The notes under the pieces are model-generated. The model was given only the letters and a program-made list of their open reading frames with translations, was not told the DNA's origin and made no database searches. Shown in pieces: positions 1-64,000 of a stretch of DNA of 64,000 bases. A program made the translations under genes and the position numbers. Positions within the stretch are counted from its first letter, which is position 1, and every line of letters starts with the position of its first letter. The stretch spans positions 32,281,307 through 32,345,306 of the forward strand of contig JAHRHZ010000018.1 in the NCBI GenBank assembly GCA_024137785.1, given 5' to 3'. The DNA is from Ginglymostoma cirratum. Its lineage: Eukaryota.

Positions 1-130
1 CTGGATGAACACAGCAGGCCAAGAAGCATCAGAGGAGCTGCTCCTCTGATGCTGCTTGGCCTGCTGTGTTCATCCAGCGCTACACCTTGTTATGTCAGAT
101 TCTCCAACATCTGCAGTTCCCACTATCTCT
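1..130. mobile_element. Fold-back Penelope-like element terminus (family B), probably truncated by the window edge
   Basis: 1-38 and 40-77 are reverse complements with 1 mismatch. The right arm and its continuation match the terminus that follows the Penelope ORF at 21780-21833 and the copy at 31530-31590. Confidence 0.8.
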
Positions 131-1059
131 GAGATAATATAACAACTTGTTTTAAAAGTGACCTAAAATTTGCCAATGAGGAAGCAAAACCGTACCTGAA
201 AATGTGAACGTAATTTTTGCTTGCCTTAAGAAAGCATTAGTAATCTTCTGTCTTAGCATCATAACTACAGTAAGAAAATTTAAAACGTACAATTCTTCTA
301 AATGGAAGCTCAGTTTTTTTTTCATGATTCACTGACCAGAGTTGTGTGTTTTCAGGGTTTTGTACTAATCACGTGCTGAGTACTATCGCAACAGCTGACT
401 TATGGTGAGTGTAGGGGGAAACATTAGAACTAAGTTCAAACATATGATCACTGGATTTCTGAAAGTCCTATAGTGCTGCCCAGAAGTCCAGAAATTCTGT
501 TAATTGGCCTTAACCAACACTTTGGCTACTCCAGATCATAAAAGCCTCCTTTCAAAAAATAGAGAAAGCTTGGATTTGCAGATGATTACATTTTTCTGGC
601 CCTTCTGAATTCAGTGTTAACCAAGAGACCTGACTGTTTAGATCTTGTTTAAAGTTTGAAGTGATACAGGCAGTGGTTATTATTCACACTTAATTTTTAA
701 CATTTGTTTTAGAACCAAGTTAACTGATTAAAACAATGAATTTGAAGCGTTTTGAATTAAATTTTGTGTCATTTTTGATGAACTCACATTTTAGTAATTC
801 CTGTAACTTAGTTTTCCATTGTGTTTGAGTATGTTGGTGTCTGAAAGCACTTCACACAGTTAATAATTTTGAAGTGCTGTGTCTATTATCTAGGCTAATT
901 CTCCTGATGATGTCCTCAAAATTTGTTGGTGTTGACATCACCTAAACTGAATAACTAAAATTGTTTAAGAAAAATGAATACAATATTTATAGACTTTTTT
1001 TCTTCTCCTAAAGTGCATGTAACATCTGCCTGCATTCTGATGTTCCTTTTCTCTGTTAG

Positions 1060-1278
1060 GGTAATCCTGATCCGCCCATGCAGGTCAGCAGAGTTGGTTC
1101 AGTCAGGCGTGAGCTTCCAAGTTTGCAGCATCGTCACCACCCTCTTCGGTCCAAATGCCGACCACCAAAAGGAATGTATCTTAGCCAAGAAGATGTTGGA
1201 GCCATGTCCTGCAGCCCAAATGCAGCAAGTACCATTCTTAGACAGCTTGATATGGAACTAATCTCATTGAAGCGCCAG
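1060..1278 (+). CDS. RCOR3: REST corepressor 3, internal coding exon (linker region before SANT2)
   Basis: Acceptor ttttctctgttAG at 1058-1059, donor CAG|GTattt at 1279. The 219-nt phase-0 exon reads [73 protein letters not shown], recognisable as RCOR3. Confidence 0.96.
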
Positions 1279-1544
1279 GTATTTGGATACCTGTAGTGTA
1301 GTTTTAAAACTCCCCAGACGTAAATTTTGTTTTCTGTGTACCCTGTATAAAGTAACGTGAACTGCAAAACGAGTTTCATAACAAAAGCTATAATCTTATC
1401 ACTGCTAAATAAAGATGGACTTCATACAATTAATCCAGCAAGTGTTAATTCCTACTTGAACAAATGTTTAAATTAAAACTTCAGCACCAGGCTTTTATTT
1501 GCTTTGCATGTTTAGTATCTTTGCTTTCTAATCCAATAATGTGT

Positions 1545-1940
1545 GGCATCCTTGACAATGATGGGTTGAAGCCCCACTCTCGGGACTTGAGCACATAATC
1601 TCGGCTGACTCTTCAGTACAGTACTGTAGGATACAGTACTAATGAGGGCATCATCTATTTGGTGAGAAATTAAAGCGAGGCTACATAACTTGTTCAGATG
1701 GCTTTAAAAAAAATCCCATGGCACTGCTCAAAGTAGAGGTCTCCCAGTGTTTTGGCCACACTTTATTCTTCAAACAGCACCATTACACTAACTCAACATT
1801 TATCTATGTCCATGCTGTGACATCTTGCTGTGTATAAATTACCTGCTTGTTTACCTATATAGCAACAATAGCTACATTCAAATGTAGTTATTTGGCTGTG
1901 AAGTACCTTTTGATTTTGAGGTCATGAAAGCTTTTATATT
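1545..1940 (+). mobile_element. DeuSINE-type (SacSINE1/AmnSINE1-like) SINE, decayed
   Basis: tRNA-like head (gggttgaagccccact...gacttgagcaca), then Deu-domain-like motifs aaaatcccatggcact, gtgttttggcca and cttgctgtgtataaatt. A reverse copy lies at 47880-48280. Confidence 0.65.
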
Positions 1941-4084
1941 TCAACTAGAATACCTCCATTTAGTGAATGTAAATGAGAAAGAAATTGATTTTACTTAGTG
2001 CCTTTCACATTCTTGAGGTTCCTTTCTCAAGCAGTATGTCAGTACACCTACAAGGGTGGATTAGTAGCTAGATCTAGTTAGGAATAATTAAATACATCGA
2101 ATGAGGTGAGCCTGTTACAACCAGTGATCACAGTATGATCTGATTTAAGATTCAACTTGAAATTGAAAATGATCATTAAAAAAGCTAAGATTCCAGATTG
2201 GATTGGTGAAATTTTAGAAAGATAAAGAGCATGCTAGCGTGAAGGTGGCGAGCGAAATTAGCATATGAGAATGTATAAAAACTGGAGATACTTCCAACAA
2301 AGAGATTGCAAAGACATTGAATAACTAATTCCATTTAAAAAAAACTTCCAGTAGATCTCGGATGCCTGAGATACATACAGAGGTGAGAAATCAATTAATG
2401 TTGAAGAAGGTTGTGTACGAGAGCTATAAAACCAATGAGGACAGAAATATATAAGATAATAGCTTAAAGGTGTGCTAGAAGAAAAGCAAAGAAGGGATGT
2501 AGTAGAGCAATTTCAGAGAATGCCAAATGTCATGGTTCAGTATTTTACAAATATATCCATTAAAGGAATGAAGACTGACACCTGAGAGATTGAGGATGCA
2601 GTGAAAACCACAAAAGAACTTGATTTAATTTGATGGATTAAATTTTACAAAATAGGATAGACTGGAAGATGTTGCAATTCTGTAGAGTACTCAAACCTTT
2701 TAAATAGTGCATTTATTTGCACCCTGCACTATTGTTTTATAGGAGTAATAACAAAATAGTTGAAAAGCCATTTTTGAATCGGCTATGGAGTGAAGTTTTT
2801 GCAACTGATGTACATCTGTTATTGACGAGTTTTGGTTTTTCAAAATTAAACCTTAAAAGTTGGAGGTTATATGTAACTTCAATCAAACAATTTCCTGTGA
2901 TGTGATGTATGAGGAGCAGGCTATTCAATCAGTTGTTGCAGTCCTTTATTGTAAGGAACCATGCTTTTGTTGACTGTTTGTAGTTTGTTATGCAATATGA
3001 AAGGATGTAATAACTGCAAGCTGCGCTCTTTAGCCTCAATAAGCAACTTTAATATTGCTTGGGTTAATGTGATTAAACTAAAATTATCATCTGTACATCA
3101 TAGTTTTGTACCATTCTCTGCAATATCTTGATGTATTCCTTACATAATGGAGGAGATGAAGGTGAAAGCAGCGATGCAGCCTGTCAAATTGGCTCTGATG
3201 TTGGAGTTAAAATTTAAGAACTCATTAAATCTTTACTTCAGACATTTTGGTTAAAATGTTTATCCTTTATTTCTTCAGTCTTGTTCCATCTGGCCCCACA
3301 TTTTAAAAAATCCACTAGACTTTCTGACTTGGCTCCTGTTACTGTTAGGTTAGCCAATTGAGCATACCACAGTGGCATTCCTATGTGGTACAGACAGTTG
3401 AGGCCCCAACAACGCTACCTTAGCCTGATTTGCATCATCAAAGAAGCATCTGGCTGATGTTCCTCTTGTGTGCTCAGAAGAACACAATGATCACAAACAA
3501 TGGGAAGGCAGCTTGATCAGTGTATGTAAGTTGCATTGTTCATTTTACCTCATTAACTGCTTGGTTCATACCAGGTTGGCGGGGTTAAAATTCGTGTCTT
3601 AGTTCTTTATCATAGCAGTTCTGCTGTAGAATGAGATCATTAGGTTCATGGTCCCTGTGAAATTACAAGTTGCACTCAAGAGTTCAGTATTTCTAGTCTG
3701 TTTCACTGTCCTTACCTCATATTCATTTAATATTTGTATCCTCTTTTCAAATTTACCCAAAAGGTGAGGGAGATATTAAGCAAGATCTCTCTTCAAATTG
3801 ATGTGGGCTTTGAGGCGGTATACTCGATGATAGAAATTTGGAATAATATCAAGGCTGCATGGCAAACTAAGCCATCTGATGCCTTAACCATGCAGATGTG
3901 TGCACCATCACGCAAATGTTGACGATTAATGGGCCAATCTGGCTCATAAATGGAACCTGGAAGGGTAGACCTGTTGGAGCTGGGATTTTTCCCACATGCC
4001 TTAATTAACCCTGAAAATCAATACCCTGTGAACATACAGCAGGTAACTTGCTGGTGGTCTATGCTGCAAGTTAAATGGCAAAAT

Positions 4085-4800
4085 ATTTACACTTGTGTAG
4101 CACATTTAACACAAAAATGCCCCAAGGTATTTGAAAAGACATGAAGAAAATGAACACGACGACAAAAAGAAGTTAAATAGAAGACAAAAAAAATTGTCAA
4201 AGTAGTAGATTTTAAGGAGGAGGCGATGATGGAGAGGCAAGAGACCCAGAGTGAGGCAGTTGAAAATACAGCCATCGGGTTGAAGGAAAATGGGCATGTA
4301 CAGGTGCTTGCTGTCAATGAAAATGTATTCCAAGGTGTTGGTCTGAACAATGATAGTGGATGTTGCAGGATTGGACGTGGTTAAAAATAAAACTGAGGCC
4401 ACATGTCATTTTGAAGACAACTTCAAGAATTTTTAACTTAGTGGCATTAGGCAAATAAGAGCCAAGGTAGGCTACACATGCAAGGGCCTAGTGGATGAGA
4501 TGGACTTGGTGTGAAACAGGACGCAACAAACAGGATTTTGGCTGAGCTGAGGTGCAGAGAATGAATTGGAGTGATCTGGCCTACAGGGAGAAAATACATA
4601 TGTGATAGTTTTAGAGGCAGAGAGAGAGCAATAGACAATGCTTTGGAGGTTTTGTGATTTAGCATAGATTCATAAACTCATCCCACAGTTGAGTTGTATT
4701 TTAAGGTAGCAAAGAAGCCGGTTTAGCCTGCGTTGATGACCATGGGAAAACATGGCAAGGTATTAAATATTGTAATGAGAGTGAAGGTAATGAATTTGGT
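4085..4800 (-). mobile_element. L2-type LINE 3' fragment, highly decayed
   Basis: Reverse-oriented L2-like 3' end (tgtagcacatttaac...cccaagg...gattttaaggagg), similar to 10480-10760 and to the + copies at 45060 and 59380. Confidence 0.45.
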
Positions 4801-7473
4801 TCTAAACTGCAGAACCATCTTTCAATACCTTTGGGGTCCTTGAGGCTTAGTTCTGCCAATCTCTCATCATGGTTTCAAAACTTGCACAACTTGAGTATAA
4901 GGGCTTGTACGTGTGCTATATTAACAAACCAATCTTACATGTGTTGGATTTTGGTAGTTAAGTTCAGAGACTTTTCATATTTCCACTACTCTCAAATACG
5001 TGGATGTTTTCCCTCAAAGTTACTGGTATTCAGTAGACACCTTGAGTAATTAATGTATTCCATTTTCGTTATTATTGAAATAAAAATTTCTTCCAATCAT
5101 ACATTGCGTGCCTTTGGTACTAGTCCTAAATTTGCGCTCTGAAACTGATTCATTGGCTAGTGCAAATAATTATTTACTCTCCCCAAACCTTGCAAAACTT
5201 GTAACACTTTTGTTAGATTCCCTCCCACTTCCTCAGCTCTAGTGATTATTGTCATACGCCCTAAAATGATGTGGGATAATATCACGTGAACACTTGGTTC
5301 TTTTGTCCAAAGATCCTGTTTTCCTACTGATTTTTGCTGATGCATTAACTCTCTTATTTTAAATGAATTAACACTTCCACTAAAATAACAGAACAATTCC
5401 AGAAGAGCATATTAAGCATTCATGCATATCAAATGGTGGAATTTCAGGTCTGCAGCTTTTCAAATGTCTCATCATAACTATAATCCTCTGATCTCTGGGT
5501 ACCATCCTCATAAATCAACATTGCAGCTTTTCCATGGCTATAGCGGTTTTCTAAAAACTGAACTAAATATTGCAGAGTCTTGCTCGATTTCTTTTCATTG
5601 ATCAATATATACAAAATACGGACTGTTGAATCTTTAACGACTCTTTCCCCTGCCCACCCCAACTTTAAACATTTGCTATCTGTACGCCTTCAATTTCTCT
5701 CTTTTTCAGCTCCCTTCTTTGCAAAGGCTCTTAGATTTTTTTAATAGGAAGTGTTAATTATCAAGATCCCTTTGGAAGTTAACCCAACAATTTGTGAAGT
5801 GAGGCTGAAATTATGTGATGAGGATCTGTACTGTATTGCCATTTGAACTCCTCTCCAGCAGATAACTGTATTTTTCATAGCTCTCGACCATGTTCTGCCC
5901 TATTGAGGTAAGAAGTGGGAGAAGGTAAATTGACAAGGGAGCCTCTGGTCTTCCAATCCTCAGATGTGGACCTGACTGTTTTTCTACTTTGCCAAAGGAT
6001 TTCTAATGCCAGCGCACTACTAAACTAAGATTCCCACATTTGTGGCAATTTCAGTTATCTAAGGTTAGTATATATATAGACAAAATGTTCAAATAGCATC
6101 TTGAAAGCCTTCAATTTTCTTCTCCCTGAAAACACATGGAGTGAAATCATTGGTGAGCACGCAAGCGGAAAATGATGGTATTCTTCTCGCTAACAATAGA
6201 GGGATGGGTGTAGCATTAAATCAGTGACAATGTAATCAGGGAATCAAGGATCGAGAATTTTTGAAATAACCTTTTTTAAAAACAAGACTTTCCAAATCGA
6301 AAAATCCATTGTAAAGATATTTAATGTATTATAAATGTGCTATCATAACAAGTCACAGGGCCCACTATATCTTAGTTTGGCTAGATATCCAACTTTCTGA
6401 GACTCCTAATTTTGTTGATTCCATGAGCAGAATTTTTCATTTTGGATCAGGATCCAGACTTTGGGTCCTGTCACTACACTATTGGGATCAGTTGCTTAAC
6501 ATGTTCTTTCTCTTGATTGACCAGTTAGTAGCCACAAGGCCAATCACCATCCAGTTAAGGATGGCAGGTGGGGGTTTCATGGAGCGGGGTGTGAGGATGG
6601 GAATGCCTACACCACTGAAAGCGTTGTAGTCTGCCATTGCATGTGATGGGGAAAGAGGGCGACTCCAGCTTTAAGATGGTGAAATTACCAAGTGACTTAG
6701 CTATCGACCCACCACGGAGAATGGGAAATTCCTCCTAAAGAGTGGTGTTGTGGCACGAGCTATAACCAGGTGGGTCCAGAGTTGGGGAATGGGGGAAGAT
6801 GAGGGGAACTTGGAGTTTCTCTGGAGCGCTGGTGCCTTCAGTTTGCTCCCAGGTGACTGTCTTCAGGAAGATACCAAACTCTTGATTCAGCAGGTGACCT
6901 ACAAGCAGTTGGAAAATTAGAATATTTCATATGGTCTCTGTTCCATAATTGGCCTTTTTTAAAACTGACAATTGACCTTTAGTGCCTTAATTTAACAACC
7001 TACAGCTGTGGCTGACCCACCCTCCCCAAACTGGCTCAAGGGTGGATTGATGCTCGTGAACTCATGTGAAAATAAACCCTGCCTCACGTGGTGATTTGTT
7101 GAGTAAATTTTGGCACAGCCTTAATGTCTCTATTTTAATTCAGTTGCCACCCAGCTTTTAAAAAAATTGCTTGCATTTTGCAAACAGTCATATCACTCTT
7201 GAGTATAAATGAAACAGCTTGTCACCTCACTCCTATTTCAGTAATTAGTATGGATTTTCTTCGAAGTAAAAGCTTCTACTTCACCTCTTCCGGCAACTGT
7301 TTTTTGAACCTATGTCTTAATTTTGCAAAATTAAAATCCGGTTATAGCAATATTTTATAAATTGCTTAAATTAACTTTAATGAGAAAAAAATATGCTGCC
7401 TAAAGGAGCAATGTTAATTTCAAAATTGATTATAAACGATAGGTAAAAGTCTAATTTTGAAATGGTTTCCCAG

Positions 7474-7551
7474 GTACAAAATGCCAAGCAAGTTAACAGT
7501 GCTCTGAAGCTGAAATTAGAAGGAGGCATAGAAGAATTCAGACCATCTGAG
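7474..7551 (+). CDS. RCOR3: RCOR3 coding exon (coiled-coil linker)
   Basis: tttcccAG| acceptor, 78 nt encoding [26 protein letters not shown], |GTaaat donor. In phase with the flanking exons. Confidence 0.96.
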
Positions 7552-8508
7552 GTAAATAATATGGTGCTTATAATTTCACAACCAATGTAATTCTCATGTG
7601 TTGTTTTGTGTACAGTTTTAGATCTGTAGTTTTATACATTATATGAAAGTATTCCTCTGTTCATTGACTACGTGTAAAACTAGAAGGATCCGGAGATCTG
7701 TGGCAAAAGTGGAATTCTGTATCAAGAGATAACTCTATCACTTGGCATAAATAATGACATAAATGCATCTGCATTGAATGCAGTGGCATTCCAAATGTGC
7801 AATGACCTTTCTTCATCTTCTGTACATGTGCTGGTGCAACACACATCTGTGTTCATATCTGAGGAACATCTGCATTTGCAGCTATACAAATTTATGAAGC
7901 AATTCTCATTTTATCATTTTTGGGAATTAAGTGTGTGCAATTTAGACCTGGGGAAACCAGAACAAATGATTCAAAAATTAGACAAGAAATAAATAGTTTC
8001 TGTATCCTTTGCAGATGGGAAAAATCAAAACCCAACAGCTATTTCAATTGAATATGGACTTTTTCTTTCGGGGGCATCTATTCACACACAGTTGTTAATA
8101 GTTGGACAAACACTGTGTAGAAATCATTTGAATGTTCAAATTTTAGAGTGTGTCAGGCTTGAAGTGGAAGATTTTATTTTGCTACAAATGTAGATTCCGG
8201 TGTGCCTGAGATTATAGAGGGGAACTTCTTTTTAAACTTTGAAAAAGGGACTTGGAAATTTTACAGAAATTTAGAAAAACTTTTCTTATAGGGCGTATGT
8301 AAAATAAACATCTTGATGGAAACCAATATAACAAGTTGAAAGAGTAACCATAGTCTGTCTTAAGCCATTGTTGTGTGGTGGCAAGTAGTAGTAGTAGTAC
8401 ACATTACCCAATTTGAAATGGGATTGCACTGAAAACATTTGACCAAAGAACACGTTAAGAAGATTAGGAATGATATAATTTACTCTAACAAATAACTTGG
8501 CTTGAAAT

Positions 8509-8858
8509 GGGGAGACAATGAACCAGTGGTAATATCGCTGTACTGTTAATCCAGAAACCCTGATAATTTTCTGGGGACCCAGGTTCAAATCCTGCCAAGG
8601 CAGATGGGGAAATTTGAAGTCAATAAATATCTGGAATTAAGAATCTAATGATGACCATGAATCCATTGTCCGATTGTCAGAAAAACCCATCTGGTTCATT
8701 AATGACCTTTAGGGAAGGAAACTGCCATCCTTACCTGGCCTGGCCTACATGTGATTCCAGACCCACAGCAATGTGGTTGACTTTAAACTGCCCTCTGGGA
8801 ATTGGGGATGGGCAATAAATGCTGCTTAGCCAGCAACTCCCTCATCCCATGAATGAAT
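8509..8858 (+). mobile_element. tRNA-derived SINE, near full length, with LINE-derived 3' tail
   Basis: B-box GGTTCAAATCC at 8582-8592. The tail ggggatgggcaataaatgctg...catcccatgaatgaat matches the reverse complement of the LINE 3' end at 37217-37272. Confidence 0.8.
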
Positions 8859-10479
8859 TTTTAAAAAGTACTGATAAATGTTATCAAGCAATGTGATTTT
8901 TTTTTCTGGCTATGTTCAGATGATAGCAAAATTAATTTCATGCTTTTTTTCCAATAACATACTCATCTGTAGAATTTGCAAATTGACAGATGACCAAGTG
9001 GGAGAGTTGTAAGAAAGTTCAAGGATTTACAGTTTATTAAGGTGTAAGTCAACCTGGCTGCTACAGGATGTAAATCTTGACCTGATTGTGATGCCAGTGG
9101 TATTCAATTTTCTAAGGTCAGGCATTTGAAAAAAATTCTTAAGATCATGATAGTTAATGATGAGACAGCCAATAATTTCATTTTGGAGCATTTATTCATA
9201 AAGCTTCTAAAATTCACTCATTGCAACTTTGAGTTAGATCTTTAAGAAATCTATTCTGGGTGTTGATCACTATGGTAAGAAGTACTTACCAATAATAGTT
9301 TTGAATTTACTTTACGTTGTTAACCTGCAACTCCTTACCCTCAAATTATTTTTCCAAATATACTACTATTCATACTGTTTATAATATTGTATATTTCTAC
9401 AGTAGCACCTCCCAGGCATATGGCAGGATTTAAAAAGCACAAGTCTTTTCAGTTTAGGAACAGACCTCCAAATCTGGAGAACAGATTTAAGGCTTTTTTC
9501 CCGCACAACTCCAATGGGTGTATGTCTCCCTTGTGTTTCATTGACCAGAACTTGGCAAGATCACGAGGCACGTTTTAGACTGACCACAGCACTATATATT
9601 TTTATCATGATTTATGCTGATTTAGCTTACTGATTGTGAACCCTATGACATTTTGAGTTCCAAGTCTGTTAACACCTCCAGATCTTTTTCAGTTGAAATA
9701 CTGTTCGTGATAGGCATATGTTGTCCAATTTCCTTTGTATTTACATGTGTCTGTTTTAAACTTCATTGCCATTTTCTCACCTACTTTCAAATTTCTTCAA
9801 CTTAATTCTGTAATTGTTGTTCTGCCTCATAAGATTTCACTGACTTCCCCATCATGTACAATTTTAATTTGCATTCAGTTTCTGAGTTCAAATAATTAAT
9901 GTAAATTAGAGATTGTGTTTGTCCTATCAATGATTCCTGAGGCACCACACTCAGTACTCTCCCCACATCAACCGAAGATCACATTTTTAATAACTACCTC
10001 ATTATTTGTACCATCAAGGTAATAATTTAACTATGTTCATATTTATCCTGAATTAGATTCGAGTTTGATGATTAGCTTAATTTTGTCAGATACCATCTAG
10101 AACTAATTCATTTTAGGGATTCTCACAGTTAACCAGAAATGCTACTTTCTCAAAGATATCATGGGCATTGGTCAGGCAGTGGTCTTCCCCTTCTGAATCT
10201 ATGTTCACTGCTGTGAATGACATTATTATGATACATTTAATCTTTATGTTTGTGGACATAATTGAATTTTTTGGTATATTCTTCATGGATGTGGAATTGA
10301 AAATTGATGTGGTCGTCCTTAATTATGTTGATGTCCCTTCTAAACATGGGAACAATTTTGACCAGTTCGTGATTTTCTGCTATCTCCCCAGCATTCAGTG
10401 AAACCTTCATAATGATTGTCAATGCCTTGGAATCATCTTCTCTACACTGTCAACAGCTTAACTTTAGAATCTTTGGCAA

Positions 10480-10760
10480 CAAAGTAAGACATTCCAAGGC
10501 ACTTCACAGGATGATTTTCCAATGAAAAATTTTGCACAGTGCCACAGATGAGGTATCAAGACAGTTGTGTAAAAGCTTGGTTAAAGAAGCAGGTTTTGAT
10601 GAGCATCTTAAGGGAGAAGAGGGGATTGGAAACGGGGTGTTGAGGGAAAGTAGTCCAGAACTGGGATTCTATACAGTTGAAGGCACAGCCAGTGATAAAG
10701 CAGAAACAAAACTGAGGTTGTGCAAGGGGCCAAAAATGGAGGCGTGCTGAAATACAGGGC
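10480..10760 (-). mobile_element. L2-type LINE 3' fragment
   Basis: ccaaggcacttcacagg...aaaagcttggttaaagaagcaggttttgatgagcatcttaaggg, typical of a reverse L2 3' end. Confidence 0.5.
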
Positions 10761-11019
10761 AACTCCTTATAGACCTTTGCATTGAAAGGGTATCCTATTT
10801 GCCGCCCTCCTGCCCGCACTGATATTTCTGCAGTTTTATGTAGGCTAGGAATCTGTATGCCCCAGCCTCAATTTTGAGCATGACAAGAGGAGTTAATGGG
10901 TAGTGCAGAAGCTTAGTCATCCATCATCCTCAGGTTTTGAGCACAAAGTGGAAAAATATCCTACAATGCGCCTGTTTCAACTCGACAAAATAGCTAACAG
11001 CCATTTGCTGATTCATTTC

Positions 11020-11170
11020 TGAAGCCCCGACCAATCGATCAACCTGCCTGGTTTGAAATTTAAACAAAGTGTGGCAGTTAACTGCCAATCACATATTTTT
11101 TACAAATTTCCCTGATGAGCGCAACACAAAAAAACTTTAACAAAATATGTCTTTTTCCAGTAATACACTT
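11020..11170 (+). mobile_element. Probable Penelope-like terminus with degenerate hammerhead (family D)
   Basis: CTGATGA at 11112-11118, then a gcg-caa-cac remnant stem and AAAA in place of GAAA. The family assignment rests on resemblance only. Confidence 0.4.
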
Positions 11171-14100
11171 TGAATTGCTTATGCAGCAAGAATCTAACAA
11201 AACATCAACGCCGTTTTATCTGAGCTGTTAACTATTTTTTGACTATTTTTCTCTCTGATGTATAATATCCACTCCAAATTTATATTTGAGGGAAGTATTT
11301 CAAAGTAAAATAGAGCATTTGAAGTTAACTGAAGGTATAGTTTATACACCAGCAGGAATTTGTTAATTTCTTGTTTTACCTGAATTGCTGTGATTGAAGC
11401 AATGCTAGCATTTATTGTGGCCTGATTGTATCAGTTTGTACAAATTGTATGAGACTGTTAAGAAATTTCTCCTTTTGAATATATAATAATTAAATTAATA
11501 GTTTGAATAATTAAGGACAACCACATCAGTATTACTTCAATTCTACAGCCATGAAAGAATATACCAAAAATTGACAGCAAGTCAACTTTTGATCATATGT
11601 TTTGTTTCTTCTTTTAATACTTTCTTGAGTACAGTCCCTCCTGTGCAATTCAGGGTATTTAAACCCTGTGCTGTACGAAGATAACTGATCTTGGTAGGCA
11701 GCAATTGGTGGTCCTGGACTGGGCAAGAAGAGAGTAGACCTGGTTAGGTTTTCAAAGTGATGATCTTGCCACAGAAGACTGTGGTCCAGATTTTCCTCTT
11801 GGGCTTGTGAAATTTCAGGCACGCCTTTTTGTTGCTTTCAAAAAGCTCACCTGATACATGACTGACTTTGTTCGGGACTTCTAATTTTTCAGGCAGTTTG
11901 CAGTTTCCATCTGCAGTTGCGAGCCACAGTGCAGTTTGGAGGAATGTGCGTATCAAGATAGGCTAATTAGAATGTTCATCTCGGTTCTCTGGGTCATTAG
12001 GGCAGAATCTTGTGTCATTCTTATGCTGCCAAACCTCCCCTTTCACCCTACTGCAACTACTCATGCTCCCACTTGTATCATCCATTGCCACTCACCCAGT
12101 ATCGATATGTAAAGTCCTCAAGAGTTACACAGTAACAGTGAATAGCAGGAAATTGAATTGAAATCTCAAATTGAAAAAAATTGTTTATTCCCCTAAGTGA
12201 CCATCAAGTTGTATGAATCAAGCAATCATCTATTCCAGTACTAATCAAATTATGATTCTTATAACAATTTCTTAAAACTATTATTTCACATCCCTAAGCA
12301 GCTATACCAACACTGCAGCCTTTTGGGGCTTGCTCAAACATTCATAATGGCAAAAGCTATCAAAACAACAGATGGTGTTTCTTCCATATCTAAAGAAGAT
12401 TACCTGTCTAGTAATCAATGGCATGGAGCTAGTAGTTAGATTTTCTTAATGTTTAACAGTAGGGCAATTTTCTTCAAAGTAAAAAAATGTTTGCACATTT
12501 AAATTTCAGTCCGAAACATGACTGCAGAGTTTGCGATCACATTCTCCTACAGTTTTGAACGCATCATGACATTTCACCCAGTGGGAAAGAAAAAAGTTCC
12601 TTAACACATCTCAGTTCTTACAGAACGCACCATGTAATAGTCAATTTACCTGTACAGGACAGAAGTCCTATGATCAGTCATTCATTTAAAACCTATTGTC
12701 ATTACAATATGACATCTAATAGTGACATTTGAAGGTGCTAAAACGTTTAAAACATAGCTGGCAGAATGTTTCTGATTCTTCAGCAGTCTTTCTTCGCTGG
12801 TCACGAACTCTCTTAAAGTATTTTTCAGTTCCCAGTGCATGAAAAAATAGCGGAGAAGGAAATTCAGTTTTCCATGGCCCTCATGATGGCAGCCCTAACC
12901 TCAGTAGGAGTTCATGTGCATTTCCAATCCATGCAAAGGCTAGATGAAAAGAAGGAAGAGGAATTTAGTTTTCCAGCCCAAAAAAAAAATCAGTTCCTGG
13001 TTCCCACCCTCGTTGGCAGCCAGAAATCTAGTCCTGTAAGTGCTGACTTTTCCTATGAACAGGATTGGACTGAAATCTCTCTCCCGCAAAAAAGTACTGT
13101 GGTTCACGTGAAGAATATGAGCATTGGCAAAAATACTAGAGCCTGGTGATGCCCTTAGGAAGGAAAAGGGACTAGAGAACCTACTTGTCACAAAAGTTGC
13201 TGTTCTTGGCTCTCCATTCTTCTATTATTAATTGAACTAATTTAAAGGGTCTCAAAGTAATTTGAATTTTAGACATATCGTTTTAATTGTGACAAACTAT
13301 TCAGAGCAGCTAAGCACAACTTATTGTGTAATTGAAAGGTGTAAACTCCATTAAGATAATCTGTTGACCATATGTGATCTTGAGATAAGGTATCTTGATT
13401 CACCTTTCTGCAAATTGATTACTGAAATAATCTGAGGAGGCCGATGATGTGACTGAAGAACTAAATGATTATTTTTCATCTGTATTAACGAAGGAAATAT
13501 TTGTTGCCCTATTCATATTCAGAGAGAAAGTCATTGAGGTCCTGTATGAAAAGTTATAGACAGTATTAGTCTGGCTGTCCTTAAAAGATAGTAAGTTACC
13601 AGCAGTGGATATTATGCATTTGAAAATGTTGAGAGAAGGGAGGAAATTAAGAGGTGCTGGCCACGTTCTTCCAATCCTCCTTGGATATGGAATAGCATAC
13701 CAGTGAATTAGGGAAATGCCAATTTTACACCCTTAGTGAAAAAGCTGCAAGGATAAACCTGATCACTATAGACCAGTCAGTTTAATCTTAGTGGTGGAAA
13801 GCTCTCAGAGATAATAATATGGGACAAAATTAACAGTCACTTAGATAAATTTGAATTAGTTAGCACAAGCCAGGGAAATTTATTAAAGGCAAGTTATGGT
13901 TAACTAAGTTGATTGAATATTTTGTTGAAGTAACAGAGATGGTTGTTAAGGGTAAGTGGCTGGCATGGTGTTTGTGGATCTTCAAATGGCACTTGGTAAA
14001 TTGTCACATTATAGACTCCTCAGCAGGATTGAAGTCTATGAAATAAAAGGAAAAGTGGCAGCATGTACAAGAAGTTGGCTGGGTATCAGAAAACAGAGAA

Positions 14101-14289
14101 TCATGGGGAATAATTGTTCTTTGACTAAAAGAAGGTATACTTTGGAGTTCTCCAGGCATTCATTCAAGGACCAGTATTTTTCTTGATATATACTAATGGC
14201 TGAGCTTTGCGTGTGCAGGGCACAATTTCAAAATTTGGAAATATTGTAAGCTGTTGAATGACAGTGATAAACCTCAGGAGGACTTACTA

Positions 14290-14667
14290 AATAAAAACCG
14301 AAAGAACTGCAGATGCTGTAAATCAGGAACAAAAACAGAAGTTGCTGGAAAAGCTCAGCAGGTCTGGCAGCATCTGTGAAGAAAAAATCAGAANNNNNNN
14401 NNNNNNNNNNNNNNNNNNNNNNNNNNNNNNNNNNNNNNNNNNNNNNNNNNNNNNNNNNNNNNNNNNNNNNNNNNNNNNNNNNNNNNNNNNNNNGGAAAAG
14501 CTCAGCAGGTCTGGCAGCATCTGTGAAGAAAAAATCAGAAGGTTAACGTTTCGGGTCCAGTGACCCATTCTGAGGAAGGGTCACTGGACCCAAAACATTA
14601 GTTCTGATTTTTTCTTCACAGATGCTGCCAGACCTGCTGAGCTTTTCCAGCAACTTCTGCTTTTGTT
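14290..14667. mobile_element. Fold-back Penelope terminus (family A), hammerhead-bearing, spanning an assembly gap
   Basis: Inverted arms meet near 14567. Flanked by caggaggactta (14275-14286) and caggacgactta (14668-14679), a 12-bp TSD with 1 mismatch. Confidence 0.85.
14394..14493. other. Assembly gap (100 N)
   Basis: Run of 100 Ns. The 47 nt before it (14347-14393) are repeated exactly after it (14494-14540). Confidence 0.99.
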
Positions 14668-15057
14668 CAGGACGACTTAGGCTGGTGGAATGGGCAGATC
14701 TGACATAGAATTGTGAAGTGTTACATTTTTGATAAGTAGAATGAAGAAAAACAATTGAAAATAAAGGAGGCAAATCTAAACATGAGGCAGAAACAAAGAG
14801 CTTTATTTTATTGTGCACAAATTGTTGGATGGCAAGGCAGGTTGAGGAAGTATTTAAAAATCATGCTGGATTCTGGACTTTACAAATAGAGGCAAAAACG
14901 ACAAAACAAGGAAGTTATGATGAAGTTTTATAGAATTCTGATTGACCTCAGTTGAACTACTATGTCTAATTCTGGGAGCCATAGTATTAGAAGGATGTAA
15001 AGGTTTTAGAAAGGGGTGCAGAAAAAAGTTACAAAAATGATTCCATAGATGAGGGAC

Positions 15058-15285
15058 AAAAATTGCTAGGAAAACCTAACCGGTCTGGCAGCATCTGTGG
15101 AGAGAAAGCAGAGTTAATGTTTTAGGTCCATGACCCTGCTTCAGAAATGTTCTGTTCAGTTCAGTTCTGAAGAAGGGTCACTGAACTTCTTTCTCTCCAC
15201 AGATGCAGCCAAAGCTGCTGAGCTTACCCAGCAGTTTCTGTTTTTGTTCCTAATTTCTAGCATCTGCAGTTCTTTGAGGCATTTA
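15058..15285. mobile_element. Older fold-back Penelope terminus (family A)
   Basis: Diverged inverted arms. Flanks tccatagatgagggac (15042-15057) and tccagagctgagggac (15286-15301) form a 16-bp TSD with 2 mismatches. Confidence 0.75.
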
Positions 15286-18200
15286 TCCAGAGCTGAGGGA
15301 CTTCAGTTCATAGGTAGAGTAGAGAAACTATATTGATTTCCTTTGGAGAATATTAAGAAGAGATTTGACAAATATTCAAAATTATGAAATCTGGACAAGA
15401 ATAGATAGAGGGAAGCTATTGCTTTTAGCAGAAGGGTCAAGTACCAGATTTAAGATGTTTGTTAAAAGAGCTTTCAGTGCCATGAGGAATGAGACTTCTA
15501 CATAGAAAATATTTAGGGTCTAGAATACACTCCATGACAGAATAGTGAGGGAAGATGCAAACAATACTTTCAAAACAGTTGGATAAAGACCTTAGCAGAA
15601 AATGTTTGCTGGGTTGTGGGGAGGGGCAGGAGAGTGGAACAAGATAAGTTGCTTTCGACAGAGCTGGCACACAGTAGATGAGCCAATGTCCTCCTGTGCT
15701 ATAAGCATTCTCTGATTCTGTGTCACTGGATTCCTTATTGTGCAAATCAGACAACAAGCACGATGGGTTTGCAGTACATTTTCCAATTGCTATTGCTCTT
15801 GGACAAAAGTTTAATTGATTGGATCTTCCCAAAAGTGGCATAGTTGATCAGATTGCGATGCTGCTTATAAGTACTCCATTACTGTCAGGATCATCAGATA
15901 TCAGCTATCAAAGATTTGCACTGTGCAATGTCCCTTGGAACTCCACTGGAGCTTGGAGGGATGGGGAGGAGACAGGACACATCTCTTTTAATGGCACTAG
16001 CTGCCATGTGGTAAGTTTAAAGGTACAGTTTGAATGTTAAAGTGGATGGGTGGGTGAAGTGGTACATCAAGAGTAATCATGTTGGTGTGTAAACAGAGGT
16101 GTAAGGGTTGCACAGTTAGCTGGTCATAAGTAGTGGTGGAGTCAGGATGGGAGTGGGTTGGGAAAGCAATCAGTTTGTGTCCTGGTCAGGTATTCGATTG
16201 CATGGTGTCTGGGCTTAGATTGTCAGGTATGGTTGAGGGAGTGTTCAGTGATCATGGAGCTGTTGGGCGCAATGGGGGTTGACTGGGGTGTCAAGTATCT
16301 TTACCCAGATGTTATTCTAGATTTTAATCTGTCAAACACTTTCTGACCAGCCACCCAGGTAGATACTGCAAAACTGTTCAAAGTCTCCACAGAGGGTCAG
16401 GGGAACAGAAAGCAGAGAGTTTAAACAATCTGGGCTATTTCCACAGATGTCCACATATCAGAACTTCCACAAGTTCACAAATGGCATCTTCAATCATGCG
16501 TCTGAATTCCAACGATCCAGAGACTGAAAGATGTCACTCATTGTATTTATGCTAAATTCTTTTGCATGCATTTAAAATACAATCATGAAGAAGTAAGTAG
16601 TGAACCAATTACAAGTTTGCGAAGTGTTTTGTATGAGAACTGGATCAGTCAAAAAATGCACACTGTTGCTCTCACTAAAGAAATTTGATGCCAGAGATAA
16701 ATACAATTCCCCCATTGATCAGACTTGTCTATAGTCTCAAATATGATGTAGGTAAGGTACAGATTGTCAGGTTATTTGACTTAATGAATTATTGCAAGCA
16801 GATTTCAGCAGCATATTTATTGAAAGTTGTGCATGCATTATTCGCTGCATACAGCAAGTGGCAGTATTTTGTTAGGGTATTTTACAATTGGGGTAAAGAA
16901 GCCAGGAAGGGGATGGGAAGTACTCCAGAAGTATGCTTGTGAGGTTTGTTGGTATTTGTCTGGATGTTAGGTTCTTGAAGATGTATTTTCATTAAACCTT
17001 TAAGAAAACAGCCTTAATAGGGTGTCAATTTTGACTTCTGTATCTTAACTGCTTATTGTTGAGTTGAAGGGGGTGAATAAAAGAGGAGGGTATCAATTTC
17101 AGTCTTGGAAAATATTTTTATCTTCTAAGATTGTACTGCCAGAATTGGGATGTGTAATCCAAAAGGTAATTTCTGGAGGCAAAAATTGCAGTTTCTGGCA
17201 GGAATTTTTGACTAACAAGTTACTCTTTTTAAAGATGCTTTTTCTGGACAAATTCTTAAAGATACTCCTATACTTGAATAACTATTCAAATTTAAGGACA
17301 TCAGTGCTTCCAAGTTGTCTTAAAAGCCTGGAATTAGGCCTATGGATACACCTCCTGAAGACATATCTGAACATTAATAATTCAAACAAAGATTTTGATT
17401 ATACATGCTTACTAATACAGACATGTTTTGCTTATTAGTTCTATTAAAGAGGCAGCCAGGCCAGCTTCCAAAAAATAATATTTTCACTGGGACCCTTTTT
17501 AGTTTTATTTTATCTGTGTTATTAATCCTTTTTTCTATTTCAGATAACTTAGCTGCCTGTATATATTCCAGCATTTTCTATGACTGTATTGATTTCCAAC
17601 AAATACCCTGTGTGTATTTCAGATTTCAGCATTCATCCTTGCAAATGGGTGGGAAATATGTTTTGGCGTTATGCAATAAATCTCAACAAGTATTTACTAC
17701 ATTTTTTTTTGAGTAATACACTTTGCTGCCCAGGTACTGCACTTCTAAATATCACAATCCTGAGGTGGGGTGAATAATGGAATCAACAATTGCAAACGCG
17801 TATTTGTAGAGTACAAACATACTATCTGTTGAATTATGATGGAATGGATTTTACGTAACTATTATTAAACTATATCAATTAGTATCTAATTTTATTATAA
17901 GCCATTACCTGAAAAAAGTTTGTTTTACATTAGTGTGTGGAAATGAAAATTTTTCTGGAAAATTGAATTAATTGCCTGCAATGCACTAATAGAGCAAAAC
18001 ATTCCACTGGCTAGCTCTATTGATTTTTTTTTAATCATCCAGCAATATATTTATTATATTCATTCTCATGAAGTGCGCGTTTTATGTGCTTTCAAATAAA
18101 TGAAGCACATCGACACCCATCTACAGATAGTGACAAGCTTAAAAATTAATTAAAGTAGGAGATATGAGAGACCAAGCAAAACCTGGTATGTAACTATAGC

Positions 18201-19974
18201 ATGTAAATATAAAGACTTTTCATTACTTAAAACTTACAGTACCTAACCAGGGAATTTGCCCTAACTAACTTATTCCAGTGGTTATCCTACACATCAGCTT
18301 TCTCCCATGTACCTTCCAACCTCCTACTTAAATACATTGATGCTTTTATAATAATTATTCCGTCCGATAGCAAATCCCATTTTTTAACAACTCCCTGGGT
18401 AACTAACTGTCTTCTGAATTCCTTACTGGATTTATAAATCACTTTCTTACATTATGGCATCTGATTTTTTTAATCAGTATATGCATACATAAAATAAGAT
18501 GAAAAGTTTGTTAAATATGATGAATAAATGTTTGTCTGCAGGATGATAATGATTTTGGTACAGAATTTTCTATGCTCTGTTTTTATACTGAGTGAATGAA
18601 TGTTCTTGTTTGAATGATGCTGGGAATTTACATTCGTTATATCTATTGATATATCCATGATTTTTTCTTCCACTGATGTAATGACTTCGTGGAACACAAT
18701 GCCTTTAGGCCACTCCATATTGCATTTGATTGCTCATCTTTCTACCTAAACCAAGACGCTGGCCAAGTTTAACCCTGCCCACCTGGCATAAACTAGATGT
18801 TTAAAATCACCCAGGAAAGTTATTTGACAATGTCCCTCCTGTTTCACTGATTAGCAAGTGGGAGGAAATCAGTGGGGCCATGCTTTAAATATGCAGATCA
18901 GCCAGTGATGAGATAATCATATCCAACACCTATTTTACTTAGTGGCCTAAGCAGGGAAGCTGTTGTGGCTGTCATGTTGGGTGAACATGATAGGGGAAAG
19001 AGCCAGAAGAAACTAAAATTGGTCATTTTGATTCAGCCTATTTAATTTCCTTATGGGAGCAGGGAAGCAAAAGTACCCTATGAAGTTAGCTATCCATTAT
19101 CCCAAACTCTCCCAACCATCACTCATGAGTTCCTGCCCACAACACCATTGCCGTGACGTACCGGGTCCCAGAGACTATTCACACAGTTGAGGTTCGGATA
19201 ATTCACTATTCAGTTCATCCTATCTGATCTTGTCCTAGTTAGATTCAAGGCTCGAGTGTCGAGTTTGGATGCCATCACAATTCAGCCCAATCTTTTTGGC
19301 AACCAATAAGTGCTCATCTATAATAATCCGGGGTCATAACTCTACCTATTTTTTTCTTTCTCCCCTTTATTTCATTAATTCTAATTCCCAGTCTCGTGTT
19401 TCCTTAATTGGAAACTTTGGCACAGCTATGCTGGCTGTACTGGGATGAGTTCTCTTAGCCAAAAATGAAGATCACACTTGTGACTTTACTCTAGAGAACT
19501 GCAGAACAGTGGACATTAATGCGATCAGAGTTCCTTGATTTTCTTTTCTTTCTTGAGGAAATAATTGATTTGAGAGTTATGTAACAGCACTAACATTATC
19601 ATTGTACTGATATTAGAAGGAAGTCTGTGTTGTCTTTGAACAAAGATACTTCTCTTCAAACAGAATGTTGGAGTAAAAATTGACTGTGGGCCAGTATGAG
19701 GTTGAATTGTTTCGATGCCCTTGGGGAGAAAATGCTGTGATGTTGAATGCTTTTGGGCCTTTTTGTGCATCTGAAGAAGGAATGTAGTGGTGTCCATCTC
19801 CTTATTTTGTTCAATTTCCTCGCTGGTTCCAAATACTGATTAACGAGAAAATACACTGCAATTTTTCTGACGTTCTCGCATGACTTTTGACAGATAAGTA
19901 ATTTCAGGCATTTTAAAGTTTTTGGAGGTTTATGCTATACAATTGACTTTTATTTCCTCATGTTCCATTTGCAG

Positions 19975-20032
19975 ACCTCTCAGAAGATCAATGCACGCTG
20001 GACAACGGAGGAGCAGCTGCTTGCAGTACAAG
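19975..20032 (+). CDS. RCOR3: RCOR3 coding exon (start of SANT2)
   Basis: ccatttgcAG| acceptor, 58 nt encoding TSQKINARWTTEEQLLAVQ(G), |GTgagc donor; phase 1 end. Confidence 0.96.
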
Positions 20033-20760
20033 GTGAGCTTCTTCTGAATCTGGGATTTCACAAATGTCCCTATTCTTTTGGCATTTTATGGGTACAGTAT
20101 TAATGAAGCAATCAAACAAAAAACCCAAGGCCTCTCGGACGTGTTGGATTTTACATAACACTCAGCTGCTTCTAGATGTTCTTTGGCCACCAGCACTCTT
20201 ACGATAATAACATTTTTTCATTTCTTAGGATAATAACTTGTTTGTTGTATAATCAGTACTATTTTATTTGCCTTTTAAATTAACCTTGGCTATTCAAAAG
20301 TTTGAGTTATGCGAATATGAGCATTCTGCTTGAATGATACGTCAGGTATTCATTACAACAGTGAACACAATTACAAGTTTGTAGAAGCATTGGAAGTGGG
20401 AGCATGAGTCAGCCACTCGGCCTGCTGAGCCTACACCGTCACTCAGATAGATCAAAGCTAGTTGTCTACCTCTACTACGTATTTTCCACTATCTCCTATC
20501 CCTTGATGTCCTCAGTGAAATTTTAAATCATTACAAGGAGGAATTCATTAAACATATAATTTTCTGTTTGTCTTCCTCGTGAGCAAGATTTATGAAAATT
20601 ATCAGAATCTTGAAATATCCATACTTGTTTTTGACAGCAATTTAAAGTTTATTTTAATTAAAGAAGTAGTTTGGCACTGAAATTGCCTCAAATTGGAGGT
20701 GGATTCAAGAACTGTCAATTTTGCTTCATTTGCCAGTGCTAGAAAATCTCTCCAGACATT

Positions 20761-21833
20761 TCTCCCGCATTTCCCGGAACACATCCCTCACGCCCCGTCC
20801 CCACAACAATAACCAAAAAAGAATCCCCCTCGTCCTCACATACCACCCCACCAACCTCCGGATCCAACGCATCATCCTCCGACACTTCCGCCATCTGCAA
20901 TCAGACCCCACCACCAGAGACATTTTTCCCTCCCCACCCTTATCTGCCTTCCGGAGGGACCACTCCCTCCGCGACTCCCTTGTCCGCTCCACACTCCCCT
21001 CCAGCCCCACCACACCCGGCACTTTTCCTTGTAACCGCAGGAAGTGCTACACCTGCCCCCACACCTCCTCCCTCACCCCAATCCCAGGCCCCAAGAAGAC
21101 TTTCCACATCAGGCAGAGGTTCACCTGCACATCTGCCAGTGTGGTATACTGCATCCGCTGTACCCGTTGTGGCTTCCTCTACATCGGGGAAACCAAGCGG
21201 AGGCTTGGGGACCGCTTTGCAGAACACCTGCGCTCAGTTCACAACAAACAACTGCACCTCCCAGTCGCGAACCATTTCAACTCCCCCTCCCATTCCTCAG
21301 ATGACATGTCCATCCTTGGCCTCCTGCAATGCCACAGTGATGCCACCCGAAGGCTGCAGGAACAGCAAATCATATTCAGCCTGGGAACCCTGCAGCCCAA
21401 TGGCATCAATGTGGATTTCACAAGCTTCAAAATCTCCCCTCCCCCAACCGCATCCCAAAACCAGCCCAGCTCATCTCCGCCTCCCTAACCTGTTTTTCCT
21501 CTCACCCCAAGCCACACCCCCATCTCCTATCTACTAACATCATCCCGCCCCCTTGACCTGTCCGTCCTCCCTGGACTGACCTATCTCCTCCCTACCCCCC
21601 TACCTACACTCACCTTTACTGGCTCCATCCCCGCCTCTTTGACTTGTCTGCCTCCTCTCCACCTATCCTCTCCTCTATCCATCCTCTATCCGCCTCCCCC
21701 TCTCTCCCTATTTATTTCAGAACCCTCTTCCCCTCCCCCATTTCTGATGAAGGGTTTAGGCCCGAAACGTCAAGTTTTCCTGCTCCTTTGATGCTGCTTG
21801 ACCTGCTGTGTTCATCCAGCCCCATGCTTGTTA
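20761..21833 (+). mobile_element. 5'-truncated Penelope-like retroelement (Neptune-type): Cys linker, GIY-YIG endonuclease and 3' terminus
   Basis: Uninterrupted ORF to 21488 with RIPLVLTYHP, CNRRKCYTCPH and VVYCIRCTRCGFLYIGETKRRLGDRFAEH...HF...LGTLQPNGIN, followed by a C-rich 3' region and a hammerhead motif. Confidence 0.93.
21740..21775 (+). ncRNA. Minimal hammerhead ribozyme motif, core intact
   Basis: attt-CUGAUGA-a-GGGU-uuag-GCCC-GAAA-C-GUC-aagu. Conserved core, stem II GGGU/GCCC, palindromic ACGU stem III, short stem I (auuu/aagu). Predicted cleavage after C21771. Confidence 0.75.
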
Positions 21834-23922
21834 CAAAGATAATCTATGTAGGTTAACTCATGAAAGGTGACCGGTTGTGCCTTGACCTTGACATGAGAAG
21901 GTCACCATCTACTCTGCTGCTGTGATATTTTTCTGTTTCCCGCAAGAGCTATCCTGTGGCATCCGGAGTAAAATTTTCAATTGCTGAATTATAGGCATTA
22001 CTGAGCTTGGGCGCCCTCTTCCCACTCTCTACTAGACTATGATTGCACCACAATAATTTTTTTTCTGAAGTCCTGTGTCAGCAGAGACCTATTCCAGTTT
22101 CTATTGACTGTTTTTACCAGTTAATGTGAATTGAATTTGAACCAAGAGGTAAAGGCCAGTGTCCAACCTGCAGTTTTCCACCACTTCTTCATCTTTTTTT
22201 CCAACAAAATAGTCATTTATAATTTTATTTTAGAATGTATTCTACTTCATTAAAAATAAAATTTCCAAAAATTAACATTAAATTTCTTAACTTTTATTAT
22301 CTTTGACTTACAATGTTTGCATTCAGCTCTATAACAGAGATTTGGAGATGCAGCAATTTTGAGTTTAAGAAATTGATTTAGCATTTATAGACATAGTCAT
22401 AAAAGTTTCAAGAAATACTCTGTTGTAAAATTTTATACATTTGGAGTCCCATGGTAGTAGTCAAGTGGTTTCTTTATTGTGCTTTTGGGGAGCAATGCTA
22501 GTCAGTCCAAGCGCTGCTTTGCCAAGGTTCAAATGAGCACAGTTTACATATGTTTTCATTATTAGTTACAACGCAATGGTATTTAGGCAAAAGCCACAGA
22601 ATAATAACCCCTGGTGGGCTGATAATTGTGTTCCTGTACAGTAATTGCAATGCAGAGGTATTGTCCTTCCAGAGACTGTAAAGAATGTGTGTGTGTTCTG
22701 CATAAGAGGTTTACAGTAGTGAATTGATGTGGTTTGGACCATCAGGCGATGTAACAATGCCTTCCCTATTACATTATTTTGTGCATTGTTTGTTTGCTTT
22801 CCATTTCTTAATCACGTCATCCTGCATTATTGTTTATGTATGCTACCCTAGCTCCTGATCCTAACTGGCATGTTATATTAAATTCAAATTTTGCACCTTC
22901 AGCCACTTCACCTAGAGATGCTTTTACTTAAAGTAAGTGTGCCAATTCAGCTCCCTCAAGCTTTATGGCTTAGGAACTCCTCCAAAACAGTTTACCCAAT
23001 GTTTTTGATTCTTGAACATGTCTCAAAAATTTAAAACCTAATGTTAGAAGTAATATATTAGAATTAATTCTTTGTAGCCAATTTCTGTATATGTATAATA
23101 TACGCAGTGCACAAGAAACTAATGTCACTAAATATCCAACCTGTATGGGCACAGGAAAATTAGAGCATCCTTAAAACTATGGATTCTTCTTTCATTCAGC
23201 AGGATGATTTTAAAAACAGGTAGAAATAGTCATGTGCTGAAATGTTCAAACACTAGAATGCCCCTTAAGTTTAAATGTGGAGTGCTGCAACACAAACTTA
23301 AAGATTTGTACACTAATAAGGCAATTTACCCAACTTTCACGACTGCAACGATACAGATTTCATACTTTATAATCTCAGTGATAAAGATTACCGAGACTAT
23401 TCTGCTGAGCCAGACTACATCCTTTTTAGACAAATAATCCTTTCCATTAGCAACACTGAAGTTTTACTGTTCTCGGCACATATGGTTTATCTCTGCAACA
23501 GAAATTACATGCAACTCATTTAAAGTAGGGATTCTTGATTCATTGAATAAGACTTTTTAAACACCATTCCTTCATATTGGTAATCGGATAACGTGTTCAG
23601 GAGATTATTCATGTGAATTTAATTTGTAAACTGTGCACACAGCACAACTTTTCACGTGTAAAAATGCGCGTCCTTTCTGTTGACCCCCTCCATCTGTATT
23701 ACAGGGAGAAGGCAGGAGAATGGGATTGAGAAACTTATCGGCTGTGATCAAATGGCAGAGCAGACTCAGTGAGCCAAATGGCCAAATTCTGCTCCTATAT
23801 CTTATGGTCCTAGATTGACTATTTTTCTGATTTTCTATTTAGGTGCTTATAAATATTTCCGTCTTGCCTTTTCAGTATTGGGAGAAGAAATCACTATCTA
23901 AAAAGGTCTTGTGTGACTGCAG

Positions 23923-24164
23923 GTGTCCGTAAATATGGAAAGGACTTTCAAGCCATCGCAGATGTGATTGGAAACAAGACTGTTGGACAAGTGAAAAACT
24001 TTTTTGTTAACTACAGACGTCGTTTTAATCTTGAAGAAGTCCTACAGGAATGGGAGGCAGAACAAGGAACACAAGAATCAAATGGAGTGTCTCCTACCTC
24101 AGGGGATGAAGGAAAGCCTGCCTTGATTTCTGTTCCAGCAAAAAGTCCAGATGTAGAGGAGGAG
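23923..24164 (+). CDS. RCOR3: RCOR3 coding exon (body of SANT2 domain)
   Basis: gactgcAG| acceptor, 242 nt encoding [49 protein letters not shown]...DVEEE, |GTagta donor; restores phase 0. Confidence 0.96.
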
Positions 24165-25414
24165 GTAGTAAATTTTTCATCTCATCCTTTATTTCCATTG
24201 TAAGTGTACTTTAGCATTTAAAAAGGAACAGTTATGGGCTGGGTTTTCACTACCAAGGCAGGTGGCAGAATCCCTTTATTGATGGTGCCCCATCAGGCCA
24301 AATCTTTGCTGTAGTGGTGACAGGATATGTGAGAAACAGTCAGGCTCACTGCCCTAGAATCAGAACAGAAGTGGCAACCAGGGAAGCTGAATGCGAATGC
24401 AGGCTGTTTAGAAAAGCCTGATTCGATTCTCTGGAAGTGTGTCTGTTATTTCTTTATTTTGTTTAGGTTCTGTCGCCTCATCCGTTACACCCTGATCCTT
24501 TCCCATGCTAATTACAACATGCAGCCCTATCCAAACCCAAGAGGCCCGCGTCAGCTCAAAACAATTCCCTGCCTAATCACCCAGCATACAGTCTGTAGGA
24601 ATAGTGGTCTGTAGGGAACTGCTTAAAAACACTTATTCGTAATTTTATTGAAAAATAAAACTGTATCTAAAACCTATAAAAGTGTCAACTAGATATTTAA
24701 AATACCAGGTAACAGTAAGCATTTGGTAGTAATTTATCTTGTATACATAAACATTCAGCCATTGCAGAAGAGATCACAGATGAAAAATAGCATTATAATG
24801 TTTCAATAAGTGTCAATCAGGCAGAGTTTTCCCTTCTTCCCAGCTGTGCCACAGAGATAATACTTTTCTGGGAATCTGAGCTGTCCAGGTAAGCCTTTTT
24901 TTATCAATATATAATGAAATCTTTTAATTTCTCCTGAAAAGACAGGTGGCCTTGGTTTGGCACCTTGTATGAAAAACATCAGTCCCTATCCCTATACTAG
25001 TCAGCTTTGATTTTTGTACTCGAGTCCTGAAGCAAGACTTGAACCAACAACATTTTGAGCTTTGACTGACACCATTCCAAGATCAGAAGATGAACTAAAG
25101 ATTTTTTTACTGGTTACAGTTCAACACTGTAAAAGTAAAAGCACACATAAGGTTCTAATTTGAAATTAGCGATTTCTAGGAAACAATGGTAAACAAAACT
25201 GTGGACCCTGAGGACAATTGTTATTTAAGGATTGGTGTAATTTTTATGAATATGTAATATTAGTTTCTTAATATAGTTACATCTCAACATTTATGTGGTA
25301 TATATTAATGGGATATTTCCAAATTGTAGGCACAAGTTATTCTAATTTAAATGTCTGAAGGCTACTTGTTTTCCTGTGAGTTACGGCTAGTTCTTCTCCT
25401 TATTTCTTTTACAG

Positions 25415-25732
25415 GTTCAACCTCCTCCAGCTTCTGGCCCAGCACCTCCAACTCCAGTTACTGTAGCTGTTACATGCGTTGCTACTTTAAACCAACCTCC
25501 ACCGTTACTTCGACCAGTGCTTCCTGCAGCTCCTGCTCTTCATCGTCAGCCACCTCCACTCCAGCAACAGACTCGTTTTTTACAGCCAAGACCAACTCTT
25601 AACCAACCTCCACCTCCACTAATTCGCCCAAGTAACCCTATTCCACCCCGCTTGAATCCTAGGCCAGTACTGCAGCAGCCTCCATCGCTGATTGGAATTC
25701 AGTCAGAATCACAGCCTTCATCTTTACATTGA
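25415..25732 (+). CDS. RCOR3: RCOR3 last coding exon (Pro-rich C-terminus)
   Basis: tttcttttacAG| acceptor, then VQPPPASG...[48 protein letters not shown]...[14 protein letters not shown] with TGA at 25730-25732. This tail is diagnostic of RCOR3. Confidence 0.96.
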
Positions 25733-27480
25733 CTTAATTTTTCTTTGTTTAATGACGTATCTAAAACAGAAAAGTTTGCTTGTGTGGCTTTGTTTAATTA
25801 AAGATGCTTCACATGGCCCAAAATTCACCAACTAAGATGAATGTTTAACACTAGCTAATTGTATCTTGATATACTGCATCTCCGCAAGTTCTTTATTTTG
25901 GGTGAATTGAAATCCTGACAACACAACATTTTAAATTGATGACTTGTTGTATGTCCACATGTCTTTTTTGTAAAGAAAATGAAAGTCAATAAGATTGACA
26001 TCTGAGGAACTTAAGAAAAATGTTTTTAGCACAGTTATTTTTGCAAGCTAGTGCACCACAATCCTTGTTTTATTGCCCTGTACTAATTTATTATATTTCA
26101 AAACAGAGTATTCAGTAAATAAAGATTAAAACATTAGGAAACATTTAAGATTGTATTGTATGAAATACAGTCTTTTGAAATTGTATTTTTTATGGTTAAA
26201 ACTTTTTGGATTTGACAGCATTAACTCCTGGTTGTACAAGTCAAAAACCTGATCCCGAGGAAGTGCACTTAATTTAGTTCCAAAATACACCTTTTTGAAA
26301 CACCAGTAGGACAGAAAATTAAACTTAATTTATTAGATATTTTCAATTTATTGCATATAATTTGAATTTTGTAAAATATAACATTGCTGAAAATGAGATA
26401 GTTGCTGCATTTTATTGGTTTTCGTACCAAAGAGGTGCACTTGGTCTAGGATAACTCCAGATAATCTTGCTGTTGATTAAAAGTTCAATAAAGTTAAATA
26501 CCTGATCTCAGCTAATCAAAACCTGTCATTACTCCTACCTTTTTAAACACGTATTTATAAAATGATTAGTAGTTACTAAAATGTGGCAATTGCTGCATTT
26601 TAGTAGCAAACAGATATTTTAAATTCATGATGTTACATTTCTTTTAAACTGAGATGATTATCTCCTAAGGTACAAGTAGTGAGTCCCGTTCACACAGAGA
26701 TGAACATCACTAAGGGTACATTCATCGTGTTATCAAATCAATGTTATTAAGATTATTGAGAATGATGGCCAGTAATAGGTCCTAGGACAGTTATTTTCAA
26801 GCCAGGAGATCATGGATCTGAGTTGTAATGGTATCCATAACTGGATACTACTGTACACCTTTGAGTATGAACTTTTAGTTTTCAGTCTAGCCAGTAGATT
26901 GAATAGTGGAACACAATAGAATACTTTCTGTGAGGGGAAAGTGGCCAGGCTAGCCCAGGCACAATTGCCTTACTTTAGAAATGTGCCTCCAGTTGGCTGT
27001 TGGCAGAAGGCCATTAACCATGATCATATATTAGAAGACAGTCCACAGAATCATTCTCTCCCAGCAAAAAGCACATGCAAATTGTGCCATGTAGGGAAAT
27101 AGTGGGAGTTGGTGTGGGAATTTTTCAAATAGTTAATTTTTATTAAAAATGGCTTGAGACTGTATTGATATGCATTAATTCTTTTTCAGTGTAAGATGTT
27201 TAAAAATACTAAAATGAAATTATACTGTAATTTGTAGAAGATAGCACAAAGAAGAACCTATAAAACCTCAAAGTAGTTTACTGTATATAATGTCATGAAT
27301 TTTGTCTTATTTTAGTTTTAGTTTGTAGGATGTGTAACAACTGTGCATGTACAGTCAGAGCTTCCTTATTTATCTGTTAAGTCAGACATTCTGCATGTAC
27401 TTTAAGCAGTATTTTTAGTGTGAGAAATTGTGTGCTTGCTCCTTTTGCTGTATTAAACTTCTATCTGGAAATACATTTTT
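25733..27480 (+). other. RCOR3: RCOR3 3' UTR (end inferred)
   Basis: AT-rich stretch with no recognised repeats after the stop. Candidate poly(A) signals: AATAAA 26118-26123 and 26487-26492, and ATTAAA 27452-27457 followed by a T-rich tract. Confidence 0.6.
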
Positions 27481-27829
27481 TGTATTTTATAAAGTTTTGT
27501 TTAATAGGTTGAAGTTAACACAGTGTTATAATTAGACTTTACCACTTTATATTGGAACCCCTTGCTCTCCGCAAACAGTTAATTCTATAGCTGAAAATTT
27601 ACAACTGAATATCGCACAGCAAAATGTTTTCTAGTTCCTGTAGTTTTGCTCAAGTCTGTGTAATTTTGTTCTTGGAGTGACAAACCTTTTTGCAAGAAAG
27701 ACAGAAACTAAGCTTCCAAAATAGGGGCAGGAGTAAGACATTGGACCCACATTGCATTCAACATGGTTGTGGTTGATTCTCTGTCTCAACACAGCTCTCT
27801 GTTTGCGCACCTTGACACTTCTAGTATTT

Positions 27830-28115
27830 AGAAATCTTACCTGTTTCTCACACATATTCAGTGACTTGTCCTCCACAGCCACATGCTGTAGAGAAATTCA
27901 CAGATTCACCACGCTCTGAAAAAATTTCTCTTTGTCCCAGTCCAACATAGCCCTTCGTATATTCTGAGACCATGACCCATTATTCTGAACCCCCTGAGCA
28001 GTGAAAACATGCATCAAAATTTTATGTTTCAATGAGACCCCCTCTCATTCATCTAAACTGTAAGTAATACAATACATCAGAAAAATCTTTCCTCATAAGA
28101 CAAACCTGCCATCTT
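27830..28115 (-). mobile_element. CR1 3' fragment
   Basis: tccacagcc...gagaaattcacagattcaccacgctctg...aatgagaccccctctcattc: a reverse CR1 ORF2 end. Confidence 0.6.
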
Positions 28116-28121
28116 AGATTT

Positions 28122-28730
28122 GGGAAAGTTTCCCCATTTGGACATTGTCATTCACACTGACCCTGATTTGTGTGAATGAGGAGATATATTGATTTAGGTT
28201 TGGCAGTATGTTGTTTTCTGATGATTTAGGCTGATTTATGTCTTTATAAAATTCAGACACTTTCTGATAATTGGGAAGATGCCTGGGTGTAACTTGTAAA
28301 TTGGATGCAAACATTTAAAAGATTGCAAGATTTTGGGTATGAGTTACATATTCAATGACAATGTGACAACATGCTCTCCACTTTTTAAAAGTTTATGTTC
28401 ATAATCAACCAATTGAAACAAATTTCTACTCGCAGTCCCCAGCGCTCAAATCTAAGTGCTTTCCCAATGACAGATTAATCTGTTTCTTAGCCTGCATCTA
28501 TATGGTAAAATAATTATAACATTAAAGACTGGAAAGCTTTTACATTTGGAGGCTGTCAGTCACACTCTATCTGAATTTGCATGAATGAGAGAGACTATTA
28601 TACTGTTTTGGATTTGACATTTTATTGTTTTCTGATTTTCAGGCTGATTTATGCCCAAGTAAAGTTCAGGTGCATTCTGAGTTTAGAAGATATTTGTGTG
28701 TAACTTGGTATCTACAAATTGGCTGTAATT
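28122..28730. repeat. Diverged local direct duplication (about 200-bp unit, offset about 410 bp)
   Basis: 28122-28320 and 28531-28730 share collinear blocks: ggaaag..catttgga, tgtca.tcacact, tgaatgag, ttgttttctgat, aggctgatttatg, gtgtaacttg, aaattgg. Confidence 0.75.
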
Positions 28731-29463
28731 TTCAATATAATTTGAATTACACCGAAGGAAACTCCAGGTATGGATTGCATTAACAAAAAGAAATCAAAGT
28801 TGAGTTCCACAGATGTCAGGGTATGTATAAAATCCAAGAAAACATAAGAGTAGCAAGGATGAGACCACACTAAAACAGAGGTAGAAATGTTCATAAAGAA
28901 TTTTTAAGAAAGCAGAAACTTAACATTTTGGTAATGAATAAATCAGCAATTTGCATTTGTTAAATAAGTGGTGATTATGAGACAGATGCATCACTGCAAT
29001 CCAGATTGAGATGACAATGGTGGATTGATGAAGGAAAGTTGATGAAATGATTGGAAAACGAAGTGTGGATGTGAAGGATGGTACGGATTTCAGTTAGCAA
29101 GAATCATCGTGTACTCACATTTCCTTTTGTGGTTAGGCCACTGAAATGCTTCTGTAATTGCATCAAGGAACAGGCACAATCTTGCTGCTCTACACCCTAC
29201 TACTTGCAATCATTGTCAATGATAACCAGACGTTTCTTCTGCTCATTTCTGGGGAATGTATGCGCTTCCTGCTCCTGACTACCTGCAGTAGTGATTTCGG
29301 TCATGCATCATTGAACATAGTTGCTATCCTTGTTTGACAAGCTTTAATTTTCATTGATACGTTGTCCCTTGAATACAACTGAGATTGCTTCATGTGGAAG
29401 TACATCACACTTACTATGAATCTTGGCAATGTAAAACGTAGAAGTTAAAATTGTTTCAAGTTA

Positions 29464-29783
29464 GGAACAAAAACATCAGTTGCTGGAAAAGCTCAGCAGG
29501 TCTGGCAGCATTGGTGAAGAAAAATCAGAGTTAACGTTTTGGGTCAGGTGACCCTTCTACAGAACTGATGGTATTGGAATGGAAATCCCATTGGAGAGAG
29601 GATGTTTCTCTCGGACAGGATTTCTATTCCAATACCATCAGTTCTATTGAAGGGTCACTTGACCCGAAATTTTAATTAACTCTGATTTTTCTTCACAGAT
29701 GCTGCCAGACCTGTTGTGCTTTTCCAGCAACTTCTGTTTTTGTTCCTGATTTACAGCTTCTGCAGTTCTTCTGGTCTTTGTTT
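29464..29783. mobile_element. Fold-back Penelope terminus (family A variant), about 280-bp hairpin
   Basis: 29464-about 29600 pairs with about 29606-29746 almost to the centre. Each arm has a degenerate hammerhead; a one-sided tail runs 29747-29783. Confidence 0.88.
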
Positions 29784-30089
29784 CAGTTTAGTCCTGATTG
29801 TCAATTGAAACTCATTGAGTTGACTACTGGGCTTCACGAACACAGTTCTCCACCACACTGAATGTGAGTTACACATACAGGCATTTTGAGCTTAATTAGA
29901 ACATGTCCAAGACTAACCAGAATAAAAATGGAAGAGAAAATTAAAGCAATGGGTCATAGGCAACATATCAATGCCTTTTTTTAAAAGAAACTCCAGAAGA
30001 TTCTGTGTTCCTATTTGTTTTTGAAATACATTTTTTTTCATGCTGAGAGGAATAAAAGTAAGCTACCTCAATGAGCTTGCCTTGAATGA

Positions 30090-31485
30090 CATACTAGTCT
30101 CATTATACACTTTGGTAAATGGAAAAATTATAGTTGGCAACATGAAACAGATTCATGTAGAATACATTGACTTTATTCAGGGAAATTAATAGGTAGATTC
30201 AAGAATATTGGCCTTGCTAAGGGCAGTGGAACAACCAATAGAGGAAAAAGAAACTGAAATGTTACAGGAGGAACATTCTCGGTTGTTTCCTGACTCGGTT
30301 GTAACTAGATCTCAGACCCTTAGCATTTGACTGGAACAACATGATATGGAAATTCCATCATCAGATATAATATCCAAAAATGTAACTCAAAAAGGTGAAA
30401 GTAAAAAGAATGAGGCTGATATGTTAAGCTCGCCTTCTTTAATAGTAATGCAACAAACAGATTCTGAACTGAAAGAGATATACCAACAACATACTGAGAA
30501 ATTGAATCAGAAACAATATCTGAATACTATTATGTGAAAAACAAATTATTAATGAGGAAATAGAGACATCTCAAATATCAGCCAATGAAGAATGGGAGGG
30601 TGATAGTTGCATGCGAGTATTGTAACAAATTCTTACAAATTCCAATGGCTATTAGGAAAATATGTAGTCAAATTTTGCCAGAAATGCTGTTCATGTCAGG
30701 CAGAGGGGAAACACCAACCATCAATTAAGTCAGCACCTTTAATTCTGATGCTAACTTTGAAAAACTGTTTAGCAGGATCTTAATATGTTGTGTAGGATTC
30801 CTACTAAAGTCAGGAAAAGGAATTTGTATCTTTTAATGATTATGGATATTTCCTTTAGGGAAAAAAAACTGCAAAAATTCTAGTGGAAAAGTAGAAAGCC
30901 AATTTCTTTTTTCCATATATGGATTACCCAAAGAAATACAATCTTATTAAGATTCAAATTTTAGTTTGCAAATATTCAAAAAACAATAGTTAGTTTGGGA
31001 ATAAAACAATCTATATCTACTGCTTATCACCCACAATCTCAAGGTGCTTTGGAAAGATGGCATGATTAGAGCTTATTGTCAAGAATGTCCTGATGATTGA
31101 GATTAAAAAAATTATTTTCCATTAGGGATGTTCCTAATATGTCCACAGGATTTAGTCATTTTGAAATAATATATGGACAGGAAGTGAGAGGACCACTTAA
31201 TTAAAGACAAATTGATAAATCCAAGTTCAGAGACTTCAGTTCTAGCCAATGTTTCAAATTTCAGAGAAAAACTGACCAAAATATGTGAGTTGACTAAAAA
31301 GCATTTGAAAAGTGTGAAAAATACAATGAAAATTAAAGGAGATTAAAAAGCTACAGTTCAAAATTTTGATGATGGCAACAAAGTGTTAGTGTTGTTATAT
31401 GTCTCTGTGGAATCATTCAAAACAAGGTTCATTGGACCTTATCAAATCAAAACTAAGCTCAATGATATGAATATGTAGTGAGTAT
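30090..31485 (+). mobile_element. Decayed Gypsy LTR retrotransposon pol fragment, Gmr1-like (integrase directly after the protease region)
   Basis: Frameshifted motifs FPDSVVTRSQ, QQTDSEL, YGLPKEIQS, TAYHPQSQGALERWH, TGFSHFEIIYGQEVRGPL and RFIGPYQI (GPY/F). Confidence 0.8.
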
Positions 31486-31495
31486 ATGTAGGAAA

Positions 31496-31590
31496 TTTCT
31501 GAAGAAGGGTCTAGGCCCAAAACGTCAGCTTTCCTGCTCCTATGATGCTGCTTGGCCTGCTGTGTTCATCCCACTCTACACCTTGTTATG
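31496..31590 (+). mobile_element. Solo Penelope terminus (family B) with hammerhead, GAAA mutated to AAAA
   Basis: CTGAAGA-a-GGGT-ctag-GCCC-AAAA-C-GTC at 31499-31526; near-identical to 21741-21833. Confidence 0.85.
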
Positions 31591-33270
31591 TCAAATGTCA
31601 AGGTGTGGTGGTTAGATTGTCTCTTATTCGCGATGGTCGTAGCCTGGCATTTGTGTGGCATGAATGTCATTTACCACTTGTCAGCTCAAGCCTGGATATT
31701 GTTCAGATCTTGTTACATTTGGACATGGACTGCTTCACTATCTGAGGCGTTGTGAATGGTGCTGAAAATTGTGCAATCATCGGTGAACACCCCACTTCTG
31801 ACCTCGTGACGGAGGGAAGGTCATTGATGAGGCAGCTGAAGATGGTTGGGCTGAGGATACTACCCTGAGGAACTCCTGCAGAGATGTCCTGCAGCTGAGA
31901 TGACTGACCTCTATCAACCATAACCACTGCCAGGCATGACTCCAACCAGAGAAGAATTTGCTCCCGTTACCCTTGATTCCAGTTTTGCTAAGGTTGCTTG
32001 ATGCCACACTTGATCGAATGCAGCCTTGGTTTCAAGGGCTGTCACTCTCACCTCACCTCTGGAATTCAGCTTTTTTGTCCATGTTTGAACCAAGGCTGTC
32101 ATGACATCAGGAGCTGAGTGGCCCTGGCGGAACCCAAACTGGGTGTCAATGAGCAGGTTATTGTTGAGCAGGTACTGCTTGATAGTGCTGTTGATGACAC
32201 CTTCCATCACTTTACTGATAATTGACAGTAGACTTGTTGAAGACTGGTATCTGTAATGCTGAGGACCACTGAAGGAGGCTGAGATGGTTCTTCCACTTGG
32301 CACTTCTGGCTGAAGATTGCTGCGAAAGCTTCAGCTTTATCTTTTGCACTGATGTGCTGGGCTCTTCCATCATCAAGGATGGGGATAATTCCAGAGCCTC
32401 CTCCTCCAGTGAGTTGTTTAATTGTCCACCACCATTCATGACTGGATGTGGCAGGAGTTCAGAGCTTAGGTCTGATCCGTTGGTTGTGGGATCACTTAGC
32501 TCTGTCTATCGCTTGCTGCTTTCGCTGTTTGGCATGCAAATGGTCCTGTTTGGTGGCCTCACCAGGTTGACACCTCATATTCAGGTATGCCTGGTGCTGG
32601 GCCTGGCATGCCCTCCTGCACTCTCCATTGAACCAGGGTTGATCCCCTGGGGGATATGCCGGGCCATGAGGTTACAGGTTGTGCTGCGGTACAGTTCTGC
32701 AGCAGTTGATAGCCCACAGCGCCTCATGGATGCCCAGTCTTGAGTTGCTAGGTCTGTTCAAAGTCTGTCCCATTTAGCATGGTGATAGTGCCACACAACA
32801 CGATAGAGGTTATTCTCAATGTGAAGGTGGGACTTTGTCTCCATAAGGAATGTGCAGTGGTCACTCTTATCAATACTGTCATGGACAGATGCACGTGCAA
32901 GGTGTGAGGTTAAGTATGCTTCTCCCTCTTGTTGGTTCCCTCACCACCTGCTGCAGACGCAGTCTAGCAGCTACGACCACCTCGATCAGTAGTATTGCTG
33001 CCAAGCCACTCTTGGTGCGGACATTGAAATATCCCAGCCAGAGTATATTTTGTGCCCTTGCCATCCTTAGTGCTTCCTCTAAGTGTTGTTCAACACTGAG
33101 GAGTACTGATTCATCAGCTGAGGGAGGGCAGTACGTGGTAATCAGCAGAAGGTTTCCTTCCCCATGTTTAACCTGCAGCCACAAGACTTCATGGGGTCCA
33201 CGGACAATGTTGAAGACTCCCAGGCCAACTCCATACTGACTGTATACCACTGTGCCACCACCTCTGCTGC
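31591..33270 (-). mobile_element. CR1-group LINE (APE endonuclease plus RT) fragment
   Basis: Minus-strand peptides VREPTRGRSIL, QFGFRQGHSAPD, AAFDQVWHQATLAKL and AGVPQGSILSPTIFSCLINDLP. Same family as 37213-40050. Confidence 0.9.
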
Positions 33271-33271
33271 A

Positions 33272-33870
33272 GTGGATGTGGAGAAGATGTTTCCACTAGT
33301 TGGAGTAAGGAAGACCCGAGGGCATTGCCTCAGAGTGAAGGGACGACCTTCTGTAACTGAGATAGAGTCATAGAGTCTTACAGGATGGAAAGATACACTT
33401 TGGTTCGACTCGTCCATGCCGAGCAGGTTTCTCAAACTAAAGTTGACTGCATTTTGCCCATATCCCTCTAAACCTTTCCATTCAGATTCCTGTCCAAATG
33501 TCTTTTAAATGTTGTAGCTGTATCTGTATCTACCACTTCCTCCGACAGTTCATTCCCTATATGCACCACCCTTTAAGTGAAAATGTTTCCCTCAGGTCCC
33601 TTTTTAATCTTTTTCCTGTCACCTTGAAAATATGAGGAGGAATTTCTTCAGTCCTATGATGGTGAATAAATGGAATTCATTCCTGCAAAAGGTTGCAGCA
33701 GCCAAGTCATTGATTGTATTTAAGACAGAGACAGGTAGGTTCTTGGTTGGTAAGGGGATCAAGGGTTCTGGGAAGAAGGCAGGAGAATGGAGTTTAGAAA
33801 CAAATCAGCCATGATATTGGCTGATCCAATGCACCAAATGGCCTAATTCTGCACCTATGTCTTATGGTCT
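33272..33870 (+). mobile_element. CR1 3' end interrupted by an inverted CR1/HER1-like 3' end (about 33365-33632)
   Basis: VDVEKMFPLVGVRKTRGHCLRVKGRP continues as MRRNFFSPMMVNKWNS after a reverse tail starting atagagtcatagag. Confidence 0.75.
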
Positions 33871-34185
33871 AAGATTGGTGTGGAGCGAAGCAGCCTGTAA
33901 GGTAAGTGAGGTAGAAGAGGGGTGGGGATTTGCTGCAATGGAGTAAGCAGTTTTAAACCTATTAAACAAAATCTTTATCTAACTTCACTCCAACTGAGGC
34001 TTTAAATCATTGAGGTAAATAAATATGAAATCTCTAGTTTGAGGCTGTATAGGCTCAGGAGCTACTGTACTTGGCAGGGATAGCGGAATGGAAGAATGTA
34101 GAGAATCCTACTATAATAAGCTCTGTGTTCATTTTCAATTTAATTCTGAGGTACTGTAAAAATGGTAGTAACTTCATGGTTAAAA

Positions 34186-34290
34186 CTCTTGTGGCAGAGT
34201 GGCAGTGTCCTTGCCCAGGAGACCAGAATTCAAGTCCCACCTGCTCCAGAAGTTTGTATTAACATCTCTGAACAGCTTAGTTAGAAGAGT
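34186..34290 (+). mobile_element. Short tRNA-derived SINE
   Basis: gtggcagagtggcagtgtcc...aattcaagtcccacctgctccagaag...aacatctctgaacag. Related copies at 41755-41858 (+) and 49195-49290 (-). Confidence 0.7.
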
Positions 34291-34512
34291 AGATTAAATA
34301 AAAAGAAAGTTCTAACATTGTGCATATATGATGGACATACACCAGTTGTGATCTCACCTGTCTGTGGAATATGTATTTAGCCTAATTTTATTTGGTGAGT
34401 GGAACTGTGTATCAATTATTTTGGAAAAAAACATTGCTGCTCTCTTGTCTTTATTTTTTCTTTGTTCATTTTCTTTATCAAGTTAAATACAGGGTTATCT
34501 AGGAAATGAATG

Positions 34513-34617
34513 CCATGATGTGGAGGTGCCTTCATGCTGAAGGAGCAGTGCTACAAAAGCTTGTGATTTCAAATAAACCTGTTTGACTATTGCCTGGTGT
34601 CATGTGACTTCTGACCT
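34513..34617 (+). mobile_element. Short Penelope-terminus insertion (family E) with degenerate hammerhead and perfect 13-bp TSD
   Basis: taggaaatgaatg at 34500-34512 and 34618-34630. Inside, tgctga-a-GGAGC-agt-GCTAC-AAAA-gctt is read as a decayed CTGATGA...GAAA. Confidence 0.7.
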
Positions 34618-34878
34618 TAGGAAATGAATGGTTTCATTGTGCGTTGTGGTTTCAGATTAATACTATTGATTATTACTGAGGATATTGATTGAACTCTTCT
34701 CTTTCTGTATCTGTGTGAGTCAACACATGTCATACAGAAGGTACTGTTAGTATATGGTTGCAACACCCAAAAATTGAGTTAGTGAGAATAAAAAAGTAGT
34801 CCCTGAAAATCAGAAAGTAGCCCTCAAAAGTCTGAAGAGGAGTCTACAAAATAAAATTATTTTGAAATAAAATATTAA

Positions 34879-35097
34879 CTCTACCTATCGTTTACTCCCT
34901 ACCTGCTCCCTCCAACCTACCTTCTACGTATAAACTGACATTTTCCAAGCCACCATCAGTTCTGACGAAGGGTCACTGGACCCATAACATTAACTCTGAT
35001 TTCTCACCACAGACACCTCCAGATTTGCTGAGCTTTTCCAGCAATTTCTGTTTTTGTTTCTGATTTACAGCATACGCTGTTCTTTCGGTTTTAATTT
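34879..35097 (+). mobile_element. Penelope terminus (family A) with degenerate hammerhead
   Basis: CTGACGA-a-GGGTC-actg-GACCC-ataa-catt from 34962, followed by the family A body and tail. Confidence 0.8.
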
Positions 35098-36087
35098 GAA
35101 ATTATTTTGACTTTTGGTCATGACAGAAATTGGCTCATCATAGTAAATTTGTTAACTCATGAGCACAGCCCAGAGCAGGTAGACTGAGACAAAGACCACA
35201 GAGGGAAAGAATCTTGCCAAGAGAAGGAAGAATCCAGCCAAGGAGATTCATTACAAGCAGAGAAGCAGGGCTGTTGCTTTTATTAGTGGATACTAACTTC
35301 ACTACGGGGGATAGACAACACCTTTGGCTGAATAAACCAAAAATCTGCTGTTGCATGGATTAAGCTACTGTGGGTTCATCACCAGGAAATTTCAGGCCCC
35401 ATTGTTTTAGGTGAATTAAGAGAATACTTAAGTCTGCTGGCTTCTAACCACCATCTTGGGAACTGCTAACTGAAGTGACTTTTTTCTTGAATCTTTACAA
35501 AATCTAAGAAAATGCTTCTACTCTTCTAATCACCTTTTTCTTGTGTGTGTCTTAAATGAATAAATGTTGGATGTTGTTGCATTTACACTTCAGGAGTTGA
35601 GAAAATTAATATTTATTGTTTCTTTTCAAGAGAGCCTGTATTGTGCCTGTCCTTGAAAGACAGGGAGCTCAAAGGCTTAAAACATTTCTAATTTAAAATC
35701 CATTTCTCGTTGCAGTCAGTTGGAAATTTGAAAAAGCAGAGATTATCTCTGTTCCCTTTCATAACATTGGGCATTATTCAACCACGTAGGTTCTTTGGAC
35801 AATCTAGTTATGTCATGGTCAGTATTACTGAGTCTAGCTTTTAATTGCAAATGTGAATATAAATTCCATTGCATGTCCAAATGTTTAGATGACTAATCCA
35901 GTAACATTATCACTGGCAATCATGTATTATTTGTTTGAATGGCCAGTCATTTTATTCTCAATTACTGATTCTAACAGCTTCCCACAACAGATGTAGTTGT
36001 GACCCCCATTGTTTCCATTCCAATTTGTTCCTCATTCTATGTTTGCAGTCCTGTTTGGTGTCTAACCCATTTCTGCTTATCCACAGG

Positions 36088-36350
36088 ACCATAGGAATAG
36101 ACCATTCAGCCCCTTGAGCCTGTTCCACCATTCAGTGAGATCATGGGTGATCTGTATTCTAACTCTATGTAAATGCTTTTGGCTCATATCCCTTAATACC
36201 TTTGCTTAAATAAAAAAATCTATCTCAAATTTAAAATTAATAACTGATCTAGTATCAACTGCCCATTTGTGGAAGGTAGTTCCAAACTTCTACCACCCTT
36301 TGTGTGTAGAAGTGCTTCCTAACATTTCTCCTGAATGGTTGGCCCTAACT
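36088..36350 (-). mobile_element. CR1 3' end
   Basis: ccattcagccccttgagcctgttccaccattcagtgagatcatgg...ttccaaacttctaccaccct. Confidence 0.65.
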
Positions 36351-36764
36351 TTTACTCGTCTCTTTCCTCAGTGAGCACCATTTCATCTATCGTGCCCATT
36401 ACATTGCTGCCAAATTCCTAACTCCAGCTTTACTTGCGTTTGAACTTCTTTCTCTCATCTCAGCTTCTCCTTTCCACATAGACCCTAGTCAGTCTCTATC
36501 TGTCCCAATCTCTTTCTCACTATGAACATCAGTCTCATCTCAGCTAGAAACTATGCTGCCACTGTCTTTTTTGGTTTCTCTCACAAAGGTGGAACAAGCA
36601 AAGTATTACAACATGTCACACTCCTCCTCCATATCTCAAATGAAAGCTAAGTCCATAAAAAAAGAGCAGAAGAGAAAAAAAATAATGAAAAAGGTGTAAT
36701 TAGGCAAAGCAACAGCACAGCGACAAATGTCTGGCAGTTCTGACAGCAATTCTGATGGACAGCC

Positions 36765-36883
36765 ACCAGACCAAAACATTAACTCTGCTTTCTTCCCACA
36801 GATGCTGCCAGACCTGCTAAGTTTCTCCAGCAATTTGTTTTCATTTCAGATCTCCAGCAACACCAGTTCTTTGTTTTATTTCA
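36765..36883 (+). mobile_element. Truncated Penelope terminus (family A)
   Basis: accaaaacattaactctgctttcttcccacagatgctgccagacctgctaagtttctccagca. Confidence 0.75.
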
Positions 36884-37212
36884 GCACGCTGAAAGAACAC
36901 GACAGCAGGAGGAAAGCAAACACATATTCACAATCAGTGTCATGAGCAAATTTTAAAAATCCGCCGGTTCATTTTGCTGCTTTCATTCACCTAGACCCTC
37001 TCCGTCAGGTGGTACAATTCCTTTTTTCGACTCATCCAGTTTTTCAGGTCTTTGCTCCAACTTTACACTCTCCTTAAAACCTATATCTTAAGTGCTTGAT
37101 CCCCATTCCTAAATTCTTCTGCTTTTGCTAGTTGACCTTTTGTTTCTTATACCTCTATGTGAAGACCTTTTGGAATTTTTTGCTCTTCATGTGCTACAAA
37201 AATGTAAGTTAC

Positions 37213-40050
37213 TTTTATTCATTAGTGTGATGTGAGCATCACTGGCTGACCAGCATTTATTGCCCATCCCTAGATGCTCTTTTGAAGGTGGTGGTGAGCT
37301 GCCTTATTGAACAGCTGCAGTCCACCTGCTGTAGGTTGACCCACAATGACATTAGGGAGGGAATTCCAGGATTTTGACACAGCGACAATGAAGGAACGGC
37401 GATATATTTCCAAGTCAGGATCGTGAGTGACTTGGAGGGGAACTTGAAGGTGGTGGTGTTCCCAAGTATCTGCTGCCCTCGTCCTTCTAGATGTAGGTGG
37501 TTGTGGGTTTGGAAGGTGCTGATGAAGATCTTTGGTGAATTTCTGCAGTGCATCTTGTAGATAGTACACACTGCTGTTACCGAGCATCGGTAGTAGAGGG
37601 AATAGATGCTTGTGGATGTAGTGCCAGTCAAGCGGGCTGCTTTGTCCTGGATGGTATCAAGCTTCTTAAGTGTTACTAGAGCTGCAACCATCCAGAATAG
37701 TGGGGAATATTCCATCATACTCCTGACTTGTGCCTCATAGATGGTGGGACAGGCTTTGGGGAGTCAGAAGGTGTGTTACTCGCCGTAGTGTTCCTGTCCT
37801 CTGACTTGCTTGCGTAGCCACTGTGTTTGTGTGTCAAGTCTAGTTGAATTTCTGGTCAATAGTAACCCTCAGGATGTTGATAGTAGGGGATTCAGTGATG
37901 ATAACATAAGTGAATGTCAAGGGGCAGTGATTAGATTGTCTCTTGGTGATGGTCATGGCCTGGCAAATGTTACTTGCCACTTGTCAACGCAAGCCAGGAT
38001 ATTGTCCAGTTCTTTTACATTTGGACATGGACTGCTTCAGTATCTGAGAAGCTGCAAATGGTGCTGAACGTTATGCAATCATCAGTGAACATCCCCACTT
38101 CTGATTTGAGGATGGGGCAGTAGGTCATTGATGAAGCAGCTGAAGATGTTTTGGGTGAGGACACTACCCCGAGGAACTCCTGCAGTGATGTCCTGGAGCT
38201 GAGATGACTGACCTCCGACAAACACGATCATCTTCCCATCTGCCAGGCATGACTCTAACCAGTGGAGAGTTTTCCTCCTGATATCCATTGATTCCAGTTT
38301 TGCTAGGGCTCCTTGATGCCACATTTGGTCAACTGTAGCCTTGATGTCTCATCTCACCTCTGGAATTCAGCTCTTTTGTCCATGTTTGAACATGGCAGAA
38401 CCCAAACAGGGCATCACTGAGCAGGTAATTGCTGAGCAGATGCTGCTTGATAGTACTGTTGATGACATCTTCCATCACTTTACTGATGATTGAGAGTAGA
38501 CTCATGGGGCGTTAATTGGCTGGGTTGGATTTGTCCTGCTTTTTATGTACAGCACATACTTGGGCAATTTTCCACATTGTCGGGCAGACGCCAATGTTGT
38601 ACCTGTGCTGGAACAGCTTGGTTAGGGCAGCAGCAGGTTCTGGAGCACAAGTCGTCAGTCCTATCGCTCGAATATTGTCAAGACCCGTAGACTTTGCATT
38701 ATCTAGTGTCTCCAACTGTTTTTTTGATATCACATGGAGTGAATCGAATTGGCTGAAGACTAGTAACTGTAATGCTGGTAACCACTGGGAGAGGCTGAGA
38801 TGGATTATTCAGTTGGCACTTCTGACTGAAGTTTGCTGCAAAAGCTTCAGCCTTATCTTTTCACTGACGTGCTGGGCTCTTCCATCATTGAAGATGGAGT
38901 TATTTGTGGAGCCTCCTCCTCCAGTGAGTTGTTTACTGTCCACCACCATTCATGACTGGATGTGGCAGGACTACAGAGCTTAGATGTGATGTGTTGGTTG
39001 TGGGATCGCTCAGCTCTGTCTATCACTTGCTGTTTATGCTGTTTGGCATGCAAGTAGTTTGGTGGCTTCACCAGGTTGATACCTCATCTTCAGGCATGCC
39101 TGGTGCTGCTCTGCTCCTGGCATGCCCTCCTGCACACTCCATTGAACGAGGGTTGATCCCCTGGCTTGATGGTAGTGGTTGAGTAGGAGATATGCCTGGC
39201 CGTGAGGTTACAGATTGTGCTGCAGTACAATTCTGCTGCTGTTGATGGCCCACAGCACCTCGTGGATGCCCAGTCTTGAGTTGCTAGATCTGTTGGAAGT
39301 CTGTCCCATTTAGCATGGTGATAGTGCCACACAACATGATGGAGGGCATTCTCAACGCGAAGGCGGGTCTTGGTCTCCACAAGAACTTGTGGAAGTCACT
39401 ATCACTGATACTGTCATGGATAGATGCATGTGCAGCAGGCAGATCTGTAAGGATGAGGTTAAGTATGTTTTCCCTTTTGTTGGTTCCCTCACTACCTGCC
39501 GCAGACCCAGTCTAGCAGCTATGTCCTTTAGGACTTGACCAGCTCGATCAGTAGTACTGCCGCTGAGCCACTCTTGGTTGAGCATTGAAATCCCCCACTA
39601 GAATACATTTTGTGTCCTTGCCATCCTCAGTGCTTCCTCCCAGTTCAAAATGAAAGAGAACCCATTCATCAGCTGAGGGAGGGCAGTAGGTGGTGATCAG
39701 CAGGAGGTTTCCTCACTCATGTTTAACCTGAAGCCGTGAGATTTCATGGGGTCAGAGTCAATGTTAAGGGCTCCCAGGGCAACTCCTTCCTGACTGTATA
39801 CCAGTGTGCTGCCACTCCTGCTGGTTCTGACCTGGTGGTGAGACAGAACATATCCAGGGCTGGTGATGTTGGTGTCTGGGACATTGTAAGGTATGATTCT
39901 GTAAGTACGACTATGTCAGGACATTGCTTGACTAGCCTGTGAGACAGCTCTCCCAATCTAACCCCCAGATGGTAGTGAGGGGGACTTCGCCAGGTTGATA
40001 GGACTGTTTCTGCCGTAGTCTTTTCTGATGCCTGGGTTACTGCCAGGTGA
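37213..40050 (-). mobile_element. CR1-group LINE, long decayed ORF2 (APE plus RT) with 3' tail
   Basis: Peptides LGELSHRLVKQCPDIVVLTESYL, VWHYHHAKWDR, KLCSPATSSHEWW, WKIAQVCAVHKKQDKSNPAN, AGVPRGSVL and MEYSPLFW...LDTIQDKAARL. Confidence 0.92.
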
Positions 40051-40344
40051 TCCCTCGTGTTGATCTCAGACATCGTGCTGCGTCTTTTCCAGCTGAAGTG
40101 AGGTTCGGAGGGTGGCAACCAAATGGACCTCAGTGTACTTGACATCATTCTGTGATTCTGTATCTCCACATTTTAGATCCCAGATCCAAGCGAAAGTAAT
40201 TGTGATCTCTCATCAATATTGGGGGTGGAGAACCTCCATTGACATGGGAGTGGGATTACAGCGACAAATTTAGATTATGAATGTGGTGAGCTCATCACGT
40301 CAATAGTTGACAGTAAATGCAAGTGGAGGTGAAAGCAAAAAAAA

Positions 40345-40870
40345 AAAGACGTGTGTTGGCGGGGTGATTGAGTTGTGGTGATTATGAATGGTTAAAACTC
40401 AAATGGCCGAGAGTGGAAAGGGCTAACTCGAAATCCAGAGGCTGGCTGTACGTGGGTGACTGCTGTCGCGTTTCCCTTTACAGTCGGTTTCGATTTTACA
40501 TGTTGCCACTTCCTGAAGGCGCCTGGCTGATGGTGCACTGTGAGCGGAGAGCGCTGCACTGACTGTAATGCGAAGGTTTCCCCCGAGACCAGCTCCGCCG
40601 GCTCCGGGAGGTAAGGCGGCTTTGACCGTGATTTATATGGCTTCTTGCTTGAGCGCTGGCGACCTGTCAGAAAGCGCAAGAGTGACTTCAAATTCAGCGA
40701 CTGACTTGCAGGGATAAACATGTGCTGGTTGCTTCGAAAGTTTTTGTTTTAAACGCACGGTTGTAATCACTAACCCGTTATAGCGAAATTCAGGCGTTTT
40801 CCTATCTGAGAGCGAAAAGGAGGGAGTTCCTGAGGCCTTTAAAATGGCGCTGAAGTGTACGATCCTAACA
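40345..40870 (+). promoter_or_regulatory. CpG-rich promoter / first exon candidate 1 (gene unidentified, possibly TRAF5)
   Basis: Local CpG enrichment in a CpG-depleted window. GGCGGGG box, ETS ACTTCCTG 40508-40515, strong donor GAG|GTAAGG at 40610/40611, YY1-like AAAATGGCG at 40841. Confidence 0.65.
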
Positions 40871-41754
40871 TTGTTTGTCTTCTCTTGTTCATTCCCAACA
40901 TTAAGTGGTGGCCACAGATTGGTTTATTATTATTGTTATGAGGCCGGGCAGCTGACCCTGCACCCTCCCGGGGAACAGAAGCTGATCCTGAGCCAAAGCA
41001 CTGCACTGGAAACGCTGACAGGAGGAAACAGCAAAATGTGGAAATCCCTAGGTCCTGTGAATTTCTCGTGTGAGAGAATCTTATTCCTGCAGTTTCCTCA
41101 GTAGATTTAACTTTATATTACCTGATGGCATCAGTCAAGGGTACATTGTGTCTCTGAATATTCCTGCAACGTACATCTAGAAATTACTGCTGGTGATGTC
41201 AGTGGATAAAAGCTCACCACATTTGCAGGGCATTCATTCCTTTTATTATCTATTAATACGGTCATGGATTAAAACAGTAGGGCACTCCGTCATTTTCTAT
41301 TAATACAGGCCGTGGATTACCTGGTTTAATATAGAGGATGCAGGAATACCACACGAACGCATAAATACTTCTGCCAATGGTAACTACTGAGTTCTGGCGG
41401 AAAAACAGATTAGTCAGCGCATTTAACCAGCGAGGAGCTGGTACGATTTATCACCCCTCTGTTGGAGTCTCTTACCCCCAACCATACCTTCGCCAAGTTT
41501 AATTCAAAAAGTTTTGAAATCTGGAAACAAATACCAGAAAATTTCTTAGGAGTTGGAGGTTCAGCTATTACATGTTTTAAAACAATGATTCATGACCACC
41601 ATTACAATCTTTGATGCCATAATCAGATCTGCAGTTGAAGACTTTAATTAAGCACTCATTGCATATTGCACTCGCAGCATTGATATCTGAAACATTAGCA
41701 ATTGCAAAATTATCAGAATAACCTACCGGAATATTTAAAAATAATTTCCCTCTA

Positions 41755-41858
41755 ATGGCACAATTGTAATGTCCTAACCTCTATACCCAGAAACCTAGGT
41801 TTTAGTCCCACCTGCTCCAAAAGTGTGTAATAACATCTCTGAACAGGTTGATTAGAAA
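41755..41858 (+). mobile_element. Short tRNA-derived SINE
   Basis: Matches 34186-34290 (agtcccacctgctcca...aacatctctgaacag). Confidence 0.65.
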
Positions 41859-42654
41859 AATGTGTAAAAAAATTCCAGTTGATCAGGATTCTTTAAGTCC
41901 TGCTAATATTAAAAGCTACTAGTACAGAACCTATTAAGTCACTGTCAAATAGGAAAAAATGTTTCCATTATAATCCAATACAAGATAATTATGAAGCAAA
42001 ATGAAATTTATTTTACAAAACTTGCTTCACTATAATCCAGATTTATTAAAACATTTCATGTATTGATCACACTTTCTATACACAGTGTTTACTTAAAAAT
42101 TATACAATTTATACTCACAAAAGAGTGTAAAATATTTTATAATGCCATAACCCTATCTCATCATGCCAATGTTTGTAATGGAAACATTGGCCTAGAAAGT
42201 GTTTACACCCAGTTCAGATGTGAGTTCTATTATGCCAATGATGCTGACAGCACATGGATGCATTCACTGGGTCTCCTTGCATCATCAAGCTGTGAGAGTC
42301 TGTCAAGAGAACCGGTGGCACCCCAAGAGCTAAATGCACTGATCCTGATGAAGAGAGGTATATAGCAGACCTTTAGTAAGTCTGGATATGAGGGAATGCA
42401 GCTGAAAGGGAAGTCAAGTATTGCCAGCAGCATCCCACAGTAAAAATGCAGATCCGGAAGAATCCCTGTTCCTCATGGTTCCCAATTCAGATGAGTAAAA
42501 ATGTTGCTAGCGGATTCTTAAGTACTCCTGGTTTGGACTGAGTTAACTGTCAGTGTGAAGGTCTGGATGCAGTCAGTCACAAACTAAAGCAGTCATGCTC
42601 TACTCATCTACTCCATTTGCAGAAGTGTTAGTGGGCTCCAATTGTCTTATTTGC

Positions 42655-43995
42655 AAAACTAAACTTTATTCATAAATATTTCTACGAGTACATCACAAAA
42701 CATTTCCAGTTAGACATAACAGAACAATGAAAAGTAGTATTTCTCAGTTGAGCATTTTGCACTCTTGGATGCTTCAAACCAAATGCAAAACTGAAATTCA
42801 CTAAATGTAGACCAGAAGCTATGCTCATTTCAGTATAAGCCATGAGGTGTTCAATATATTAGCCCTGGGGTGCATTATGGCAGTCAGGCCTTGGATGGTG
42901 ACTTTTCCCTACAGCGCTTCAACAGTGGCCTCCTCAAACTTCAGTACGTCCCTCAGTCCTGCACCTTAAAATGTGTCAGTCAGTAAAACTGAGTTGAGAA
43001 CACCTGTTCACACTGGAAGACAAACAAGTTTCAGGCAGACCACAGAGCATCTTTCACCAAGTTTATGGTCATCCAGGCACAGTTGATGTTTTTCTTGGTA
43101 TGTGTCCCAGAACAGAGCCCATAGAGCACAGAATCCTGTCCTACAGATCGCCTCGGGATGAACCTTGACAAAAACCACTGCATCTCACTCCAGAGATTCT
43201 TTGCAAAGGCACATTCCAGAATAAGATGTGTGCCAGTCTATTCACCATTGCAGCTGTTTCGAAGACACAAGAGAGTCCAGGCTTACATGAAAGATCTAAC
43301 AGGTAGTGCTGTTCTCACCACCAGCCAAGCTACGTACTGGTGCTTGTTGGAAAATTCTGCCAGTGAGGCATTCTGCCGAATGACTTTGATGGTTCCGCTC
43401 AAACAACTATCCAACAGATCAACCATCTTCTTTCCCTGTGATGAAGTTATGTACTGACTGCTGCCTATGGATGTGTGGGTCAAAGATGTTTGCCAGTACA
43501 CATTTTTCCATGAGGGATAGCTGATGCAATGTGGGAAACTACTTTGAGTGTTCCATCCTTCACAACACCAAGGACATATAGAACCTCAGCATATAGTGAC
43601 ACTAGGTGATTACATACTGAACATCTAGGTACAGTTTGATGCAGTCACACACAAACGTGACCGTCAGAGTGAGGCTGACATTGGCTACGTTCTTTCACAC
43701 TCTATGCAGAGATTTTGACGTGGTGACTGTGCCCACCCGATCCATCTTTGGCTTCCAGAGGAAGTGGAAGATGGTTTGGGTGACTGCTGTGGTGCAGGCT
43801 CAGGGAATGGACCAGACCTGTGCCACATGCATAAACAACAGGAGCAGCTCTCACATGATGATCAGATTTTTATCCACATCGGAAAGGGGTCTGCACTCAC
43901 ACATGTCCAGTTTCTGCCTCACCTTGGTGATATGCTCCTCCCAATTTTTAGCCTGGCCCTTCTGAATCTTGTGCTTAGCGTTTTCAGGTAATCTG
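42655..43995 (-). mobile_element. L1/Tx1-clade LINE 3' portion (end of RT plus C-terminal Cys-rich domain), decayed
   Basis: Minus-strand peptides QNASLAEFSNKHQYVAWLVVRTALPVRSFM, HLILECAFAKNLW, VLYGL and LVKDALWSA. Minus-strand poly(A) signal (tttatt at about 42665). Confidence 0.8.
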
Positions 43996-44034
43996 ACATG
44001 ATGGCGCAGAAGATAACAGATAGGTCGTGATAGT

Positions 44035-44280
44035 TGTAGGGATCACAGATTTAAAACAGAGATGGAGAAATTATCATGAATCTGTGGGATTCACTCGTGT
44101 ACGGTAGATCCTGGGACATTGAGTAAATTTAAAGACGAGTTAGACAGATTTTTAATTAGTATTGGGGAAGTGGTAGGAGAATGGAGTTGAGAAGAGATTG
44201 GCCATGACCATATTAAATGGTGGAGCAGGCTCAAAGGGCTGAATTGCCTATTCTACTTCTTAGCTTCTTGTGATTCCTGA
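44035..44280 (+). mobile_element. CR1 3' end
   Basis: tgaatctgtgggattcact...tagacagatttttaattagta...ggagcaggctcaaagggctgaattgcct. Confidence 0.65.
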
Positions 44281-44497
44281 TACCAGATTACAGTTTGCAA
44301 CCTTCTCCATTTGTTTTACATGACCAAAACCAGATACACACAACATCTTTAAACAATGGATGTGCAGAAAACCAAAACAACTGTGTTTTGTTTCCTCAAG
44401 TAGAGTCAAAACTCAGTCATTGTTTGTCTTTTCCAATCCTGAATTTTTGTGCAAATTGTTGAAGAAAAACTTACAATATTACATCCAATTATCTTTG

Positions 44498-44762
44498 AAT
44501 CTTACAGCATGGAAACAGACCCTTCGGTCCAACCAGTCCATGCTGACCATAATCCAAAATTAAACTAGTCCCGCCTGCCTGCACTTAGCCCATATTCCTC
44601 CAAACCTTCCCTGTTCATGTATTTGCCCAAAGTGTCTTTTAACTGTACCCGCATTCACCACTTCCTTTGGAAGTTCTCTCCCTACTCTAATCACTCTCTG
44701 TATAAAAAAAAGTTGCCCCTCATGTCTTTTTTAAATCTTCTCTCACCTAAAAATATGCCCCC
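44498..44762 (-). mobile_element. CR1/HER1-like 3' end
   Basis: tacagcatggaaacagacccttcggtccaaccagtccatgctgacc; similar to 33365-33632. Confidence 0.7.
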
Positions 44763-45059
44763 TAACAAGTTTTATTGTGAGCAAGAGTCCGAGAAGGAAA
44801 GTATTTCCTCCAAAACTGAAGCTACCAATTTGTTTCTTATCCTGTCTTCACTGTTCCATTTTCTCATCTCAAAACAACCTTAGCTCAGTGTTTCCTAACA
44901 TGGCCATGGAAACATATAAATCATACATCCTATAGTTTCGGCAAACAAAGCACTGTGTCAGCTAAAATTGTACATTGACACATTGAACCCTGGAGCAACC
45001 AGAAATGAATAACTTTGAACCATTGCATTTCTTCTAGTTTCAGTACAAATTTACAAAAA

Positions 45060-45530
45060 AACTTTACATAATATCAAACCAAATCTTCATCTCACATTGC
45101 TTACATTGGTAAATTATCCATTGCAACACACTGGATCCTAGTTCAACAGCTCATAAACTTTAAAATTCTCATTCTGGTATTCAGTTCCCTCTATGGCCAC
45201 TCTATTCTCTGTAATCTCCTCCAGTCTGACAAACCTTACAAGGTCTTTGCACTCCATGAATTCTAGCCTCATCTGCATCCCTGATTTTAAAGGCGTTACT
45301 CTTAGTGCCTGTGCCTTCATTTGCTGAGGCTGTAATCTCTGAAAAGTCATTCCTAAACCTCTCCACCTTCGCTTGTTTCAAATGCTTCTTAATATGTACT
45401 TCTGTCTATGCTTTTGGTCATCTTCCCTATTACGTCCTTACATGCTTTGGTTGTCTGATTTTGTCCCTGAAGATCCTCAAGAGTTCCTATATTTAAGGTA
45501 CTATATTAATATAAGTTTCTGATTGTTGTA
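45060..45530 (+). mobile_element. L2-type LINE 3' end
   Basis: tttaaaattctcattctggtattcagttccctctatggcc...ctcttcaagagttcc-like end followed by tatattaatataagt. Confidence 0.55.
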
Positions 45531-47399
45531 CATTTGAAAGTTTCACCCACACCCAAAGACCTAGTCTTGGACTTAACAGAGTTGATTTCGATGTTTTTAC
45601 GTGAAATTAATAGACGGTAAGAGGCTCAAAATGAGGTTGGTGGCTAACTGCCCTATTAACAGTAACAGAGTGGTTGGCTCCATTTTGAAAGTTGCAATCT
45701 CTACTTTAATATGGAAATTGGTTGTCCTATGATACATATAGTACTGCAAATGTTATTTTTTTTTGGGCCTTGGTTGGGTCTGCACCATGCAATGTATCAT
45801 CCGCATCACAGACAAATGAAACAGAAAAGGCCTGCTAAAATGAAAACATTGAATTATTCTGTGAACTGCAGAGGTGTAGGATTGCTTTTCTGGTGCCTAG
45901 AGAAATAATTAGGTTGCCAGCACCCAGAAACCCACCCTCCACGTTTACAATCCCCTCTTGCAACTCACCTTTTTATCAACTGCCCAAAGCCTGATTCTGA
46001 GGCCTCAAAATTACAGGGTTCTGGACCTTATTGTCAATTGATCAGTCGTCCAAAATGATTTACCTGAATTAGCTGCAGTCCTACAGTTTCTCACTATGCA
46101 TCAGTAGTGTTTAGATACCCAAACAATTGAATGCCATTCTTCGGTGTCTGATCAAAGCTGCGTGCTTTCCAAAAAAACAATTTAAAGTAATGCTGGGCTC
46201 AAGCTATTACTATCACTCGATATTACACGTGATGTGAAATTACCATCAGTTACTTTTTAAAAACCATTGCTACTTGCTAACCTGATGAGAACTTTCTTAA
46301 GTTTGAAATCGTCCAGTGAGTAAGATTTGTGACGACAACTTTAAATGAACTGAAACAGATGAAACTACAATTTTTAATGGTGAAATGTGCCTCAATGGAT
46401 TTTTTTGAAAACTTAAGACTTTTTAAAAAACTTAATTGTGTGTATAAGGGTATATTGGAGAATTTTGGTGGTATTATATATCAAAGTCTTATTCTAAATA
46501 ATACAAAGAAAATGAGACAGGTCTGACATCATAATAGCCTCTTTAATAATCAAATGGCAACAGATGATGTCAAAACAATGATAACTTTGCAAGATTGACT
46601 CTGTGGAAGAAAGCTCTTGCAGTTATTTAATTTTATCCTTCTGGAATATTAACCAATTTTAACTACTCTGACACATTACTGCACTCTGCTCTGTACTAAC
46701 TCACACTCACAAGACACTGACACTCTAATCATCTATTCCAACAGCAGCCAAATATCATAAACAGAAACCATAGGAGACCATGAGATTTGTGAATACCACT
46801 TTTAATCCAATAGTGACAAATTACCCTAACAATTTATTCCAACCAACAAACTCTTCTAGAATATCCACTATTTTCAAAAAGAATGTTGATAGTACAGCAC
46901 CCTAAATTAAAGCTATCACAGTTATTTTTCAGTATGGTACCCACAAATTAAGCCGTGGGACATGCTGTTTCTAGTCTGGAGACCAAAACGAGGGATTGCA
47001 GTCTCATAATAAGGGATCAATCAAAGTTCTTTGGAAATCTCTACACTTAAAAAGCTGTGGTGCTCCACCATTGAACATATTCAGGTCAGAAATGATAGAT
47101 CCTTGCAATCTAAACAGGTCAAGGAATATGGCCATCAGCAGGAAGGTAAAATTGAAGTAGAGGAGCGCCGATTTTATTAGAAATGGAGGAACAGGATCAA
47201 AAGAGACAAATGACCTAGTCACGTTCCTGTTTCCTTTTAGGTTCTTAAATCTGATTGGACCTGTGCGAGCTGCTATCATTTAGTGGCACACTTTTGTTTA
47301 TTAATCTTATTGTGTGTATTCGAGCACTATTTATCCATATGCCATACTGGAGTATAGATAAAATACAGCTGTTAAAATTCATGTGCAACGTTGCTTGTT

Positions 47400-47765
47400 A
47401 ATTTGCCATATGCTGATAAGTCCGGTTTGTGTGTACGCGTGCAGCTCCGTGCAGCGAAGGTTCGGCTGGGTGGAGAGTAGCGGATGTGGTGCTGTTGTTG
47501 CTGGTACCGCTGTTACTCTCCGGGAGCAGGCGGAAAGCGCGGGGATTTCCAATCATTTACCATTTGCGGCAGGCAAGAACTTTCTTCTTCTTCTTCTTCT
47601 TCCCTCGCTGCCCTCTGTGGATCTGAGCTCGTTTCATTTCATTCTGGCTCTCAAAAAAAAATCAACAGTTTCCAAGGCGAGAACAAACGAAATCGAAAAT
47701 AATGAAAGTTCTTCTGAGTTAAGTCTGCTGACAAAGAAATAACACCCCGAATTTCACAACCGACA
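47400..47765 (+). promoter_or_regulatory. CpG-rich promoter / first exon candidate 2 with consensus NF-kB site
   Basis: Dense CpGs. GGGGATTTCC at 47541-47550, NRF1-like tgtacgcgtgca at about 47432, possible GC-type donor CAG|GCAAGA at 47572/47573. Confidence 0.6.
47582..47602. repeat. (TTC)7 microsatellite
   Basis: ttcttcttcttcttcttcttc seen directly. Confidence 0.9.
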
Positions 47766-47879
47766 GCATATTTCCCTTCTTTTAAATAATGGTGTGGAAG
47801 GGGGTTTAGAAAGTCTATGCAAGTTTGTTTAAATGCGTTGCAGTGTTTCACTAGTCAACAAATTAGGGCCATAGGGTAG

Positions 47880-48280
47880 CCCAAAACAGTTTACAATCAT
47901 TTAAGTACTTTATTTGAGGTGTGCTCCTTGTTGCAATTTGGGGAAACTCAGCTAATTTGCAGCAAACTCCCTAGCGGCAATACAATAACGATTCTCCTGT
48001 TGATTTGAGGGATTGAAAACTGGCCAGGACATTTGTGTGGATGAGCCACTTCCTCATTTTCAGATCACGGAATCTTTTGCATCCACCCCCCGTAAAGGAA
48101 TCTAGGGCATTACTTTAGCCTCTCAACTTTTTTTTTTAGAAAAAGTCACCCCTAGTAACGGAGTACTACTCCCTCCTTCAAAACCGCGCTAGCATATCTG
48201 CTTTGTGCTCAAGCCCTTCAGGGGGACTTGAACTCATGACCTGTCGACTCGGAACCATCAACCGAACCACAGCAGTCAGT
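47880..48280 (-). mobile_element. DeuSINE-type SINE, decayed
   Basis: Reverse counterpart of 1545-1940: tggccaggaca, ggaatcttttgcatccac, tgtgctcaag...gggacttgaac. Confidence 0.6.
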
Positions 48281-50479
48281 CTTGGGGTTGGTGGGAAAAT
48301 GTGTCAGAGAACGATCTCCAGTTTATTTCTATAGCTTTATTCCAGTGATCTGAAGTGGACTTTTTTTTTCCTGTAATTATTTCTAGATATTTAGCAGGAT
48401 GCAGCAAAAGCCTTTTGCACGTCCCACATATTAATGCAAAATGTGTGAGTATCTATAAATGACTGGTATGGAGTCTCTAGTAGGAGGGTATTGGTAAAAT
48501 GGGCTCAAAATGAGCAGGCTCTTTACAGCTTCCAACAACATGGAGCTATGCTCTGAGGGCTCTGTGCTAAGTAAACTTGAATGTAAACCATCTCCTATCA
48601 ATTGTAACCAATTGGTAACTGGAACAAGGCTGCGTTCACCACCACCACCACACATGACAAGTGGGATTGTCAATGAATGAAGTATTCTTCAACTTTTAAA
48701 ACTAATTGACCTGCCCTGCTGTTCTGTAGATCAATTGACCAATTTAGTATTCTTAGTTTTCATTTTTGTTTGACTTCAATTGCCTGCTGGTCAGGTGGTT
48801 GTGAGCAATTTTTCAAATCTGGAGTAAGCCGCTTGGCCCTTCAACTTAAGCTGTGCCATTCAGTAAGATCATGGCTGATCCCTGATTTTTAAACTACGAC
48901 CCCTAGTTCTAGATTCTCCTCGAAGAGGGAGCATTGTCTTTACATCTACCCTGTTGACATTCCTCAGGATCAAGTTGCTTTGTCAAGTTTGCTTCCATCA
49001 ATTTGAATCTTATTCTTCCAGTGGATATAACCCTACTGTGTCCAACCCATCTTCCTAAGGCAACCTGCCTATTCTCGATATTGGGCTAGTAAACCTCCCT
49101 GAACTGTTTCCAACAATCTACATTTGTCCTTAATTAAAGAGGCCACTACTGTTCACAGTACCCCAGATGTGGTCTAATCAATATTCTGTAGTTATTTTAA
49201 TCAACCTGTTGGGACATGCTGTTACATACCACCAGGGCAAGTGGGACTTCAACCCAGACCTTGGGATACTACCACTGTGTCACGAGACCCCTTCCAATGT
49301 CCTGTACAGTCGAGGCATAACATCTCTGCTTTTTCCAATTCCCTTCACAAATAACAGTAACATTCTATTAGCTTTCTTACACAAAGCCACTATAGTCCCA
49401 GCAAACTATAGGGCTAATCTCTTACAGAGAGACACTGGTGGTGAGTTTAACCTGAGGGTCATCACGCCTTAGGTAAGGGGTGAGGTTGAGAAGGCAGTAC
49501 CTTCATGGTAACCTCAGCCAGAGCAGTGATGTTCCTTTGCATAACAAACCAGCAGTCCAGCCAAATGAGCAAACTGACATTAACAGTAGACAAGATATAT
49601 TGTTATCTCCTAACAGGTGTTTGCTAAGTCTATTCTACATGTTCTAGTCAGTTCTACACACTACAAACCAGCGTAGAATATCTGACTAGCTCCTCTTAGA
49701 CAATCATATATTTCTCAGTCAGCTGAGCTATTCCAAAGCTTTTGAGTAAACCCTTTCAGGCTTATACAACAATATCCTTGACAACTTACTTTTCTGCCTA
49801 TCTTTGTGCTTTCAGCAAATTTAATAACCAAAGGGAGCTTGTGGTCCCTTCATATTTGGATGGAAATCATGCAAACACTCCAGCCTATGAACTCTAGGAG
49901 TAAAATATATATTTAAGCTGTCTAGTACGGAAATGAATGCAACATCAAAGAAAATACGGAAAATAGAATGAAAGGGTATATAAATCGTGTTGCGCTTAAA
50001 GGTTTATAATCCTGTTATTCAAAAGAGCGATGAAGTGCAACCTAGAAATTAAAACGCAATTAAGATTGCAAATAGAAACTTCATAATAGCTTTCACAGGG
50101 GTGTTCTGTATCCAACCTGGCCTCAAATTATCTTTTTATTTGAGAAAGTATCTAAGTCAATGAGGAGAGATAGTTGGTGAATCTATGTGCTTTGACTTTA
50201 TGGAAGGTTTTGGCTCTTCATTTAACGTCCAGTAAGCTAATAGTACTATCACATATTTCCTTTTAAGGTGTAACTGTTTTATGAATTGGTTGTTTGCCTT
50301 TTTCAAAAAAAATTGCCAACAAAATTAAGTCAGAGAGGTAAGCTCAGGAGGAAACCACTGCATTTTTAGCATAATGGAGAAACCAGCAAAATTCTACAGA
50401 AAGAGCAGCTGTGATCATAGTCAGCTGAACAATTCAGAATGATTGTTCCAGGCTGATATTCATGTATTCTGACTCTGTA

Positions 50480-50870
50480 CAGCCATCAGAATACATGAAC
50501 ATCAACGAGCAGCAAAACAGCATGATGAACTCTCCTTAATATCGGTACACTCAGACAATGAAGACCATCAGGTTAACTGGGACAAAGTAACCACAGTTAC
50601 TTTGGTTCTTACCAAAGCCAAACATAGACACACACGGGAATTCCTAGAGGCATGGTTCTCCACCCATAATGCAATCAACAAACACATAGAAGTGGGCCCC
50701 ATATACGAACTCATACAGATCAAAACTGGAAATGACACTGCTCACCATAACGGACTGGACAGTATAAATTCCAAGTGGAGTAGAATAACATCGCTTCATT
50801 GGAGGCTCCCCGGATGATGCCACCCAGCATGGTGATGAAACGTCTGAACGAGAACAAGCCGGCTCGATGT
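50480..50870 (+). mobile_element. Penelope/Poseidon-type GIY-YIG C-terminal fragment with terminal hammerhead remnant (family C)
   Basis: AIRIHEHQRAAKQHDELSLISVHSDNEDHQVNWD...AKHRHTREFLEAWFSTHNAINKH, then cGGATGA-t-GCCACC-cagcat-GGTGAT-GAAA-C-GTC at 50811-50844. Confidence 0.8.
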
Positions 50871-50896
50871 TGAGATAGCATTTGGTTATCTTCCAC

Positions 50897-53420
50897 AGAA
50901 ATATAGAAAATAGGAGCAGGAATAGTACATTTGGCCCTTCAAGCCTGCTCCACCACTCAATATAATCATGACTGATCACATAACTCTGTACCTTGTTCCC
51001 ACTTTCCCTCTGTACCCTATGATCCCTTTAGCCCTAAGAACTTTATCTAATTCCTTCTTGAAAACATTCAACATTTTGGCCTCAACCACTTTCTGTGGCA
51101 AGAGAATTCCACAGGCTCAGCTCTGTCTGGGTGAAGACGTTTCTTCTCATCTCGGTTCTTAATAACCTACCCCATACCCTTAGACTGTGATGCCTGATTC
51201 TAGACTGACTGGTTATTGGGAATACCCTTCTTGCATTTACTCTGTACAGTTCTGTTAGAATTTTATTGGTTTCTATGAGATATCCCCTCGTTTGTTTAAA
51301 CTCCAGTGAATGTAGTCCTAACCGATCCAGTCTCTTCAAATATTAGTCCTACCATCCCAGGAATCAGTCTGGTAAACTTTTGTTGCTCTCTGTCCATGGC
51401 CAGAGCATCCTACCTCAGATAAGGAAACCAAAACTGCGTACAATACACTAGGTGTGGTCTCAACAAGGCCTTACACCATTGCAGCAAGACGTCCCTGCTC
51501 CTGGGCCCAAATCCTTTTGTATTTTGGCCTTCATAATGATTTTTCTTCCTCAATGCCTGCTGTATCTGCCTAGTTACTTTCAGCAACTGGTATATGAGGA
51601 CACCCAGGTCTCGTTGCACTTACCCCTTTCCTATTCTATTACCACTCAGATAATAGTCTGCCTTCTTGTATTTCCTATCAAAATGGATAACCGCTCATTT
51701 TCTGAGGAAGGGTCACTTGTACCTGAAAAATTAACTCTAATTTCTCTCCACGGATCATGCTGGACCTGCTGAGCTTATCCAGCAATATCTGTTTTTGTAA
51801 GCTCACATTTATCCACATCATTCTTCATCTGTCATGCATTTACCCACTCACCCAACGTGTTTAAATCATACTGAAGCATCTCTGCATCCTCATCATAGTT
51901 CACCCTCCCACCCAGCTTTGTGTTAACTGTAAACTTGAAGATATTACGTTGAGCTCCTTCATTTAAATCATTACTATATATAGTGAACAGCAAGGTCCAA
52001 GCATCGATCTGTGGTAACTCACTAGTTACTAGCTGCCATTTGGAAAAAGACCCATTCATTCCAACTCTTCGTTTCCTGTCTGCCAACCAGTTCTTCCTCC
52101 ATCTTTGTACACTATTCACAATCCCATGTGCTTTAACTTTCATGCTAATCTCTTAAATGGGACCTTATCGAAAGCTTTCTGAAAATCCAAGTAAACCACA
52201 CCCACTGCTTCTCTGTCATAAATTCTACTCGTTACATCCTTGAAAAACTCTAGTAGATTTGTCAAGCATTATTTCCCTTTTGTAAATCCGTGCTGGCTCT
52301 GTCCGATCCTGTCATTGGTTTTAAAGTGCTCTGCATTAAACATTTTATAATGGACTCCAGCATTTTCACCATTACCGATGCCAGACTATGAAGTCTATAA
52401 TTCTCTGTTTTCTCTCGAGCACTTTTATAAAGTAGTGGGGTTACATTAGCTACCATCCATTCCAGAGGAACTATTCCAGCGTCTATTGAATCTTGAATAA
52501 TGATCATCAATGCATCCACTATTTTTAGGGCCACTTCCTTAAGTACAATGAGCTGTAGATGATCAGGCTCAGGGATTTATTGGCTTTAAGTCCCATCAAT
52601 TTCCCCAAGATGATTTCCCTATTAATAACTGATTTCTTTCAGATTGCCCCTCTCTCTAGACCCTGCATTCCTCAACAATCTTTGGGACTTATTTGCATCT
52701 TCCCTTGTGAGGACAGAATCAAATCTGTACTTAATTAGTCTGTCATCACCTCGTTCTCCATTTATAATGTCCCCTGTTTCTGACTGTAAGGGAGGTACAT
52801 TTTTCTTGGCTAATCTTTTTCTCTTCACAATACCTATGAAAGCTTTACAATCAGATTGTATGTTCCTCTCAAGCTTACTGTCTTACTCTATTTTGTCCTT
52901 ATAATCAATCCTTGGGTTCTCCTTTGCTGAAACATAAGCTATTCCCAGTCCTTAGGTCTGCTGCTTTTCTTGACCAAGTTTTATGCCCCTTCCTTGGACC
53001 TTATGCTGTGCCTGATTTCCCTTGCTGACCATGGTCAGGCCTGCTTTCTTGTTTATTTTGGTGCTACACATGAATGAACAATTATTGCAGTTTCTGCATG
53101 CCACTTGTTAGATGTTTGCCGTTGCCAATCCACTGTTATCCCTTTGGGTAATGTTCCACAATTTATCATTGCCATCTCAAGCCTCGTACATTCATAGTTT
53201 CCTCTATTTACATTCAGGAACCTAGTCTCAGAATCAACTCTATCACTTTAGATCTTAATGAAGAATTCTATGCTATTATGGTCACTCTTTTCCAGGGGTC
53301 TTCACACAGCTACATTGCTAATAATTTCCTTTCTGATTATAAATTACCCAGTCCAGGATGGCCCCTTTTCTAGTCAATTCTTCAATGTATTGATCCAGAA
53401 AACCATCCTGCACATGCTAC
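50897..53420 (-). mobile_element. CR1 LINE, long decayed ORF2 plus 3' end
   Basis: Minus-strand peptides WMVANVTPLLYK..REKTENYR, NWLADRKRRVGMNGSFSKW, LRPHLVYCTQFWFPYLR and RLDRLGLHSLEF. Confidence 0.9.
51699..51798 (+). mobile_element. Solo Penelope terminus (family A) nested in CR1
   Basis: CTGAGGA-a-GGGTC-acttg-tacct-GAAA-aatt from 51702; the CR1 sequence resumes after it. Confidence 0.75.
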
Positions 53421-53469
53421 ACATATGTTTGGACTTGTGATAGAGAAAGAAAGAGAAACAAAATCTTGC

Positions 53470-55440
53470 AAGCAGACATTAGGGAGTTAGGTAAGAAATT
53501 GAAAAACAGAATTTCAAAGGTGGTAATCTCCAGAATATTCCTGGTGCCAAGCAGTAGTGAGTATAGGAATAGAACATATGAAAGCATGGCTGGAGTGACG
53601 ATGCTGGAGGGAGGGCTTTAGATTCCGAAAGTATTGGGATCATTTCTGGGGGAGGTGAGACTTGTACAAGTTAGAGAGTTTACATCTGAACAGGAATGGG
53701 ACCAACACTGTGGTGGGGAGGTTTGCCAATATGTAGATGTTGTGGTATATTTAAATTAGACTTACAGGGGGCTGGGATCCTGACAAGTAATTCAGAGGAG
53801 AGAGAGCAGTGTTAGAATTAGAAGTTAAAGTGCTGAAAGGCAAAGGAAACTTAAACTAGGTAAGAAACAAGCGAGTTTTGCAAAGATAAATAGGACTTAT
53901 TTTAATGCAAGGTACCTGAGGAATAAGACAGACAAGCTGAGGGCACAGGCACACACGAGTATGATATCATAGTTATGATTGAGATCAGTTGAAAGATGGG
54001 CAGTTTTGGCAGAATGAATTCTGAGTGACAGAATATACCTGCACATGGAGAGACATCAATCAATCAGGGATAGTCAATATTGATTTGTTAAGAGAAGATT
54101 ATGTTTGACAGATTTGATTGTATTTTTGTGAGAAGGTATGCAGGAATATTGGAACAAAAACAAAGTTGCTGGAAAAGCTCAGCAGGTCTGGCAGCATCTG
54201 TGAAGGAGAAAACAGAGTTAATGTTTCGGGTCCGGTGACCCTTCCTCAGGAATATTGATGACAGTAATGCATTTGATGTGATCTACGTGGACTTTACTAA
54301 AGGGTTATGATAAGAACCCTCATGGCAGATTGGTCAAGAAAATGAGAGCTCCTGGGACTCCAGGTGAAATGGCAGGCTAGATCTGAAATTGACCAAAAGG
54401 CAGGGAATGGGGGTGATAGTTGAGGGATGCTTCTGTGACTGGAAGTCTGTTTCTAGTGGAATTCCCCAGGAGTTGGTTCAAGGGCTCTTGCTATTTGTAG
54501 TACACTGACCATTTGGACTTAAACATAAGCGGCATGATCGAGAAGTTTGCAGATAACACTAAAATTGCTAGGCTGGTGAATAGTGAGGCAGATACTCGTA
54601 AACTGCAGAAGGATATCAACAGACTGGTCAGGTGGACAGAGTAGTGGCAAATGAAATTCAACCTAGAAAAGTGTGTGGTAATTTACTTCACAATTCTAAC
54701 CAGGCAGTGGATTACACTGTGAATCGTAAGACCCTGGAAATTATTGGAGATCAGAGGGACCTTGGTACGTATGTCCACAAATCCTTGAAGATAGCAGAGT
54801 TGGTAGTAACAATGGTTAAGAAGGCATATGGGATACTTGCTCTAATTAGTTGAGGCATAGAATACAAGAGCAGGGAGGTCATGCTGGAACTGTATTAGCT
54901 GCTGGTTAGGTCACAACTAGAGTATTGTGTGCAGTTCTAGTCACCACATTATAGGAAAGATGTGATTGAACTAGAGAGGATGCAGAGGAAATTTAACAGG
55001 ATTCTTTTGGGCTGGAGGGCCTGAGCTATGGGGAAAGATTGAATAACCAGGAGTTGTTTTCATTGAAGTATTGCTGGTTGAAAGGCGACCTGATTGAGAT
55101 ATATAAGATTATAAGGGACATTGATATAGTGGGTAGGAAGGCACTTATTCCATTTGTAAATGGATCAATAACCAGGGGCATAGATAAGCTAAGAAGTAGA
55201 GAGCTAAGTGGGGATTTGAGGAGAAATTTCTCAACCCAGATGGTGAGGGTGAGTCTGGAACTCACTGCCTGGAAGAGTGGTTGAGTCAGAAATTCTCATA
55301 ACATTGACACAACATTTACATATTCACTTGTGTTGCCATCGCCTCTAGGGCTCTGGTAAATGAGACTGCTGTAGTCAGATCTTTGTTCACCAACGTGGAC
55401 ATGATAGACTGAATGGCTTCCTTCTGTGCTGTAAATATGC
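53470..55440 (+). mobile_element. CR1 LINE with ORF1 SGNH-esterase remnant and internally deleted ORF2
   Basis: WREGFRF..WDHFWGR.DLYKLESLHLNRNGT (ORF1 esterase), RT motifs DVIYVDFTK, SGIPQ and KFADNTK, and a CR1 tail. Confidence 0.85.
54152..54249 (-). mobile_element. Solo Penelope terminus (family A) with hammerhead and perfect 11-bp TSD
   Basis: caggaatattg at 54141-54151 and 54247-54257. The minus strand of 54249-54217 reads CTGAGGA-a-GGGTC-accg-GACCC-GAAA-CATT. Confidence 0.88.
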
Positions 55441-56279
55441 ATCGTATGTGAGTTGAACAAAGATGATTAGTACTATGGGATGTTATTTAATTGACGTAAA
55501 ATTATGTTGCCAGGCATAACATTAGGAAGCATATTTGACTTAAATTATTCATATTACCATCCTTCTAATTCCTGTTTCTGAAGCTAATTAACATGATATT
55601 TACATGAAGCCCTATGATGTTAGACCTTTTATTCTTGTATGTATAGGGGAAGTATCATGAACAGAACAGTTTAAAACAAAGAATACGTCTGTGAACCTTG
55701 TGATTTTGTGAAGGCCTGTTAAGCTCTAGCTATCAAGTGTTGGGCATAAGCTTGTCAATTTTGAAACTCTATCGTCCTCCTTCTGACACCTTCCCAACCC
55801 CCATTTCCTTCTGTCTGCATCATTCACACACAATATAATCGTTGATAGAAGCTGACTAAATGGACAGGAAGAATTAATTTATCTGTTTTATGTTTCAAAG
55901 ACTGAATGGAAGAGCTGGGGTAAAATTAATGGAATGCATGGTTTTATTATTGCTAATGTCACTTTTTTTATTGAAGATTGCAATCACTGAATAACTGCTT
56001 ATTTATACCTATAGACTGGGTAATTCCTAAGTTTTAACAAGAACTCAACAGCTACTGAGAAAGAAGGCTTTGTGGTTTGTTCTTTCCTCAGTAATTTCCC
56101 ATAAATGCTTCTATGTGGAATTATGCATGTGATGTATGTTCTAGGACTATGTTGCACAATACAAAAGTCATCTGTTGGAGTTGTAATAACAAAACCAAAA
56201 ATTGTTGGAGAACTTGGATAATGAAAGCGTTCTTCCTGCAGATTTCAGGAAAAGTTGCATTTTGAGTTACCTTAGGCCG

Positions 56280-57610
56280 TAAGGCATAGGAGCAGAATTA
56301 GGCCATTCGGCCCATTGGGTCTGCTCTGCCGTTCAATCGTGGCTGATGTTTCATAACTACATTCTCCTGCCTTCTCCCTGGAATCTTTGATCTCCTTACC
56401 AATCAAAACCTATCTATCTCTGTTTTAAATGTACTCAATGATTTGGCCTCCGCAGTCTTCTGCGACAATGTGTTCCATAGTCTGGCTGAAGAATTTCTTC
56501 CTCATCTCAGTTTTAAGGGGTCAACCCTTCACTCTGGGTTTGTGCCCTCAGTTCCTAGTATCTCCTGTTAGTGGAAACATTTTCTCCATGTCCATTCTAG
56601 CCAGGCCTCTCAGTATTCTATAAGTTTCAATGAGATTCCCCCCTCATCTTTCTAAACTCAAAATATGGACCCAAAGTCCTCAACCACTGCTCATGTGACA
56701 AGCCCTTCATCCCCCAGATCATTGTTGTAAACCTCCTTTGGATCCATTCCAAGGCCAGCACACCCTTCCTTAGATATGGGGCCCAAAACCACTCTCAATA
56801 TTTCAAATACAGTCTGACCAGAGCCTCATACAGTCTATCAGCTGTACATCCCCACTCTTGTATTCTCGCCCTCTCGAAATGAATGCTAACATTGCATTTG
56901 CTTTCTTAACTGTAACAGCTACATGTTTATGCTTAAAGAATCCTGAACCAGGTCTTCTAAGTCCCGCTAAGCTTCAGATTCCTAAACGGGGAAAGGCTTC
57001 AGAAAATAATTTACATCTCTGTTTGTCCTACCAAAAGTGCATAACCTCACACTTTACCACATTGTTTTCCATCCGCCACTTCTTTGCCCACTCTCCTAAC
57101 CTGTCCAAGTCCTTCTGCAGCCTTCCTGTCTTCTCAACATGACCTGCCCCTCAATCTAATTTTGTGTTATCTGTAAACTTAGCAAGAATGCTCTGAGTTC
57201 CATCGTTCACATCATTAATGTATAATGTAAATAGTTTTGGTCCCAACATAGACGCGTGCAGAACTCCTCTAGTTGCTGGCTGCCAACCTGAGAAAGACCC
57301 CTTTATTCCTACTCTCTGCCGTCTGCCAGTCAGCCAGTCAGCCAGTCAGCCAGTCCTCTATCTATGCCAGCACCAAGCCCCTAACACCATGGACTTAATT
57401 TTATTTCACAGTCTTCTGTGAGGCAGCTTGTCAGAGGCCTTCTGGAAATTAATAATTGATCATGCCCACTAGCTGTCTTTTGTCAAACTTTCTCGTTACC
57501 TCCTACTGAATTCTATCAGATTTGTCAGGCATGACCTCCCCTTGATGAAGCCGTGCTGATTCAGCCCTGCTTTACCATGCATTTCCAAGTACTCTGCAGT
57601 CTCATCCTTC
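56280..57610 (-). mobile_element. CR1 LINE 3' part
   Basis: Reverse CR1 tail (cataggagcagaattaggccattcggccc) followed by RT-region sequence. Confidence 0.85.
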
Positions 57611-57749
57611 AAGTATCAAAAAGTCTTAGAAAAGGTCTGTCACGGATGAATAGTCTGTTCAATCCCAAATTCCAGCCATGTAATATTACATTTTGAAAAA
57701 TTAGTGCCAGCTAAATGCAGTTGGAATGAAAACTGCTATTTGGAGCATT

Positions 57750-58590
57750 AGAAATAAGGACAGAATTAGGCCAATCAGCCCTTCAAGTCTGTCATGCCAT
57801 TCAACAAGATCGTAGATAATCTGACCCAGTTTCAACCCTTCTTTCCTGCCGGCTTATCATAGCCCTCAACTCCCCAATATTTTCAAAATCTGGCAACTCC
57901 CTTTTAAGTACTTTCAGTGAGGTAGCTTCCACAGCGCTCAGGAGGAGAGAATTCCAAACATTCACTACCCTCTGGGTAGTGTTCTTGCACTCAGTTTTAA
58001 CTGAGTATCCCCTTATTCTCTAGCTATATCCCCAGATCAAGACTCCCCCACTAGCAGAAACATCTCAACATCTACCTTGTCAAATCCCTTCAGAATCTTG
58101 TATGTTTCAAGAAGATCCCCACACTTCATTCTTCTAACTTCAATGAATAAAGCCCTCAACCATTTAGCCATTTTTGATAAGTCTACCCCTTCATCCCAGA
58201 AATCAGCCTAGTGAATCTCTTTTGAATTGTCTCCAATGCCGATATAGCATTTCTTAACTATAGGAGGCTACAACCACACAGTCCTCCAGACGCGGTCTCA
58301 CCAATACCCTGCACAGTTGTATCAAGACTTGCTTATTTTTAAAACTCCAAACCCTAACAATAAAATCTCCCTCCCTTCTTGAAATAGGGGTGTCACGTTA
58401 ATGATTTTTCAATCTTCTGGAACTCTCCTGGAATGCAGTCAATTTTGAAATATTTTGACCAATGTCTCCATTATCTCTGCAGTAGCTTCCTTTAACATCA
58501 TTGGATGCAGGTCATCGGGTCCTGGTGACTTGTCTGCATTTAGTCCCATTAGTTTTTTCAAATGTTTTGTCCTTCACAATAGAGACAAAC
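57750..58590 (-). mobile_element. CR1 LINE fragments
   Basis: Reverse CR1 tail and ORF2 pieces (ggatgcaggtcatcgggtcctggtgacttgtc, read as DKSPGPDDLHP). Confidence 0.75.
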
Positions 58591-59384
58591 TCACCTCTTG
58601 TGAGTTTGAGGTGTAATTATGCTCTTTTGGAAGGGAGTGCTGCTTTTTTAAGCATTCAGTATTGTTGTGTGGAATTTTAAAAATAAAATTTCTGTCAGCT
58701 CTGTAAATTTTTTTGCTAATTCATGAGAACAAGGCACAACAAGCAACATTTTATTTTTAAAAAATCATTTTGCAAAGTATTTGAACAACTAAAACACTTG
58801 ATTTGAAAATAACACGAGATAAATTTAGTTTCTAGAGTCATTTGATTAAAGTCATAGACCTCCTTCAAACCTTGACCAATCATGGACTCTTGAGTTTACT
58901 TTTAAGACGGTTCAAGGCAAAGTTGCTTCAGTAAAATGGCGTGGGGGAAATTAATACCTGCAAAATCAGCTTAAGAGCTTTATTTTGCATGAAGCAGTGA
59001 AATATTTCTTCGGTTGGATAAATCAATAAGAAAAAACAAAGTGCACATGCAGAATAGTAACTGTAGCATGACATTTGAGCCTCAAAACAATAGTGATAAA
59101 GTTAGACTAAGTAATTCAGCACTTCTAATTCTGCTTCTAGCTTTTGAATACCAACTTATTTTCCAGGATTTTCTTGTTTCAAAAAAAGTGTGGCCAATGG
59201 TACTCTGTTGTTCAGGTGTCCATTAAATTGTGTTTTCTGGAGCAGGCAAGATATCCAGAAGTTGCTGTCCAACTTTGTCTTTGGCTTCATGAAATTGACA
59301 TCTCACAGTCCAGTCTGCTATTAAATTGCATTGAATGGTGTCAAATTTTGTTATTCAAACCTCTACTGCACAAATCTTTCACCA

Positions 59385-59830
59385 AATTCCATTTACCCGT
59401 CACACCTCTGCTTACTGACAACATTTGCTGCTTGACTGGCAACACCTCATCCTTATTCTCAAATCTTTCCATGACCTCATCCCTCCACATCTCTTAGCCT
59501 TGACCAATCCTAGCACCTTGGAATCTTTCATAATAGATCACCAGTTGCTGTTGTGGATCTCTACACCCATACAATTCTGGCCTCTTGTCGATCATAGATT
59601 GTCTTTCCCCACCATTGGTGGCTGCACCTTCAATTGCTTTATCCCTAAGATCGGATACGCCTTCCCTGAAATTTCTATACCCTCTATCACTTGCTCTTTA
59701 TATTGGCCCTAATACCTACAAGCTCTTGGTTGCCTATCCTAATCTTTCTTTATGTGGCTTGATATCACACTTCATTTGACAATCTGATATCCATTTATTA
59801 TGTTATAATATAAATGTGTATGTTTTGTTG
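59385..59830 (+). mobile_element. L2-type LINE 3' end
   Basis: cacacctctgcttactgac...aaatctttccatgacctc...ccaccattggtggctgcaccttca. Confidence 0.55.
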
Positions 59831-62081
59831 CATTTGATCAGTGGATATAAATTAAACTCCTCATAGAAGATAAAATCTTGTCCATTTTAGTCCTAGACAT
59901 CTTTTTAACACTTGCTAAATGTTAATTACTAATAACAACCTCGTCAGCCCTGAGAAGTAATTATTATAAGTATAGAATCTCATTCCTTAGGTTTTAATTG
60001 CTGGAGGTTTTAAAATAAAAGAAAAATTCCACAACAAAATGAGATTCATGATCTTTCTCTCTCTTTATTTCTTGATTGATTTTTTTCTTCTTTCCCGGTC
60101 TTTATCTTTCTGCACCTGATATGACATTGAATTTAGCCATCCTAATTTACACTTCCTTTTCTGGTGTTGTTAATTTCACAATTCTTCAGTCAGATAAGCA
60201 GTTGCTTGCCTTATTCGCTATGGTCCTAGCTGTCCTGTTTGTCCTCCTGCAGAATAATGCTACCAGCTCACACTTATAGCAATCTGTCATGCAAAATTAT
60301 TAAATATCTAAACATGCAAGGGTACATTTAACTACTAGTAGGCATTGGCACATGCCCTGCTGCAACAAAATGTGTTATAATGTGTCGGCTTAACCAGGGT
60401 TGACTCTGTGGTTTAAGAGATTCTAATATTTAGGTACTACAAAAGCATACTGTTGAGAAGTTATTTGGTGTTTTTTGAGGACTGTATAATTGCATAATTG
60501 TTCTGGAAGAGGCTTGATATTTTGTTGGATAGTCCCAGGTTCTGAAATTGTTTGCAAGATCATGAATCATTAATAATTGCAGAAATAAATATGCTGTTCC
60601 TTAATGTATCGGAGAAGATTTTAGCAGGAAATAATCACATATAAACATATGAGTTAAGAGCAGGAGTAGGCCACGTAACCCCTCAAGCCTGTTCCATCAT
60701 TAAATAAAGTCATGCCTGATCTCATTATAACCTCAATTACACATATCTGCTTACCCCTGATAATCTTTCACATCTGTGCTCACAAAAAATCTATCTCCCT
60801 CTTCCTTTTAAAAAAAAAATTGAACAATAATTGCTTTCCCTTCAGACTTGTTTCACTCCAGTCAAGGATTTCGGGTGCAAAAGTAGCAGGTTGATTTGCT
60901 AAGATTGCACAATACACTAAAATTTTAGCAGATCCTCTCAGTAAAACATTTTTATTTCTCATTTGTGTGTTTTTGGGTATTTATATATTTATCAAAATGT
61001 AAAAGCATTAGTATTACACGGAATGGACAGCTTCAGAGATGGCAAAGGAGTTACTGTGCAGTGGCTATACCCTTTTTCTTGAAGGGGCACATGAATATAC
61101 AAAACAAAGGAAGACTCAGTTGGTCCACCAGGCCTGGCCTATTTTGTCATAGTCTGATTTATACATGCATTGACCTGAATATAGGTACAGATGAGTCACA
61201 TTATTTCCTTCAAGAAACATTGTGACCAAAGTCAATTTAGGGGAACAATTGTACTTTGGGAAATTTGTTTCCAAAGTTCAAAGACCACTATACAAGTTCT
61301 AGGCATTTTATCGTCATTGAGGTGGATTGAGGCCCTTAATTGTCACTTAGTCAGTTAAAAGCCTCAATAGGCCTAAAGATAGGTGGTCTGTTGTTTGCCT
61401 TACCCACTGTACCATCCCCATGTTATGCCAAAAGAGTTTGGGGTGGGCAGGAAGGCATAGTCACCCAACATACTCTGTATGCCCAATAATTCTGTAAAGG
61501 TTACAAAAGGCCTTCAACTGAGTCTTCTTGATATCTTTCTCAAGGGTTGCTTATCACTGCATCATGTAAGGTGACCCAGATTTGGCATATCATCTAAATA
61601 ACACTGAAACAAGATAATTAATTGTACTGTTCTCTTTACCTACCATGCACATTGATAAAGACCATTTCCTGGAACAGACCCAGCATTGATCCTTCAAATC
61701 AGACTGTCCTTTACCCAACCCAACATCTCCACACTAATCTCCCAGCAAACCCCTCCCCCAATCTTGTTAAGTAGCATGAATTTCAACCAATTAGAGCAGA
61801 ATTGTTTTTGGGAAATGGTGTCACATTGAAGAAGTTAATCTTGAGGAACATTCAAGACAAGTTTTGTTGCATTTTACAAGAAGGCCAATCTGCCATATAT
61901 GTTTGAAATAAGCATTAACCTGCTGAAAGAAGACATTTTCTGTTGGATGTGGGGCTAAAATAAGGATAGTTATTGGATATCATTTAAGGAGAGTTAATTG
62001 GATTTTTTTTTGGGCTCAGTCAGTGTCAATCAATCTTATTTTCTTGACAGGGAAACAATCGTTTCTAATTCTGTATGAACT

Positions 62082-62286
62082 GTCCAGAGATGTGCAAGTT
62101 AGATGGATTAGCCATGTTAAATTGCCCCTAGTGTTCAGGGATGTGTAGGTTAGGTGTGTTAGCCATGGGAAATGCAGGGTTACGGGAATAGGGTAATGGG
62201 CTGGGTCTAGGTGAGATGCTGTTCAGAGGGTCAGTGTGGATTCGTTGGGCTGAATCACCTGTTTCTCCACTGTAGGGATTCTATAT
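62082..62286 (+). mobile_element. HE1-like V-SINE 3' part
   Basis: Duplicated gatgtg.a.gttag.tg..ttagccatg..aaat blocks and a HER1-like tail gggctgaatcacctgtttctccactgtagggattcta. Confidence 0.8.
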
Positions 62287-64000
62287 AAATGCTGACAGAG
62301 ATTCCTGTTAATGTTGTACATTAATGGCGACGGTGAATACTTAAGTGGACGTATGGTTTACAAGACAGAATTAAGGTCACGTCAGTGTTGCTATTGCCAT
62401 TTTAGCAATATCCTGGAACTGTAAGCAAATATTTGTAACAACATAGAGCCTTTATAATTCAGTATTTTAAATATTAAATTTGGGAACAAAAATTGACTCT
62501 CTTGCTTTGCAGTTATCCTGTCAATAAATATGTTTTAATAGAATTGTCCACTATTTTAATGTACATGTAAATAAGTTTACCTAAATATACATTTATTGCA
62601 CAGTTATATATGCAGTGCTTGCAGATAACGTTTCTTTGAGATTATTGGTATGGTATACATTTACAAGGAACAATGCATGTTTAATGTCTGAAGCAACTTT
62701 TCAGGCACTAGATTAATCTTCACAGTTTCAACACTACCACCCCTGAACTCCTTGACAATTGTGAGGCAAAGATTTATAACCTGTCATGTTTGAACATGTT
62801 ACTCAGAACCACACGATCTACAGCATGTCACAAGATAGTATTGTCAGTCTACCTTACATTATGTTGGTGGTAACTCACTTGAACTTTATTCTTATGGTCT
62901 AAGAAGATAGTCATCCCTTTACTGTCTTGTCACCTATAGTAGACTACTAAATATGAAATTAGTGACAACACCCGGTAGTTTACTTTTGATATAAAATGAA
63001 AAAAATCTATCTTGTTTACATTTCACTGAAAAGTCTTAGCCTGATCAATGTGTAAAAGAAAGGGAAACTCTAATCAACTTGAGTAACATTTTAGTGCCAA
63101 CGAATTAAACAGACCAGCTTGTTGATAAGTCTCACAGGCTGGAGCTGTACTATGGCTGCTCCTTGGACTGATAATTGTGGCCTGCAATGTGATTGAGACC
63201 AAAGTGAAATGATCTGGAGAGAGTCTTGTAGTATTTGCTTTTCTGCATACAGAAATCACATCAATATCTGACTCCTGAATTACATTACCTCTTTTTGCAC
63301 AGCAATACACCTAAAGTGCTTGTCGTCACACAAAAACATCAGTACATGCCAACCCCCTCCTTAACTATCACTATCTTGATTACTTCTCCACAGCATTTTG
63401 CAGTAAGAACATCTTTTGACAATTGTCTGAAAAAGCACAAGTTTGTCAATGAATTAAATGACTAATTTCTCAGATTTGTCAATGCCGCTAAAGCAGAAGC
63501 AATTTTTTTAGCTACAAGTTTAACAATTAATTTATCAACATTATAATTGGTTCTAAGAAATTTAATTTCCAAATCTTAAAAGTTATTTGGTCACTGACTG
63601 ATCATTACCATATTGATTTATTTGAAAAATGGATTACTAGAATTTTAGAAAGTGATCTGAAAACACACCAAACGTTTGGAGTCACAAAGATGTGAAAATA
63701 CCACAGAGAGTTCTTTTTGAACAGAGTGGTTGAGTTTCAGTGGGTTGGGTAGAAATGTCAGTTTGGAATTTTTCTAAATCTTTAGTTGATACCTGATTGC
63801 CAGGAACATCTGACTAATTTCAGTTCACAGGTTGTGAAAGAGAGATGTTTATCATTCTCTTAACTGTTGTTTAGCATTTCTCTTAATTGTTACTTTTATT
63901 GTTTGTTCTTGCCAAATTGCTGTCCGCCCCTCTTGAGTCAGTTGTCTCCTTGTTAGTGCGCAGTTCCACTGGTTCTGTGTTGCCCACAAATATTTAGCCC

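Follow-up and report, generated by a model that had tools for sequence, protein, structure and literature searches.

The window (the whole 64-kb stretch of DNA analysed here, from a genome of 4.36 Gb) contains 18 hammerhead-terminus arms of five families of Penelope-like elements (PLEs), with 11 arms in family A, four in family B and one each in families C, D and E. The original prediction had listed 13 hammerhead sites, all of which we checked by alignment to PLE-terminus families. All 13 align to these families; their sequences identify them as what is left of minimal hammerheads from the termini of the five PLE families, and only the site at 21744 is still intact. Arms at 15145 (-), 36751 (+) and 14286-14392 (-), as well as a ribozyme-less palindrome at 1-127, were absent from that list. 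The features are:

1..127, no strand assigned: family B head-to-head palindrome, starting 3' of the cleavage site and lacking the ribozyme
10944..11166, +: family E (old PLE) terminus with an internal deletion; core at 11112, G12 lost
14286..14668, no strand assigned: family A head-to-head pair, cores at 14570 (+, G12 lost) and 14572 (-), junction within the core; 13-nt target duplication with 1 mismatch; palindromic insertion split by an assembly gap of 100 N (14394-14493)
15039..15286, no strand assigned: family A head-to-head pair (15145 -, 15167 +) with decay in both arms, 15167 lacking the 3' strand of stem II and GAAA
20734..21833, +: 5'-truncated copy of family B, a young Neptune-type PLE (97.5% to the RT- and EN-bearing element L182; Pfam)
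21709..21714, +: TATA-like box TATTTA, 35 nt 5' of CUGA, in a predicted core promoter
21740, +: putative initiator-like A of the predicted core promoter
21740..21775, +: minimal type I hammerhead (strict descriptor), the sole intact one of the window
29463..29782, no strand assigned: family A head-to-head pair in which one arm has a tail and the other has none, the core broken at CUGANGA in both arms
31495..31596, +: short family B copy that starts 4 nt 5' of CUGA; core at 31499, G12 lost
34536..34619, +: family D (Neptune-type) short copy without the 5' half of the core; site 34539, G12 lost
34877..35101, +: family A copy that retains a tail and 85 nt of the pLTR (TATAAA at 34929); ATAA in place of GAAA (site 34962)
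36744..36880, +: old A-like remnant, one of those absent from the earlier list
50481..50867, +: family C (Penelope/Poseidon-type) endonuclease C-terminus, pLTR and hammerhead at 50811 with U4 changed to G
51700..51798, +: short family A copy that starts 2 nt 5' of CUGA; breaks in stems II and III
54151..54252, -: family A short copy, core (54249) intact, stem III palindrome broken (CG to CA); perfect 11-nt target duplication

The copy at 20734..21833 comprises the 3' part of an ORF (Zn-finger linker and GIY-YIG; frame ending at 21488), a pLTR, the hammerhead and a short, tail-less 3' end, in that order, and its hammerhead is predicted to cut after GUC, between 21771 and 21772. Exons of REST corepressor 3 lie at 23853-25732 (+; E 3e-37), with a SANT exon near 23913-24167 and a proline-rich frame at 25391-25732; the intact hammerhead, on the same strand and upstream of them, is probably intronic. 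A LINE-type element is present in two copies that are 75-80% alike (31594-33269 and 37913-39823), with an RVT_1 fragment at 31914-32330 (-). At the assembly gap, 47 nt are duplicated on both sides (14347-14540), and many such palindromes occur at gaps in other loci. In the pair at 29463..29782, the 61 nt at the centre (29573-29633) form an imperfect palindrome with no relation to the A pLTR beyond a 22-nt match in locus L130, possibly sequence captured via a template jump preceding fold-back. The family C copy has at its 5' end a short inverted junction (50454-50504, 85% palindrome), a typical PLE 5' inversion.

In family B, a single reading frame encodes both RVT_1 and GIY-YIG (Pfam), and a CxxxxCxxC linker lies between the two. 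Families A and D have degenerate upstream frames with a linker of the same CxxxxCxxC type, while family C has a short linker without it. A single upstream ORF with RT and C-terminal GIY-YIG is thus recognized by Pfam in B, and in A, C, D and E through degenerate endonuclease-like translations only. The prediction had placed two motifs directly behind GIY-YIG fragments of different clades; this stands for 21744 (PF01541, E 2.4e-5), whereas the fragment at 50473 has no Pfam match alone and the motif (VVYKIPC..YIGQT) appears in longer copies of family C. A query with the family B endonuclease gave 156,919 first-look candidates, and nearly all of the 142 that were scored are about 96% identical. 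Family E, which has an old endonuclease-like frame common to three copies, presumably belongs with the Penelope/Poseidon type by its general resemblance. In the available text of PMC8557442, PLE clades are separated by a CX2-5CxxC motif between RT and EN. Families A, B and D would be Neptune-type by this linker, which is shared with Nematis, and C would be Penelope/Poseidon-type, both being motif-based and not tree-based assignments. The predicted PLE origin, the number of about five families and the two clades are supported.

Consensuses for A, B, C1, C2, D and E, with CpG restored, all retain the CUGANGA/GAAA core, a NUH site and a loop-less palindromic stem III (ACGU in A, B and C, AGCU in D and AAGCUU in E). 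Pairing is markedly better within than between consensuses, both in stem I (23/24 own vs 49/120 swapped) and at positions 2-4 of stem II (15/18 own vs 29/90 swapped), which supports covariation of both stems across families; a C-G/U-A change between the family C subfamilies is a further case. Among the stem II sequences originally proposed, GGGUC/GACCC, GGGU/GCCC, GUYACC/GGURAC and GGAGC/GCUCC hold, and GCG/CAC was a misparse of one decayed copy of family E, whose five exact genomic matches have GU/AC, a 2-bp stem without the extra base; stem II of family E measures only 1-2 bp. Older A-like subfamilies (L073, L085, L103, L235 and L053) have a GAGUC/GACUC stem II and longer loops, and their sequences suggest more than five families genome-wide. 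In several family C copies (e.g. L032, L043 and L054), the stop codon of the ORF is the UGA of the ribozyme core.

A strict descriptor passes 1 of the 13 listed window sites (21744) and finds 17 matches in 424.5 kb of position-blind genome, against 0 in the reversed control and 0-2 per Markov shuffle. An Rfam scan of the window with E up to 10 returned no hammerhead family and eight weak unrelated matches; the Rfam models miss these minimal forms. Tandem Repeats Finder reported no relevant array in the window.

Words from the family B terminus are too common for a DNA search, so genome-wide counts were made with exact patterns, which ignore stem I and, for family C, admit some stem II mismatches. 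These patterns match 64,510 times in B, 6,090 in A, 646 in C, 152 in D and five in E, about 71,400 in total, with none in the reversed controls; the very large population that had been predicted is real. A position-blind sample of 72 readable stretches out of 130 (681 kb) contained 217 arms, of which 146 span the ribozyme. Extrapolated directly, this gives 1.39 million arms genome-wide, a figure that is too high as it stands, because the sample held 21 exact A and B motifs where genome counts predict 11.0; calibration suggests about 0.7 million. We estimate the total, including decayed arms, at 0.7-1.4 million. At 0.28 arms per kb, compared with 0.32 in the position-blind sample, the window is not enriched. 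Arms measure at most 150 bp in 152 of 199 cases and at most 380 bp in 177. The terminal pieces of 100-380 bp in the prediction are therefore mostly short, and its upper size includes the 100-N gap with duplicated flanks.

The prediction had also spoken of a ribozyme system, a description that is not supported. Most copies are catalytically broken: in the position-blind sample, core and ACGU are both intact in only 9 of 50 copies of family A and 29 of 77 of family B. Few have a direct neighbour (same strand, same family, within 1 kb; 5 of 146 ribozyme-spanning copies). The inverted partner of a head-to-head pair is on the opposite strand, and so cannot serve as a dimer partner; in a host transcript, such a pair forms a long hairpin. 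Moreover, the catalytic G12 sits within a CpG in every family and is lost like other CpGs. The share of copies without it is 28/85 in A, 5/56 in B, 5/45 in C, 22/40 in D and 22/38 in E, the change being to A in families A, D and E. For A and B these figures leave out loci chosen by intact-pattern or own-family best-match searches, for C and E those chosen by pattern, and for D nothing. Since the dispersed copies decay even at G12, they are transposon debris and not a maintained ribozyme system, and as host biology they are probably neutral.

A host-maintained network of dispersed ribozymes that cut intronic RNA as dimers is accordingly a reading to which we give hardly any credence. It could draw on the at least 64,510 exact B motifs and on the abundance of B sequence in polyA RNA, where 42,738 of 12.9 million records matched the family B copy (one run, apparently unstranded and fragmented, same species label). 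However, 73% of these reads run into unrelated flanks, and the matches fit dispersed copies inside host transcripts. Computed active dimers are also less stable than the best alternative dimer fold by 6-28 kcal/mol; these modelled folds are in line with the weak or protein-dependent cleavage described in the available texts of PMC4209133 and PMC11167929. A further point in its favour is that families A, B and C show less variation at non-CpG positions of the core than in the tail, but the contrast is absent or reversed in E and D. Because subfamilies differ and registers shift, this contrast is also confounded, and we rejected it as evidence of selection.

On the B copy, this one fragmented polyA run, a weak test, had no pile-up of read ends at either the predicted transcription start or the cut site, and none of the 15 joints listed among 155 was a splice joint around the ribozyme. 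Read depth in the 5' part of the B ORF is low (about 2-125, at stricter likeness than for the 42,738 reads) and falls towards the 5' end; another RNA run (X22) gave 33 and 0 reads.

The copies are informative in where they begin. With the first base of CUGANGA (C3) numbered 0, short Neptune-type copies start 3-8 bases before CUGA, about 30 bases 3' of a TATA-like box, and not at the cleavage site. Across all loci, with edge cases removed, family B places 66 of 229 5' ends at -7 to 0, one at -30 to -11 and seven at the cut site; family A places 89 of 191 at -7 to +1 and three at the cut site; and family D, in a search-selected sample, 42 of 71 at -10 to +6 and none at the cut site. Among position-blind loci alone, the interval from -10 to +5 takes in 43 of the 80 ends in family A and 41 of the 98 in family B. 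In family A, 26 of 191 ends fall in the 26 nt upstream of its peak. Unbiased family C loci have no 5'-end peak (3 of 23 ends between -20 and -6), nor does family E, in which several ends near -16 are internal deletions.

Long copies preserve the sequence upstream of this boundary, with motifs that we take to be TATA-like boxes and initiators from general promoter consensus. The boxes lie at -33 in A (5/5 references), -35 in B (6/10) and -37/-38 in D (2/4), and the initiator-like A lies at -4 in A, -4 in B and -7 in D. Family D ends are further upstream than those of B (median -7 vs -3, P 4e-5), and the B mode at -3 (T) falls one base short of the initiator-like A. The short copies have no TATA-like box upstream. 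Six loci were fetched for the 5' region of the ORF: L327 starts at -5 and extends across the tail and the UTR to reach the ORF (ATG at +165), L330 has the pLTR upstream in a partial tandem, the upstream part of L329 is masked, and the other three are cut short at more internal points. In the available texts, pLTRs are described as containing a start site (PMC6765202) and TATA/initiator-like motifs (PMC3846280). The Drosophila virilis Penelope promoter, as given in that of PMC2377424, is internal and TATA-less, so that the stubs need not be silent.

At the other end, 3' ends are bimodal and about 35 nt apart, the difference being the tail. In 82 of 108 inverted pairs the tail is on one arm only, a published PLE signature in the available text of PMC8557442. 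Together with the pLTR partial tandem in L330 and the inverted, 5'-truncated copies, this one-sided tail of 30-40 bp agrees with the features of EN+ PLEs. Target duplications of at least 8 nt flank 10 of 40 short solo copies, against 0.4 in shuffled pairs, and the short solo copies are therefore true insertions.

Taken together, we favor, at a probability of roughly 0.6, the reading that the motifs are the mostly decayed hammerheads of five PLE families and that the pieces of 90-140 bp are likely abortive cDNAs, primed internally and extended as far as the 5' end of an RNA that had not been cleaved. This reading builds on the observed family identities, two 3' ends, target duplications, 5'-end pile-up before CUGA and core decay; its promoter, priming and run-off steps are proposed. 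Specifically, transcription from a TATA/initiator promoter in the pLTR would begin with stem I, at its first base or a few bases 5' of it, such that the ribozyme would take up the first ~32 nt of the RNA and precede the ORF, whose ATG is at +165 in B. Nicking of the target and priming 90-125 nt downstream (+90/+125) would be the work of the element's protein. On a unit-length RNA, cDNA synthesis would halt at the RNA start and leave a promoterless stub; on a read-through tandem RNA, it would continue into pLTR and ORF. Priming of both nicked strands would yield a head-to-head pair with one tail. Cleavage, which would depend on dimer formation or on help from the element's protein, would take away the 5' end and leave at most a minor trace among inserted copies, uncleaved RNA being the main template. 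The Anolis element PAc, as described in the available text of PMC11167929, with two adjacent internal RT starts, extension of both strands, unprocessed RNA as substrate and cleavage only with protein, fits this scheme by analogy.

The short pieces could instead be non-autonomous retrozymes, or RNA circles that the hammerhead had cut free and that were then inserted anew. Such a model was proposed in PMC4209133, and retrozymes are noted in one chondrichthyan in bioRxiv 10.64898/2026.07.22.740005, as far as the available texts go. The small group of family B ends located at the cut site would suit it: seven ends at +28 to +30 exceed the 2.3 expected (P 0.01, with the window chosen post hoc and two rows sharing one junction), and from this mild enrichment some cleaved RNA may be used. 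Nonetheless, cut-site ends amount to 7/229 in B, 3/191 in A and 0/71 in D, direct neighbours within 1 kb to 5/146, and no permuted units were seen among the copies, all of which makes this origin quite improbable. In L312 (-), near 2999, family B position +164, just before the ATG, is joined to +28, the predicted cleavage site; this single case at a locus edge might reflect template jumping from the end of a cleaved RNA.

A different origin of the 5' boundary itself would leave the PLE debris as it is: reverse transcriptase might stall or switch template at the ribozyme fold or a bound protein, or the endonuclease might re-cut at the T-rich site before CUGA, without the RNA starting there. In A and B the boundary does fall on the 5' strand of stem I, complementarity within stem I links -3/-4 to +28 to +33 at some inverted junctions, and the PAc endonuclease prefers ATT in its own pLTR (PMC11167929, available text). 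A reverse transcriptase moving 3' to 5', however, would reach stem I first at +28 to +35; the D boundary moves with the D TATA box though its stem I is also 4 bp; and the upstream edge in B is hard (1/229 in -30 to -11). We regard stalling or re-cutting as unlikely.

Returning to abortive cDNAs of uncleaved RNA, we hypothesize more boldly, at odds a little short of even, that Neptune PLE RNAs start at the first bases of the hammerhead and that hundreds of thousands of stubs are strong-stop-like cDNAs of uncleaved RNA, often made from both nicked strands. If so, the genome would be a fossil read-out of the transcription start and of two RT start sites, and the ribozyme would be a switch that removes the 5' end of the mRNA rather than a cutter that defines the inserted unit. 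In the literature searched, which lacks most subscription journals, we found no paper linking stub ends to transcription start. The role of PLE hammerheads is called unclear in the available text of PMC8557442, and family B brings this role within reach of a test, since it is young, its intact copies run to tens of thousands and its ends are sharply mapped: our reading predicts an RNA start within a few bases and that cleavage rarely defines the template. The count exceeds the published main-text figures that we found, which matters for ribozyme censuses, and the supplements of PMC4209133, Lunse 2016 and the bioRxiv preprint may list cartilaginous-fish motifs or counts.

Massive dispersal of minimal hammerheads has been described before, with ~4,000 in coelacanth and ~9,000 in Xenopus (PMC4209133; comparisons here refer to the available text of each source). 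The copies described here share with those motifs type I topology, CUGANGA/GAAA, an extra base before stem II, G10.1-C11.1 and palindromic 15.2-16.2, as well as the many consensus families, mainly dispersed singly from truncated PLEs, with some opposite-strand pairs. They differ in number (~71,400 exact matches, though search methods differ), in the 2-bp stem II and 6-nt palindrome of family E, and in the 5'-end pile-up, for which that text describes no counterpart. With Neptune-clade EN+ PLEs (PMC8557442), they have in common RT, the CX2-5CxxC linker, C-terminal GIY-YIG, 5' truncation, an inverted adjacent copy and a 30-40 bp tail at one end, but about half of the arms here are reduced to ribozyme and tail. 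Anolis Poseidon PAc (PMC11167929) also has two 3' ends, a hammerhead near the ORF start and insertion independent of cleavage; its ORF starts in stem II, whereas that of family B starts 165 nt after C3, and the Poseidon-type family C has no stub peak here. Like non-LTR retrozymes (bioRxiv 10.64898/2026.07.22.740005), the short copies are pLTR-derived, hammerhead-bearing, non-coding and dispersed as monomers. Unlike them, they form no tandem arrays, direct neighbours being few and ends lying off the cut site instead of bounding head-to-tail units, and they come with head-to-head pairs and target duplications. Overall, this is a known kind of element, unusually numerous and mostly dead.
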